From Bilabrum cf. latius (lineage: Eukaryota), in the NCBI GenBank assembly GCA_965178125.1, contig OZ237740.1, positions 1,364,001 to 1,428,000 of the forward strand: a stretch of DNA of 64,000 nt, read 5' to 3'. The notes under the pieces were generated by a model. The model worked only from the letters and a program-made list of their open reading frames with translations. It did not search any database and was not told the DNA's origin. Made by a program: the position numbers and the translations under genes. This document shows, in pieces, positions 1-64,000 of this stretch (position 1 is its first letter; every line of letters begins with the position of its first letter).

Positions 1-1347
1 CGCGGGTGGGCTTTGCCCCAGGGCGTGGTGGCTGCCTGGAAGCAGAACTTGCGGGAGCCGCACATCTATTGGGGCAAGGACACGAGGGAGGACGTGGTGA
101 ACTTTGTGATCCAGGAGTGGACCGCCATGGACGACTGGCTCGCGTCCAGGCCGGAAGAGCCCTTCCGTTACCGCCTCGACTCTCTGCGGGACAGGCTCAA
201 GCGTCCCGCGCTCGAGAAGCAGCTCATCGTGGCCGACGTGTTCGTGCACGCATTCAACCGGAAGCCTTTCTTCCGGGACCTCGAGCCCAAGCCCTTTTTG
301 CAGGCTCTGCTGGAGCGCGCGGGGACGGCCTACCCCATCGTGACCAACCCGGGGGTCACTCCCGAGCAGCTGGCAGACGTGCACGGCCTCTGGCGGGCCG
401 TCGGCCACGTGCTGGAGTCGCACTCGTCACTCAGCGAGGACAAGGTGTGCGTGGACGCGGTGCCCCTGCTCCTGAGCTACCTGCTGCCCGCGGTTGCCTT
501 CCACGCGCAGCACGCCGTGCTGGGCGTGCTGCACGCACTGGTGCAGGACACGGCCATCGTGGAGGCCGCGGATGCGTGCAGCCCCACCACCGCCGCGCGG
601 GTGCTGGCGGTGTTCCCTGCCGCGCGGGGGGCAAGGGGGGCCGGTGGTGCTGGTGGTGCTGGTGGTGGTGCGGCAGGCGGGGCGGCGAGTGGGAGCGGGG
701 CCTCGGGGGGTACTCAAGCCGCCGCCGATGACGTGGACAGCGTGCAGGACGGCAGCAGCGACGAAGATGAAGATGGAGATCAGGACGACGGCGACGAGCC
801 GGACCCACTCCCTTCGGGCGAGTCGCTGCTGCTGGACACGATCGCTGGCATGTGCAAGCGGAGCAGTGCCCTGGGCCGGAGGTTCTTCCTCTCTGGTGTG
901 GCTCTATATGCGGTGCACCTGCTGGCGACTCACGCGGGCGACGATGCCGCGGTGCCCATGGAGGTGGCTGCCCCTGCCGCCCGCGTGCTGTGCACCCTTG
1001 TGCTGGACCGGTCCCACGGGATGGCAGTCAAGGAGGTCGTCTGCGACATGCTGACGCCTTCCTTCAGCCTGCAGACGGCCTTCGAGCGCAAGCCCGAGGC
1101 CTTTGTGCGGTACTTTCTGAGGGACCACCGGGACGAGTCCTCTGGCCGCCGGTGGAACGGGGAGGCGAGGGAGAGGCTGCAGCAGTTCCTGGCCACGGAG
1201 ATATCAAACCTGGAGCAGGCCGTGAAGCGGGCAGGGGTGGACTCGTGGGATGGGAGGTCCCCACGCTGGGATTCTGCGAGGCTGCGGCAGCTGCACGCCA
1301 CGCCGATCGACGTGGCAGTGTTGCGGGAAGGGGCTGCCGGGGACTGA
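1..1347 (+). CDS. 5'-truncated ARM-rich protein resembling the C-terminal region of RME-8/DNAJC13
   Basis: Open from the window edge to TGA at 1345-1347. The motifs 'EPHIYWGKDTRE', 'KQLIVADVFVHAFNRKP..LEPKPFLQALLE' and 'FLRDH..RRWNGEARERL' recall the repeated IWN / ELxVGGVYLRLF motifs of RME-8. Confidence 0.5.
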   Translation, partial: RGWALPQGVVAAWKQNLREPHIYWGKDTREDVVNFVIQEWTAMDDWLASRPEEPFRYRLDSLRDRLKRPALEKQLIVADVFVHAFNRKPFFRDLEPKPFLQALLERAGTAYPIVTNPGVTPEQLADVHGLWRAVGHVLESHSSLSEDKVCVDAVPLLLSYLLPAVAFHAQHAVLGVLHALVQDTAIVEAADACSPTTAARVLAVFPAARGARGAGGAGGAGGGAAGGAASGSGASGGTQAAADDVDSVQDGSSDEDEDGDQDDGDEPDPLPSGESLLLDTIAGMCKRSSALGRRFFLSGVALYAVHLLATHAGDDAAVPMEVAAPAARVLCTLVLDRSHGMAVKEVVCDMLTPSFSLQTAFERKPEAFVRYFLRDHRDESSGRRWNGEARERLQQFLATEISNLEQAVKRAGVDSWDGRSPRWDSARLRQLHATPIDVAVLREGAAGD

Positions 1348-1552
1348 TTTGTTGCTACTCGCCAGTTGGAGCCTTTTGCCTTTTGATTGCGCCGCACATC
1401 ACATCGGACTGAATTATAATCCGATGTATTTTGGGGTTCGAACCCACACAATCGAGCCCAGGCGTGCTTGAAACGGTCACGCCGGCTTATGTGGCCGAAC
1501 GACTCCGAGTCGTTCAATTTCGGCCCACATTGGCACTTCCTTCCTTCACAAG

Positions 1553-4207
1553 ATGAAGCGACTATGCTCGATTCTGTTGCTCCCTTTTATCGTTGAGCTT
1601 GGGTCAGCACGCACCTCCGTGGCATTCTAGGGCGGTGGGGCGCTGGGACACGCCGCAGCGTCGTATTTGCTATCCAACTTGCAGCTAGTTGCAAACGTCC
1701 AAGCGAATGCTACCGATGCTCAATGCCTTTCTGGTGGATATGACCTCTGCGTTACTGTTGGAAACACCTACTTGGCTCATCAGATTGCGGGCGTGCCTCT
1801 CAATCTGTCTACACTGGGCAGCGAAGCATTCGGCGTAGCGACAAACCAGAGTGGAACGACGCTTGTTCTGGCGGCATATGGTAACGCGTACATCAACAGC
1901 AGCGGGTTTAGCACAGAAGGGCCCGTGAACGGCGCCCTGTACGGGGCATTCGCAATCTTGGAATCGCTCGGATTCGGGTTTCTGCATCCGCTCGAGCCGC
2001 TGGTCCCCTCCGAGCTAGACTTAGCGGGCGCGAGGTTGGCAGGATCGTACGTGGACAAACCAGTCCACAGGCTTCGAATGTGGCACTATCACACTGAGCA
2101 CCCGCTGGAGCTGACCGACCTGCTGCAAGGCTTCAACGCGAGCGAATCGATCCATGTGACCTCGCGAGGCATAGGCGAGCGGCACCCGCAGGTTTACTTC
2201 GAGTCTTGGTCCAGCATGCTTCCCCAGCTCGAATCCTTCCTCGCCTGGCTGGTCGCGAACCGCCAGAACCACCTCGAGTGGGTCATGCTGCTGGACGGCT
2301 CGTGGTCCCAATACGGCCAGTCGAAGGAGCGCAAGGCGAGGTTCGCCACCATGGTGGGCATGGCGCACGCGTGGGGGCTGCAGGTCGGAGCAGACGCGCC
2401 CCTCGTCATGGTGCAGCAGCATGCATGGCACATGGCAGACGGCAGCGCCTCAGTAGAGGACCAGAAGCGTCAGGTCGCGGCGAGGCTGCAGTGGTACAGC
2501 GACGTGGGCTTCGACTACCTCAGCACGGAGAGCGGCTCCACCGAATTCTCCAACCCGGGGTGCCTACAGGAGCTCGCTCTCATGAACTACACGGCGAACG
2601 AGGCTAGCGAGGCATTCGGCATGCGCTCTTTCATCAAGGTGCACTGCTCCACGGACCAGACATGCCCCGATGTGCCGGACCCACGCACGGGCGAGCCGAT
2701 CAACTTCAACTTCTTGCCAGTGTACGCGGGATCCCGCCTCGGCGTTATGCCCCACCAGGTGCAGCTGTACTCGTTTGACGACCCCACTGCCAACACCTAC
2801 GGCAACCTGGATTTCGGGGACCTCTTCGACTTCGCGGTGTACGTGACCAACCAGACCGCGCCACCGCCCTCGCCCTCGCCCTCGCCCTCGCCCTCGCCCT
2901 CGCCTTCTCCGCCCCACAGTGCCAGACAGGGCCTGTCGGCGTCCATCGGGGGCCGTGACGTGGTGTGGCACGGCGAGACCGGCTACTGGGTGAACTACGA
3001 CATCGACGCCTCCCTGGCCCTGGGCGCCCTCTACGGCGAGCGGCGGCAGAGCGACCTGCGGAGGCTCAACCAGAGGACGGCGGCTGAGTCAGGCGGCACC
3101 ATCGACGGGCAGAACATCTTCGACTCGGGATGGGAGTGGGGCTACTGGCAGGGAGCCGTGCTCGCAGCCCGGGCGGCGTGGGACCCCGAGGTGGGGTCAT
3201 CCTCCCAGCCCGCCGCCTTCGCCGCTCTCTTCCAGAGGTCCATCGCCCGGACTTTGTACGGTGCCACGGCTGCGGGGGGTCAGGCAGGGGCTCAGATAGC
3301 CACGCAGGCGTTCTCGCAGATCGTGCAGGAGCAGAGAGCGGCACTGATCTTCGGGCAAGCGACGGCACCTAGCGGTAGGCGGCCGTCGGCCGCTCAGGAC
3401 GCATCCGTGTTGTACCGGAATGGGATGGCCTACCTCGCAGGACAGGACGCCTTCTCCTCCGTGCAGCAGCTGTTCGAGCCCAGCACCACCCAGCCGTACC
3501 GCGTATTCCTGTCCAACGTCACGGCCTCTGGCGGGGGCCCCTAGCCGGGATACCAGGAGCTTGACTCGATGCTGCGGCTGGTGGCCAACGCGACAGGCAG
3601 GCACCTAGAACTCGTGCGAGGCCTGGGAAAGTACGTCGATGCGGCCTCTCCCACTGCCGTTGCGCTGCAACAGGAGCTCGTTGATGCGTACAACGCCACG
3701 GCCATCCGTGCCGCGCAGCTGGTGGAGCTGTATGCCGCTGCTGCCGCCGAGTCCCTCGACAACGCCACCCGCGTGTCTCGGCTGGCTAGCGCGCTGCGGC
3801 TGACCCGCCAGGGGGCCGAGGTGGCCGCTCGCCGGGCTGCCGCCTACCGCGTGGATCGGCGCCGCATCGCCAGCTGGCGGGAGGGTCCCACGGCCTATGC
3901 CTACGGCTACCTGTGGACCTCTGCCACGGGATACTACTTGTGGAGGGACTTTGCGGAGGCTGCCAGGATGGTTTTCCCGCCTGCCAAGGGCCATGTGCTG
4001 CAGAGAGAGTCTCCGTGCTTTATGAACATTATATCTCCCGCTGACGTCGGGTTTGGGGACACGTGGCTCGAAGACCTGGCCGTGGTGCTGCGCGAGCTGG
4101 CGGATCTGAGCGGCGAGGACTGGGCCCAGGCCATCGGCGATTGCCTGCATGCTCCCTTGGCGGAGCCGCCCGTGCCTCCTCCCGGTGTTGTCCCGCAGGA
4201 ATGGTGA
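1553..4207 (+). CDS. Secreted ~884-aa uncharacterised protein, possibly hydrolase-like
   Basis: ATG 1553 gives the signal peptide MKRLCSILLLPFIVELGSA. In-frame TAGs at 1628-1630 and 3542-3544 join ORFs 1667-3544 and 3569-4207 in one frame, ending in TGA. Contains a (PS)n linker at ~2862-2910. Confidence 0.75.
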
Positions 4208-4308
4208 TTATATGGCACCGTCTGTGACGAGCAACTAAGCTACCGGGAGTAGAGCCGGTTGAGGCCCAGTCGCGCACGCTCCCGGCGGCAAGATCGCTGG
4301 GCGATCGC

Positions 4309-5217
4309 TCAGTGAACATCGCCCTTGCCTGATTCGCCACCATGCGATGCATGCTAAGCCGATGGTGTCGCGTTGGCTTCCACTAATTCTCCAGATGGCG
4401 CTGTCTCTTGCTGCGCCGGGCCGCTTCGGCTGATTCCGCTAGGCTCGGGACGTGCCGCGAAGCTTCCTGGCGCATTGTCGGCTGAGTCGGGACTCACGCG
4501 CAAGTTCGGTGTTTCTGAAGGAAGATTCCTTGCGAGGGATGACCCATTGGCTTGCACGGGCCGCGGTGCAAGGCCTCGGTGACCGGGAGCTACGACTCGC
4601 CCAACCCGCCTCATCACCTCAAGCTCGCGAAGGGCTCCCGCCCCAATTGGGCTAATGCTAGCGTTGCAAGAAACATCGAGCACGTCCAACTACCCAATTC
4701 GAACAATGACTGCGCACAGCCTCAAGCAAATGGCGTCGTCAATCTCACAATCAACCAAGCGAAGGATCCGCAGAGTCCCAGTAGTTGCGATGAGCTCGAG
4801 AACAGAGCTGATTGCGCCTCGCATGTCCCCAATGGAGCTCAGCGACACCTGGAGCAAGTGCTGGCACGTACTTAGAATGGAAAATAGAGTTACAAGCCCG
4901 GATACACTCATTGAGCTGCGACGGACAATGATACCTGAGATGCACTCTGGAGTTGCCTCGATCAGGTCGTACAGCTGCTCCAGTTGCTCAGGAAGCAGAT
5001 CAGTATCTTCAATACAAACTGTACATGGGTGATCAATCGACGCATTCCCAATAGATTCAACCAGCTTGCTAATGTCGCGCTCCCTTGGAGCTGCAACTGC
5101 GCTGGAACCCTGCGGTCGAGAGGCTCCGTTCTGAACTGTGGCAAGTGCATGCACCAGTGGAACGCCATCTGCGTAATAGCCCAAATTTTGCACGAATATT
5201 CTCACGCATACACCCAT
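4309..5217 (-). CDS. Leucine-rich repeat (RNI-like) protein; start uncertain
   Basis: ORFs 4690-5217 and 4354-4689 are in frame across TAG and end at TGA 4309-4311. LRR pattern 'LRILRLVDCEIDD...QLDVLDVSCNASIS'. Confidence 0.55.
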
Positions 5218-5410
5218 TCAAGAGTTGCTTTCTGGGCTTCCGTGCCTTGTTCTATAGCCGCCCTCATCATGGATCGGATCAGAGTCAGCACAACTTGAAG
5301 TGTGATCGGTTGGTGACGTGTACCAACAGAGAACACGGAACCCAATCGATTCATACGGGCCACAACCAGCAGCCAAGACTCAAAATCACAATACAATAGC
5401 ACGCGCTGCC

Positions 5411-6526
5411 TCACAATGTCGCGGTGCCACCCTGCCCCTGCCCCTGCCCCTGCCCCTGCCCCTGCCCCTGCCCCTGCCCCTGCCCCTGCCCCTGCCCCTA
5501 CCCCTGCACCTGCCCCTGCCCCTGCCCCTGCCCCGGCCTGTCCCTCGCCCGCAGGGTGCGTCCTTGCCCCGGCTCCATCGCACCCTGCCCCATGGCAGCC
5601 ACGGGGGCACCCATGCCCGCGGCATTGGCCACTCTGCCGTCCTGCCCCGCGGCGATCCTGGCCCTCCAGACCACGAGCGCCCTCGCGTGGCCCCAAGTGA
5701 ACCACGCCACGACTATGTCCACAGCAAAGAACACGAACAAAATCAGCATCACGAACGGGCCTAGACCTTCCAGGGGCTCCTCGTCCCTGGCAGCTAGCGC
5801 CGCGAAGGTGGCCCCCGAGTACACGAAGAAAAGCGCAGGGATGCAGCACGCAAGGATGCTGTGGAAAAAGAGGAGCAAAGTCACGTGTCGCAGCGCCGCC
5901 ACGAAGCCCATCACGGCGACCAGCAGCAGCACAGCGTTTAGGCCTGTGGATATGCGCACCAGACCCGTGCGGAATGGGGCAAAGCCAAAGCTCGCCAGCG
6001 CAAACACCGCCTCAACAGCGCACGCGATCACGGTGGCCTGCCGCCACGATAGAACCGGTGCAGGAGCCTCCATGGGGTCCTTGCTGAAGATGCGCTCCGG
6101 CAAGCAGCCGGGCCAGAATACCATGCTTTCAATCACCTCCTTGCGCTTTCTTTCGCGCCGCTCGGCCGCTTCCACGACAGCCTCTGCTGCAGCAGCAGCT
6201 GCACCGTGTTCCGACGTGCCGGGGTAGGGTGCTGGCTCGGCCACACCGCCGCCAGGGGCAGGAAGCGTTGCAGTCTATCCACCGGTGACAGATCTAGCAT
6301 TCTGCCTCTACTCTGCGTGATCTGTTTCCATCAGATTGTCTTCCGAGATGCACTTGTGACAGCAGCAGTCAGTGGCAACGACTCTGCCAGGACGCTCATG
6401 CTCTTCCAGGTCGCATGGGGCACATCGAGGACATCTGCAGCAGCACAAACCGTCGATTCCACCGCATAGCCACCGTGGACAGCAGCATGCGTGCACGTTA
6501 AAGCTGTGCTGCGTAGGCGCTGCCAT
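5411..6526 (-). CDS. Four-transmembrane protein with Cys-rich N-terminus and (GQ)n tail
   Basis: ATG 6526. ORFs 6308-6547 and 5498-6244 share a frame across TAGs. Four hydrophobic segments. One GGG-CAG unit of the tail repeat is GGG-TAG (5498-5500). TGA at 5411-5413. Confidence 0.7.
5430..5535. repeat. (CCCCTG)n hexamer tract encoding (GQ)n on the minus strand
   Basis: Direct inspection of the tandem repeat. Confidence 0.9.
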
Positions 6527-6878
6527 TTCGAAAGTGCTTGTCGGCACCTGCTACCCGCTGGTCTCCTCTTGCTGCGGAATGCTAGAGTTCTAACTCTTAG
6601 TTCGTCGAAACCACAAGTTCGTCAGACCAATTCGATGCTGATAAATCCCTAGTCAGGCGTTGGGCAAGTCAAGTTTGACACGGAGCGTGAGCAGTTGCTG
6701 CCGGTGCACGTGCTGCTCCGAATCGTTCATGAAACTGCGAAGAAAAGGCTCATAAAATGCTTAACTGTGCCGTTCACGCGTTGATATCATAAAGAAATAG
6801 TGTGTGAGCGGCTGATGGAGTGTCATGTGCGTGCTTACGTCACCGCAGGAGCAACTTCAAGAATAATTGTTCAACTGT

Positions 6879-9800
6879 TCAGTGTTCGCCTTCGGCAGCT
6901 TCTTGCGGTGACTTCCCGGCCGATGATGCAGCGGCTTTTGCAGCGGCAGCATGCCAGGACTTTCCGCTGGCTGCTGCAGATGCTGCCCTCGCTGCGGCAT
7001 CGGGGCTGGGAGCCAGCTCTGCGGCTGAAACTCGGCTGGGCGCCTCAGGCCCATCCGACGGCCGCTCCACCATCACATGCCTCGCCTTGGACTCGTCAAA
7101 GGACATAGCCGGCCGAGAACCTTGCCCCTATCCTTGGCTCTAGCCCTGGCTCTAGCCGGGGCGGTTGCGGTTGCGGCCTTGCCTTCTGCCTCGGTGCGAG
7201 CCTCCGCCGTTGCGACCGGCGCCACCGCCATGCCCGCCCTCCCGACGGCCCCCGTGCTACGGGCGACGACCACCCTGCCCCCTGTGCCGGCCCCCGTGCG
7301 CCCCCCTGCCTCCTCCCCTGCGACCTCCCATGCCGCGCCCCCGGCCCGCGCCCTCTGACGCACCGTACGGTCCCATGCCGCCGGGGCCGAAGCCCATTCC
7401 GCCCATCATGGGGGGAACGCCGGGTTGGCCCATGCCCCCCCACTGCATGCCCCCGCCCAGCACAGGAGCGCCGGGCTGCTGATGTGGCTGACCCGCGCCT
7501 ACTGCACCGGGAGCTCCCGGGCCCATGCCGCCCTGCTGCATGCCCGCCACCCCCCGGGTGTTGCTCAGAAGAGCAGCGGCGACCATCGCGGGGGAGAAGC
7601 CCATCCCGGGGTTCATGCCCGGCATGCCACCGGCATACAAACCACCCCCGTGATGGGGCCCGCCCATGCCCATGCCCATGCCCATACCCATGCCCATACC
7701 CATTCCAAAGGGCATGTGGCCCGCGCCGGGGCCGGGCATCGCGCCGCCCATGCCACCCATGGGCGGCCCGCCAAATCCGGGGGCTCCGAAGCCGCCGCCC
7801 TGCGGGGCCATGGGCGGCGCCTGCCCCTGCCCCTGCCCGGCACCCTGCGGGACGAACGGCTTGGCGTCTGCCGACATGCCGCTGCTGGGGCTCGACGCGA
7901 ACCCGGCAGACATGCCCTGCGATATGCCCTGCGGTGCGGCGGTGACGCGCGGCCCGCTGGCCGGGGGTGGCGCCTGTCCCTCCCTCGGGGGAACAGCGGA
8001 CCACGCGCTCCTGGTGGACGGCAGCACGCCATTACCCACCTACATCGAGGGACTCATGCTGTGGCCCTGGCCCTGGCCCTGGCCCTGGCCCTGGTGCTGG
8101 AACTGCTGCTGCTGCTGCTGCTGCTGGCCAGTCACTGCGGCAGACCCCCTCGCGTCCGACAGCAGGGCGGGGCCACCGATTAGACCCATCCCCATGCCAC
8201 CACCCATATGGCCCAGACCCATGGGTCGACTATCCGTTGAGCTCGCCACGGAGGAGGACCCCGCTCCCACGGCCCCGAGGCCCTCCTTCTCCTTGCCCGC
8301 CGGAGTGCCCTGTCCGTCGGCAAGGGCCCCGATGGGGCCCGCTGCGCCTGGGGCCACGGGCTCGTCCACGGGCTTCCTGGCCGGTGAAGGGGCAGAGTCT
8401 CCCGGTCCCCACTGCTGCGACAGCGTGGGGGACACGCGGGGCAGTCCCTCGGCCGGCGTCTTGTTCCCTGAGGGCTGCCGGGCTGCGGCAGGGGCTGGCG
8501 CAGGGGCCGGCGCCGGCGCTGCGGCTGCGGCAGGGGCCTCAGCCGGTGCCGGGGCCGCTGCCGACGGTGCCGGGGCCGCCTTGGCCACGGCCTTGGGCTT
8601 GTTGCTGGCCGGCTGCTCTTCCTGGCCCTTGGGCGCTGCGGTCGCTGCCTTGGCGCGCACGACCTGCATGCGGGCCTTGGACGGCGGGCCAGCCTTCCCT
8701 GCGATGACCTTGGGGGCTCCTCCTCTCTGCGCCCACACGGACTTCTTGGCCTGTGCCTCCGCGCGGGCCCTCCTCTCCTCCCTCTTGCGCTCCTCCTCCG
8801 CGCGACGGGCCGCAGCCTCCGCGTCCACGGGTGCTTTCGAGGGGACGGCCGGAGAGGCCTTCTCCGCCGGTGCTGCTCCTGCTGCCTGGGCCACAGGCCC
8901 CTTCTGCTGCTGCTGCGCCGCCGCAGGCTCGGCTGCGTTCGTGGCCTGCTGCTTGCTCTTGCCCGCCTGCCCCACGGCCTTGGAGACCTGCGGCGTCTTG
9001 CGGAGCCCCGGGGAGGGCCGCGCCTGCGCCTTCTTCTGCGCGGCCGTCTGCATCGCAGTCACCCAGCGAGACGGAGGAGCGGGCGCAGCGGCGGGCGCAG
9101 GCGCGGGGGTGGCTGCCTGTCTTCGCTTCGCGTCGGGCTTGCCCTTGCCACGGCCATCCCGCGCCCCCTGCTGCTTCCCGCCCTTGGACCGACTGGACCG
9201 ACCCTCGGCCCCTGCCGCGGCGCCACCATCCCTGGCACCGCCCTTGTCCTGCTTCCGGCCCCTCCCCGCCCCCGCTCCAGATGCTCCCGCTCCCGATGCG
9301 CCGGCCCCCCGCGGGCCCGCCCTGGCAGTGGGCGCGGGCCGCCTGGCCCCCGGCCGCATGAAGCCGTCCTTGCCCACGCTCCCACCGCCCCCTGCGTACC
9401 CGCTTCGAGCACCCGTCCCCCCCGTGCTGGATCCACCCTCACCCCTACCGCCGTCCATGCGGAACACAGTCCCCGCGGGAGGCTGCTGGTGCCCCCAGGC
9501 AGAGGCCCCTGCACCCTCCCCCGCGCCATCACCCCCCTTGGACCACATGCCCCCTGCCGGCAACCCCTCGATGCTCCACGCCGGGCTGGCTGTGGAGCCC
9601 GTGACCCCCTCCACAGCCAGGTCCGTCACGTGGGCCAGCCCCCTCGCTGCCGTGTCGACCGTGTCCATCGCGGTCGTTGCGGCCTCGCACAGGCCCTCGA
9701 AGGCCTCGCCCAGGGCGTGCCTGGCGGTGGCAGGAGACAACTCTCCACCAGACGCTGGGGCGGCGGTGTCGAACGAAACCCCGATGCTACCGGGAGCCTC

Positions 9801-10385
9801 GGCGATGTCAGCAAACTCGCTCGAGATTTGCCCGGGCTCCTGCACGAGAGCGGATTGCTGCCAAGGGCCAGACTCGGCAACAAGAGCATCGCTCCATGAC
9901 CCACGCGAGGAGCTGAATGCCATCTCATCCGCGCTACCTGCGTGCTCATTGGACACGCTGCTATCATGAGATGCCGACGCGGATCCGCCAGCCAACAGGG
10001 AAGATCGCGAGGTTTTCTCGGTGTGGCGTGAAGTCTTTGACATAGCCAGGCCCCCCACGCTATAGTGGGAATATGTGCGTGCACCATTTTCCCTGCTAAA
10101 GGAGCGAACCGTAGCTTGCAGCTTGCTGTCACGGGAAAAGCCGGATTGCTGCGCTGCCGCCTCTTGCTTCGGAACACTACCATCCCTGCCAACCAGTGCA
10201 GTTACACGGCTTTGGATCTGTGCTAGAGTAGACACATCATCACTTCCTTCTGCAGGAGTGGCTTTCGCACTCGTAGATTCCTTGTTCTACCGTTCTGCTG
10301 CTTGTGCTTCCTGGCACTCATTCCAGGTCAGGATCGTCCTTGTATGGCGTCCAATAGCTGGAAACAGAGCCCTAGCGGCGTTCAT
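6879..10385 (-). CDS. ~1170-aa low-complexity protein with a PAM2-like motif and GM/RGG-rich C-terminus (probable PABP-interacting RNA-granule protein)
   Basis: ATG 10385. ORFs 8040-10235, 7257-8039 and 6879-7106 are joined in frame by TAGs, ending in TGA. 'GMSADAKPFVP' (~7848-7880) matches the PAM2 pattern, followed by RGG-rich sequence. Confidence 0.7.
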
Positions 10386-10480
10386 GCTGAGCGTAAGCGC
10401 TTAGGATTAGCAGACTAGGTAGATATTCAGTGATACAAGCGCACACAAACCGGGAAGGTAGCAAGGATGGACATCCCGCG

Positions 10481-11005
10481 ATGGATGGTTCGCCAGTTAA
10501 GTACTCGCTACAATTCAACAGTAGAATCGAGAAGCTGGAGCGCACCAGCAGGGCCAAGCCAATCGTCGAAGACGCACTCACTCGGATAGAGCGTACGATT
10601 GCGCGGTCATCGGAACGGACAGCTGTCAAGGAGCTGGCCAACCGAGTGGTGCAGGTGATCAGGAACCAGCTGCGCTAGCAGGAGTAGCTGACGTGCAGGC
10701 AGTGGATGCGAGGCGATGCGGCGGCTGCTCTTGCCGCCACGGCCACGCAAGAGCTGATAGCGGCAACCAATGCGAACGCTCGGCTACAGCGACGGATGTT
10801 TAAGCCCCACGGCTTGCTAAGGGACATAGAGAGGCAATGGGCCAAAGGCATGAGCGCGTGCATGCTAGCCTCTCTGAAGGATCGTGAGACGCAGAGACGG
10901 TCATGGAGGAGGAAATGGTGGGTCCCGGCAGGGGACCCTGATGTGGGACTGGACCGCGCTTTGTGCCGGGCACATGCTCCGCACCTGTATGCTTTCTCCT
11001 TGTGA
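10481..11005 (+). CDS. Hypothetical protein (~174 aa)
   Basis: ORFs 10430-10678 and 10706-11005 are in frame across two TAGs and end in TGA. Divergent from the upstream gene with a ~95-bp gap. Confidence 0.55.
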
Positions 11006-11263
11006 AGGCATCAGGCTGAGGGCTTGTGGGGGACCACATTGATGGCGAATAAAGGGGACTCGGCGGTGTAGGCTGAGATTGGGGGGCCTTTGGCCTGAAA
11101 GGGTCGGGGGTCTTGTAGTCCTTGTTTGAGGACTCCTCTGGATTCAGGTGATCACTCGAACTCCTTCGGGGGCAACGGTGCATCTGGGTGCTTGTGGAAT
11201 CTTTACCCAACAATGTATTTCTGTATTTTCTGTAATCGATCAAGGCAACTAGTAGTCCCAAAA

Positions 11264-12280
11264 ATGCCTGGACGGAAGCGTAAATCGCGTGCCAAAGTGA
11301 AACCAGATGGTGTTACCGTATAGGGGGATCAACTGATTGGAATACGAGAGCACATACCGCTACCGAAGCGGCTTCGGGTAAGATTCAAGCTGCTCGCGCA
11401 TCTGCTGTGGCTTCCTCCCCGACTTGGAGCGCGATTTGTTTACGCTTTCGCCACGACCGAATCGCAGACTCGCCACTGGAGCGCAAATGCAGTGAGGTTC
11501 GGACACTTTGTCGTTAAAGCTTGGGAGCCAGAGCCTGGCGTGCCTGCCAAGCTAAAGGCCGTTCGAGACAGAAAACTAGCAAAATTACAGGAGGTTAGGC
11601 AGCAGCAGCAGCAAAAACGGCAAACTTCGAAGTATAGTCGCAGAACTAGACGCTCGACTGGCGTTGCCGGGCCAGAGACCGGTACGTCGGGGCAGCTCCC
11701 GCAGCTACCATCTGCTGCATCCAGCAGCGCCTGGATGGGGTAGCAACTAGAAGCAGCCGAAGCCGCAGCTGCAGCTTAGCGGGCATAGGCCCGTGCTATT
11801 GTTGCAAGGGCGACAACCGCAGCAGCAGGGCCCAGACCTGCTCAAGTCCCAATCCCGGGTGGCGGGCAGCCCGGCGCTGCCACGAGCAGTAGCAGCAGCA
11901 GCAGTAGCAGCAGCAGTAGCAGCAGCAGTAGCAGCAGCAGTAGCAGCAGCTTTGCTGCAGCTGGGGCACCGTCTGTACAGGCCGGGGTACACTACCGCAC
12001 GGACGGGGTGCCAGTCGTGACGTCCACTACTGGTACTGGCTCATGGCTACAGCCGTCGGCGCGAGACCCCGGCCCGGGGGCAGCGCCGCAATCATTGCCG
12101 AGCACATCAGCCCCACGGCCCGCTGATGGAGCCGCGGGTTCGGATCTATCGCAGGGCCAACTCGCACCTTAGCTCACAAGAGGATCAGATGAGGCACGCA
12201 GCTTTGAGTTGGCATAGGTCGATTCTGGCCCGGTTGCAACGGAGGCAACCGGCGGGGGCGAAGCGAAGGATGCGACCTGA
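11264..12280 (+). CDS. Basic, probably nuclear protein with a possible BCL7-like N-terminal motif; intron 11378-11467
   Basis: ATG 11264 (MPGRKRKSRAK). Phase-0 GTAAG...CGCAG intron. Exon 2 'TRHWSANAVRFGHFVVKAWEP' loosely resembles BCL7 'VRKWEKKWV...IFKWVP'. Several in-frame TAGs, a poly-Ser tract, and TGA at 12278-12280. Confidence 0.5.
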
Positions 12281-12473
12281 TGCCTTTGTGTGGTTTGCAT
12301 GCGCATGCCTGTAAAGATGATACCAGAGAGTCCGTTCAGGTATGCCGGTTTAGAGCAGAATCACACCCCGAATGCATGGACGCGCCCCCTACCCTACCTA
12401 CAACACCATGCAGTTCCCACCGCCTAGATCTAGACTGTAGATCAGATCTGATCCAGGATCTAGGTCGCTCCCA

Positions 12474-15400
12474 TCAGAACCCGCCCTGCCTGCTCTGTCG
12501 CCGCCCCCCCTGCGCCCCGAACATCCCGGGCCCACTCCTCGCCCTGTTCGCCTGCTGGGCCTTGCGCCGGTAGTCCTTCCTCAGCCTCTCGCGCTCCGAC
12601 TGCCACACGGCCTTGGCCGCTGCACGCCCGTCCGCGGTCGTCTCGCGGCCGTCGTGGCCCGTCTCCAGCTCGGCCTCACGGCCGTTCCGACCCACATCCT
12701 CCCCTCTGCCGCCGCGCTGCCTCCTTCTCTCGGCCCGCTCCGCCCGGCCCTGGATCCGGAGCGCCTCGGCCTCAAGCGAGGCACCGTGGAACCTGAGGGC
12801 AGCGTGCTTGCCAGACTTAGGAGCGGCGGCGCGCTTCCACTGCCGTTGCGGGCCCGATGATTCCCCCTACCCCTCCTCCCCTTGCCAGTCTCCACCGGCG
12901 CCTCCTTGTTCCCCGCCGTAAAAGCCAGCCCCTGCATGCGCTGCTGCCCCCTCCCCGGATCCGTTCCAGTGACCCTGCTCCTAAAACGCACCTTGGGAGT
13001 CGCCTCCGAACAGAGCATCACCCCCCGAACCTCCCCCTTCCATGTACTGCGCGGCCTCCTCCTGGGCAGCAGCCTCAGCAGCGGACCCGAAGGGATTGAA
13101 GGCACGCATGATGCCTCTGTGCCTCGCCTGCCCGCCAAGGGACTCGCCCGGCGCGGGACCAGCCTCCCCCAGCACCATCGGCTCCGATGATCCATCAAGC
13201 GCCCCGGCCTCGAAGGCCGCGTCTCCCACCAGGGCCCCCTTCCCCCCACCTGGAACCACGCCCTCCCACAGGGGGCCTGCATCCGAGCCGGACCCTCGCT
13301 TCCCGCGGCCCTGTCGGCCACCAAACGGGAGCCGGGCCACTTCTCCGCTACCGCGCCCGCTCTCCTCGGAAAAGAGGGCCCCTCCGTCCTCCAGCGCCCG
13401 CTTGACGGCCCGACTTGCCTTGCGCGCCTCGAGCGGATCCACGACTCCACCGTCCTCCGTCTCGGGCTCGGGCTCGTAGTCGATCTTGGGCGGGGGCATG
13501 CTGAACACCTGCCGCCACGACACCGCCACTTCCACCTTGCGCTCGCCAGGCAGCTCCCTCGTGCCCACGCGGTGGCCCTTCTCTCTCTTCCGGCGCTTGG
13601 CCGCAGGTGCAGCAGTGGGCTCCTCCGCGGCAGGTGCAGAAGAAGCATTAATAGACTGAACGGCGTCTTGATCGGCCATACTGTGTGATTCGGTTCCATC
13701 AGCCGAGTCCGCAGCACCCACCTTCTTAGCCTAGGCTTTCTTCTATTTCTTCTCCCGCTTGGACTCGGGTGCTGACGCTGCCTCGGGCGCAACCCGTCGC
13801 TTGCGCTTCTGTCCTACCTGCTCGGCTTCCTCGCCCTGACTCTGACTCTTTCTCTGACTCGGTGACTTTGCGGGCAAGTCGCTGGTCTCGGTCTTGCTCT
13901 TGCTCTTGCTCTTGCTCTTGCTCTTGGACGCGAGCTGCTCTTGCTTCCTCAATTGCTTCTGCTTCTTTCTCGCTGCCTTCTCTTCGGCAGCGCGAGCCTA
14001 ATCCTTCCTGGCCTTCTCCTTCCGCAGTGCATCTTTCATGCCCGTGTCCCAGCCTCCACCCTCGCGCAGCAGGGAGGAAGGGGCCGAGGAAGAGGAACTG
14101 GACGAAGACCCCGAAGCACCTGTCGCTGACGCTGGGGCCCCCACGAACCGAGCGGCCCCGCCCGGAACAAACCCACGGGTCGATGCTCCAGCTTGCAACT
14201 GATGCTGGCCAACACGCAGCATCACGCCAGTGTCGCTCGCCGCCCCACCAGCCGCCTGTGCCATCCTAGCTAGCACTGCTGCGGAGCCCCGCAGCTTCTT
14301 CGCCCCCGCCCCGCGCCCCTGCGACGATGCCTCTGCCCCGGGTCCGTCTCCGTCTCTGACTGCATATCGCGCAACCTTCACACCGTGCATGTCCCGCACC
14401 GCCAGCCCCTCAATCTTCTCCTCGCTCGCAGCCTGCTCTGCATCCCCGGGCCCGGTGTCGCCCTCTCCCTCCAAGCGCCGCTCCACAGTGGCGTCCTCGC
14501 CGAACATGGAGGCCAGCACCGCATTCGCTGTGCTGAGGCCCTCCCCAATAGACGACTACACGGCTGCAGCCGCGTCTGCCTGCTTCCTCGCTGCGTCCTG
14601 CACGTCCGTCAGGTCCACCTCCTCGATCCCAGAGGGGTCCACGAACCCAGGCTCAGCGGCCCGGGGCTCTTCCTCGCTAGATTCTACGCCAGAGTCGCTT
14701 GCAGTGGATGAATCACCGTCGCTGTCACTGTCACTGTCACTGTCGCTGTCGCTGTCGCTGTTGCTATCACTGCCACTATCACTGCCACTGTCACTGTCAC
14801 TGTCGTCGCCATCGCTATCGCTATCACTGCCATTGTCGCTACTGCTGTCGCTCTCGCTCTTGCCGCCATCGCTGGCGCCGCCAGTGTCACCCCCGTTGCC
14901 AGCGCTGTCGCTGTCACTATCACTTTTGCTATCACTATCACTGTCGCTGCTTCCGCTGCTCTCAGGCCCCCCTTCTCCCTTTTCTGCACTGTCACTGTTC
15001 CTACTGGAATCGCTCTCGCTGCCACTCCCGCTGCCGCTGTCGCTGCTGCTATCGTCGCTGCTGCCCTCGTCATCGTTACTGCTGCCGCCCTTCTGCCCTA
15101 AACCAGCAGTGCCTTGTTTGCCTTCGAGTTGCTACGCTTTTGAGGCCACCAATTGCAACTCGCCCTTTGCTGCCGACTCAAGCGATGTTTGCACGATAGC
15201 AGCCCCTAGAACACCACTGTCGCTTCCAGAGATACTCTTACTCGTGCTGCTGGCGGAGGCCTCCGCTGCAGGTTCCTGTGCTGGGGTCGACACTGGTTCC
15301 ATCGGCGCATCGTTCAGTGCTGGTGACAGCGACTGCGAAGTAGCAGCCGACTGCTCGGGCGGCGCAGCTACCACTTCCGCTTGCTGCACTGGCGGTCCAC

Positions 15401-15486
15401 CGAAGAATCGCATGGCGGCTGCGGCTGCGGATGCCTGTGCTACTCGAGCTGCAGCCTGAGCTTTGCGCCCACCAGCAACAGCAACA

Positions 15487-15534
<48 letters not shown>

Positions 15535-16328
15535 CCTTTGTCGCTACCACCACTGGTACTTGCTTGCTATTTCTTGGCCAGCTCGCCACCCGCTCTACGG
15601 CAAAGATCGGTATCCTCGCTAGTCTGCTGCTCCTGCTGCTCCTCCTTGGGGGGCAGGGCAAGCAAATCCCAACCCGCCTTCTCTGCTTCTCGTTCGTACT
15701 TGTCGTCTAGCACGAGATGCAGAGCGCGGCGGCGAGGAGGGGCGAGAGCGAGCTGCGGCTTGCCCGCCTCGAGGGCGCGGTCTATTCTGCGCTGTCTCCT
15801 CCTCGCTTCTACGCTTTCTTGCTGCCAAGAGATTTCAAGGGGTTGAGTTGTCACGCGGTGGGCTTGTGCTCTGCGCTCGGGCCTCACACGAAGCACAACC
15901 GTTTCCTCTTGTGGAGCATCCACCTCCTTCTCGGGCGTTGCAGCCTAATCGCGCTCGAGCTATTCGAGCATGAGTTCGTGTTCCTGCCGCTCGCGCCGAA
16001 TTTTCTGAAAGATGTTCTCATGTGCAAACTGAAGCGAAACGCGCTGGCCGCCAAAGATGCTTCCGTCTAAAGCCTTCACAACCTTTTCAAGCGCAAGGCT
16101 AACCTCCTTCGTTCGAGGACCTACCTCTATGAACGCGTATCCACGAAATCCAAACGGGTCATCAGATCGCCTTACTCCTGACTAGTCCACTGAAATATCG
16201 CATTCCGAGCCTAACATCTTCGCAAGTCGAGTTGCAATCAGGTGTGCACCGTCCTCAGTCTCCAAATTCCCCACGTGCAAACGATACTGCAGCGATTTCG
16301 CCCCATACCGTTCGCCCTATGAAAACAT
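12474..16328 (-). CDS. NOL8: Nucleolar protein 8 (NOL8/Nop8)-like RRM protein, ~1280 aa
   Basis: Reading TAG as Gln gives an N-terminal RRM (RLHVGNL; RGYAFIEV; LDGSIFGGQRVSLQFAHENIFQKIRRERQE), a long Ser/Asp tract (14700-15080) and the C-terminal 'VWQSERERLRKDYRRK' typical of NOL8. TGA at 12474-12476. Confidence 0.7.
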
Positions 16329-16475
16329 TTGTGATGTATGCTTGGCGGTATGCCTGCAAATTCTACTCAGAACGCAATACTACAAACAACAATCAACTGC
16401 AACTGTGAATTATAGCGTGTACCTTTTCCAGCTAAGGTCTTGTTTTGTCATGGAATCCTGCTCGTTTAAGAACGA

Positions 16476-17114
16476 ATGGACAGCAGCAGAGCGGGGAAAG
16501 CCGATGTTGTAGTTCCTGTTGGTAGCGGCTTAAAAGCTGTTACTGCGTTGGCTCATGCAAAAAGGTCTGCAGGGTCCCCAGAGCGAGATGGTGCGGCTGT
16601 TGCACTTGGGACCAAATGGAACGCAGACAAGGAGGTGTCTGAGCTCTCTGAAATGGATGCAGACATGGAACGTCTAAAGGCTAGAAGAGCCGCTATGCAA
16701 GCGGAGCTTTAGAAGGAAAGGGAACGACAACAAGCCATGATCGCACAGGAATCAGCAGGGAAAGCGCCAACGGACACTGCAGCAGCAGGTGACGACCATC
16801 CGCCGGAGCACCGCCCTGCTGAACATGCACACGTAGCAGTTTCGAAGGCTAGATCAGAATTTACACGTGCAGAGTATGCTGCGCCTGGATAGCCTGAAAT
16901 TAACGAGGCGGACCTAAGTCGGTTGGCTCGCGGCGACAGGGTGCAGTCCAGCTCTGTAGCTACTAGTAGCAGCAAGCCGTATTAGGTTGCAAGCGACCCT
17001 GCCTCAATGAAATTGGCAGAAAAGTTCAAGTAGGAATGGATGCAAAAGTTAGGCTTGGAAAGCTCAGACGCTGCAACAGAATCACCAGACGACGGCTCGA
17101 GCTCAGGGACGTGA
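16476..17114 (+). CDS. Hypothetical coiled-coil protein (212 aa)
   Basis: ATG 16476, four in-frame TAGs, TGA at 17112-17114. Fills the space between a divergent and a convergent neighbour. Confidence 0.6.
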
Positions 17115-17163
17115 TAGCGATCGAACTTATCCAGATAGCAAGTCAGGCCCTCTCCACAGCAAG

Positions 17164-20100
17164 TCAGATTTGCTCCCCACCGACACCCAGCTCTCCCAAC
17201 AAGTCGCCCAGCTCGTCCAGCCCGTCCAGCCCATTGTCCTGCTCCTCCGTCTGGCGCGCTGCCTCATGGTCCTGCTCCTCTGGCTGGCCTGTTGGCCTAT
17301 GGTCCCGCTCTTCTGGCTTGCTTGTTGGCCCAGATCGCCTTGACATGTTCACTCCGTCAATTTCATCGTGGCTGCTTGCATCAGCTTGATCTGGTTGAAT
17401 TTCTAGGCTGGCCAGAGGCTGCAACGGCTGCACCGCAGTGGGCTCGACCTATGGTGAACTCCCATGCGTTTGCACTTCCTTGGATTCCGCACTGGCACCC
17501 ACATGGCCGCTTTCCACGCTGCCATTTGGACGCTCTTCAAGAGATTCTCTGTGCTCATTACCCATCGGCTGCCCGACATTCGCACCGCTGAAGCTGCTTG
17601 ACCTGGCCGTGTACACGTCTCGCCGACTACCCTCCAAGGAGGCGTCGTCGTCGCTCTAGTCTTCCTCCACGGTCTGATGCTTCCGCAGAGGCCGGGTGAC
17701 GCGCTGGCCTCGCGCACCGCTGCGCACAGGCACCGGCTGCACTTTGCCCCCGAGGACCACTGGGGTGCCACCAATTGGAGACGAGGGGCGGGTCTCGCCG
17801 CTCGAGAGAGTAGCGTGCGCAGCATCCGCTGCAGCCCCATTGGCAGCTGCTGCCTGCCTCTGATCGGATGGATCGGTGGTACCGAAGCTACTGCCAACTG
17901 GTCGACCTACCAAACTAGAATCAGCTGAAAGATCACCACCCGTTGCTGCAGCAGCTCCGAGGACAGCACCTTCAGTCGCTGTTGCCTCGTCCCTTTCAGT
18001 CGCAGCTGAAGGCAGTTTCTGTCCTCCGTGGGAGGAACTCACGAGACTCGCGAGCTCCTTCAGGCTCTGCTCCAGCTTGTCATCTGTCTCATGCAGCGTC
18101 GCCTCCATGCCGCTGCCCACGTCTTCAGTGGCTGCAGCGTCACCTGTTCGTTCTCTTTGCATATCCTAGGCGGCCGCCTGTTCGACTGCGCCGAGAGTCT
18201 GACCATCCACTGCTGCAACATGGTCATCGATCCGTGAAATATTTGCCCTAGGTTCTGCCGTTGCAAAACTATCGGGTTGGGTGCTCAAACTGGCAGCGAC
18301 CTGATCCGGCGCATCTTCGGGCGGTGCGTCTGGTGGCACAGCCACAGTGTCAGCGCCTTCCATGGCGCTCAGCAAGCCCGCGAGCTGCCCGAGATGCTTG
18401 TAGTCGTGCTCCCCGCTTTCAACCCGACCACTCGCAGGAGCATTGGAGGGGTCGCTCGTGGTAGCAGAAGCATTGCCTGATTCGAATGGTCCGATAGCTC
18501 CCGGCCCTGAACCAGCGGCGTCATACGGCGATGAGCTGGCGAGCGGTGCCAGTCCGCGCGCAGCAGCCGTGAACTCTACAAGGCCATGCAAAGCAGCGTC
18601 TTCGGCCTCGCCTGTATCTCCACTTTCACGCAACTCTTCATTGTCAGCGATCTCACGCTTGGATTCGCGAGCTGCAAGCTTGGCAGCACTGGACTCAGCA
18701 GACTACGTCTTCGCCTGCACTGCCTCGCTCTATACCCCCTCCCCCTCGTGGAAATCATCTGCCTCGACATCAGCACCTGGAGCGGCACCGAGGGGCATCA
18801 ATACAGCCGCAGCAATGGCTGGCGCGACAGGAGACTCCTCATGAAGCGCTTGTGCGTCCTGGTGCTCGCCGCTGTCCTCGCGCAAGGAGCCACCCTCCAG
18901 CACGACCTCTCGATCGGGCCGCGATACACTCGCCTGGTCCGTCTTGGTGCCCGCAGACACCGTGCTGAAGCGTCTCGCCGGGTGCGGACTGGACGCAGAC
19001 TGCATGTCATCCTCTGTACCCGTGGCCGAGGGCGGCCGCATCAGGCGCATCGGTCCGTTGTCCTCCGTCTCGCTGGACAGTGTCCTTCGTTGAGACGCAG
19101 ACAATGGGGACACATCCATCTCATCGCCGTCCTACGGAGCATTGTGAGATGGGGCTGTCCCGGGTGTATCAGATGAAACAGCGCCTGCGCCCGATGGGCT
19201 CTCCCCGTTGCGCCGTGCGGAGATACTGGCCTCCTCTGCGAGCGAGACCATCACGTGAGGTGCGGCCGCCGACTCAGGACCAACTTCCCCAAGTCGGTTC
19301 GCGGGCCAGTCGCCCCACTTACGGACTACGGAGCCACTCGCCGCACCAGTTGCAGTCGAAGTGCTCATATTGCCTGCACTTCTGGTTGGCACCAGCCCCG
19401 GCTGCCGGTCCTCATCGAACCGTGGGGAGGGCAGCTAGCTGGCATCTCGCGCGATGGCCGGGGCTTCCTGTGCCTCCCCGCTGCTGTCCATAGCAATCGC
19501 AAGCGGCGCTTGGGTTGACCCCTCCACTTCGGCCGAATGGTTAGTTTGCTCAGCGGGTGCATCGTGCTCGTGCCCCAGCTGCTGCTCCAAAGCATGCAGA
19601 AGTTCAGGCGATAGCTCCAGAGTTCCTGCCCCTGCGACGAGGTCTGGCTCCTCACGCCGGTGATCAAGCACTGCTGCACTCGCCCTGCGAGCTCTGCGCT
19701 TCTTACCAGGCTTCGCTTTGTGATGTGCTCGCGCAACCACCGCCTTGGATGGAGTCCCCCTCCCCACTGCCGAAGATCGTCTCCGGCGCGCTCGCCTCCC
19801 ATCCCCGCCCGGACCATGCCTCCCTGAGCTCCCAGCCTCCTTAAATGCTCCAATAGCGGCTGCTGCCAAGCTCCACCGCCGCGCGACCTTGCGCCCACGA
19901 CCTAGTCGTCGTCGAGCCTCGGCGTCGACGCGCTGCACGGCGGCCCGACGAGCAGCCCGCTCCTCTTTGGACACTTTTGCAATGGAGACACTGGTGTCTG
20001 GAACACCTACAGCTCTATCCTGGTGCCCTGTTTCTAGCCCGGGGCGATGGAACGGGGACGCAAAGCCATCGCGAGAGCTGTGGATGGCAGCTACCATGGA

Positions 20101-23100
20101 GGCACGCCTGCGCCTGGTCTTGCGACGATTCGCACCCGGCTGCCCTGCACCTCCTGCAGCCGCCCCCGGCACTCCTGGATTCCTCCACATGAGCTCCTCT
20201 ACGGTTGGCGCGGGTCCCTGCAGCTTGCGACCCACAGAAGAGCGTCGGCGCTTTCTCTTGAAACTAATTCTGCTCGTATCTCCAACGACTGAATGGCGAC
20301 GGCCGCGGTATTTCCCCAAGCCGGCCTGTTGGAAGTGAGCCACCCGCTCGGACGGTACTGCGTAGTGTTGACTTGTTTCAGGCTCGTCTACCTGCATGCT
20401 GAAACGATCTTGCGGTGCTGAAAACCGCTGGACATCCGGTACAGCAGCGTGGCTTCCGCCGTCTGGTGCGCCCTCCCGCTGCTGCTGCTGCGCATGCTCA
20501 AAGCCGGGGGCCTGTTCATATGAGCGCTCGCGGTTTGGCACGTGGTCAGCGTGGCTGCCACCCTGATGAGCCTAATCATCACCCCAGGCATGCACAGGCC
20601 CTGCAACCAAGCCATGCTGTTGGTACGTAGGCGGCTACATCGTCTACTGGCCTTCAATTGTAGCTGCTGGCGGTTGAGGTAGCTGCACTGCAACGTGCTG
20701 CGCCTGCAGGTGCTGAATCAGCATGGCAAGCTGTTCAGGTGGCAAAGAGGCTGCCACAGCTGGCGGTAGGCTCACCGCAACTGGCGCTGGTGCTGGTGCT
20801 GGCGCTGGTGCTGGTGCTGGTGCTGGTGCTGGCGCTGGCGCTGGCGCTGGTGCTGGTGCTGGTGCTGGTGCTGGTGCTGGTGCTGGTGCTGGTGCTGGTG
20901 CTGGTGCTGGTGCTGGTGCTGGTGCTGGTGCTGGTGCTGGTGCTGGTGCTGGTGCTGGTGCTGGTGCTGGTGCTGGTGCTGGTGCTGGTGCTGGTGCTGG
21001 TGCTGGTGCTGGTGCTGGTGCTGGTGCTGGTGCTGGTGCTGGTGCTGGTGCTGGTGCTGGTGCTGGTGCTGGTGCTGGTGCTGGTGCTGGTGCTGGTGCT
21101 GGTGCTGGTGCTGGTGCTGGTGCTGGTGCTGGTGCTGGTGCTGGTGCTGGTGCTGGTGCTGGTGCTGGTGCTGGTGCTGGTGCTGGTGCTGGTGCTGGTG
21201 CTGGTGCTGGCGCTGGTGCTGGTGCTGGTGCTGGTGCTGGTGCTGGTGCTGGTGCTGGTGCTGTGACAGCGGTAGGGACTACCTGCACTGCTCCAACGCC
21301 CGGAATACTCGTCCCTGCAGCGTTGAGATCTGCATCACCAGAAGAAGAAGACTATCCCTAGTGTGCGGGATATTCCACCATGGTAGCTCCAAGGTTCGCG
21401 TGAAAAGGCACGACCGATTGGTCTTCGGAATTCTCCTCGCCTGTGTCCACTGACTCGTCTGGGACCCCATGATCACCGGTCACATGCCCAGCCTCCTTCG
21501 TGGGCGTGTCACGTGCTATATGATCCTGCTGGTCATTTACTAAGAAACCATCCCCTGGTGGCACGTTCGAATCGAGCAGAGATACAGGATCTGCTGTTGC
21601 GACAGCCTTGTGATTTGACCCCCCAGTTCCCTCGCCTTCTGGTGAATCTGCGCTTGTTACGTACGAGTCATCATGCCCAGTGCCGCTCTCCGGATTCTAT
21701 TTCTACTACACGCCAAGCTCGCGGTCGTGGTCGGGCTCTTGCTCCTCCCTGACGGTAGGCAGCACCACAGAAGCAGTCTTCTCAGCCACTCCCGTGCGCC
21801 TCTCACCGAATTCTAGCTTTGACTGCATGCGCTCAGCCTGCTATTTAAGCGAATCGGCCAGCTAGCTCGCCTGCAGCAGGCCTGCATGCCGTGCCTTGAG
21901 CTCTTCGAGGTGCTGCGCAGCGGTGTCGTGCGCATGCTGGGCCGCATCACGCAGTCGACCATTGCCATCCGGCGTTGGAGGGGCCCGCCTCGGCGCGTCC
22001 GCGTGTAGCATGAGCACAACGGGTGCGGCGGGGTCGTACCGCGGATCCACATCGGCGCCGGCTTCTTTCATCTCACGCTCCGATGGCAGCCAGCCCGAGT
22101 CCTGCAGCTTTCTGACCCTCCCTCGCAGCACGTCCTGGTACTGGGCTCGTACAGCCTGACGGGTGCGCTCCTGGCTGGCCTGGAACGCTTCCTCCTTGGC
22201 TCGCTCTGCCTCCTGCACTGCGTGCATCTGAGCGCGCTCCTGCATGAGCTCGGTCTCCAGTCGTTCCCTAGCCCGGCGAGCCAGCTCGTCGCGCCGCTCC
22301 TACCTCTTCCTCTCAGCCGCCTCCAGCTGTCTTTCCATGCGGCGCTGCTCCCGGCGGCGCTCGTTCGACACGGCCTTAAACTGATCCTGCAAGACATGCA
22401 CCAGCGCTGCTGCAGATCTTGTCACGGGGGTGTCTTCATACGCCCCCAGCGGCAGCCCGGTGTACGACACCTCCTCACGAGCCAGTCGCCCCGTGCGCTG
22501 GCGAGGTGCGGTCCTGGGCAGGTGAGGCACGGACTGCGTGCTGAGGCCGCGAGGGGAATGGCTCGAGGCGCGTGATCCCCGCCGATTGCTGCCGGCGCGG
22601 TGCCTCCGCCGAACAGGGACGGCGGCGCTGAACCCGCCCCCTCCGCGTCGCCTCTGCATCCTCTCGACGGAGGCAGGCCCGTCGTCGTCGCCCTCGTTCT
22701 CCGACAGAAATGCTCCCTGTCGAATGGGGGCTCGGATCCTGGGCGACACGGACGCGATTGCGCGCAGCCTGTGCGTGCTAGTCTTGGCCCGACCCACGCG
22801 AAACGGCGGCTTCGATTTGGTGCTCCTGGATTTGCTGCGGCGCGCGCGGGACCTCCCGTTTCGGCCCCTGCGGAGCTGCACGGTGCTACGGGCCCGCCTG
22901 CCTGCCCCCAGCCTAGGTGACCTGCCCTCTCTCTCTGCTGCGCTGTTGTAGGCAGTCTAAGACGAAGACAGGTGCATGCGGGCACGGGCCTGGCTCGAGC
23001 TGATCTGGGCACTCATGTAGCCTGGGGTGTCCGACTCCGAAGCTGCCTACAGGTGGTGCTCGCGTTGCCTGGCATGGGCTGCCTCGGACGCAGTGGACGG

Positions 23101-25689
23101 GAGCGGTCGCAGTCCGGGAGAACTATGCTGCAGCTGCCCAACGTCCTCGTCCTCGTCCTCATCGTCGTAGTCGCCCTCGGAGTCAATGCCTGTCTGCCTA
23201 GCCAGCTGGTCTGACCCTGCCTTGGAGGGTGACGTCTGTGCCCTGGAGCGGACTCTCTTGGCGAGGGCTTCTTCCCTCTGGCGGATGCGGCGCATGGCCA
23301 TGGACGAAGCGTGCTTGCGGGCGTCCAGAGCGCGGGTGCGGCCTGTGGCTTCCCTCTTCCGCTTGGGGCGAGAAGAAGGTACCCCTCGCACCCGCTTGCT
23401 CGGCCGCTTGCTGCCCTTGCGCTTGCGGCGGTGCCGTGAGCTGCGAACCGCTTCCACATCGGCACCGTCCACGCGCGTCTCTGCCTCTGGCACGATGCCT
23501 TGCTGGTACACGGCCGCTGCGAGCTCGCTGGACGGCATGTGCACGGTCTGCGCGCGCCTAGCCTTCCTCCTTAGGTCGGCTGCCAGTGCCGCTGCGGATT
23601 TCTGCTGCACCCTGGCGATCACCCTGGGGTCCGCGGGGTCATCCTCTTCGTCCTCCTGGTCACTCGCGCCCCACGCCGTGCGGACCGTCGGTTTCCTGGC
23701 GGCATCTGCGTCGCTGCCGGGCTCATCGGTCAGGTGCAACTGGTGGCTGCTCCCACTACCGTCATGATGTAACGAGACGTTTGAGCCGGAGAGAGCGTCT
23801 CGAGTGCGGCGAACTCTTGGCGACACGAAGACGGGGTGCGGCCCGCGGCCCGACTACCGAGGGGGTCTCGGATGGGGTGCATGCCCTGCGTGCTCTTGTT
23901 CATGCTCGCGCTTGCGCTCCACTTGCGGCTTGCTCCTGCCCTAGATGCCAGGTCCTCGGAGCAGCGGAGCTGTCGCTACGTGTTCCCTGCTCCCGTCCCC
24001 CTCCAGCTCCTCCAGCCGCATGTCACTCTAAACCCCCGGCTAGGCGTCCTCCTCCACCTCCTGCAGAACGTACTTGCGCCCGTGGATCGTCACAACGCGA
24101 GCCCTCCCCTCCGCGGTGTGACTCTTCGCGCGTCCTCTGCCGCTACCCCTGCCTCTGCCCCTCTTGTCTTGCTGTAACTACTAATGATGCTGCTAACCGC
24201 CGGCACCTCTCCTCTACGGGGACTGTGCCGGGGCAATAAACTCATCCAGCGAGCTTCGGAGGCTCTCCAGATCGTCAGCTCCCGTGCCGGGCCTGCTCCG
24301 AAATGCACGGTCAGGCGTCTGTGGCAGGGCGCTGGGCGTGAGAGGGGGCCGAGAGGGCGCGCCGGCACTCCGCTATCGCTGCATGCTCCCTCCTGCGACC
24401 TCTCCTGCCTGTCGCCCGGAGTGGAGCACTCGTCTGGTCGCAGCATCTGCTGCAGTGGGCGATTTCGGTGGCCGTCTTGATGCCACCGCGATGCCTGCTC
24501 CCCGTCCCCCTATCCCCCCTCCATCCGTCCCGAAGAGCGCCTTTGCTGCACTGCCCCCTGGCTGCGGGGACTGGATGCGCTGCAGGCTCTCTCGGGACAA
24601 CCGACCCCCCTGCCTCGACTCGCCCCCGCCCTGCCCCGCACGGTCCTGCACCAGCATCATGAAGGCCTGCGTGAGACCCTCCACGGCCTCCCCCAGCCTC
24701 TCCACTTTGGCCCTCCCCCCCGCTGTGGAAGTGGAACCAGAAGACCCCGGCCTAGAGCTCGAGGTCCCGCTCCCGCCCCCGCCACCTAGCTGCTGGATTG
24801 GCGGAAGGTGCGGCCCATCCTGCGCCTGCTCCTGCCGGCTGCCGGCACCATTGTCAGCGGCAGTCGCATCTTTAAACTGCACGCGGCTAGTCGGCCGGTG
24901 CTGCCGTCCACTGCCGCTGCCCTCCGGAGGGACTCCGCTGCCGTCGCTGTCTGCCATGGATCCACCCCGCGCCCGCCCAAGGAGTCCTGACACCGCCAGA
25001 GACCCCGAGGCCTCCCCCACGCTGGCTGCCTGGCTACTAGGTGCCCTGCTGTGGCTCTGGCTCGCGCTGCCATCTCCGCCCTGGCTGGCGCGAGACGAGC
25101 GAGCTTTCTATAGCGATTCCTCCACGCCTTTCAGCTGAGCATACAGCCGCTGCAGCCGCTACCGCGACCCTTCCATGCTGCGATACCCCTCCTTGAGGCT
25201 GGCCGCCTCCTGGCGCGTGGCATGCACCAGCGGTGTGGACGGCAGGCCGGATCGAACCTGACCTAGTACCTGACCAGCTGGCGTCTTGGCTCTCTGGCCG
25301 TGGGCACGCGGTGAGGCGGTTCGCCGCCCTAGCTGCTCTGAATGAGTGTGACTGATCCCTGGCGGCCGAATGGGCCCGCCGGTCCCGGGGCGATGGTGCA
25401 TGGCTTCTGAGTTGCTTTTTACAACCATGTCGCCCTGGCTGCCCTCGAGCGATGAGCTCGACACTATCGCCCCCCTTGCAGCAAATGAATCTAGCACATT
25501 GCTATTCCCAGCGACGCGCAGTGCTCCCTGCTCAGACGACGGTGACTTCTGTTCCTGCGCGATCGCCGTGCTTGCATCGGCGCTGGATTCATGCAAGCGC
25601 TGACTCGGGGTGTCATCATCATCTTCCCAAGCCTCAGTGTACGCCTAGCTAGTGACGCTTGCCCTTCGCTGCCTAGAAGCGCCGCTCAT
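17164..25689 (-). CDS. Giant (~2840 aa), apparently single-exon, intrinsically disordered protein with an (AP)n tract and a short coiled coil
   Basis: Thirteen listed minus-strand ORFs from 25159-25596 down to 17164-17433 share one frame. The gaps I traced contain only TAG. ATG 25689, TGA 17164-17166. Confidence 0.75.
20781..21262. repeat. ~480-bp (GCTGGT)n microsatellite encoding ~80 Ala-Pro units
   Basis: Near-perfect hexamer tandem array with a few GCTGGC variants. Confidence 0.95.
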
Positions 25690-25967
25690 TCCAGCTCGCC
25701 GCTTTGTGCAAGCGTTTCCGTGGCTCGAGCAGCAGCAATTTCGAGCACCACCAGTATCTGCCTCTACCTCTGCTGGATCTCCGATCAGGGCCGCCCAGTG
25801 CAAGAGTTATATTAAATTCAATGAACGAATGTCCACAGGCGCGTAATATGCTTACCTTGGCCCGTGATACCGCGGAAACTGTCGGCGCTTGTCCGGTCGA
25901 GGTCGCCGGTGGTGGTCGCAACAGGGTTGCATATTGCCCGAAGTGAAGCGCAGTATCCCTGCGTGCC

Positions 25968-28841
25968 ATGGACGACTCAGTCGCGGGAAAGTTATCTTCT
26001 GATGCCTTGGAGCGCGCAAACTATAGCCTAAAGCTCCGGGTGTATCACCTCGAGCAGAGGCTGCAGCAACGAGCATCTGCGGCCTCCGGCGATGAAGCTG
26101 CGTCTCAGGCCGAAACAGAGCTCGTAGAGCTCCGCGTGCTGATAGACGAGAAAAATTCTGAAATTGAAAGCAACAAGCAGCTGCTTGCAAAGGCCAGAGC
26201 TGCCATACACGCGCTTCGAGTGAGGCATTGATCCACTGAACCGACAGACTGCCGGCAAGACACTAGCAAGCGTTTCAGGCGCACACACCCGCCCTCTGCG
26301 CACCTCCAATTGATTTATTATGAGCAGAACGACGTGGGCTCGTCCCGACAGGCTGCTGGCCATCTCGAGGCGGAGTCCTCCGACCTTCGTTTGAAGCTGA
26401 GCTCCCTCCAGCAGGAGAACCAAGCTGCGACAGAGCAGCTTTGCACGCATCGCCAAGGAATTGCCGCGGTGCTGGCCGAAGTATCTGCCCTTGAGTCGCA
26501 GCTTGGAATTCCATCGCCCGCAGCGGCGGCAGGGTCCGACGAAGCCAGCCGTGCCGATGCCGAGCTCGCCGCAGCCTCGGCCCCGGGAGCCTCGCAGCGC
26601 AGAGAGGGGATTCCGGGGCGGCTGCGATCGCTTCGAAACCAGTGGGACCAGAAACTTCAGCTGCTGTCTCGCCTTGAATCCGAGAAGGAGGCAGCAGATG
26701 CCGCGTCGGCACGGGCGCGCCAGGAGGCCGCCTCGGCACGGGAGGAGGCCGCGCTGCTGCGTGGCGAGAGGCAGCGGCTGGGGGCCTCCGCGGATGAGGA
26801 GCTGCGATCTGCGGTGGAGCGGCTGCGTAGGCTGGAGCGGCACGCGCGAGAGCAGGACGAGGAGGCGCGTGGCCTGCGGGAGCAGCTCGCGCGGGAGCAG
26901 CAGGCGAGGGGAGCGGCCGAGGACACGGCGAGGAGGCTCGAGCAGTTGGCCGGTCGGGCAGAGGACGGGGTGGCCAGCGAGCGAAGGGCGGCAGAGACGG
27001 CGGCCCAGTCGCTTGAAGAGGCCCGGAGGGTGTGGGAGGCCTCTGACAGGGAGCTCAGGGAACAACTGGAGGGCGAGCGGCGGCGGGTGAGCGAGCTGGA
27101 GGAGAGGCTGGAGGGGGTCCGCAGCAGAGGGACGCAGGCGGAGGAGACGGTGGAATCCACGCGGGAGAAACTCCGGGCCGCAGAGGAGGCCTGGGCGGAG
27201 GCGGCGGCTGCGCGAGGGGAGGCCTAGGCGGACCTGGAGACGGCGAGGTCTAGGGCGAGGCAGGCCGCTGCAGACGCGCTGGCAGCGAGGCAGCACGCGC
27301 GCGGCATCGCGGGGGCGGCGGGGGAGACCATCCGCACGGCGCGAGGGGCGCTGCGGAGGTACCGCTTCCATCTTCGGGAGAAGCTGGCTGGTCTGCTGCC
27401 CCGGGAGGCGGATGACTGGGCGGGGTAGGCGGGGGCGCGGGCGGCAGAAGACACCAGGAGGCTGGTGTACGCCAGGGCGCGGGAAGCGGCGGGGCCCGGG
27501 GACCCTGAGGGCACGGGGGTGCGACTTGGGGACGTGCTGTCCAAGCGAAGGTCGGCCGAGAGGAGCCACACGGATGGTGGGGGTGGGTACGACGTTGACG
27601 CAGACCGCGTGCAGCCCGAGTACGACCCCGGCGTGGCAGGGGGGCTGCTTCTGGGACCCGGTGGCGGGCGTGCGGGTGCCAGCGCGGCAGACGGTCCTCT
27701 GGGCAACTGGGCCGAGAGCCCGAACGTGCTCGTGAGCGTGTCCGATCTGGTGCACGCGAGCGCGGCCCTTAGGCAGGAGGAGGCGGAGGACGAGGTGTGG
27801 CTGGATACACTGGCGCAGGTGCCTGCCGTGAAGGCGTGGTTCTAGTCGCAGGCCGAGGCAGCGGTGGCTGCGGCGCGGCAGGAGTCTGGTCGCCAGCGGC
27901 AGCAGCTGGCGCGGCTCGAGGACAAGCTTGCCGACGCGGAGCGCAGGGTCGGGCCTGCGGTGGATGCGGCACGGCGGGACGGCATCAGCAGCGCCGGACT
28001 CAAGGTCCGTGTGGCTCAGCTGCAGGAGCGCGCGACGGCAGCGGAGCGGAAGGTGGGGGAGTTGTCGAGCCGGTGCAGGGACCAGGAGGAGCGGGCGGGT
28101 CATGCGGAAGGCAGAGCAAGAGACCTTGACGATCAGCTAGACCGCACTTCCAGAGAGCTCCGGGAGAAGCAGGCGGCGCTCAAGGCGGCCTCCAGGGCAC
28201 ACTTGTCCATCGCGGAGGCCGCGGAGAGCGCGCAGCTGGACGATGAGTACCCGTCGCGAGGGGCAGGTGGAGTCGGTGGGGGCTCCATGGCCGGGCGGTG
28301 GGGAGGGGGTGGCAGCTACGGGCAGGAGAGCAAGTCGAGCGATGCTGGAGGCGTGGTGTTTGGCGGACAGGAGGGAGCCTCGCGTGTGAGCCGACACTGG
28401 GGGCAGGACGAAGACGAGGAGGATTCCTACGGCCGACGGGCAGTCGTGGATGCGGGCCAGGCGGGGCAGTACGGAAACGGACTTGGGTACGGTCAGCACG
28501 GTGGTGGCTCGCAGTCAGGACGGGTCGGGGAAAGGGTGCGACAGCAGGTAAGAGAAGCCGTGGATCAGCGCCTCTCACAGTCCTCCTCTCACATGGGTCT
28601 GCCGCCGCGGGGCAGAAGAGACGACGCATACCCGCAGCGAGTGCAGGCAGTCCCACCTCCAAGCGCTTACGGGACCCCGTCTGGGCTTCCTAGTTTGGCT
28701 GCATCAGGTCGGTCCTTCCACCGGTCTGCAGGGGCCTACAGCAAAGGCGGGGGAGGGTTTGCGCGCACCCCAGTGGGTGCCTAGCTTGAGCACCTTGCTC
28801 AGTCCTTGGAATCGATGGGCACTGGAGTCAGGAGACTGTGA
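25968..28841 (+). CDS. Centrosomin motif 1 (CM1/Cnn_1N) coiled-coil protein, gamma-tubulin-complex receptor-like; intron 26220-26327; start uncertain
   Basis: 'LERANYSLKLRVYHLEQRL' matches CM1 (ENFxLKLRIYFLEE). Phase-0 GTGAG...GCAG intron. Long heptad coiled coil read through four TAGs to TGA at 28839-28841. Confidence 0.75.
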
Positions 28842-28942
28842 TTGAAAAGCGAGTTTCTGAAATATAGGGCTGGTATCCCCCGGATATAGAGTCTTTGTCG
28901 CGACGATGTACTCGCATTAGTACGGACATTTAGCTGTTGCAC

Positions 28943-31900
28943 TCACTAGCCACCTTGCTGCTAATTCAACCCCGCAAAGAATGGGTTGTAGCTTGTATTG
29001 CCCGACGCCTACCTTTGGCGCCTGATCCTAGCTCGCTCGGCAGTCTACGTCCTTGATGCCCTGGCAACTGCCTCTTGCCGGTGCCTTCTTGCCGCCTGTG
29101 CCTGCCGACTCCGCACCACGGTCGATCTCCCGTGCCGCGGTGCATCGCTCTCCTCCGCCTCTGCAGTAGCACCTGCTGACCCTGGACCCGAGCCAAGGGA
29201 CCGGGACGACGTGGCATGCCTCCTCATCCACGCAGCCCGCCTGTCTGCACCCCCGTCTCTGGACCCAGACGCAGATTCTCGCCTGGAGATGGCATCCAGC
29301 ACCTCACTCTCGTCTACAAGTCGACCATCCGGGAGCCGCACCAGCAGCCCTCCCGAGTCGCTGGCTCTTGACCCGCCCTCCGCTGGCGAGTTCTCGCTGG
29401 ACTGCGTCACACAGTCCTGCCGGGCCTCCGCGTCGACCGCAGGAGATTTGCTCTCCTCTTCTGCCTCGTGCCGCCGAAGCCCACCAGCAGCCTCCCGCCT
29501 CACCCAGTGCCCCTGGTCAGCGGGGCGTCCTTGGCCGTGGCTGTCCGTCCTGTGCGGTCCCTCCCCCTCCTGCCCGTGCTGCGACGGCACAGAGCTCTCT
29601 GCCAGGGAGACATCGCCGAGCTGAACGAGCCCGCCGAGGACGTGGCTCTCCGACCCGAGTGACGAGTGGGCCTCCACCACCGCGGGATTGCCCTGGCGTA
29701 AGCTGCTCACGCGCACCAGGCCCCCATCCCTGTGGCCCCGCCTCTCACTGCTGCCCTCCTGCCGCCCTTCGCTCTCATCATCCCCACCCTCTGACCCGCG
29801 CGAGTGCGTCTCAATGACCCTCACTTCCCCCCGCAGATCCAGCTCCTCCTCGGAGCTGTCGTCCACGTGCACCGTGCCCTGCTCGTGCAGCAGACGAGCA
29901 ATCGCTACGTCTGTGTCCGTCATCTCCGGGTCGCCATCAACGGGCGAGGTGCGGTCCATGTGCGGGGGAGGTGGCGTGCGACTCAAGAGCCCCTGCTCCC
30001 TCGCATGTACTGCCCGGGCCCTCCCGCCTCCAGCGATGCCGCCTGGCAGGTCACTCAGCACGCGGACTTGGCCTTTGCTGCTGCCCGCAGGCTCGGACCC
30101 GCGGCGCTTGTGCGGCTTTGAGGCCCCTGATCGTGCCCGGTTGTCCGAGATTGCATGTATCGCGCCAGCAGCCTGCGGGGCGCTGGAGACAGCGGGTCTG
30201 GGGGGACCCACGCGAGCCACTCCCGTGCCTTGCCCAGACTGATCGCCCCGCGCGCTGTCCGAGCCGAATTGCAAACGAGACCCCCGTCTTGCTGGACTGC
30301 GGCCGCCTATGCTGTTGGGAGTCTGCCCTTGGCAAGACGGGTCCTGCAGAGCCGATGAGCTGCCCCTGCCAGACGCGCTGTCGCTCGTTTGCCGGAATGC
30401 AGATGGGTGTCCCAGTCCGCCATCGCTGAGGCTGTGTGCGGGTGAAGCCAACATTGCCCCGCTCCCCGGTGCCGCGTGCTCGGCCGTCATGGCCTCTGTC
30501 GCCGTGTTCTCATCAGAAGCCTCTGAGAGCGCAGGGGGCACGTGCACCCCGCTGCCATGGGTGGGAACACGCTGCAGGGGACGCAGGTCTAGGCGAGGCA
30601 CTTGGTCTGGAGGGCCGTGCTGCTCGTGCTGCTGCTGCTCCATGGCGCGAGACCCTAACCCCTAACTAGACCCAAACTGATCCACATCGGTTGCTCCAAA
30701 TGCACCTTCCGAAGATATCGCCGGATCTGTCGGAGGGGTGTCGCGCTGGCCCAGGCGGTGTTCGCTTGGGGAGAACCCAAAGGACTGCTGGTACGGTTTA
30801 CCCCCTTCGAACTCATGCTGCTCATGCACGTGATGACCGTGGTGGCGATGTCGGTGGTGGCGTCCCTGGGCACGGGTCCTGGCTGGAGCCTCGCCATTGC
30901 GAGCCTCCTCACTCACGTGTTGCTTGCCGCACAGAACGAACAGCCTGTCCTTCTTGTGCAGGCGAAGGGTGGGCGATGGGTTGGTGACCACGTACGGCAT
31001 GGGCGAGCCGAGGGCTTCCTTGGAGCGGTAGATGGCCAGCGGCATGATGGCGTGTCTCGTCACCAGGAATGCCAGGAGAGAGTGGTAGCGCCTGCCGTGG
31101 AAGCTGTCGGGGACCTGAAGCTGTCTCAGCAAGTCGTGCTGCTTGTATTGCCACGGGTGCACCTTGAGGCGAGCAGGTGGCCCGGCGGGCTCAGGCTCCT
31201 TCAGTCCTACCCCCCCAGGCACTTCTCCCGCAGCTTCTGAAGCAATTCCAACGGGAGCAGGCGAGCTCGCGTGGCTGGTGTACGCGTCCCCGGCCAAAGG
31301 AGTGCCGCTTGTCTCCTAGCCAGCTGCGCTTTGAGCTCGCAGCGATTCCCGATCACCGTTCAAAACACTCCCACCTGGTGCCCCACGGGGCCTCGCATCG
31401 TCACCGCCTCTATCTAATCGCGCCAGCATCCAGGTTTCCTCCTCGTCCATGGCAGGGAGTAGCTGCTCTGGTCCACGTAGACTCCAGTCCTCAGCCAACC
31501 CCCGGGCATGCTGCGGCCCCTCGCCCGTGGCTTGTGCTCTCTCTGCCTCCAGCGCACCGGCCATATCGTGAAATCCCGACTCCCGCAGCAGCGCGATCTT
31601 GCACCGGAACATATCAGCTTCGTGCTCCCGCCGGGCCCTCCGTTCAGCCTGCACGCGAGTCAGGTGGTCCCACATGATCGGTTGGTGCGCACGCCTGCCC
31701 GCAGCCCCCGCAATGAGCTGCGTGAGGATGCGCAGCAGAAGTGGATTGAAGTACAGCTGACACAGCAGAGAATCAAGCGTGCTGCCCAGGTACACCGTGC
31801 CAGAGGCAAACTACGGCTGCATGCGCGGAGGCAGTGCCTGTCGGCGGGCGAGATCGTCGCCGAACAGCACCAGGGCGGGATTGGCGTACGGATTGCCCAT

Positions 31901-34900
31901 GCCCGCCTCATCTTGAGAGGCAAGCAGCCGCTGCTTGAAGTTCTCCTGGGCCTGCATCTCCTTTGTGTCGGCTCCTTGCGCTTCGTCGTGGTTCTGCAGC
32001 TCGGTGGCACGTGCCCTCAGGGCGGCGGCTCGCACGGCGGCTTGTCTCCGGACCACGTCGGGGTGCTGAATGGTGCTGGCAAGGAAGCGCACGTTCGAGT
32101 CCTGTAGCAGCTCCACCACGAGACGAGGACCCACGTGTTCCTGCGGCCGCAGATAGCCGGGAAGGTGCTGCAGTCGCTCAGCAAGAGGCAACGCGTCCGT
32201 GTTGTTCTACCCAGGCAGCTGCATCCCAGACGCGCCCCGTACGCCCCGCTCCAGTTCCATGGCGACCTGTTCCGCCGCAAGGCTGTCCTCCGAGTGCTGC
32301 CGGCGCGTCGGACGGCCGCGTTTCGGAGCGTTGAGGCCGTGCTAGTTGCGCAACCGCGCTGCAGCTCTCTGGGGGCCAATCACCTTGGCCAGTCTGTTCT
32401 GTTGCTGCCTCATTTTGGCCAACCGCAGCTCTCTTCGACGGTTGCGGGTCAGCACCGTGCACGCGGTGAATATCGCAGACAGGTCTGCCCAGGCCTGCGC
32501 CGTGCCTTGCTGATTCTCGCCACCTGAAGAGGCCACCATGCCTTGCAAAAGGGCGGGGTCCAAGTCGTTGAAGCCAAAGGGGGATGCCCCGCTTGCGCTC
32601 GACAGCACGACCACCACGCTCGCGAACGGCAGGCCAGCCCGGAGGAGATCGTCAGGCCTCAGGGGGGACCCGTCGATGAGGTACAGACCCTTGTACCTTC
32701 GGCACGTGCGGTCCCAGTCGCCCGCCGCTGGGGTGCCTGTTCCAACCGCCACGAACTGGGCCGGGCTCAGCACCACGATGTCTTGCTGGGAGGCCTGTCG
32801 CAGCGGTGTGACGAGCTCCATGAGGCCCATGAGGTCTCCGGTGATGATGATCTGGCCCTTGACCCCAGCGGGACAGCGGTACCTGGGCTCCGGGTCCGAC
32901 ATGTACTCGCTCTCGTCGTCGTCATCATCCTCGTCCTCTGCACCGCCCTGGCTCAACCCACCCCCAGCAAGCACCTCCCCATGCGGTTGGCTTGAAGTGC
33001 CGTCCGTGTGATGCTAGCTAAGATACTCCTGCTAGCGCTGGCTGTGGTGCTGCTCCATCCAATCGTCCAAACTGACCACCCCAGGGCCGGCTGGGTCTGC
33101 ACTAGCCTGCTCACCCCCGCTTGCCTCATTCAAGGGCTGGGACTAAGCTGGCTGGCTATCCGCCGACTAGGCTACGTGTTCCTGCTCGCCTTCATGCAGC
33201 AGATCCGACACCCTCGTCTGTACCGGAGGACGACCTAGCTAGCCCTGCACGTGGGCACGAGTGATCTCAGCGCTCCGTGCTCGAGGCACCGCCCGCGTGC
33301 GACCAACCGCGACCCCACTGACTGTAGCAGCTGCGCCAGCAGGCCCACCAGTAAGCCGAGGGCCTCGCATTTCCGGAGACGTGGCCTGCTTTGATGGCCT
33401 CAGAGCCTGCGCTGTGGGCGCGGCGCGCAGCAGCTTCTATCGCAAGATTCCAGCCGGCCGGAAGCGGCGCTTGGGCCCCGACGACGACACGGGCGGAAAA
33501 CTTGGTACCCACACCCTGTGCCGGCTCGTCGTTGTTTGCAGCCCGTCGCCGGGGTGAGCCGTGGCATGCTCGAGTGCGTGCTGCTCGTGTACGCCAGACT
33601 CTCTCCCGCTCGCGGCATACTTGGCCGAGGATATCTCGACTGAGCCGGACCGGGGCCTACCGGTGGGCGCCCCGGCTTTGCCCGACCTGGACTTGCGGTG
33701 GGACTGGACCCTGACCCCGGAGGCGGCAAGGTGTGAGTGCACGCCCATGATGCTGGCAGCGTTGCCGAGAAGGCTGCCACCGTGCCCAAACACATCATCG
33801 TCGTCTCCCGAGGACGATGATGCGCTCGAGGCGTCCTGTTTGCCTTCGGGCGCGAGTCGCCTGGAATGGCTCCTGCTTGTCATGCTCCGGCGGCTGCCGG
33901 TTCTCGAGCTTCGTGAGTCGCTGCGGAGCCCGAGGGCAGACAGGCGAGAGGACTTCCGACGCAACACCGGGCCATGGCCTCGGACCGATTTCGGGCTGTC
34001 AGAAGCAGTCGTTGGTAGCACTCTCATGCTCTTGGCCGGCGTGGGGCGGCCCTTGTTGGCCGCCGACCCGCGATTCGGATTCGTCCATCTGTCCCTGCCA
34101 CCCGCCTTTGGCCCGGACTGGCCTCCCATCGCTGGGGCAGAGGACTTGCTGCGCTACACGAGGCTATCTTCCTCCGAGCTGGAGTCGGACAACCCATGCA
34201 TCCTGCGCTCGTCCATGACCTCGAGGTAGTGCCCGTCGTTGTCGTCCGAGGACTGCCCCAGCACGCGCAGGGACTGCACGCCGTGCTTGGACACCTTGGC
34301 CGCCTGGTCGGCATCATCTGCCAGCACGATCGCTCGATCGTTCGCTCGGAAGAAGTACTGTTGCGGAAACATGAGGAGCATGGTCTCGGGTGCCACAGAC
34401 GCGCCCCACTGCCCCTGAGCTTCCTTCTCCCCGAGGCGATCTGCCACGCGCTCCCGTTCCCGTCTCGCGTCCGAGTCTTCCTCGGCCCCGCTCGCGCCAT
34501 CCGCGGTGCCAATGTCACCCTGTGCCGCGGTCTGAGCCCCCTGAGCTCTCCCTTTCAGGTGCCGAGGCACCTTGCCCATGCTCCTGCCAGTGCCAGGCAC
34601 CTGGTCCACCACACCAGCGGTAGCCTCGATGAACTGGGTCCTGGACTTGGCAGATCCCAGCAGGGTGCGCACGAGCGGGTGCGAGCCATCCTGGGACTCC
34701 TCAGTCGGGGCAGCGGCGACCGCCGCCCCCTGCTCCCGAGCAGCCAGCGCCTCCCTTGCGCTCGGCAGGGCGTCGCGCTCGTCCAGGCGTTCCATGGCTT
34801 GCAGCAGCACCCGATTCTCACGTGATAGAACTGCGGGCCGGCTCGCGCCAGGATCCACTACCCCGGCATACGACTGCCCCCTGCCCGCTGTGAAGGTCTG

Positions 34901-37900
34901 TGCCCTGCGCATGCCCCGCAAGGAAGCTCCCTTGGCTGATCGGCTGCGAGCACCTCCGTCCCGCGCCGTGTGCATGCCCGGCGACGACTGCTTGGAAATA
35001 GCGACTGCTCCAGAGGCAGAGGCAGAACGCGATTCCTTGTCGTTTTCTCGCGGCGCATGGAATGACTTCGAGCTGCGCATGCCGCCAGACCCGGGCATGC
35101 TGGCCTGGGCAGCCAGGAGCGCTTTCTGCCTTCGACTGCTCCCGGCTGCAGTCTTGTCCTCTCGGCCCCGCTGGCTCTGCTTCTCGTCGAGCAACGCCAG
35201 CGCATCCGCCAGAGTACGCCTGCGCCCAGACCGCGCCCTGGTGCCTGCACCTCCTTCCGACTGCGCTGGAGAGCCCACTTTGGTGGCGTTGCCAGTGTAC
35301 GCCGCCACCACTTTGGCTCTCTTCTACAGGCGGGCCAGCAGCTGCTCTTTCTCGCCAGACGTGAGGTCGTGTTGATGACTCTATCGGCTCTGCCTACTCT
35401 TGGCCCCGCTGCGGCGAGACCCCCGAGAGCCTCTCGATGCAATGGATCTGCTGCTGTCGCTCGCCAGTCGTCGCCTGGTCCCGACCGAGGTCGACCTGCG
35501 CACTATCCCTGTGGACGGGCTCTGTGCGCGACTACGAGTCGACTTGGCATACGCATTCGCGCTGGGCTGCGTCTGGCTCCGGGACCTCCGATCATCGTCG
35601 TGCTTGCTCGACTGGTCGCCCGCGACAGAGTCACTTGCTGGCTCGCCAGCTCCCACTGCGGATGCTTGTTCGCCAGACTCCTTCGCGACTCTGGCGGCCT
35701 CCATCGCAGCACGAGCGGCATCTGCCCCCCCAAGCATGGCCTCTACCGAGGACCGCCGATTCTTGCGCCGCTGGCCGGCCGCACTGCTGTCAACTGCGAC
35801 GGCATCCTCTGCAGAGCCCCGCTGCGAGCCAGCATCGCGCGAGATTGAACTCCGTCTCGCTGCGCGGAGCTGTTTGTGCTGCTTATGGTGCCGCCTGCCG
35901 CACCCGTGTTCGGAGTCTGCATCGGACGAGTCGGTTTCGCTGCCAGCATCCCCGCCCTCATGCCGGCGCTGGAACGCGCCTCCCACCGCCCGCATTGCGT
36001 CCGGGTCTCGGTTCACCAGCGCGGCGGCACGAGGAGAGGGCAGGTGGCTCTGCAGCTGACGGGCTGCCTCCTGTACATCTCCCGCCAGCACGGCATCGGC
36101 CGCTAGGCGCAGGCTGCGATCCTCCTTCGACTCGCCCCCGATGGCCGCAGACGTGATCTCGGTGTCTACCTTGCCCCTGCCTCTCGACCAGGAGGGGTGG
36201 TGCCACTGCCGCTGGGTCTCAACAGCAAACAATGTGACCCCGTACAGCCGGTTCATTAGCGCGGCCACCTCAGGAAACGGCCTAGATGCCAGCGCGGGGG
36301 AAAGAGGCACGGCGTACACCTCCTGTCGCATGCCAGAGCAGTACTCGGTGCGCCACGCGCGTCCCTACCGCCTTGCCTGCTCGCGAGTGATGCGCAGCCC
36401 CGCCAGCTTCTCCCCGAAACCCCACCGCTTCCACCTGCCTGCGTCCGGCCCAAGCCCCGCCTCTGCCACCATGGCCTCGGTCTCGTCGTCAACAGCCTCC
36501 CCGTCCCTCAGCTTGGCGCCGGCAGACGCGAGAATCTTGTCCTGCTCTTTGTCTCCGAACGAGCTCACCAGGTTTGCGATGAACGTGCTCATGCCGGGGT
36601 GCAGGCAGGACATGGCCAGCACGGACATGCGGAGGGCCTGCTGGCACACCACCAAATCGGCACTAGCCCAGGAATTGCGGGCCACGGACTCGCGGCGCAG
36701 CAGCTGCAGCAGGACAGGGACCCGCGGCGAAGCATCCCGCACCGCTCGGGCCACAAGCAGTGCAGCGGCATCTGCGGCAAACGCGGCCTCGTCCGAAGTG
36801 TCCCTGCGCATGGAGGTGAACACGAAGACCGCCTCCGCGGTGGACACGGCCACCCGGGCGAGGTCGCTCCTCTGCAGCGGCGAGCCGAGGACGTACTGCA
36901 GCTTGTTCTCGTAGGCCGCCGAGTCCAGCATGGAGAGCCACTCCTCCGAGGGGTGGCTGGGCAGCAGGAACACCACCTTGCGGCGGGTCTCCTCGCCGTG
37001 GTCGGGGTGGAAGAACTCCGCCAGGAAGCGCCCGGCGGACGCGGCCGTGACGTCACCGCATATGATGATGTGTCCATCCGCGCCTCGGTTGAAGGCAGCC
37101 GCGAACGGCGAGTGCCTTGACATGAGTGCCGTGAGCTTGCTCGTCTCGCGTGGCACTGCGGGTAGGAGTGGTGGCGGGGGTACAAAGAAACGGACCAGTT
37201 AGGCAGCGGTTGACCGCAGGTCGGAACACGCACGCATAAACAGAGGCCGGGAGCCATCGCTGTTGCGATAGAAGGCTGTACGGCTCACCGACGATCAGCA
37301 GGACCACGAGGATGGCCACAATGAGTCCCCGCGACAAATCCGTGAGGGGGGAAATGTCTCCGAATCCGACGGTACTAACCTGCAACGGCAGTCGAAACAA
37401 AGTAAAGTGCATTGCACGAGCTAAAGTCAAGCTGGCAGGCGCGCGCAATGAAGCCTTTGCGGCACAGGGCAGGTCTCACGGTAACAAACACGGCGTACAG
37501 CCCCGTGAGGAAACTGAACCTGCACTCCGGGGGCCACAGGTGCTGGGGAATGCCCTCCGTCCTGAACGTTTCCATGTCGCAGGCATAGTCGTCCCTGGCT
37601 GCGTCCGAGAAGCTGCCAGGCACTGAGGTCTCCAGGGTCACCACGATCCCGCTCGCGATGAAAAGGACGGACAGAATGGACACGCCCAGGTACACGGACT
37701 GCCGCAGGATGGTGTTCTCGATGGCAGCCGGGCCCCCGCTGTCCTCCGACTTGACGTCTGCGATGGCCCGGTAGGACCTCAGGATTCGGACGGTGCGGAG
37801 GGCGCGGAGGATGCGGAGGAAACCAAATTGCACGGAGGAAACCACCAGCGTGATGACCGGCAGGATGCTCATGACGTCCACGATCGAGTGCCACCGCAGC

Positions 37901-38499
37901 ACGAACTCGAGACGGTCCTCTGCCGCAAAGAGACGCACCAGGTAGTCCAGGATGAACACGCTGCTGATCATCCAGTCAAGCACAGTCACCCAGAGAGGCA
38001 CCTGCGGAAGAGCGGCCTCATACTCCAAGGTCACTACGTACAGAACGCAGGCCAGCAAGCTGAGCCCAGCCTGGACCATATCGAGCGAGTACACGAAGCC
38101 TGTGTCTCGCAGCAGCCGCTGCAGGTATCGCCTGAGCAGGGTCAGCGGAGACATCTGCGGGCCATCGTCCGGTCGCATGGCCTCAAGAACCTAATTTCGC
38201 AGCACGATTGAAGCTTTCCCCGGTTCTGCTGCGTTTACGCCTCCCAACTGGTGCTGCTACCGCTGCTCTCTTCGCTTCTTTCGCCGGAGTTTCCGCTTCC
38301 GCTTTCGCTCAGCCCGCTCTTGAATCTTTCTAGCCCGTTCAATATCAATGTCATCCTGTGGTTCCGGCTGTGCAGAGTCGTGGGCATGTCGGTGGCCACC
38401 GTGCGTCGCCGCATTGCTGGATTGCTCCGTCCTAGATCCGTGATTGCCCCCCTCAGAGTCGACGGCGTGCTGCTGCTCGCTTGCCATAGCAAGTGCCAT
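28943..38499 (-). CDS. BK/Slo-type potassium channel (6TM plus two RCK domains) with very large low-complexity insertions, ~3100 aa; introns 37380-37479 and 37156-37288
   Basis: S4 'FLRILRALRTVRILR'; pore 'FVT|VSTVGFGDISP'; RCK1 'HIIICG..EFFHPDH..YVLGSPL..DLARV'; 'WRTEYCSGMRQEVY'; RCK2 'GSPLRPDDLLRAG', 'FASGTVYLGSTLDSLLCQLYFNP', 'YVVTNPSP..DRLFVL'. About 21 in-frame TAGs, and TGA at 28943-28945. Confidence 0.85.
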
Positions 38500-38974
38500 T
38501 GATAAAGCATCTGCATTTAATGGAGCGGCACCAATTGGACTGGAGGATTGCAAGTACGCTAGCGAACTGCGAGCCGATGGTCGCTCTATGTAGTTATAAA
38601 AGTCTTACCCCCCTAACGCCTCCCAGCCCCCCTCCGGGCCGCTACCCGCAATGCCATAGTGTAATTAAGAGTGCTTCTTGGCGTTCAAGCCGCAAAGCAG
38701 CGGATGCCTCGGCAATGAGAGGCAAAGTTGAAATCGATGGTTGCGACCGCGGCGTGCGACCACACAGAGCTCGCACAGAAGCCTGGGCTCGACATGTTTC
38801 ACCGTTTGTTGCGGCGACAAGAAAGCACTCAAAAGGTTTAGATTCACGCCAAACAAGCGTGCGCGTTGCTGCCATACCGAAAGGGCGGCCACGCGCCAGA
38901 ACGCACGGCGACACGGGGCACTAGGAACTTGGGAGGCTCCACCAGTGCAGGTGCTGCTCCATTTTGGGCGCACA

Positions 38975-40396
38975 TCAGTGGCTGGGACTCAGCACGCGGG
39001 GCATCCCCCCGTTGAGGGTGATCTGGAAGGCCCCGTTGCTGCCCGTGGTCACGCAGTAGGACGCGTCGAAGAGGTCGCACAGCTGTACCCCCGACGCGTA
39101 CGGCGAGTAGGTGATGGGCCTGGTCACGGGCTGTCCGTTGGATCCCACGTTGGTCGTGGCCACGAAGGTTTGGCCCCGGGAGAAGGCGTAGAAGGAGTCG
39201 TCCGCGTACCTCTGCACCTGGGGCTGCGCCCAGACCTGCTGCTGCTGCCTGCCCGCCACCGACGCCTTGATGAACTGGTACAGGGGCGCCTCGGTGTTGT
39301 AGCCCGAGGTCCAAAGCGGCTCGCGGTTGTTCGGGTCATTCCCGCCGTTGAAGCCCTGCTCAGTCCCGTAGTATATGATGGGGATGCCGGTGGAGTAGAG
39401 GACGTACACGATCCCGTTCTTGTACAGCGTCTGGTCCGGCTGGATGCTCAGGAAGCGGGCATTGTCATGGTTGTCGAGAAAGGTGCCCAACAGTCCGCGG
39501 TCGGGGAACGCCGAGTACGCCTTGTCCATGGACTGCAGCTGGTACATGGACTGCTGCTGCGCGAACACGTTGCGCAGCGTGAAGAAGAGCGGGTAGCTCA
39601 GTACCCCGTCGAGCGCAGAGCCCTGGTAGGAGGACACGTAGCCCACGTCCCCATTGAAGACCTCGCCCACGGCGTATGTGCCGGCTGCCTGGTTCCACTG
39701 CTTCCAGAAGGCCTTGTTCACCTCGGGGGTAGTGTCCACGCGGATCCCATCGAAGCCGAAGGTGGACACGGCCGAGCGCACCCAGGCCAGGAGATGCTGC
39801 GAGACGAATGAGCTGTCCTGGTCCAGGTCCGGGAGGCCGGCCAGGCGGCAGTGCTGCACCTGCGGCTGGTTGGTGAAGTCCTCGATGTTGCAGCTCTGCG
39901 GGCACGAGTTGCAGTCGTGGTAATGCTGCGACTGGTTGAATGGGTTGAAGCCGCCGATGTCTTGGATAGAACCGCCCATATGATTGGCTACAACATCAAG
40001 TAGACCAAAAACGCCGTTCGCGTGCATTGTATCCACAAACTTCTGCAGGTCCACGGCGGAACCAAACTTGTCGTTGAGCTGGAGCGGGCTTGCTTGCTTC
40101 GAGCTCGACCAGTAGCCATGGAAAGAGTGGGGGTCGTCCACTTGCCGATCGATCGGCGTGATCCACACTGCATCAAAATTCATTCCAGCGATATACTGGA
40201 ACTTGTTGATGGCTCCCTGGTACGTCCCGCCGCAGTACTCGCTGATATCAGAGCATGCCTGCGTGGAGCCGTCAGTCCTCGCAAATCTGTCAGTGAGAAT
40301 CTAATATACAGTGCGGTTCCTCCAGTCGTTTGGACTCCCAGCCATGGCAGTTGGGGCAACAAGGCACGCTACGGTCGCAAGGCGAAATGTATTCAT
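38975..40396 (-). CDS. Secreted alpha-amylase, GH13 (Taka-amylase/fungal-type)
   Basis: Signal peptide MNTFRLATVACLVAPTAMA, then 'WRNRTVY*ILTDRFART', 'YCGGTYQG', 'FHGYW', 'DVVANH', 'GFDGIRVDT', 'VGEVF', 'FLDNHD', 'IYYGTEQ'. Ends in TGA. Confidence 0.93.
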
Positions 40397-40877
40397 GGTG
40401 CTATGACCGTTAGTAAGCTGCACGCTGTAGCAAACGGATCAGTGGGGTACAAATATCCACTGACTTAAGTTGCCACACCACAAGCAAGTAACGAAATAAG
40501 TTGCCACACAAAGCAAATCTAGTTTACTAGAATCTAGTTGCGGAAACAGTGGCGAACCTCTGCGAGCGACTCGGAACGTTCTTTCATCATCACCAAAATC
40601 GTGTCCAATATCTTTGCCGAGCTAACGGTACAATACGCCGTGTATTTGACTGGTACGCCCATCCATTTAACAAAAAATACTATAAGTATGGTAAGTAGCA
40701 CCAATAATGGCGCATTAAAACACTGCACCTCAGTTGGGAGTGGATGCTTGCAAGGTGGGAGCTAGCTGGGAAATTAAAGGTGCACCCGCCTTGCATGCAC
40801 TGGACTTGCTCGCTCCGTCCCGCACCATAGAAAACGACTATTTTATTCATACATTTCCATGCAAGCAGTCATCGGAG

Positions 40878-43187
40878 ATGTAGTCTGTCACGGGACCACC
40901 CGCGGGTGGTATCAGGATTGCGCGCTGCATGCCAGTGGAGGTGAGCTTTTGATCTGTGCTGCCGCAACCGCTACCAGCAGCCGACTGCAGGCTTTTCAAA
41001 GATATAAAGCTTGCCTAACGTTTGGCAAAGCTCTGTTTCTGTAGATCGTAGCTCGATTCTAGCCCATTTCACCCGCCGTGCCAGGTATCGTGCATCGTGT
41101 TTGCCATCCATCATATTGACATGGTGACACAGACGTTTAAAGCAAAGCTCCAGATAGACCTTCGAGTGCGTCCGAACGTCCAATTTGACAGCGAAAGGTC
41201 GATACCCTCCGGGGACATCTGGCTTGAGCACCCGCCTCTGGCAGCTCCACAGCATCGCGCCGCAGCCATCGCCGGCTGCACGAGCAACAGTCCGGCGGTT
41301 GCATCAAGTGCTAGCATACAGTCTGGGACACGTGATTCTCGAGCGGGCTCTCGCGGGCGGGCCTCTGCTCTGTTGACCCGTTAGTCCTCCTCGAAGTCGA
41401 GCGATGCTGGTAGCGCCGCGGAACCAACGTACGTGATGCGGCAAGGCAGCCGTGGATCGTTCCACGTGCCAGTGGCCCTGTCCGAGCATGAGGGCCAGCT
41501 GCTGCGCCACCCCGACATGTGGCCGCTGGCGGACTGGATCAAGCTGGACAACGCGAGCTCGATCCAGGAGGAGGAGCGCTGGGTCGTCATCGAGAAGGAC
41601 GGAACGATGGCGGCCCGGATCAAGGTGGATGCAACCTTCACCTCGCACATGGACGTGGCGAATCACCCTCTAGACAAGCAAAAGCTCACGGTGCGACTCA
41701 AGGCGGCCGAGCGGGCCCAGCGGCTCTTCTTGCGGTTCAACACGTCCTATCCCTCCACCATCACTTGCGTGGACAACCAAGCGAGCGAGGACAGCAACGG
41801 CGGCAGCTTCCACCTGAAGGACGAGTACGACGTATCACCCATCATCACCATGGCGTTCGGGTTCTCTCCCAAGCGGCTCAGCGGGGCTGGGTACCAGTAC
41901 TCGAGCGTGGACATTCAGATCAACGTGGCGCGCAAGCCCGCTAGCACGGTGGTCGCCATCTTCCTCCCCATGCTGGTGGTGGCGGCCATGAGCTTGTGCA
42001 AATACTACATCCCGCTTGAGCAAGTCTCCGAGCGTATCCAGGCGGACTTTGCCCTTGTGCTGGCTGCCATCGCGATCAAGCAGCAGTCATCCAACGACAG
42101 GCAAACACCGCAGGTGGCCTACCTTACGTGCACCGATTTGTTTTCTATGATCTGTCTCTGCTTGGTTGGCTTGTCCACCTTTGAGCTACTGCTCATTGCT
42201 AGCCTGTCTCCGTATCGCGAGCTGCAGGCCCTCGTGGATAGCGTGTGCTACTGGCTGCTGCTTGTCACGGTGGCGGTGCTCGGAGTCGTGGCTGTGTCGA
42301 TCTGCTTCCATGACCGGCGCATTTGTTGCTGTGGGTGTGTCCCGGGGTGTTGTGGAGGCAGCTGCAGCAGCCTGTCGCAGTACCTGCTACATTGCCTTGG
42401 CAAGTGCTTCCCCTAGCAGTCCACCTCGGGACTTGGGGCCTGGGACAAGAATGAGAAGCAGCGTTTGTACGATGCGAGAGAGGCAAGCGGGCAGCACTAT
42501 GGCGGGAGTGCTGAAGTGCTTCCCGTGCAGCTGCGGGAGGTCAGCACAAGTGACGAGTAGAATAGCATCATGGAGCATGCAGGCAAGCCTGCCGCCGGTG
42601 CAGACCAATGGAAGGACATGAACCTGAGGTGCGCATACGAGGAGTTTGAGCGGCTCGAGTAGAATAACAAGGAGCATCTGCAAAAGGTCAACAGCCGGAA
42701 AGGCGTCGACTTCAGCACCAGCTTGTACTGTCCCGGTGCAAGAGCAGGGTCCAGCTCGAGGTTTACGACGCAGCCGTAGTACCTGTACAACTACGCGCGG
42801 CAAGGTCCGAGCTCCAACTGGACGGCTGGTGCCAGGCACATGATCCAGCGCTCGGACACACAGCTGGAGCGGGAGCTTGGCCGTGGCGTGTCCGAGCGTG
42901 ACGTGTACGAGTACATGAGGCAGCAGTACGCCGACCGAGAGCCAAGAGCAAGCAGCGAGGAGCCAGCACGAGCAACTGCAGAGGCTCAGTTGCCTATTAT
43001 CTCAATAGAAGATGAGGACTCCCCACATACCCCCAAGGCATCCAAGAAGAGGAAGCGAGAGCCCTCCCGAGGACGCCGCGCTGGCACTGGAGGGAGCAGA
43101 GGGCTAGGCACCTCGAGTGAGGCCTCGGGACGCGAGTCGCACCTCGTGCGCAGAAGTAGTCGCAAGCGCAAGAGGGTGTAGCGTTGA
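40878..43187 (+). CDS. Cys-less (Pro-loop) pentameric ligand-gated ion channel subunit with a long C-terminal extension; intron 40941-41084
   Basis: Spliced 'PVE|VSCIVFAIHHIDMVTQTF'; loop 'MDVANHPLDKQKL'; pre-M1 'QINVARKP...IFLPML'; M2 'SERI..LVLAAIA'; 'PQVAYLTCTDLF'. Reads through TAGs to TGA at 43185-43187. Exon 1 is inferred. Confidence 0.8.
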
Positions 43188-43455
43188 ACAACCGCTCTCT
43201 GAATAGGACTGGCGATGGCTGGCAGTGTGGACACACACCTTGAGCACCTAGCCTGTAGTTTGTCAGCTGCACGAAATGTTAGCAATGGCCTCCAACATTA
43301 CAACTGGAGGACCATGGTATTGCAAATAATAAGGACTAAAATATGCATCTTGTCACTATTCAGCTGCCTGCGTGCTCTTACAGATCGGGCCTGCACGTGC
43401 CGCCGACCTACTCCGGACTCCGGATTGCCGCTCTCAACATCATCCGGTCTCATCA

Positions 43456-46400
43456 TCACAGCGATTTCTGGAACCTGGTCTCATCGCACCACTGCCGCGC
43501 GTTCTGGAACATGCGGAGCCAAGGAGACGCCTTGAGCTCCCGCTTCCACTCGGTGGGCATCCACGGCCACTGCCACGTGAGGAAGCAGCGCTCCGGGTGC
43601 GGCATCATTGCCAAGTGCCTGCCGCAGGGGGAGCACAGCCCCGCGATGCCCTGCGGGGACCCGTTCGGATTCAGGGGGTACCGCTCCGTGGGTGCGCCCT
43701 CGTCGTCCACGTACCGCAGGGGGGCCAGCCCGCTCTTCTCCACTGCCTCGAGGACCGCCGGGTCTGGGAAGAAGGCCCTCCCCTCTCCGTGGTCCACGTG
43801 CACGCCCAGCACGGAGCCCTCCATGCCCCGGAGCATCACGGAGGGTGACTTGCCCACGGCGATGCTGCTGAAGCGGCTCTCGAACCGGCGGGAGGCGTTG
43901 TGCACGAACCTCGGCTGCTTGGACGCAGGCAGGCCGAACCCGTCGCCCTTCGCCTCTCCCCCATCGATCTTCCCATCGCCCTCCGCGGCCCCCTGAGGGA
44001 ACGGCACCATGCCCAATAGGCCCATGAGCTGGCACCCATTGCAGACGCCCAGAGAGAATGTGTCCTCGCGCGCCAGGAACCGCTCGAACTGCCCCCGCAC
44101 CTCGGCGCTGAACAGGATCGAACCGGCCCACCCCTTGGCAGAGTCAAGCACGTCCGCAAACGAGAACCCGCCCACGAAGGCGACCCCTCGGAACCTGTCC
44201 AGAGAGGCCCGCCCCTCCTCCAAGTCGCTCATCGAGACGTCCCACGGAGCGAAACCCGCTGCGTAGAAAGCCCCGGCCATTTCCCTGTCCCCATTGGAGC
44301 CCTCGGCGCGCACGATGGCCACGGCGTGCTTGCGGTGGGCGGGGATGGACAGCAGGGGCGCAGGTGTGTCGGCGGGCTCGAAGCCGAGCGCCCACTTGGG
44401 CGCGTGTCTCTCTCGCAGGCCCTTCTGCTCCTGCTCCACGCATGCCAGGTCAGTCTGTCTCCGCTCCAGCTGAAAGGACGTCTCCTCCCACCTGTCCCGC
44501 AGGTCCCGCACGTCGTCCTCCAGCACCACGAGCGCGGCGCTCGCCTCGTCTCCCGCCGTGGGTGCCACCGACACCGACACCTTGGTGCCTGCGGTGGTCT
44601 GCCCGATGACGGCGGCAGGCACCCCCGCCTCCCGGATGGCGCCCACCACCTCGTCCTCCTTGCCCGCGGGCACCTCCAGGACCACGCCCAGCTCCTCGGC
44701 GAAGAGAGAACGCAGCAGGGAACCAACAGCCTCGTCCGAGTCCCCGCTCCAGCCGCTCGGCAGCAGCACATCTGCATCATTGGGTGTACTGTCCTTATCT
44801 TCGTCTCCCTACTCCTCGTCCTCTGCATCGTTGCCCGCCGCGTCCTCCTTCGCCTCCTCTTCCTCCGCACCGCCGGCAGCAGCACCCCCGGCACCGGTCC
44901 CTGCCTTGAGCCCGGGCTCCGCATCCTTCCCCCTGAGCTGCAGCTGCACCCCGCAGTTGCCCGCGAATGCCATCTCCAGCACGGCCACCAGCAGCCCTCC
45001 GTCCGAGACGTCGTGCAGCGACAGCACCTTGGACCCGCTCGCGTCAAGCAGGCCCTGCACCGCGTCAAACCCCCGCCGCAGCACGTCCGCATCGTCCAGG
45101 TCCGGCGGGCAGTCGCCCACCTGCCCGAACACGTGGGCCAGGCTGGAGGCGCCCAGTCGCGCGGGGGCCGCGAGCCCGCCCCCGCGCCTCCCGCTCAGCG
45201 GGACGTGGACCAGCACGGAGGCCCCTGGCGCCTTGAGGTCCGGGGTGGCCACCACCCGGATGTCAGGGCAGGGCGCGTAGGTGGTGATGACCAGCTGCCC
45301 GGGCGCCTTGACCATCTCGTCCCCGGGGCAGCGGGCCGCCATGGAGAGCGAGTCCTTGCCCCCGTCCACCGAGAGCCCCACGGCCTTCATGGCGTCCGAC
45401 ATGGCCACGGCTGCGTCCCAGAGGGCGGCCCCCTCGCCGGGCAGCTTGGCGGCCCACATCCAGTTGGCGCTGCACTTGACGTCTTCCAGCCCCGAGATCC
45501 GGGCGGCCATCAGGTTCGTCACGGCCTCTCCAACTGCCCCCCTAGCCATGGCGGCCGGGTCCAGCAGGGAGCGGATCCCTTGTTCCCCCACGCTGGAGGC
45601 CGTGCCCACGGTGTCCAGGTAGGACGAGGCCGTCACGGAGCAGTCTGCCAGCGGGGTGTGCAGCGGGCCCACGCACTGCTGCTGGGCCACGAGTCCAGTC
45701 ACCGAGCGGTCCACCTTGTTGGTCAGGAACCGCTTCGAGCCCACGCTCATGAGCCGCAGCACGCGATCGAGCGCCGCCCGCGCCGTCAGGTCGGCCGGCA
45801 GCGTCAGCGGGCTCGAGGGTGCGGGAGCGCGCTTGAGCTCGTACGTCTTCGGCTTGAGGCCGCCCAGCACCTTGCCCACGTCGATGCGCACGGGCGTGCT
45901 CCCGTCCTTGCTGTCCTCCACCACCACGTCCGGCTGGTCCTTGACCTCCCCCACGAACTCGCACTCGACGCACTCCCGCTCGCACAGCTCCTTGAACAGG
46001 TCCAGGCTCTCCTTCCGCAGCAGCAGCGCGTCGGACTCCTGGTACTCGGCCCCCCAGATCTCCAGCACCGACATGGTGTGGTCGCCCAGCCGCACCTTGC
46101 GGATGTCGATGCGGCCGCCCATGGGCTCGCAGATCTCCTTGAGCACGTTGCAGTTGCCCCCGGCGCCCTGGTCGTGGATCGACACGATCGGGTTGCGCTC
46201 GCCCAGCTCCACGCATGCGCGGATCACGCGGTTCACCTTCTGCGCCATCTCGGCGTCCCCCCTCTGCACCGCGTTGAAGTCCAGCGCCGCGTCGTTGTCG
46301 CCTTGCATCATGCTCGAAGCCGCGCTCCCGCCCATGCCGATGCGGTAGGCGGGGCCCCCGATCTTGGTGATGACCATGCCCTCCTCCGGGGCGTCCTTGA

Positions 46401-48130
46401 GCGCGTGCGCCTCGTCCAGCAGACCGATGCCTGCGGAGAACATGATGGGCTTCACCCACTCCCGGCGCTCTCCCGGGCTCGCTCCCTTGGCCGCCGGCAG
46501 CCGCAGCCCGAACGACCTGGCGAAACCGCTCACCACGGGCTCCCCAAACTTGTTGCCGTAGTCGCTGGCCCCGTTGGACGCGTCCGTGATGATCTGCGCG
46601 GGCGTGGCCAGGCCCTCGGGGTACTCGAACTCGCCCACGCCGCCCTCCTGCTCCCACTCCATGTCGTACCCAGGCAGCCTCAGAGCTCCCACGCAGTAGG
46701 CGGCCACGCCAACAGCCACCAGGGACCCGCGGCCCGTGGCGTGCGTGTCTCGGATGCGCCCCCCAGTGCCTGTCTCAGCCCCGGGGAAGGGAGCCACGCC
46801 CGAGGGGAAGTTGTGCGTCTCCGCGGTGAGCAGGAGGTGCCTGGTGCGGGGCACCACCGCCATGGGGCTCGAGTAGCCAGGCTGCGAGGGCACCAAAAAG
46901 GGCGAGGTGAAGCCCTTGATCGCGCTCGAGTTGTCCTCGAAGGCCACCACGGAGTTGTGCTTGCGGCCGTCCAGAGTGGAGCCCACGACCTGCATGAGGT
47001 TCCTGCCGGTGTCCTCCCCGTCGATGACCATCCTGCCCTTGAAGAACCAGTGCCTTGAGTGCTCCGAGTTGGACTGCGAGATGTCGAACAGCTCCACCGT
47101 GGTGGGGTCCCTCTTGAGGTCCTTCACGAACAGGTCCGTGTACAGATCGATGTCCTAGTCGTCCATGCCAAGCCCCATGCTCTTGTTCACCGCGCGCAGG
47201 GCAGCCGCGCCCTCCGCCAGCAGCGGCACCGTGTTCCACGGCTCGGGGGCGGCCCCCGATTCGAAGGTCTCCAGCGGGGCCCTCAGCCTCATCTCGGTCA
47301 TGCGGTCGTGCACAAGCCCCGCGAGTACCACCTCCTCCTGCTCCACGGAAGGGGGGCTGCTCCCCGACGAACCCTTGCCGCCGCCTGCCGCAGCCGCGGC
47401 ATCCGGGGCGGGTTCCATCTCCACCAAGTACCGTCGGTAGCGCTCCAGGCGGCGCACCAGCAGCCCGCACCTGCGGCAGATGCTGCACGCGTTGGTGGAA
47501 AAGGCCGACGTGAACGCCAGCCGGGGGCCCACCTCCATCACGAACGACCGCCCCCCGGCCTTGTCGGCCCCAGACGGGCCTTGCAAGAATGAAGAGCCAG
47601 CAAGGTTACTCGGACGCGATGGATCGCTGAGGAGCCATTTAAGCCGGTTTTGTCCTGCGGCGGGTGGGCACATCGAGCAGGCAGCACGCAGCGTGACCGT
47701 AAGAACCAGGACGTCGGGGGTCTGGCAGCCTACGAAGGCACAACTAGTTGCAATGCTCGATAGCGACATACCATGCATCTGCACTATTTCACTCACCATC
47801 GGCACCGATGGACTCGAACGAAACTCCATCCTCGAACTGAATGTAAAGAGACGATTCCGTAGAAACCTTCGATACTCGTGACAGAGAGCCAATCTCTTCA
47901 AGTTTGGAATTGAATTTAGCGATCAATTCAATTTGGCCCGCCTTGGACAGACCAGGGATGCGGAACAGCTTCAGAATCGACCCAGACTGCTTTGGCTGCG
48001 AGGCCCCCGACGCTGCAGATTCCGCAGCAGCGGCAGCGGCGGTGTCATCCTTGGCGCTTGCGCGCTACGCCACGACATATTTTCCTAATGCTATCAGGCT
48101 ACCGAACGCGATTGCGTCAACGGAGGCCAT
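43456..48130 (-). CDS. purL: Phosphoribosylformylglycinamidine (FGAM) synthase, large single-chain type; intron 47655-47796
   Basis: 'EVGPRLAFTSAFSTNACSIC', 'QSNSEHSRHWFF', 'AETHNFP', 'DYGNKFGEP', 'SIHDQGAGG', 'FLTNKVDRSVTG', and glutaminase motifs 'GVCNGCQ' and 'MMPHPER'. In-frame TAG at 48065, 47155 and 44809. GTGAGT...CGCAG intron. Ends in TGA. Confidence 0.97.
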
Positions 48131-48399
48131 ATTGCGGATGGGAGGCGCAAGATGCGACTCTATTTCTCCAAGTTCGAAATCGAATGACCGGGGAACGTTC
48201 GAGAGCTCAGCAGTGGCTCCGAGTCGCCGTGGTTGGGGAACTCGACGCCGCAGGAAACGGGTTTCGCGGGTGCAGATTGGCTCGTCGGGTCCCGGATCAA
48301 GGGCTCATTGGCCGAATGATAGGTGCGCGAGGGATGAAAAAGAAATGCACTGTGTACAAGCCCCCGTGCACCACAGCGCCGTACCCATGGTGTCCTAGC

Positions 48400-50119
48400 T
48401 CACACCCTCTTGGCCAGCTCCTCTGCCTTGCCAGTGTAGCTGCCCGGGGTCAGTTGCAGCAGCCCCTGGATGGCCTCCTCGGGCACCCCGTCCTTCCTCA
48501 GCCCCCTCACGAAGTCCCTCATCCTCGAGGCGTCCACCCGCTTGCCCCTAGTCAGCGCCTTGAGTTTCTCGTACGGCTGGGACACGCCGTACCTCCTCAT
48601 CACCGTCTGCACGGGCTCCCCCAGCACCTCCCAGTTGCCCTCCAGGTCTGCTGCCAGCCTCTTCTCATTGGGCACCACACGAGTGAGCCCCTTCTGGGTG
48701 GAAGCGATCCCCACCAGAGTGTGGGCGAACCCCGTGCCGATGGTCCGCAGCACGGTCGAGTCCGTGAGGTCCCTCTGCATGCGGGACACTGCCAGCTTGC
48801 GGGCCAGGTGCTGGAACATGGCGGTCGCAACCCCCAGGTTGCCCTCGCTGTTCTCGAAATCGATCGGATTCACCTTGTGAGGCATCGTGCTGCTGCCCAC
48901 CTCGCCCTTGAAGGTGAGCTGCTTGAAGTACCCCATCGAGATGTAGCTCCACATGTCCCGGTCGAAGTCCAGCAGCACGTCGTTGAATCGAGTGAGGGAA
49001 TCGAACATCTCCGCCTTGTAGTCGTGCGGCTCGATCTGGGTCGTGTACGTGTTCTGGTGGATGCCAAGGCCCTCTCGGATGAGCTTGCCCGCCACAGCCT
49101 CCCAGTCCACGCCCGGGTATGCCACCATGTGCGCGTTGAAGTTCCCCACAGCGCCGTTCATCTTGCCCATCACGGGCACGGCGGCATACGTGTCCCGGTG
49201 CTTCTGCAGGCGCATGCTGCGGAGGATTGGGATGGAGTTGTGGATGGGGAGAGGGGCATGAATCGGAGCGGTGGACGGGGAATCACCTTCAAGTTGGCCG
49301 CGCAGCCGGGGAGTGCGCTGGGGTGCACGGGGGCAGGGGCAAAGCGGCATCTAGACGTGGCTCTCTGCAAGGCAGGAAACTGTACTACATTGAAAAACAC
49401 GGCCTTGAAACTCACACGACATTCGCGATCTCCTTGCCGAGCGTGGTGGGCGAGGCAGGTTGCCCGTGCGTGTGGGAGAGCATTGGGATGCTAGCGAACT
49501 GGTGGGCCATGGCCCGCAGCTTGCTGATCAATGCGTCCATGGCGGGGAGCATCACCGCCGAGCGACTACGGTCCAGGGCCTGGGCATACGCCAGGTTGGT
49601 GATGTCCTCACTGGTGCAAGCAAAGTGCACGAACTCGCTGAGCTTGCTCGTCTCGCCCCCCATGCCTGCCATCCTCTCCTTAATGTAGTACTCTACTGCC
49701 TTCACGTCATGGTTCGTTGTCCGTTCGATGTCTTTCACACGACGGGCGGCCTCTTCGTCAAAGCCAGACACCAAAGCCAGCAGGGCTTTCCTGTCCTCTG
49801 CCGGAAACACCGGCACCTCTTCGACGCCTTCGCAATCGCCTAGTGCGAGTAGCCACTGGATCTCGGCATTCAGCCTGTACTTAATGATGGCATGTTCACT
49901 GAAATAGTTCCTCAATCGCTTTGTGCGACCGCCGTATCGCCCGTCAATAGACGAGATTGCAGTCATCTGCGTCAAATCAAGGTCGCGTTCCTGGTCTAGC
50001 AAGGGTTTGTTGGTCAAAGCACTCTTTCCAGAGCACGATGAAAAGTTCCAGCGAGAAACAGCCAGAACCCCGCCCGCTGCGAGCAATTTCACGCCAATTC
50101 TGCCGCAAGTCCGAAGCAT
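48400..50119 (-). CDS. purB: Adenylosuccinate lyase; intron 49217-49415
   Basis: 'DGRY', 'TNHDVKAVEY', 'HFACTSEDI', 'THGQPASPTTLGKE', and the signature 'GSSTMPHKVNPIDFENSEGN'. GTGAG...CGCAG intron joins NVV|MRLQK. Ends in TGA. Confidence 0.97.
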
Positions 50120-50721
50120 GGATTCCTGCGAGTGCCGTCAGAATTTAAAGCATCAAGAATCATCAAGCATCAGCACAGACTTATTCGGAGACAATAATGA
50201 TAGAAACACCAATCATTCGAGAAAAATAGCAGAGAAAGCACAGGCTCACGAAAAGCTCGGGCAAGATGCGCTCCAGACGTCTCACAACCACTAAACCGGG
50301 ACATCGGCCTCAGCACATGCACGCCCTGCAACTGGGAAGGGAAGTGCCGCAAGTGGGTCATGGATGCGGTGCACGCATACGTATTTCCATGTGCATCGTG
50401 CGCATGAACACGGTGCGACTATGGCAGCGCCGCTTATCCCCGAGTGGTGTGTGCACGGTTCCCACAGGCGGTGAAACACAGCTGGAAGCTCACAAAATGC
50501 AAGGAGGAAAGGTTTAAACTGCCTATGCAAAGTCAAAGCGTCGTTGGTCAAGCGCTTACACCCCCACTCAGTGCGAGGAGCACCAGTTGCGATCACCAAG
50601 CCCATTCGCAACCAAGAGCCCCCCTGCCCCCTACACAATCGAGGAAACCACGCACTCGAGACAATGCCGTTCTAAGAAACTTTAGCGCCTCGGAGTCCTC
50701 CATGAATTCTTCTCAGTAGAT

Positions 50722-51336
50722 TTACCGGTGCTTTGGCTTCCGGAAGAGCTGGTGGATCCCCCACTTCTTCTCCCTTGGGGGACGCTGCTTGAGGTACTGC
50801 TCCCATTGCTCCTCTTGCTCGCCCAAACCCTTCTCAATACGAGCTAGTCTCTCATCAAGGCGTTTATCGTAGGCATGGCCCTTCGGAGGCTTGGCTACCA
50901 TCGCCATCTGCTAGCGGTCCCAGGTAGGGTCCCAACCATCTGCAGAATCCTTCGACCACTGCCCATACTTCCCGTCCATGACTGCTTGCTTACGGACTCT
51001 TGCCCTCCGCACTGCACTGAGCTTTGGCTTTCGCCATTTCCCTTCCGTAGTCTTGTACGGCTTCACGTCAACCGAGGGCTCCTGCACCCTGGACTTTGTC
51101 ACCTGGGCTAGTGTCCTAGGTCTTCGCCTTCCGGCAAGCTTTGCATGCATTTCCATCTATTTCGGGGTCAACTTTCTGTATTCCAACGGCTAATCCTGCT
51201 GCAATGGAGCTTTGTAGTCTACATCCGGGGCAACTGCCTAGAAACTTGCTGAAATCACCCTACACGGTGAAATTAGTGGCCTAGAACTATGATGGAGGAG
51301 ACTGTGAGACCCTCGTACTAATGTTCGCCGCAGCAT
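50722..51336 (-). CDS. Mitochondrial ribosomal protein mL59 (MRPL25)-like
   Basis: TAG read-through yields the presequence-like MLRRTLVRGSHSLL..., then 'GKWRKPKLSAVRRARVRK' and 'KPPKGHAYDKRLDERLARIEKGL'. Four TAGs. Ends at TAA 50722-50724, with an in-frame TGA after two further codons. Confidence 0.7.
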
Positions 51337-51464
51337 AGGATACTGTAAGCGTACAGGAGGCGTCTATTTAGTTGGTGTTGCCATCGATCGTGTAAATATT
51401 ACGTGCTGTTTGGAAAACCAAACTATTCGCGGCAGGTTTGCATTTGAAAAGCAAAAGATAAGCC

Positions 51465-52594
51465 ATGTTTGAGGCCCGCCTGAACGATGCCGAGGTTCTG
51501 AGGAAGATTATCGATGCTATGAAAGACCTTGTCAGCGAGGCGAACTTGGATGTGTCCCCGGAAGGAGTTTCTTTGCAGGTAAGACAACGGATTGGTGCAA
51601 TTCAAATTTTGCGCCTGGATTGTCGAGCCAATTTGCTCATGCTGCCCCTTGGGATGGGTTCATATACCTGTGATATGTATATTATATACTTTGTGCATGT
51701 GGGGGCACGGCGGATAGCCGGCTAGGGGCATTTGAGTAGGGTGGACTGACGTTTTGAACAGCAGGCACCGGAAGCCTTTTTGATCCGCCTTGCCCGCTTC
51801 TTGCTCGATCCGTTTCCCTTCGCAGGCTATGGATTCTTCTCACGTTTCACTCGTGCACTTGCACATGGCATAGAACGCCTTTGACAGCTACAGATGTGAC
51901 AAGAAGATTTCCCTTGGTTTGAACCTCCAGAACCTCACCAAGATCCTCAAGTGCGCCAAGAAGGGAGATTCGGTGTCTCTCAAGGCCGAGGATGAGGGAG
52001 ATAGCATCAGCATCACGTTTGATAGCGAAGGTGAGACGCCTAATTGTGCATCCGGCAAAGCCCGGTGGCCGGCCATGTCGTGTATCTCGCAGCCCTTATG
52101 CCAACCTCTTTTCTGCCACCGCAGACGATGGTCGAGTGTCTGAGTTCGAGATGAAGCTCATGGATATCGACTCTGAGCATCTGGGCATCCCAGAAACCGA
52201 GTACAAGGTGGTGGTGGTGATGCCATCCGGCGAGTACTCGGGCATCATCCGCGACATGGCCACGATCGGCGAGACCTGCTCCATCCAGGTCAAGAAGGGA
52301 ACCATCGCGTTCGGTGTGGAGGGAGATTTGGGAACTGGGTCCGTTGAGCTCGCCGAGCGCGCACCCCCTGCCGACAAGCCCGATGCGGCCGCCGTGGAGA
52401 TCTCCATGGAGGAGGCCGTCGACCTGAGCTTCGCGGTGAGCTACCTGCAGCACTTCTCCAAGGGCTCCGGGCTGTCGAGCACCGTGTCGCTGTCCATGAG
52501 CCCCGGTGTGCCGTTGGTGGTGGAGTACCCTCTGAACGAGACCTCTTTCGTGCGGTACTACCTCGCACCCAAGATCGACGACGAGGAGGAGTGA
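51465..52594 (+). CDS. PCNA: Proliferating cell nuclear antigen; introns 51579-51825 and 52031-52124
   Basis: MFEARL...SLQ|AMDSSHVSLV..*NAFDSYRCD...KILKCA...FEMKLMDIDSEHLGIP...YYLAPKIDDEEE. In-frame TAG at 51871-51873. Ends in TGA. Confidence 0.97.
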
Positions 52595-52994
52595 GCGGCC
52601 CGGGGCGAGCACCGAGCACCTGCGCAGAGCGAAATTCCGCCGAAGCAGGGCGCTTGGAACATGAAGCCATAGACTGCTATTCTGTATTCTGACTATTCTC
52701 TGTTCCAGACGCACACAAGCCAAACCATACATTCGCCACGAGACTCTGCAAGGTGGGCTCCGCAACGGGCTCACCGCCATCCATATCTGATCCATATGGA
52801 TACCCTGCGGACACTGCTAGACATGGCCGCAAGGAACCCTTCTAATAATCGGCTAGCAGTCTGCGTCGGCAATGCGGTGATCCTCGTGGCTGAGATCGCC
52901 GCCGAGCTCGACCGCGCAGCCCCCATGAGCATCGCCTATCCAGCTACGAACCCCGGCCCGGCCGGACCCCCGGCCGGAACTCTCAGTGAGTCTC

Positions 52995-55900
52995 TCAGTC
53001 GTCCGCCACGAAGCACCTCAGGATGTCAATCACGCGGATGCAACCCACCGGCCGCACACCGTCGTCCACGAAGTACAGTTGGTGGATCCGCGTGGCGGCG
53101 AGAGTGAGCACGACCTTCTGCAGAGGGTCCCGCAGCCTGCAGTAGATGCTCGGGTTCATCACGTCTGCCCCCTTGTCGATCTGCTTGAGGAAGCTCTGCA
53201 CAGGCAGCTGCAGCGCGCTGAAGTTGGCCCGCCGCGCGATGGTCTTGGCGTCGCTCAGAGACACGTTGGTGGCCATGGCCCCGTACTCGTCCACGATGGG
53301 GGCCGCCGTGCTGCCCGCGTCCCGCATGCGCCGCATCACGTCGATGGCCCGGTCGCGGAAGGTGCCCACGACCATACCGCTGCCCAGCCGCTGCCCCAGC
53401 CCCAGCTCCTCGATGCTCAGCTGTCCCAGGGGGCCCAGCATGTCCAACCGCGTGGCCAGGAACCTGATGACGTCAGCCTGGGTCACCAGCCGCACGATCC
53501 TCCCTTCGGCGTCCACGATCGGCACCGCGTGCACGCCCTCGCTCAGCACGCGGGCCGCGTACAGCAGGGGACAGCCGGACGGAAGCGGGCGGAAGGCCCA
53601 TGAGGGCGTGAAGGAGGACGGCGAGGGGGACCCTGCGCCCGAGTCCGCATCAGACCCGTGCTCCGAGCCGCCCTCCGAGGCAGCGGGGCTGCCCAGCGAG
53701 CCGCCCGAGTGCGCGGCTGGCCGCGGGCCCGAGGCATCTGCGCCGCCCTCCTCTTGCCCCCCCGCACTTGCGCCCGTCAGCACGGGGGCGGGTGCCCCGA
53801 TGGTGGACCCGTGCACGCGCCGCAGCGGGGACCCCGAGGTGGAGGCAGCCACGGACTGGGAGGGCCCGCCCGTCAGGTGCCCGGAGCTGCCCGCCTGCAG
53901 CGACTCGGAGAGCATAGAGGCGGCTGCACCAGTGCCGCCAGCCGCACCCCGGCTGTCCTGGGAAGCCGGCGGCTGCGTGCCCACGGACCAGCCCCCCTCA
54001 GAGGCGGATGACTCGGCCCTTGAGATGGACCCGTCCCTCCCCTCCTCACCACCCGCTGCTGCTGCTGCTGCTGCTGACGATGGGGCGCCCTCTCCTGTCT
54101 GCATGGGCGAGAGGAAACCGCTGGGGAGCCCCGAGGAAACCGCGCCTGTCCCTGCCGTGGCAGAACTCGAGCCTCCGTCCACGGACCCACCCCTCCGCCT
54201 GCGGAACACGTCCCGGATGGGCTGCCGGAAGAACCTCTGCTGGTGCGCGAGGGCCTCTCTGAGGTGCCCCACCCCCTGCAGCGAGGACTTCTTCTTGCTG
54301 AAGATGTCCAGCATGTACGAGAACACGTCCAGCAGGTGCACCACGCCCACGAAGCGCCCTGCCTCGTCGTCGTACACGGGCATAGACAGGATGGAGTGGT
54401 CAGACATGGTCTTGAGCACGCTCTCCACAGTGTCCGTCACCTTGGCCGTCTTCACGTGACCAGTCACTCGGCCGCCGCCAATCTCATTCACGCTCGTCAC
54501 ACTCAGTAGCCGCAAAACGTCTGCATTCCGGCCGGCAGACCCCAGGGAGGCGCCACTCATCGAACGCCCGATGGTGGTCGGCGCACCCATGGAGCCCCTG
54601 GACCGCCTCGACAGCACGGCCTCACCACCCCCCGCACTGGGCGGCAGCTGCAGAACCCATCCCCCCGAGGAGGCCCCGGCTCCCTGCGCGGCCCCCAGTG
54701 GGGGGCTGCCCCCCGCCGGCATCCAGAGCCCGTCCCTGGTGCCCAGCGCCACCGGCACCATGCTCGGGTCCACGGGGGCGCCCAGGACGGCGCCGCGCAC
54801 CGCCGCTCGAGCGGAACTTCCAGGCCGCGTGGCGACGGCCAGCTGGCTGTTCTCTGCCTGTCCCCTCTCCCCCGGGTCCTCCGGCGTGGCCATGCTCACC
54901 GCGGAGAGGCCGCGCGCCACGGCGTCCGCGTGGGAGGGACCCGCAGCTGTGGGCACGGCCTGCAGCAACCCGGAGCCGAAAGGGGCCTCTCCCTTGCCGC
55001 TGCCGGCGCCCTCGCGCGCTCCGGTCTCCTTCTGGCTACCACCCGCCTCATCGGGCCCGCCCTCCTCCCTCTGTTCCCCGCTCTTGGACAGCGGGCTGTG
55101 CCGGCGGCGGTGCGTGGGCGACCGCCCGTCCGCCCCCCCCCTGCCTGCCCCCGCCCCCAGGGGGCTGCCCCTGCGCACCGCCGCCGATCCGGCCACCGAT
55201 GCGCTGGAGAAGGCCCCCGCCTCCCCCCACCTGGACGGGCGCTCCCCCCCCTTCGCGGGGGGCTCAGTGCCCTTGGGCGGGGGTGTCCCCGCGGTGGGGG
55301 CGTCCTCCTGGGCCTTGCCATCATTTTCCAGGGCCAGCTGCGCGGCGCGGTGCTGGGCCTCGAGCCGGCTGGGACTGGGACTGGGGGCGGCGCCCCACTC
55401 GGCAGACCCCCCCCATTGCATCGCCCCGCCGAGGGGGGAGGGGGCGGGCGCGGCGCCCACCACGTCTCCCGCTGCCGCCGTCAGCACCCCGATGGCGTGC
55501 AGCCCCCTGCGCGCCTGCTGCTCGGTGATGGAGCGCGCGCACAGCTGCACCCCGTGGTGGAACACCCGGCACTCGTATCCACCGAACGGCCAGCGGAACA
55601 CCGCGGCGCCGTGCAGGCGGTCCCGCACCCAGAATCCAGACACGGTGCCGCCTCCGGCCAGCTGCACGGTGCCAGCGCCGTGGCGAGTGTCTGCCACCCA
55701 CTGTCCCTCGAATGTGTCCCCGCTGGCGTACACGATTGACCCCTGCCCGTGCCGCTTGCCCGCCACCCACTGCCCGTCAAACACCCCTGTCAGTGCCCAG
55801 TCGTCCGCGCTGCCGCTGCCCTCGGACGGCGGCGTGCCCGACCAGGACATGCCGCTAACAGCGGCTGCGGCGCTCATGGCAGAGGCGGGACCGCCTTGGG

Positions 55901-56510
55901 GAGGTGCCATGGTGCCATCGGCTCCGGGAACTCCAGCGCCTAAACTACCTGCAACGTACGTGAAGATCCAGCCACGTCCGCGACCGTGCCGGCACCCCCA
56001 CTACCACTCGCCGTCGTACAGCCTAAAACCTGTCCTAGCGTCACGCAGCATGCCTTTCCCGTGGGCTAGAAGTACAGAGGGCCTGGTTGCGCCCGTTGGG
56101 CTGTTGCTTGCACCTTCATCAGCTCCTTCCCCCACGTTGCCTGGCGCAGCCGAAGAGACCTCGGGGATCCTGGAACGTGGTCCATTGCCTCTTGGTGGGG
56201 GTGGGACTGGAAACGCTTCAGTACTTGCCGCTTCTTCGAACATCGGGGCACACCATGTGCGCGCTTGCTCCTTCGATTCTCCGTCGCCTTCCACGGGCAG
56301 CCAAGGGAGGTACTGCACCCGCGATTGCTGCCGCTCCAATACTTTCCACGTAGATGATTTTACGTCAAGGAGCGACAGTATGTTTGCTTTTACCTCGGCT
56401 GGGCTGGACCGCACCGTGCTACCAGCGTACTGCGCATGGGGGCTGCATCCGGCAAAGGAAACGTCCACGCTACGCTCTCCGGGAGCAGCACTGCCTGTTT
56501 TCATCGACAT
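52995..56510 (-). CDS. MORN-repeat plus CBS-domain (Bateman, AMPK-gamma/Sds23-like) protein, ~1170 aa
   Basis: MORN repeats 'YDGEW*WGCRHGRG', 'FDGQWVAGKRHGQGSIVYASGDTFEGQW'. CBS motifs 'ILSMPVYD..FVGVVHLLD', 'VHAVPIVD..LVTQADVIRFL', 'AAPIVDE..VSLSD', 'RIHQLYFVDD..GCIRVIDILR'. TAG at 56001-56003 joins the two ORFs. Ends in TGA. Confidence 0.8.
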
Positions 56511-56699
56511 GGAGACGAATGAGCAGACAAAGCAGACACAAGATCGGACAGACCTGTGCTTGTTTACGAGTGATAGTTTGGGTTGGCGACCAGCTTGGCA
56601 TCACGGCGTGATGGGCCGGTGATTGACGCTCATCATCATTACGGCGGTTGCTACCAACGGCACAGCCACCAGTGCAGGCCGGTCTACGCAAGCAATCAG

Positions 56700-58478
56700 T
56701 CAGTGTGTACTTCGCAACAAAAGGGCCATCACTTCGCCAACTGCGGCAGCAGCCGCTTCGGCAGACTCGATCAGTTTCGGAGCAGCCGCGGCATCGCTAG
56801 CACCACTGGCGCTGCTCGCGGCCCCAGCTTCTTCATCAGGGGCGCTGCCTGCACCCGTATCTGCACCTGCACCACCGCTACCGCCGCCCATGGAGCCGCT
56901 AGCCGTCTCCGTCCCATCCCCGGCAGGGACGTGCAGCACCGTCACCGCGGGCACATCGCTCTCGTCCCCGGCCGCGCGGGCCGCCTGAGCCGCCGCCTCC
57001 GACCCCCCGACGCACACGATCACCGTCGGAGTCGCCGGAGCTTCGACGCCCTCGGCCGGTACCGTCGCCCCAGCATTGGCACCGGGCACCGCCGCCGCCC
57101 TCCTCGCCTCCCTCACCAGCTGGGTCCGCCGGGGAACAGTGTCCCCGACGGCCACCTCTGGGGCAACCAGCAGGTCGCTCGTCACACCCGTGCTCAGCGC
57201 GGCTAGCACTGCGTCGGCCACGGCGCGAGTGTCCTTCCCGTGGCTGTCGCTGAGGACGAGACACCGGCCCCGGCCCGCTGCCAGGGGCGCACTGCCCTTG
57301 TCCTCGCTCTTGCTGCCGGCTGCCTCCCCGGCCACCGCCCGTCCAGAGGCTGCTGCTGCTGCTGCTGCTCTTTCTGCGGCCCAGCCGGCCACTGCCCCCG
57401 CCATCAGTGTCTCCAGCGACACTTCCCCCTCCAGCGCACCCCCGCTCTCCCCCTTCCCCTTCCCCTTCCCCTTCCCCTCCTCCCCCAGGTCGAAGCCTCC
57501 CCCCGTGATCATCTCGAAGAGCATGCAGTACCTCCTTGACAGCTCCACCACCAGGTCACGGGGGGCGGCAGGGACGTCAACGTCCTTGTAGGGGTCGCAT
57601 CGCTCCTTGTACCACAGCCGCAGGAACTCCTTGTCCACATTGGCCGGGCTCTTGCCCTCCTCCATGCGTGCCTCGTAGTCCTGCGCCAGCCAGTAGCGGC
57701 TGCTGTCCGGCGTGTGGATCTCATCCACGAGCACGACCCTGCCCGTGGAGGGGTCTCGGCCCAGCTCGTACTTGGTGTCCACCAGCAGCAGGCCCCTCTC
57801 CAGCGCCTTCTTCTGCCCGAACTCGAACAGCCGCAGCGCCGCCGCGCTCGCCTGGTCCCAGTCGCCCTGCGACATCCAGCCCTCCTTGACGATGTCGGCG
57901 GCGCTGATGGGGCGGTCGTGCTCGGCCTCCTTCGTGGTGGGAGTCAGCAGCGGATGATCCAGCCTCTGGTTCTTCACGAGGCCTTCCGGGAGCTCATGGC
58001 CGCAGTACGACCGCACGCCGCGGTTGTAGTGCGTCCACATCGAGGTCGAGGTTGAGCCTGTGATGAACCCTCTGACCACGAATTCGATCGGAAATACCTC
58101 ACACTTCTTAACAATCGCCAGGTTTGGGTGAGGGCTCGCTACTATGTGGTTCGGCACGATGTCTTTGGTCTGTTCGAACCACCAAAGGCTAACCTGATTC
58201 AAGACCTGCCCCTTGTACGGCACACAGGTCAGGTTCCGGTCGAACGCACTGAGCCGATCAGTGGCAACGAGGACAACGTGATCACCAATATCATAAATGT
58301 CTCGAACTTTACCAGTTATCTTGGTACCAAGGCCAAGCGAGGTCGCAGAGATCACGCGACCGGAATCGAGCCGCTGCTACGCAGCTTTCTCGTACTTTCC
58401 TGGGTCTTTTGCCGACTGAACATCGACACCATCAGGAATAGCACGAGCTACTGCGGAGTCAGTCGCTGAACCACTCAT
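56700..58478 (-). CDS. purC: SAICAR synthetase with a degenerate PurE-like C-terminal extension
   Basis: 'GKVRDIY', 'TDRLSAFD', 'KGQVLNQ', 'PIEFVVRGFITGS', 'LVDTKYELG', 'DEIHTPDSSRYW', 'DKEFLRLWY'. ATG 58478 is reached through one TAG. Ends in TGA. Confidence 0.95.
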
Positions 58479-58770
58479 GATTGCCGCAAAATGTGGCGCA
58501 GTTGCACCACGTTGCCGACCAAGATGCGATTCATCGCATGAATGTGCGTAAGCTTGCTTCTCCGCTACTGCTGGCCATATTTCTGCGCTTGAGTGTCAGC
58601 CCAAGACTTTGAACCGCGACCCATACATTTGTAAGTGCTATTTGAATGCTAAAAGCTCTCTGTCGCCTGTAGTGGATCGCCAAATGTTCGTGAACCGGGA
58701 AGACAACGCGATTTGAAACTCGCCGTCTCCCCCAAACCACGCTTCGTCTTCGCAGAAATCTAAGACAGAA
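58479..58770. promoter_or_regulatory. Putative bidirectional promoter between purC and purF
   Basis: 292-bp AT-richer gap between divergent ATGs. Contains CAAGATGCG (58520-58528) overlapping the inverted repeat ATGCGAT-TC-ATCGCAT. Confidence 0.55.
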
Positions 58771-60605
58771 ATGCAAGCGCCGTCAAACGGATCTAGTGCT
58801 GTGGCTGCGTTGCCATTAAGCTCAGACCGCGACTCAGCGGGCGCCCTGGCCCTTGCACGCGATCATGCCGACAAGCCGGAGCATGAGTGCGGCGTGTTTG
58901 CCGTCTACGGCTCGCCTAACGCCGCCCGAACTATTTTCTTTGCATTGTTCGCGCTATAGCATCGCGGACAGGAGAGCGCGGGGATCGCTACGTCTCATCA
59001 CCATACGTTTCACGTGAAGCGAGGCATGGGGCTTGTTTCGCAGATTTTCTCCGAGACTAGCATGTCTGCACTCACGGGAAGGATGGGAATTGGCCACACG
59101 CGCTACTCGACCGCCGGCTCGTCGAGCATCGGCAACGCACAGCCATTTTTGCTCGAGACGGACCTCGGCCAGATTGCTGTGGCCCACAACGGGCAGCTCA
59201 CTCGAGTCAAGTCCCTGCGGAGGCAGCTCATGCGGAGGGGCACGGGGCTATACACCTCGACGGACAGCGAGGTCATCGCCCAGCTGCTCGCGCGGCCAGT
59301 AGGGGCCAGCAAGCTGGCGCTGGGCTCCATCGCGATGGAGACGGAGGACGAGGACGAGGACGAGGACGAGGGGGCTCACGCGGGAGCAGGTGCCAAAGGG
59401 GCAGGGGCAGAGGCAGGGCCCCCGAGCAAGAAGAAGGCAAGGACCGACGAGTCCGCAGCTTGGCCCGATGACCCCGGGGCGGGCCCCCTCTCCCACGCGG
59501 AGGGCCACAAGCAGGCGCAGGAGCTGGGCGACCGGATCGCGGCCCTCATCCAGCGCGCCGAGGGGGCCTACTCGTTCGTGGTCATGTCCAGGACGGCCAT
59601 CTTCGGGGCCAGGGACAGGCTGGGCCTCAGGCCGCTGTGCATTGGGCAGCGGACGAACGAGGACGGCAGCAAGAGCTTCATGTTCGCGAGCGAGTCGTGC
59701 GCCCTTGGCACAGTGGGGGCCCACTTCGTCAGAGAGGTCGTCCCGGGGGAGATCGTGACCATCGACCGCACCGGGGTGTCCTCCAGGTACGGGCTGGGGC
59801 TCGAGCTGCAGGTCAAGGTGCCCCGCGCGCTGTGCGTGTTCGAGTACGTGTACTTCGCTCGGCCCGACTCGCTGATGGAGGGGCAGCTGGTGCACGCGGT
59901 GCGGCAGAGGCTGGGGGCAGCGCTCGCCAAGGAGAGCGCGGTGGCCTCTGCCGACATCGTGTCGGGCGTGCCTGACTCGAGCATCGCGGCGGCGATCGGA
60001 TACAGCATGGAGAGCGGCAAGCCCTACACGGAGGTGTTCTGCAAGAACAGGTACATCGGTCGCACCTTTATCCAGCCGGACGACACCCTCAGGAAGAACG
60101 CCATCCACCTCAAGTTCAACGCGCTGGCGCACAATCTCGAGGGCCGCTCGCTGGTGCTGGTGGACGACAGCCTGGTGCGGGGGAACACCCTCCGCAAGCT
60201 GGTGCCCATGCTGCGCGAGGCGGGCGCCCGGGAGGTGCACATCCGCATCTCCAGCCCCCCGCTGCGGCACCCCTGCTACATGGGCGTGGACATCGGGTCC
60301 TACGAGGAGCTCATCGCGCACCGTGTCAAAGACGTGGATGCCATCCGGAGGCACATTGGGGCGGACTCGCTCGCCTACCTCTCCCTGGACGCCATGCTCG
60401 GGGCGGTTAGGGAGGGCATCAGCGACCAGATCTCGTCGGGGCAGGAGCATCCACCGGGGGAGGCAGGCGCACCGGCCGCTGCTGCCGCTGCACCCGAACG
60501 CACCGAGTCGCCGAGCATGCTGCTGGCCTCCAGTGGGGTGCCCCCCGTGCCCGTGCCCGTGCCCGCCGCAGGCAAGGCGGTGGAGGTGGAGGCCGGGCAC
60601 GGTGC

Positions 60606-60638
<33 letters not shown>

Positions 60639-61101
60639 TTCTGCTGCTGCTGCTGCGTCCTCGGCTGGGGGCGCTCCCGCCGAATCGGGAATGGTGGAGG
60701 CCGTGGGCAGCAAGCGGGGCCGGTCTCGCTCCGGGTCCGTGCACGTGCTACAGGGCGATGCGGTAGCCATCGCGGAGGGGGACCAGAAGGGTGAGCTTGG
60801 CCCGCTCGTGGCGCAGGAGGGGGCGGGCGGAGAGGGCCAGGGCAACGGGGCCGGGCCCAAGATGATGCAGTCGCCGCCCAAGCTGCTGGGGGCGACCACG
60901 GCAGGCGCGGCGCCCGGTTCCGCAGGGAAGTCTCTCCGGCTGGCGGGCCAGTCGTCCTCCCCCGCGCTGCGGCCTAAGAGCGGCATGCTGAGCCCCACGG
61001 CTACTGCGACGGTGCCCCCGCCCCCTGGAGGGTACGGCAAGCTGGATCATTGCTCAGCTTGCTTCACGGGCAAGTATCCACTGCCTGTGGAAGAGTGGTG
61101 A
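58771..61101 (+). CDS. purF: Amidophosphoribosyltransferase (GPAT), propeptide and [4Fe-4S]-type
   Basis: Propeptide ending 'KPEHE|CGVF', then 'L*HRGQESAGI', 'IGHTRYST', 'AHNGQL', 'CVFEYVYFARPDS', 'RYIGRTFIQP', 'VDDSLVRGNT', 'PCYMGVD', 'CSACFTGKYP'. Ends in TGA. Confidence 0.97.
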
Positions 61102-61450
61102 GGTGGAGAACTGCCAGTGATGGAGGCGGGTGCGGTGCCTAGGCTGGTCGTGGCGGCAGCCGCGAGAGGGAGCGGCAGGAAATGAGCGAACTAGGCCGGC
61201 TTCAGAGTGCCTGCGTCCTGTTATATACATATCAAATGCGTGATCAAATCGGTATGCCCGCCCGGCAAAATCGGTGACCGCCGACTGCACCAAGCCGGAA
61301 GAGCACGTTCGAATTTGCGACAAACGACAAGCCGAAACGTAGCTTCAAAAGTGATACCTTGTGCTACAGTTGCACCTTGTTGTATGCTACGTCTGATTGC
61401 ATAAGGCAAGCCGATCCATTCTTGTATTTGCAACACATTCACGGGCTGCG

Positions 61451-62542
61451 ATGGCGTCCTGGTGGGACCGATACAAGCAGCGGTTTTGGAGTACGATGGA
61501 TATGTGCGGCCCGCCGTCATGGAGGTATCTTGGAACAACATAGGCATAGTTGCAAGCTGCACGTGATGCTCCGAGCTCAACACGGGCAAAGCAGATGCTC
61601 GCAGCTGTCTGCCACCCTGAAACTGGGGAGGAACTTCCACTGCCGTTCCGCATGAGCGCTCATGTCCCCATGAATACAGTCCTATTGGTAGGAATGCTCT
61701 CTAGCCGCAGCGTTGCTGGCACCGCTCTGTGGCAAGTCGCCAACAGCGGCTTCAACGCGCTGCAATTCTACTACAACCGGTCAAAGACGAATCACGTGTC
61801 AGACGAGCGGCTTGCCGGCAGTTTCCTCTGCGCCACGGCTGCCGCTGTCGCAGTAGGATACTCGCTGCGGTCCTGGGAGCTGTCCCAAGTGGCACTGGCC
61901 CGGGGCTCTCCAAGCCCGCTAGTGCGCGCGGTTGGTCTATTCGTGCCCTTCGTGGCGGCTGCTGCCTCCAAGCCGCTGCAAATCGGTATCATGCGCTCCG
62001 ATGAAGTCACCAAGGGCGTCCGCATCCTGGATGCACCGGCGGCAGGCAGCACTGGCAGCCAATCCGAGACTTCCAAGAAGCGCGACCCGGCGGCACCCAC
62101 CCCTGGGTCCCTCGCCCCCATGGAGGGGGTGGGCCCCTCCAGGGTGTGCGGTGCGGCGGCCATCGGGACCACCATCGCGACCCGGGTGCTCTACCTAGCC
62201 CAGCCCATGGTGCTGCCCCCATTGCTCTTCGCGTGGCTGGACCAGCGGTCGTCGTGGTGGCAGGGGCTGGCTCGAGGAGGCACGGTGGCGAGAGGGCTGC
62301 ACTTCGGGCTGAGAGTTGGCATCATCGGGCTGCAGTCGGCCGTAGCCACGCCCATGTGCGTGGCCCTGTTTGACCCTGTGCAAGCCATGCCCGTGTCCTG
62401 GCTGGAGCAGAGCGTCAGGGAGGACGTCCGGGAGGCGCGCAGGCAGCGAGCGCGCTTCGGGCACGAGGGCAAGGATCTGCCGGAGGAGACAATCCGCCGC
62501 GCCGAGTCTGAGTCTCCGGTGTATTTCTTCCGTGGTATTTGA
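61451..62542 (+). CDS. SFXN: Sideroflexin (mitochondrial tricarboxylate/serine carrier family)
   Basis: ATG 61451 via two TAGs. 'HPETGEELPLPFRMSAHVPMN', 'WQVANSGFNALQFYYNRS', 'VPFVAAAAS..IGIMRSDEVTKGV', 'VYFFRGI'. Ends in TGA. Confidence 0.9.
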
Positions 62543-62632
62543 GAGCGGAGACGCCCCCTCCTGCCAGTAGTGCGCATTCATGGCTGGTTGCTTGGCGTGC
62601 ATGTGCCACGTGGATAGGCCAGTTGCATGGGT

Positions 62633-63016
62633 TCAATGTCCATCCCCGCTCGCTGCCTCCCCATTGGCAGGCCCTCCAGCCGATGATACTTCCTCCCTTG
62701 TGGATGTATCAGCCCCGTCTTCCGTTACAGACTCCCCAGACCCTCCCTCTGACCCGGCTGCCTCCAATAACTTCTTTCTTCGGGCGGCGTTCCTCCTTGC
62801 AACTAGCTTTCGGGTCCTCTCCTGCTCCGCGGGCGTCATTTTGTCCCAGTTCGAAATTTGAGACATCGTGCCGTCAGAGTTGAGCACGATTGGACCGAGG
62901 TGATCAAACTTCATTTCGTCGGCACTGGGCACCGAGGCTGCCGCACTTCCATCTTCAAGCGCTAGTGTGCCGTCAGCCGAAGTGCCGTCTCCACCAGTGG
63001 GTATTTCACCAGCCAT
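62633..63016 (-). CDS. Small conserved uncharacterised protein
   Basis: 'KFDHLGPIVLNSDGTMSQISNWDKMTPAEQERTRKLVARRN' resembles a small uncharacterised family I recall from fungi and protists. ATG 63016, ends in TGA. Confidence 0.7.
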   Translation of the reverse strand: MAGEIPTGGDGTSADGTLALEDGSAAASVPSADEMKFDHLGPIVLNSDGTMSQISNWDKMTPAEQERTRKLVARRNAARRKKLLEAAGSEGGSGESVTEDGADTSTREEVSSAGGPANGEAASGDGH

Positions 63017-63180
63017 AGCCTTGCAGAGGTTCAATGACCAAGAATTTGTAAAGATTGGTACAGCTGCCCACGTGAAAGGCAAGGCAGCCGGTTTTAATCT
63101 TCTTCTTGAAAGTTCAACACAGGCAGCCGGTTGCAACTGCCACTGGCACTGGATTGGATCCACCCGGGCCGGTGGACGCA

Positions 63181-64000
63181 TCACTCTAGCAGCTCATCAC
63201 CTGGTTTGGCAAGTGCTCGTGGTACCTTCTCTCGCACACCCGCCTCATGCCCCGCCCGCGCGCGAAGGTACGCCACCTCGTCCGCCCCGAGCGACGACGC
63301 CCCCACGGCGGCGGCCTCCTCTGGCAGCAGCTCGCCGTCGGCCTCCCGCTCCGATGGCCGCATCCAACGGAACACACCGGCCGTGGGCTCGCCCCGTCCG
63401 CCATACAGGGACTGGTACCCCCGCCCTTTCCTCCACGACCCACCACCCCCTCCATGCCCCCCACCTGCCTGCCCCTGCCCCTGCCCTTGCCCCTGCCCCT
63501 GCCCTCCCTCCAGCAGTGCCCTGTCCCTGCGCCTCGCCTCCGCCGCCTCCCTCGCTGCCATTCTACGGGCCCTCTTCACCCCGGCCTCGCCCCGCTTCAC
63601 CCCCGCGGGCACCTGCTTCGTGTCCCGCACCAGGTCGGGCCTCTCCCTCGCACGCACTTCCCTCGCCCTCGCGTCAGCTGCCTCGGCGCGGTCCGAGGCG
63701 CGAGCGAACACCTCCGCCACCACGTTGTTGAACCCGTTCACAACCACGCTGCCGTGCACAGGGCGCGCGTTCAGCCTCCGCGGCTCTCTCGCTGCCCCCA
63801 CCGCGTGATCGTGACCCGTGCCACTCACGAGCGTGCTGCCCCGCCGGACCACCCCTTGCTGGTGGAGGGGACCCAGCGGCCCGTCAGGGTCCGCCACCAC
63901 CCCGCCCAGCGGCAGGCCGCCCCTCCGGATGGAGGCCAGCCCCGCCCCGCCCCCCAAGTGAGCCTCTCGCAGAGCACGCAGGCCCTCGGGCCCCCGGCGC
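63181..64000 (-). CDS. 3' part of an unidentified gene running off the window edge
   Basis: Frame open from 64000 to TGA at 63181-63183, with GC-rich codon usage and a (GQ)n tract. Confidence 0.6.
   Translation of the reverse strand, partial: RRGPEGLRALREAHLGGGAGLASIRRGGLPLGGVVADPDGPLGPLHQQGVVRRGSTLVSGTGHDHAVGAAREPRRLNARPVHGSVVVNGFNNVVAEVFARASDRAEAADARAREVRARERPDLVRDTKQVPAGVKRGEAGVKRARRMAAREAAEARRRDRALLEGGQGQGQGQGQGQAGGGHGGGGGSWRKGRGYQSLYGGRGEPTAGVFRWMRPSEREADGELLPEEAAAVGASSLGADEVAYLRARAGHEAGVREKVPRALAKPGDELLE

What the first reader, a model, noticed from the sequence alone, without database searches (positions are those of the whole stretch)
1553..62542. Non-standard nuclear genetic code: UAG encodes glutamine
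Seen: TAG sits in frame at positions where homologues have a conserved Gln. Examples are PurF L[TAG]HRGQE (58957-58959; family motif LQHRGQ), GH13 amylase VY[TAG]ILTDRF (40301-40303; family IYQxxTDRF) and PurL GMDD[TAG]DIDLY (47155-47157). It also interrupts essential PCNA (51871) and occurs about 21 times in one K+ channel gene. Reading TAG as sense fuses the fragmented ORF track into about 24 non-overlapping genes with sensible starts (signal peptides, a mitochondrial presequence). Established: UAR=Gln is common in ciliates and some other protists, but UAG-only reassignment is rare (e.g. the fornicate Iotanema). Inference: this may be a further independent lineage.
Basis: partly seen in the sequence, partly recalled or inferred. 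Interest (0 to 1): 0.93.

Follow-up and report, generated by a model that had tools for sequence, protein, structure and literature searches.

The report
UAG read as glutamine, nuclear genes
This GC-rich protist chromosome piece uses the normal stop codon TAG as an ordinary amino-acid codon, most likely glutamine, inside its genes, which adds a probable new lineage to the few organisms known to have changed the genetic code in this way.

Summary
The finding holds. In 17 gene models (16,834 codons) TAG is in frame 98 times. TGA and TAA are never in frame, although both are common in the off-frames.

Spliced transcript contigs from two runs of two other studies match the window letter for letter. 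They keep TAG at seven checked sites, including exon 2 of PCNA. This argues against assembly error, RNA editing, introns and pseudogenes.

Glutamine is the best-supported meaning:
- PurF column: Q in 110 of 116 homologue residues.
- Amylase column: Q in 101 of 120.
- TAG fills the Q slots of a [G/S]Q repeat.
- The log-likelihood gap to the next residue is 7 units, but from only five columns.

That column is Trp in 109 of 120 homologues.

TAA is not a sense codon: 0 were seen where about 19 were expected. 16 of 17 models end in TGA.

The nearest named relative, from one PurL tree, is the bicosoecid Cafeteria. Five literature searches found no nuclear UAG reassignment reported in stramenopiles.

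No tRNA(CUA) gene or eRF1 gene could be examined, because no whole genome is held. I rate this a new member of a known kind of code (UAG=Gln, UAA kept), in a new and GC-rich lineage.

The parts
58771..61101 (+). PurF (amidophosphoribosyltransferase) coding sequence of 776 codons, ending in TGA. It has one in-frame TAG at 58957-58959. A 5' UTR intron lies at 58631-58755.
   Evidence: Translation. PDB PurF matches down to E 4.8e-118, with the TAG aligned to Q of LQHRGQE in 4 of 4 alignments shown. Q in 110 of 116 homologue residues. The intron joint is seen in X5 and X6.
38975..40396 (-). GH13 alpha-amylase coding sequence of 473 codons, ending in TGA. It has one in-frame TAG at 40301-40303.
   Evidence: PDB fungal-type amylases, E 1.4e-107. 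The column is Q in 101 of 120 residues among 150 representatives.
43456..48130 (-). PurL (FGAM synthase). Exon 2 is 43456-47654, the intron is 47655-47796 and exon 1 is 47797-48130. In-frame TAGs lie at 44809-44811, 47155-47157 and 48065-48067. The gene ends in TGA.
   Evidence: The splice joint and all three TAG sites are covered by X5 record 18 and X6 record 23 with 0 other letters.
48400..50119 (-). Adenylosuccinate lyase. Exon 1 is 49416-50119, the intron is 49217-49415 and exon 2 is 48400-49216. There is no in-frame TAG. The gene ends in TGA.
   Evidence: Pfam ASL_C 6.5e-44 and Lyase_1 1.4e-19. Joint 49216>49416 in X5 and X6. Codon counts.
51465..52594 (+). PCNA of 262 codons in three exons: 51465-51578, 51826-52030 and 52125-52594. 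The in-frame TAG is codon 54, at 51871-51873 in exon 2. The stop is TGA at 52592-52594.
   Evidence: Both GT..AG joints are seen in X6 and the second also in X5, in contigs that span the TAG with no other letters.
52995..56510 (-). MORN-repeat and CBS-domain protein of 1171 codons, ending in TGA. The in-frame TAG is at 56001-56003.
   Evidence: Pfam CBS 2.3e-22 and MORN 3.6e-10. The TAG site is covered by X5 record 21 and X6 record 26 with 0 other letters.
56700..58478 (-). PurC (SAICAR synthetase) of 592 codons, ending in TGA. The in-frame TAG is at 58377-58379, in the N-terminal extension.
   Evidence: Pfam SAICAR_synt 1.3e-66..
61451..62542 (+). Sideroflexin, ending in TGA. In-frame TAGs lie at 61541-61543 and 61547-61549.
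   Evidence: Pfam SFXNs 2.8e-51. The columns are variable at the first TAG and E 13, Q 6, D 4 of 25 at the second. Both sites are covered by X5 record 22 and X6 record 28.
28943..38553 (-). Slo/BK-type K+ channel. The transmembrane part is 37498-38553 (2 TAG) and the RCK gating-ring part is 28943-37156 (2737 codons, 19 TAG, ending in TGA). An unmapped intron probably joins the two parts.
   Evidence: Pfam Ion_trans 6.7e-11, Slo-like_RCK 3.5e-32 and BK_channel_a 3.3e-18. PDB BK channels align to residues 4-318 and about 1780-2080 of one reading frame. That frame contains TAGs but no TGA or TAA.
17164..25803 (-). Open frame of 2879 codons encoding a low-complexity protein. It has 32 in-frame TAGs, no TGA or TAA, and ends in TGA.
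   Evidence: Under the standard code it breaks into pieces of at most 368 aa.
12474..16385 (-). Open frame of 1303 codons with 13 in-frame TAGs, ending in TGA.
6879..10385 (-). Protein of 1168 codons, rich in G, Q and P, with 6 in-frame TAGs. Those at 7128, 7140 and 7152 occupy the Q positions of a [G/S]Q dipeptide repeat. The gene ends in TGA.
41022..43187 (+). Membrane protein of 721 codons with 7 in-frame TAGs, one of them two codons before the TGA stop.
1553..4207 (+). Protein of 884 codons with a hydrophobic N-terminus and 2 in-frame TAGs (1628, 3542), ending in TGA.
26310..28841 (+). Protein of 843 codons that looks like a coiled coil, with 4 in-frame TAGs, ending in TGA.
50722..51384 (-). 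Weakly mL59-like protein of 220 codons with 5 in-frame TAGs. It is the only model that ends in TAA.
   Evidence: Pfam Mitoc_mL59 E 0.0016, below the curated cut-off..

Best explanation
The window is nuclear DNA of a GC-rich eukaryote with few introns, whose nearest named relative is the bicosoecid stramenopile Cafeteria. In this organism UAG has been reassigned from stop to sense and is read as glutamine. UGA does nearly all the terminating, and UAA is kept out of coding sequence.

Shown here:
- UAG sits in frame in mature, spliced mRNA of essential and conserved genes.
- It occurs up to 32 times per gene.
- It is about as frequent in frame as out of frame.
- Where it can be aligned, it behaves like the organism's ordinary Gln codons.

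Inferred, not shown:
- Decoding is by a dedicated tRNA-Gln with anticodon CUA. This is one base change from tRNA-Gln(CUG), which reads CAG, by far the commoner Gln codon here (671 CAG to 131 CAA).
- The organism's eRF1 has lost recognition of UAG but still recognises UGA, and presumably UAA.
- A CUA anticodon cannot read UAA, which would explain why only UAG changed.
For: (1) In 18 coding segments (17 models, 16,834 codons), in-frame TAG = 98, TGA = 0 and TAA = 0. The off-frames hold TAG 89 and 106, TGA 223 and 274, TAA 16 and 31.

(2) One BK-channel reading frame carries RCK1 homology at residues 4-318 and RCK2 homology at about 1780-2080, with TAGs in between.

(3) X5 and X6 are contigs from two studies other than that of the genome-like runs. 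They skip five introns exactly at GT..AG borders and show no other letters across 43400-62600. Listed pieces or joints cover seven TAG sites: PurL x3, PCNA, MORN/CBS and SFXN x2.

(4) Homologue columns: PurF Q 110 of 116; amylase Q 101 of 120; SFXN second site E 13, Q 6, D 4 of 25.

(5) Summed log-likelihood over five columns: Q -10.4, R -17.4, W -17.7.

(6) Calibration: mean Q frequency is 0.41 at TAG columns, 0.36 at the 101 true Gln columns and 0.02 elsewhere.

(7) TAG fills the Q slots of a [G/S]Q repeat at 7128, 7140 and 7152.

(8) With CAA/CAG = 131/671, about 19 TAA would be expected if TAA were also Gln, and 0 were seen. In-frame TAAs just upstream of starts lie in stretches with GC 0.44-0.61 and GC3 0.33-0.61, against GC3 0.59-0.90 in the coding models; the ranges overlap for the weakest models.

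(9) 16 of 17 models end in TGA. PurF ends at the family's conserved C-terminus.
Against: - The amino-acid call rests on five alignable columns from four genes, and only two of them are strongly Gln.
- The PurL column at 47155 is Trp in 109 of 120 homologues and Gln in 1. The three closest relatives, including Cafeteria, have Ala there.
- The PCNA column is S or V, and the first SFXN column is variable.
- Residues next to TAG do not tell Q from other residues.
- The window holds no tRNA gene and no eRF1 gene, and no whole genome is held. The decoding machinery is therefore entirely inferred.
- TAA as a working stop rests on one weak gene model.
- Two genes have TAG 1-6 codons before their TGA, so some termination at UAG cannot be excluded.
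- The tool labels X5 'RNA? (probably DNA)' and X6 'RNA?'. I call them transcript-derived only because of the spliced joints.
- The TAG sites of PurF and PurC are not covered by any listed X5 or X6 piece.
Confidence: 0.85

Rival explanations
1. TAG is a sense codon but stands for a residue other than glutamine, such as Trp, Glu or Arg.
For: The PurL column at 47155 is W in 109 of 120 homologues. The second SFXN column has E 13 against Q 6 of 25. Only five columns could be scored.
Against: The PurF column has Q 110, N 5, S 1 and no W, E or R. The amylase column has Q 101, with E 2, R 2 and no W, of 120. Log-likelihoods are Q -10.4, R -17.4, W -17.7 and E -18.7. Mean W frequency at TAG columns is 0.18, against 0.63 at true Trp columns. 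TAG sits in the Q slots of a [G/S]Q repeat.
Confidence: 0.06
2. Both UAA and UAG are reassigned to Gln, as in the classical ciliate, dasyclad and hexamitid code. On this view TAA is simply too rare to be seen in a GC-rich genome.
For: 16 of 17 models end in TGA. The only TAA-terminated model is weak, and a further stop follows its TAA two codons later.
Against: There are 0 in-frame TAA in 16,834 codons against 98 TAG. Scaling by CAA/CAG (131/671) predicts about 19. TAA is not rare in the DNA overall: 137 and 132 on the two strands, and 16 and 31 in the off-frames of coding regions. In-frame TAAs lie directly upstream of starts, including one codon before the conserved PCNA start, in stretches of non-coding composition.
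Confidence: 0.04
3. UAG has two meanings: sense inside genes and stop near the 3' end of some mRNAs, as in the context-dependent codes of Condylostoma and the karyorelict ciliates. This would be compatible with the main explanation for internal UAGs.
For: Three TAGs lie within the last 6 codons before TGA in two genes: the BK channel at 28961 and 28946, and the 721-codon gene at 43179. At 0.58% TAG per codon I expect about 0.7 such TAGs in the last 7 codons of 17 genes (my arithmetic).
Against: Every model with a homology-defined C-terminus that I checked ends at TGA (PurF; PCNA). The excess is small. It is equally well explained as former TAG stops that are now read through to a nearby TGA. 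No 3'-end data were available.
Confidence: 0.08
4. The code is standard. On this view the TAGs are assembly or sequencing errors, edited sites, intron content, or the genes are pseudogenes.
For: None found. One TAG inside the ORF first listed for adenylosuccinate lyase does lie in an intron at 49217-49415.
Against: Four runs from three studies show no other letters over 43400-62600. The spliced contigs keep TAG in exons. TGA and TAA are wholly excluded from the same frames. Frames of 2737 and 2879 codons open for TGA and TAA cannot be non-coding. The genes affected include PCNA and four purine-synthesis enzymes.
Confidence: 0.01

Closest known systems
Nuclear code of the fornicate Iotanema spirale (UAG = Gln, UAA kept as stop). 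Sources: passages of PMC11687900 read; PMC5304391 seen only as title and abstract start in the listing.
   Same: Only UAG is reassigned, the new meaning is Gln, and it is a non-ciliate eukaryote.
   Different: It belongs to a different supergroup: Metamonada, against an apparent stramenopile here. The window is 64% GC and uses TGA almost exclusively as its stop. Here the evidence includes genomic DNA.
UAG = Gln in Protocruzia tuzeti and in two phyllopharyngean ciliate lineages (PMC11687900, passages read).
   Same: The same code table: UAG = Gln with UAA not reassigned. These are regarded as independent recent events.
   Different: They are ciliates, an alveolate phylum known for code changes. 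No such case was found for stramenopiles in five literature searches.
Genetic code 15 (TAG = Gln) as used by crAss-like phages (PMC9523058, abstract start in the listing). That NCBI labels table 15 'Blepharisma' is my recollection.
   Same: The same codon table on paper.
   Different: Those are phage genomes in bacterial hosts. This is a eukaryotic nuclear genome with spliceosomal introns.
UAR = Gln codes of many ciliates, dasycladalean green algae and hexamitid diplomonads (NCBI table 6). The taxon list is recalled. PMC5304391's abstract start speaks of at least 13 coordinated UAA+UAG changes.
   Same: A stop-to-Gln change involving UAG, with UGA as the main terminator.
   Different: TAA is not used as a sense codon here: 0 of 16,834 codons.
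Other UAG-only changes: UAG = Leu in an uncultured rhizarian and UAG = Ser in the green alga Scotinosphaera (PMC11687900, passages read).
   Same: UAG is uncoupled from UAA.
   Different: The amino acid differs. Leu and Ser fit the columns here poorly: there is no L in the five columns, and S is 1 of 116 and 1 of 120 in the two strong columns.

Membership tests
UAG-only = Gln nuclear code (table-15-like; Iotanema type) | UAG occurs in frame inside bona fide, expressed protein-coding genes. | tested here: met
   98 in-frame TAG in 16,834 codons of 17 models. Seven sites are retained in spliced transcript contigs from two runs.
UAG-only = Gln nuclear code (table-15-like; Iotanema type) | UAG columns correspond to Gln in homologues. 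| tested here: met
   Q is 110 of 116 in PurF and 101 of 120 in amylase. Q is the best residue by 7 log units over five columns. Q frequency at TAG columns is 0.41, against 0.36 at true Gln columns. Only five columns were scored, and one of them (PurL) is Trp in most homologues.
UAG-only = Gln nuclear code (table-15-like; Iotanema type) | UAA is not a sense codon. | tested here: met
   0 in-frame TAA where about 19 would be expected if it were Gln. In-frame TAAs upstream of starts lie in low-GC stretches outside the coding models.
UAG-only = Gln nuclear code (table-15-like; Iotanema type) | UAA and UGA both still terminate translation. | tested here: inconclusive
   UGA ends 16 of 17 models. 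UAA ends one weak model (mL59-like), and another stop follows two codons later.
UAG-only = Gln nuclear code (table-15-like; Iotanema type) | A tRNA-Gln gene with anticodon CUA is present. | not testable with these tools
   The window holds no tRNA gene and no whole genome is held.
UAG-only = Gln nuclear code (table-15-like; Iotanema type) | The eRF1 N-domain is altered so that UAG is no longer recognised. | not testable with these tools
   There is no eRF1 gene in the window and no genome to search.
UAR = Gln code (table 6) | Both UAA and UAG occur in frame as Gln codons. | tested here: not met
   TAG 98 and TAA 0 in 16,834 codons.
Context-dependent stop/sense codes (Condylostoma, karyorelict type) | The reassigned codon also serves as the terminator at gene ends. 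| tested here: inconclusive
   No model needs TAG as its stop. Two genes have TAG 1-6 codons before TGA. No 3'-end or ribosome data were available.
Stramenopiles, bicosoecid-related (placement of the organism) | Its proteins group with bicosoecid orthologues in trees. | tested here: inconclusive
   One gene only. In the PurL tree the window groups with Cafeteria (P0008) and two unnamed metagenome proteins, with support 0.84, inside a eukaryotic clade. Identity to Cafeteria is 66%. There is no rRNA in the window. The closest PurF, SFXN and amylase relatives carry no taxon name.

The most novel reading that the evidence does not exclude
This may be the first nuclear genetic-code change in stramenopiles. 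It would be an independent and fairly recent UAG-to-Gln reassignment in a Cafeteria-related, 64% GC heterotrophic flagellate. In such a genome, capture of UAG by a mutated copy of the tRNA-Gln(CUG) that reads the dominant Gln codon CAG would explain why UAA was left untouched.

Three observations would be its footprints:
- TGA has become almost the only terminator.
- TAG is rarer in conserved enzymes (0 to about 0.5% of codons) than in fast-evolving low-complexity proteins (about 1%).
- TAGs sit a few codons before TGA in two genes, which may be fossil stops.

The stretch is held by sequencing runs of several studies, so material for testing may exist.
Probability: 0.55. Interest if true: 0.8.

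Novelty: new member of a known kind. Interest (0 to 1): 0.75.

Why it matters
Nuclear code changes are rare outside ciliates. Cases where UAG and UAA part company are rarer still. The 2024 paper I read (PMC11687900) lists only Iotanema, Protocruzia, two phyllopharyngean lineages, one rhizarian, Scotinosphaera and one oligohymenophorean ciliate.

A further case in a new supergroup, and in a GC-rich genome, would add an independent data point on how stop codons get captured. It bears on tRNA anticodon mutation versus eRF1 change, and on the role of base composition.

There is also a practical consequence. Any annotation of this genome under the standard code breaks genes that contain TAG into fragments; 16 of the 17 models here do. 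Proteins predicted from it for public databases will be truncated.

The stretch turns up in DNA and transcript runs of several studies. Material for proteomic and tRNA tests may therefore be obtainable.

Tried and rejected
- Whole genome: none is held. No genome-wide code inference, tRNA(CUA) search or eRF1 inspection was possible.
- The window has no tRNA gene and no Rfam match, so it holds no suppressor tRNA and no rRNA for placement.
- The search for related loci in metagenome contigs with the closest JGI PurF relative (P0152) returned 80 loci. The best reached only 54% identity and P0152's own contig was not among them. I learned nothing about the relatives' code.
- The listing of cluster members gave no taxon name for the closest PurF, PurL, SFXN or amylase relatives. 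Only Cafeteria was named.
I dropped that question.
- Composition of residues next to TAG did not discriminate. The share of Q or TAG neighbours is 0.077 for TAG, 0.089 for Q and 0.079 for W.
- PDB alignments of the BK channel added no informative TAG column. One TAG lies outside the aligned block and one lies opposite a shifted Pro.
- The second PurL TAG (44809) lies in an insertion that is gapped in 91 of 120 homologues.
- The look-up of sequencing runs listed no holder on record as RNA. I infer the transcript nature of X5 and X6 only from the spliced joints.
- No listed X5 or X6 piece covers the PurF or PurC TAG sites.
They say nothing about habitat or relatives.
- I considered pyrrolysine or selenocysteine-type recoding and programmed readthrough. 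I rejected both because of the number of sites: 98, with up to 32 in one gene.
- I did not ask for paper supplements. Those of PMC11687900 and PMC5304391 may list further UAG = Gln taxa that I did not see.

Full report
**What the window is.** The 64 kb are 56-69% GC and carry eukaryotic nuclear genes:
- PCNA
- a Slo/BK-type K+ channel
- sideroflexin
- a MORN/CBS protein
- a fungal-type GH13 amylase
- four purine-synthesis enzymes: PurL, adenylosuccinate lyase, PurC and PurF

Introns are few and short, with GT..AG borders. The window holds no tRNA gene and no Rfam family. No whole genome is held for it.

**Is TAG really in frame?** Yes.
- With TAG read as sense, the long frames run uninterrupted. 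Examples are 2879, 2737, 1481 and 1303 codons.
- Under the standard code the same frames fall into pieces.
- I set up 18 coding segments belonging to 17 gene models, 16,834 codons in all. Nine of the genes are supported by Pfam or PDB homology. The others are supported by length and third-position GC.
- In frame there are 98 TAG, 0 TGA and 0 TAA.
- In the two off-frames of the same DNA there are 89 and 106 TAG, 223 and 274 TGA, and 16 and 31 TAA.

TAG is therefore not avoided at all in the reading frame, while the other two stop codons are excluded completely.

- PurF 58957
- amylase 40301
- PurL 47155
- PCNA 51871, which is codon 54 in exon 2
- 21 TAGs in the channel gene (19 + 2)

In the channel, PDB BK structures align to residues 4-318 (RCK1) and about 1780-2080 (RCK2) of one frame. 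The TAGs between those blocks must be read through for the protein to exist.

**Not an artefact.** I laid the contigs of four public runs on 43400-62600.
- X1 and X2 carry the same organism label and come from one study. They may be the source of the assembly. They are colinear with the window.
- X5 and X6 come from two other studies and carry other organism labels. Their contigs skip five segments exactly at GT..AG borders on the gene strand:
  - PurL 47653>47796
  - lyase 49216>49416
  - PCNA 51574>51822 (X6 only)
  - PCNA 52028>52123
  - PurF 5' UTR 58630>58756
- That is the mark of spliced mRNA. The tool itself labels X5 'RNA? (probably DNA)' and X6 'RNA?'.
- No run shows any other letter, insertion or deletion anywhere in the stretch.
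- Listed pieces or joints of both X5 and X6 cover seven TAG sites: PurL 44809, 47155 and 48065; PCNA 51871; MORN/CBS 56001; SFXN 61541 and 61547.
- No listed X5 or X6 piece covers the PurF or PurC TAG sites.

It comes out in favour of TAG.

**Which amino acid?** I translated with X at TAG and aligned against homologues.

| Gene and TAG site | Homologue residues at the column |
|---|---|
| PurF 58957 | Q 110, N 5, S 1 of 116 (120 sequences, 4 gaps); Q in 4 of 4 PDB alignments shown |
| Amylase 40301 | Q 101, F 10, and 9 others, of 120 (150 representatives, 30 gaps); Q in 2 and F in 3 of 5 PDB alignments |
| SFXN 61547 | E 13, Q 6, D 4, T 1, R 1 of 25 |
| SFXN 61541 | variable |
| PurL 47155 | W 109, R 4, A 3, F 2, Q 1, H 1 of 120; the three closest sequences, including Cafeteria, have A |
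| PurL 44809 | lies in an insertion, gapped in 91 of 120 |
| PCNA 51871 | S in 4 and V in 1 of 5 alignments shown |

Summed over the five scored columns, with a pseudocount of 1, the log-likelihoods are Q -10.4, R -17.4, W -17.7 and E -18.7.

As a calibration I looked at the 101 columns where the window has an ordinary CAG or CAA. There the homologues show Q with mean frequency 0.36. At the TAG columns the figure is 0.41, and elsewhere it is 0.02. For Trp the figures are 0.18 at TAG columns against 0.63 at true Trp columns.

Independently, three TAGs (7128, 7140, 7152) occupy the Q positions of a [G/S]Q dipeptide repeat in a protein that has plain GQ repeats elsewhere.

Glutamine is thus well supported. 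The number of informative columns is small, and I keep 6% for another residue.

**UAA and UGA.**
- TAA never occurs in frame. If it were Gln and used in the CAA:CAG proportion (131:671), about 19 would be expected beside 98 TAG.
- My frames were delimited by TGA and TAA, so I checked the upstream side. Eight of 17 models have TAA as the nearest upstream in-frame stop. The stretches beyond those TAAs have GC 0.44-0.61 and GC3 0.33-0.61, against GC3 0.59-0.90 in the models, so the ranges overlap only for the weakest models. In PCNA the TAA lies one codon before the conserved start.
- TAA is therefore a feature of non-coding DNA here and not a sense codon.
- 16 of 17 models end in TGA.
- The one TAA-terminated model is a weak mL59-like gene, and another stop follows two codons later. 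That UAA still terminates is plausible but barely documented here.

**Does UAG ever stop?** Nothing requires it. Two genes do carry TAG 1-6 codons before their TGA. That is slightly more than the 0.7 expected. It could reflect residual termination at UAG, or former TAG stops that are now read through to a nearby TGA. I leave 8% for a dual meaning.

**Pattern of use.** TAG makes up about 11% of the presumed Gln codons (98 of 900).
- In the conserved enzymes it runs from 0 to about 0.5% of codons. PurL exon 2 has 2 in 1398, PurF 1 in 776, the lyase 0 and SFXN 2 in 364.
- In long low-complexity proteins it is near 1%: 32 in 2879 and 13 in 1303.
- The weak mL59-like model is the outlier at 5 in 220, about 2.3%.

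This fits neutral CAG-to-TAG drift after the reassignment. That reading is an inference.

**Mechanism.** The points under 'Shown here' in Best explanation are what the data establish. The rest is inferred from what is established for other stop-to-Gln lineages:
- A tRNA-Gln with anticodon CUA does the decoding. It is one base change away from tRNA-Gln(CUG).
- The eRF1 no longer recognises UAG.
- A CUA anticodon cannot pair with UAA, which gives a simple reason for a UAG-only change in a genome whose Gln codons are mostly CAG.

None of these parts lies in the window.

**Who is it?**
- The best named PurL hit is Cafeteria roenbergensis at 66% identity.
- In a FastTree of 121 PurL sequences the window groups with Cafeteria and two unnamed metagenome proteins. 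Support is 0.84, inside a eukaryotic clade.
- Cafeteria's genome is about 70% GC with 1.67-1.89 introns per gene, and its nuclear genes were annotated without any mention of a variant code. The one non-standard code the paper names is mitochondrial (passages of PMC6972860).
- Closer unnamed relatives exist. A PurF at 79% identity is P0151. I could obtain no name or DNA for them.

Placement as a bicosoecid-related stramenopile therefore rests on one gene and is tentative.

**Comparison with what is known.** I read passages of PMC11687900. According to them:
- UAG-only = Gln is reported for Iotanema spirale, Protocruzia tuzeti and two phyllopharyngean lineages.
- UAG = Leu is reported in a rhizarian and UAG = Ser in Scotinosphaera.
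- The same table is used by crAss-like phages (PMC9523058, abstract start only).

Five full-text searches combined UAG, glutamine or genetic code with stramenopile, bicosoecid, Bigyra, Cafeteria or heterotrophic flagellate. They returned no report of a nuclear reassignment in stramenopiles. The library lacks most subscription journals, and I saw no supplements.

The code itself is therefore known. The lineage and the GC-rich setting appear to be new.

**Verdict.**
- The interpretation (UAG = Gln, UAG only) is supported at about 0.85.
- The PurL example should be dropped.
- Lineage independence is likely but needs proper placement of the organism.
- I class it as a new member of a known kind, with interest 0.75.

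Noticed in passing
window 43456-61101: Four de novo purine-synthesis genes (PurL, adenylosuccinate lyase, PurC, PurF) lie within 18 kb. PCNA, a MORN/CBS gene and a weak mL59-like gene lie between them. In an unnamed relative, the PurL (P0007) and PurF (P0155) proteins both list a longest contig of 33,307 bases. They may therefore be linked there too, which is unusual clustering for a eukaryote.
   Followed up: partly
window 28946-28963 and 43179-43187: TAG codons sit 1 and 6 codons before the TGA stop of the BK-channel gene, and 2 codons before the TGA of the 721-codon gene. They may be former TAG stops now read through to the next TGA, or a sign of residual termination at UAG.
   Followed up: partly
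window 7120-7160 (- strand): A [G/S]Q dipeptide repeat in which three of the six Q positions are written TAG and three CAG.
   Followed up: yes
window about 20700-21300 (- strand): A very long Ala-Pro dipeptide repeat, well over 100 units, lies inside the 2879-codon open frame. (GQ)n and (GM)n tracts lie in the 1168-codon protein at 6879-10385.
   Followed up: no
window 59337-59420: Contig depth jumps to thousands in all four runs. Many contigs break or join here. The site is a short acidic (Glu/Asp-coding) low-complexity stretch inside the PurF insertion, so the motif is evidently repeated many times in the genome.
   Followed up: no
window 37157-37497 (- strand): The K+ channel is split between two reading frames, the transmembrane part and the RCK part. 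The junction, presumably one or more introns, and the pore and selectivity-filter segment were not located.
   Followed up: no
whole stretch 51400-61300: Runs of nine studies hold the same sequence or part of it. At least three coded organism labels carry most of its words. The organism may live alongside other cultured protists. I did not pursue the origin of any run.
   Followed up: no
cluster of P0008: The 90%-identity cluster of Cafeteria PurL includes a protein deposited under a Symbiodinium label. This hints that Cafeteria-like flagellates contaminate some algal assemblies.
   Followed up: no

Follow-up and report, generated by a model that had tools for sequence, protein, structure and literature searches.

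Gene content of the block

Four genes for enzymes of de novo purine synthesis, purL, purB, purC and purF, lie as two tight pairs in the 64-kb stretch of DNA analysed here (the window), and together they take up 17,646 bp (43456-61101), counted between the stops of purL and purF. purB and purL stand in tandem, with 269 bp (48131-48399) from the purB stop to the purL ATG, and purC and purF are head-to-head with 292 bp (58479-58770) between their ATGs; in both pairs the genes are immediate neighbours, with spacers of less than 300 bp. Recomputed from the gene models, these values agree with the 269 bp, 292 bp and about 17.6 kb given in an earlier note on this DNA, and Pfam and PDB matches bear out its placing of the four genes. 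Three unrelated genes (mL59-like, PCNA and CBS/MORN) lie between the two pairs. All models are in frame from an ATG start to a TGA end:

43456..48130, minus strand: purL, large single-chain FGAM synthetase, 1510 aa (Pfam, Cafeteria homology, RNA contigs); in the gene model, exons 47797-48130 and 43456-47654, intron 47655-47796 (142 bp, GTGAGT..CGCAG)
48131..48399, minus strand: purB-purL spacer, 269 bp, holding the nonamer CGCATCTTG at 48148-48156
48400..49966, minus strand: purB, adenylosuccinate lyase (ASL_C-domain type), 455 aa (Pfam, homologues, RNA contigs); in the gene model, exons 49416-49966 and 48400-49216, intron 49217-49415 (199 bp, GT..AG)
50713..51384, minus strand: small basic protein, mL59-like (weak match, E 0.0019, under the Pfam cut-off)
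51465..52594, plus strand: PCNA, 262 aa, introns 51579-51825 and 52031-52124 (PCNA_C 7.3e-37, contig joints)
52995..56510, minus strand: MORN-repeat and CBS-domain protein, 1171 aa, one in-frame TAG (Pfam, model)
56700..58478, minus strand: purC, long-type stand-alone SAICAR synthetase (residues ~55-370) with a C-terminal tail (Pfam, PDB, homologues)
58479..58770, no strand: purC/purF spacer, 292 bp, with a third CGCATCTTG and the purF 5'UTR intron inside
58771..61101, plus strand: purF, glutamine PRPP amidotransferase (B. subtilis/eukaryote type), 776 aa (Pfam, PDB, model)
61451..62542, plus strand: sideroflexin, 363 aa (SFXNs 2.2e-51, model, RNA contigs)

The sideroflexin gene is the next one after purF, 349 bp downstream on the same strand. 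It had been overlooked in the earlier note, which drew the end of the cluster at 62542; that position is the sideroflexin stop and not the purF stop. No further pur families were found in the 64-kb window, in line with what had been claimed: six-frame Pfam searches of 6601-26000 and 62543-63999 returned no families, and long ORFs elsewhere in the window belong to other genes or lack a Pfam match. The window lacks purD, purM, purN, purE and purH; the block holds four of about ten pathway steps.

The purine enzymes and their transcripts

purL matches GATase_5 (4.2e-102), FGAR-AT_PurM_N-like (1.2e-52) and AIRS_C (1.8e-42), and is 59% identical over its full length to purL of Cafeteria, its closest named relative, with which it has lineage-specific inserts in common. 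Judged by purL, this stramenopile is the closest named relative of the organism itself. purB matches Lyase_1 and ASL_C (8.2e-44), and its 5' end in RNA contigs lies at 50125. The introns of both genes, described before as spliceosomal, have GT..AG ends and are skipped in contigs of all three RNA-like runs (X5, X6 and X7) and in none from the DNA run X1. These three are public runs and come from two studies, neither of which produced the best-matching DNA run; their evidence consists of contigs, whose depth cannot rank genes or measure co-expression. One spliced contig of X5 (44643-48867) runs from purL across the 269-bp spacer into the 3' part of purB, although such a bridging contig is no proof of a single transcript.

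purC is intronless and matches SAICAR_synt (1.5e-66), with homologues at 57-65% identity; its best PDB matches are the yeast and mycobacterial enzymes, human PAICS reaching just 1.5e-06. The low-complexity, orphan tail of about 220 aa was considered as the PurE part of a PAICS-like fusion, and no PurE was detected in it: the C-terminal 229 aa gave no Pfam family and no PDB hit at E up to 10, a probability of 1.1% with hhalign against PurE-like tails, and no hits in an exhaustive phmmer search of 1.84 billion representatives.

purF matches GATase_6 and GATase_7 as well as amidophosphoribosyltransferases in PDB (9q0n, 1.2e-118), and carries low-complexity inserts. Spliced contigs place a 125-bp intron (58631-58755) in its 5'UTR, a feature that we add to the earlier gene description; the joint is seen in all three RNA-like runs, but only in X6 does its shorter side extend over 31 letters or more. 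The first purF exon reaches at least ~58595, and the contig of the purC RNA stops at 58483, which puts the transcript 5' ends of the two genes at most about 110-120 bp apart.

Native nuclear DNA with a variant code

The block is native, transcribed nuclear DNA of a GC-rich protist. TGA is the sole stop, ending eight of eight gene models, and TAG occurs in frame three times in purL and once each in purC and purF (purB has none). The TAG at purL Q256 aligns with the Q of Cafeteria 'SQSNSEH' and that at purF Q81 with the Q of 'LQHRGQE' in 9q0n, so that the reading of TAG as glutamine proposed for purL, purC and purF holds at conserved sites in two of the three genes. TAG at conserved glutamines together with a TGA-only stop corresponds to a code of the NCBI table 6 type (TAR=Gln); the meaning of TAA is tentative, as just one in-frame TAA, in the mL59-like gene, bears on it. 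That gene also has five in-frame TAG and is covered by an X7 RNA contig (50543-51355), and a poly(A) loose end of PCNA was seen at 52692 in the same run. GC3 of the genes is 0.72-0.88. Because introns, the TAG code and spliced RNA coincide here, a bacterial origin of the DNA is excluded, and the earlier description of the region as nuclear rather than bacterial contamination is upheld. In this window, then, a GC-rich nuclear genome is seen to read TAG as Gln and to stop at TGA only.

Clustering beyond chance

If gene order were random, a run of seven consecutive genes holding four of 9-14 pathway genes would be expected 1.8e-8 to 2.2e-6 times in a genome; none turned up among 2,000,000 Monte Carlo trials. 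The proximity of the four genes is thus non-random, far beyond chance. At least three non-homologous, adjacent genes of one pathway, in nuclear DNA and closer than chance allows, are what defines a eukaryotic metabolic gene cluster, and all of this is seen here.

A four-gene purine cluster is unusual for a eukaryote. To our knowledge, eukaryotes seldom have primary-metabolism gene clusters, and fungi, plants and animals account for nearly all documented ones. In our literature search the animal PPAT-PAICS pair was the sole eukaryotic purine grouping to come up, and none with three or more genes was found. The suggestion that the cluster is undescribed is consistent with that search. The pathway in it is incomplete, and three interlopers interrupt it.

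A shared nonamer upstream of three genes

The nonamer CGCATCTTG has exactly three exact matches in 64 kb, where 0.87 are expected. All three copies are on the minus strand, in the sense direction, upstream of purL, purB or purC:

48148-48156, minus strand: copy 1, lying 17 nt ahead of the purL ATG
50262..50270, minus strand: copy 2, lying 295 nt ahead of the purB ATG and about 137 nt ahead of the 5' end of its RNA contigs (50125)
58520-58528, minus strand: copy 3, lying 41 nt ahead of the purC ATG

When the three promoter regions were dinucleotide-shuffled, any common 9-mer appeared in 14 of 3000 trials (same-strand in 4 of 3000), whereas triples of random real segments from this repeat-rich window had a common 9-mer in 157 of 5000 (same-strand in 70 of 5000). 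With one mismatch allowed, the 18 matches do not exceed the 20 expected, and there is no copy in the sense direction for purF or upstream of sideroflexin. These counts are weak evidence, no more than suggestive, for CGCATCTTG as a candidate common cis-element of the pur genes.

Relatives of the four genes

The pur genes here have relatives at 57-66% identity, up to 75% for purB, and the nearest ones fall in different lineages: Cafeteria for purL; algae, diatoms and Francisella for purC; gamma-proteobacterial and green-algal types for purB. In an assembly of Symbiodinium sp. KB8, a Cafeteria-like purL and a purB with 66% identity to the one here are on separate contigs of 10.5 and 34 kb, a weak contrary hint on purL-purB linkage. 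For an uncultured relative, purC (62%) and purL (59%) are both listed as '2 contigs, longest 33307', a hint that the two may share one 33-kb contig. The loci returned by a metagenome scan were all bacterial.

Comparison with known clusters

PPAT-PAICS is a divergent pair whose spacer measures 70 bp; its conservation score, 0.43 across 64 eukaryotes, places it among the most conserved divergent pairs in that set, beyond vertebrates (PMC2871058, Table 2); as PPAT-PAICS (GPAT-AIRC) it is described as having a bidirectional promoter in PMC1487180. As in animals, purF and the purC gene are head-to-head here with a short spacer, well within the 1 kb that we allowed for a pair of this type, and both are expressed. 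Unlike in animals, the long-type SAICAR synthetase encoded by purC stands alone, without a detectable PurE, and the pair is linked to purB-purL within 17.6 kb. The proposal that purF/purC mirrors the vertebrate pair is therefore right as to orientation and short spacer, but no PurE was detected in purC, and the pairing is not confined to vertebrates.

The fungal galactose and allantoin utilisation clusters, given in PMC4347624 as eukaryotic primary-metabolism clusters, similarly bring together non-homologous genes of one pathway with their own promoters and tolerate interlopers. Unlike fungal and plant clusters, the present one is found in a stramenopile-like protist and serves a housekeeping pathway of anabolism, not nutrient utilisation or secondary metabolism. 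Bacterial pur operons (the 12-gene operon of B. subtilis; purMN, purHD and purEK of E. coli; as listed in PMC10912719) bring the same enzymes together, and one bacterial locus, L091, joins purB, purC, purL and purF. In contrast to these operons, the genes here are monocistronic-type eukaryotic genes in mixed orientations, with introns, 269-292 bp spacers, a variant nuclear code and nearest relatives in different lineages.

Origin and possible function of the cluster

We regard the block as a transcribed purine-synthesis neighbourhood of two tight pairs whose genes are probably co-regulated at the level of transcription. One bidirectional promoter, of the kind known from animal PPAT-PAICS, would serve both purC and purF; purB and purL would form a compact tandem unit, with transcript coverage that continues over their spacer; and all four pur genes may answer to a common cis-element, for which CGCATCTTG is the candidate. 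Purinosome assembly, named in the earlier note as another purpose of the cluster, would be a further possibility.

The cluster could also be real but neutral, an accident of lineage-specific rearrangement in a compact genome without selection for co-regulation, as might be expected from the three unrelated genes that interrupt it, the absence of most of the pathway from the block, the different contigs of purB and purL in the Cafeteria-like contaminant assembly (a weak hint) and the marginal statistics of CGCATCTTG against real-sequence controls. The chance expectation of 2e-8 to 2e-6 per genome speaks against this; even with about 1e5 genome-by-pathway looks it stays at or below about 0.2, and near 0.02 at mid-range. 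Together with the immediate adjacency in both pairs, the conservation of the divergent purF/purC pairing in animals (PMC2871058) and the perhaps common 33-kb contig of purC and purL in the uncultured relative (a hint only), this makes a neutral accident unlikely in our view. Misassembly of unlinked loci, or a bacterial contaminant, seems highly improbable. Logan contigs of the DNA run do break at 57341-57489 and 60576-60667, no listed DNA piece spans the whole stretch, and the best-matching DNA run may be the source sample and hence not independent. Yet these breaks fall at short coding microsatellites (CCCCTT at 57450-57478, TCG at 60607-60638) inside the uninterrupted purC and purF reading frames, a DNA contig (48882-57340) links purB to the 3' part of purC, the break at 48867/48882 is spanned by a contig of 74 bp, and all listed pieces show zero differing letters; a bacterial source is excluded by the splicing and the code described above.

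Contiguous central genes in the order B-C-(S-Q-)L-F are a feature of Bacillus-type pur operons. The four genes here match that central block, which could make them the relic of a horizontally acquired bacterial operon, later 'eukaryotised'. Bacterial arrangements that would fit are the joining of purB, purC, a large purL and purF in L091 and the metagenome locus L001 (purQ-purC-purF), whose long-type purC is 64% identical to a protist-like purC; of the 80 bacterial loci with the closest large purL, six have purF within 10 kb and nine a purB-like gene. However, all four genes occur in only one of the 80, and the partners beside those purL genes are distant (purB at most 28%, purC at most 36%, purF at most 49%), whereas the relatives of our genes at 57-66% (purB to 75%) sit in different lineages. 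The purL inserts are lineage-specific and common to Cafeteria, the gene orientations are unlike any operon, and the genes have introns, host codon bias and in-frame TAG. A same-strand polycistronic unit from one donor, or its direct relic, is thus not what we see, and a single bacterial-operon origin of the four genes, which we think quite improbable, is not supported by these comparisons.

Co-regulation of two tight pairs remains our preferred reading. It can be taken further, to a selected and conserved purine-supply regulon island of bigyran stramenopiles, comprising two co-transcribed or co-regulated pairs, a one-carbon-supplying sideroflexin and a dedicated cis-element (T/G)CGCATCTTG(C/G), with the purF/purC pairing convergent or co-inherited with animal PPAT-PAICS; this fuller version we consider rather unlikely. 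If it were true, purF-purC would be among the deepest recurrent microsyntenies in eukaryotes. Since the cluster re-creates the animal purF/purC pairing, it can serve as a natural test of the idea that selection for stoichiometric co-expression brings the same neighbours together again and again. An expressed four-gene purine cluster is found here in a little-studied heterotrophic protist lineage, and its compact candidate promoters and candidate cis-element come from a lineage with almost no known regulatory elements.

The sideroflexin gene is a possible fifth functional member, through one-carbon supply, a function described for SFXN1 in PMC9495560. As a minor observation, the annotation of Cafeteria, the nearest named relative, is good enough to call a full-length purL.

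Four purine biosynthesis genes in two close pairs

When TGA was taken as the only stop, eight genes were found in 43.4-62.6 kb (GC content of the window, 52-73%):

43456-48130, minus strand: purL; Pfam GATase_5 (4.2e-102), FGAR-AT_PurM_N-like (1.2e-52), AIRS_C (1.8e-42), and FGAR-AT_N plus linker
48400-49966, minus strand: purB; Pfam Lyase_1 (1.1e-26 and 1.7e-19), ASL_C (8.2e-44)
50713-51384, minus strand: small basic protein, mL59-like; sub-threshold mL59 match
51465-52594, plus strand: PCNA
52995-56510, minus strand: MORN plus CBS protein of 1171 aa; Pfam
56700-58478, minus strand: purC; Pfam SAICAR_synt (1.5e-66)
58771-61101, plus strand: purF; Pfam GATase_6 and GATase_7, PDB amidophosphoribosyltransferases
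61451-62542, plus strand: sideroflexin; Pfam SFXNs (2.2e-51)

The two spacers given in an earlier note made from the sequence alone were reproduced exactly, with 269 bp from the purB stop to the purL ATG and 292 bp between the ATGs of purC and purF. Measured between the stops of purL and purF, the cluster spans 17,646 bp; the end coordinate of 62542 previously assigned to it is the stop of the sideroflexin gene. The purF product matched amidophosphoribosyltransferase structures 9q0n (1.2e-118), 1gph of B. subtilis (1.4e-110), 6lbp of Arabidopsis (2.3e-103) and 1ecb of E. coli (9.2e-86), while the best solved relatives of purC were mycobacterial and yeast SAICAR synthetases, with human PAICS at only 1.5e-06. 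As the earlier note had stated, further pathway genes are missing from the window: Pfam searches and inspection of long ORFs revealed no other pur gene (none of purD, purM, purN, purE and purH), and six-frame Pfam searches of 6601-26000 and 62543-63999 returned no families. Long ORFs upstream of the cluster encode a BK-type channel, a TAKA-like alpha-amylase, a coiled-coil protein, and secreted or unknown proteins. A further head-to-head pair in the region, likewise very compact, is formed by the mL59-like gene and PCNA, whose ATGs are separated by only 80 bp (51385-51464).

A gap of 349 bp separates purF from the sideroflexin gene downstream of it. Human SFXN1 has been described as a serine transporter of mitochondria, supplying one-carbon metabolism and through it purine synthesis (excerpted text of PMC9495560), and by this analogy sideroflexin might be counted as a member of the cluster.

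The cluster is native, expressed nuclear DNA

We compared the stretch with Logan contigs from four public runs: the DNA-like run X1, and X5, X6 and X7, which come from two other studies. X1 contigs were collinear with the window, with no differing letters, and broke only at two short coding microsatellites (CCCCTT at 57450-57478 and TCG at 60607-60638), which fall within the purC and purF reading frames and leave them uninterrupted. Contigs that skip the introns of purL (142 bp) and purB (199 bp) were present in all three of X5-X7, with no such joints in X1, bearing out the claim that these introns are of spliceosomal type. PCNA intron 2 was likewise skipped in three of three runs and PCNA intron 1 in two of three, and an intron of 125 bp in the 5'UTR of purF (58631-58755) was skipped in X5, X6 and X7, the short side of the joint comprising 26, at least 31 and 30 letters, respectively. 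All five introns have the form GT(A/G)AG..CGCAG. Because none of the runs is recorded as RNA, we infer the RNA origin of X5-X7 from these spliced contigs.

All eight gene models end in TGA. In-frame TAG codons were found, as claimed, in purL (three), purC (one) and purF (one), and also in the genes for sideroflexin (two), the CBS/MORN protein (one) and the mL59-like protein (five), with none in purB. The reading of TAG as Gln held at purL Q256, which aligned with the Q in 'SQSNSEH' of Cafeteria, and at purF Q81, which aligned with the Q in 'LQHRGQE' of 9q0n. The only in-frame TAA among the eight models lies in the mL59-like gene, which, with five TAG and one TAA in 223 codons, is unusually rich in reassigned codons and is located where GC content is lowest in the region (0.52). 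A search for tRNA genes in the window found none, and hence no suppressor tRNA. Literature searches for genetic-code variants turned up no match. Taken together, spliced introns, TGA stops and in-frame TAG at Gln positions exclude bacterial contamination and uphold the assignment to native nuclear DNA.

Clustering exceeds chance

Under a model of 6,000-15,000 randomly ordered genes including 9-14 pathway genes (genome size and pathway gene number both being assumed), one expects 1.8e-8 to 2.2e-6 subsets of four pathway genes to fall in a run of seven consecutive genes, and a Monte Carlo simulation gave none in 2,000,000. With a generous look-elsewhere factor of ~1e5 genome-by-pathway combinations, the expectation is at most ~0.2, and ~0.02 in the mid-range. 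The members of each pair are immediate neighbours. Chance-level clustering, one part of what the earlier note had set against its own reading, is not what we find, and the cluster is confirmed as real, transcribed and non-random.

Transcription and a shared promoter 9-mer

The purF 5'UTR exon extends at least to ~58595 and the RNA contig of purC stops at 58483, which places the starts of the two transcription units at most ~110-120 bp apart, a spacing that would match the geometry of a classical bidirectional promoter. On the other pair, one spliced X5 contig (44643-48867) extends from purL over the 269-bp spacer to the 3' part of purB. Overlapping UTRs or read-through could account for it, and it is not proof of one shared transcript. 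Within each run, the four pur transcripts have similar-looking contig depths and PCNA a variable one; because contig depth cannot rank genes, we do not count this as evidence.

A k-mer comparison identified one 9-mer, CGCATCTTG, common to the promoter regions of purL, purB and purC, where it lies 17, 295 and 41 nt, respectively, upstream of the ATG. The window holds exactly three copies against 0.87 expected (three were reached in 4 of 100 shuffles), all on the minus strand, the sense strand of these genes. Dinucleotide shuffles of the three regions shared any 9-mer in 14 of 3000 cases and a same-strand 9-mer in 4 of 3000, while triples of real segments from the window, which is rich in low-complexity repeats, did so in 157 and 70 of 5000, respectively. 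One-mismatch variants showed no enrichment (18 found, 20 expected), and we regard CGCATCTTG as a candidate regulatory motif only. A 10-mer common to the purC/purF spacer and the sideroflexin upstream region, CAGTTGCACC, was within chance expectation and was dropped. When the promoter sequences were checked by eye for the yeast-type TGACTC, the sole occurrence seen was inside the purC coding region. Of the two functions proposed earlier, co-regulation would be plausible, and purinosome assembly found no support.

Origin of the cluster and comparison with known arrangements

Over its full length, the purL protein shares 59% identity with that of Cafeteria roenbergensis, and the two have lineage-specific inserts in common. 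Relatives of purC at 57-65% identity come from green algae, plants, diatoms, an oomycete and Francisella PurCD, and those of purB (with ASL_C) are unnamed metagenome proteins (61-75%), bacteria (~64%) and green algae (62%). The Bacillus-type pur operon has the gene order purEKBCSQLFMNHD. Bacterial pur operons are reviewed in PMC10912719 (excerpted text), and the protist cluster could in principle be the relic of one, acquired from a single donor. We searched the 80 closest bacterial large-purL loci (43-59% identity) with the four cluster proteins and found purB-like genes in the flanks of nine, purC of two and purF of six. All four genes are joined at one of the 80 (L091, Bacterium BMS3Bbin08, 7450-15420), with purB, purC, large purL and purF next to one another; the L091 partner genes are distant subtypes, 25-36% identical to the protist genes. 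Across the 80 loci, partner genes reached at most 28% (purB), 36% (purC) and 49% (purF) identity, and because these neighbours are far less alike than the best relatives of the cluster genes elsewhere, sequence comparison does not support single-donor operon transfer.

The PPAT-PAICS (GPAT-AIRC) pair is divergent, with a spacer of 70 bp and transcription from a bidirectional promoter (PMC2871058; also the excerpted text of PMC1487180). Scoring 0.43 for conservation across 64 eukaryotes, it ranks in the top ten of divergent human pairs (PMC2871058, section 9, Table 2). The purC/purF pair mirrors it, as had been proposed, in orientation and compactness, but differs in that purC is here without a PurE fusion. 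The purC reading frame continues through to its stop in a tail of ~220 aa (56700-57389, minus strand) that is partly low-complexity. The idea that this tail is a degenerate PurE, as in a PAICS-like gene, was rejected as unsupported: Pfam (E up to 10) and PDB gave no match for the C-terminal 229 aa, BLASTP aligned only short fragments in collinear order (E 1.1-25), hhalign against the PurE-like tails of fused homologues gave a probability of 1.1%, and an exhaustive phmmer search of 1.84 billion representative proteins returned none. There are fused PurC-PurE-GATase_5 proteins, 880-920 aa long (P0074/P0252, P0035, P0056 and P0042), one of them named from a Candidatus Magasanikbacteria genome.

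Conservation

Two JGI metagenome proteins, purC P0070 (62% identity) and purL P0129 (59%), both list '2 contigs, longest 33307', and may lie on one 33-kb contig, which would point toward conservation. A metagenome scan with P0070 gave 17 loci, and those with flanks had bacterial operon organisation (for example purQ-purC-purF at locus L001), with no eukaryotic synteny among them. In Symbiodinium sp. KB8, a protein in the 90% cluster of Cafeteria purL is on a 10.5-kb contig and purB (in the cluster of a 66%-identical match) is on a different, 34-kb contig; the separation would count against conservation if both proteins came from one organism. The purL in the 90% cluster of C. roenbergensis purL suggests that the KB8 assembly (entries P0248 and P0373) contains Cafeteria-like contaminant contigs. 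Cafeteria purL has locus tags FNF29_00432, FNF27_01941 and FNF31_00078; Cafeteria was not among the 120 purC or the 120 purB matches listed. The full text of open-access papers yielded no report of a eukaryotic cluster with at least three purine genes, and the cluster is best filed with eukaryotic primary-metabolism clusters and PPAT-PAICS-like bidirectional pairs.

Other features of the window

A perfect-looking hexanucleotide array (CTGGTG, 80.5 copies, 98% matches) occupies 20781-21263, in a region without a Pfam-detectable gene. A giant BK/Slowpoke-like K+ channel gene lies at 28946-38988 (minus strand), with RCK and BK_channel_a domains in a 2783-aa C-terminal ORF that contains 19 in-frame TAG and one in-frame TAA, and its Ion_trans part in an adjacent ORF. 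The alpha-amylase gene at 38978-40438 (minus strand) has a PF00128 match (3.1e-44) and domain C; its product has a signal-like N-terminus and appears, by eye, to resemble fungal TAKA-type GH13 enzymes. Within purF, a GAGGAC repeat (59344-59371) encodes an acidic, Glu/Asp-rich insert; its summed k-mer depth is very high in all four runs (12,830 in X1), and the motif appears to be repeated throughout the genome or in contigs of other organisms.
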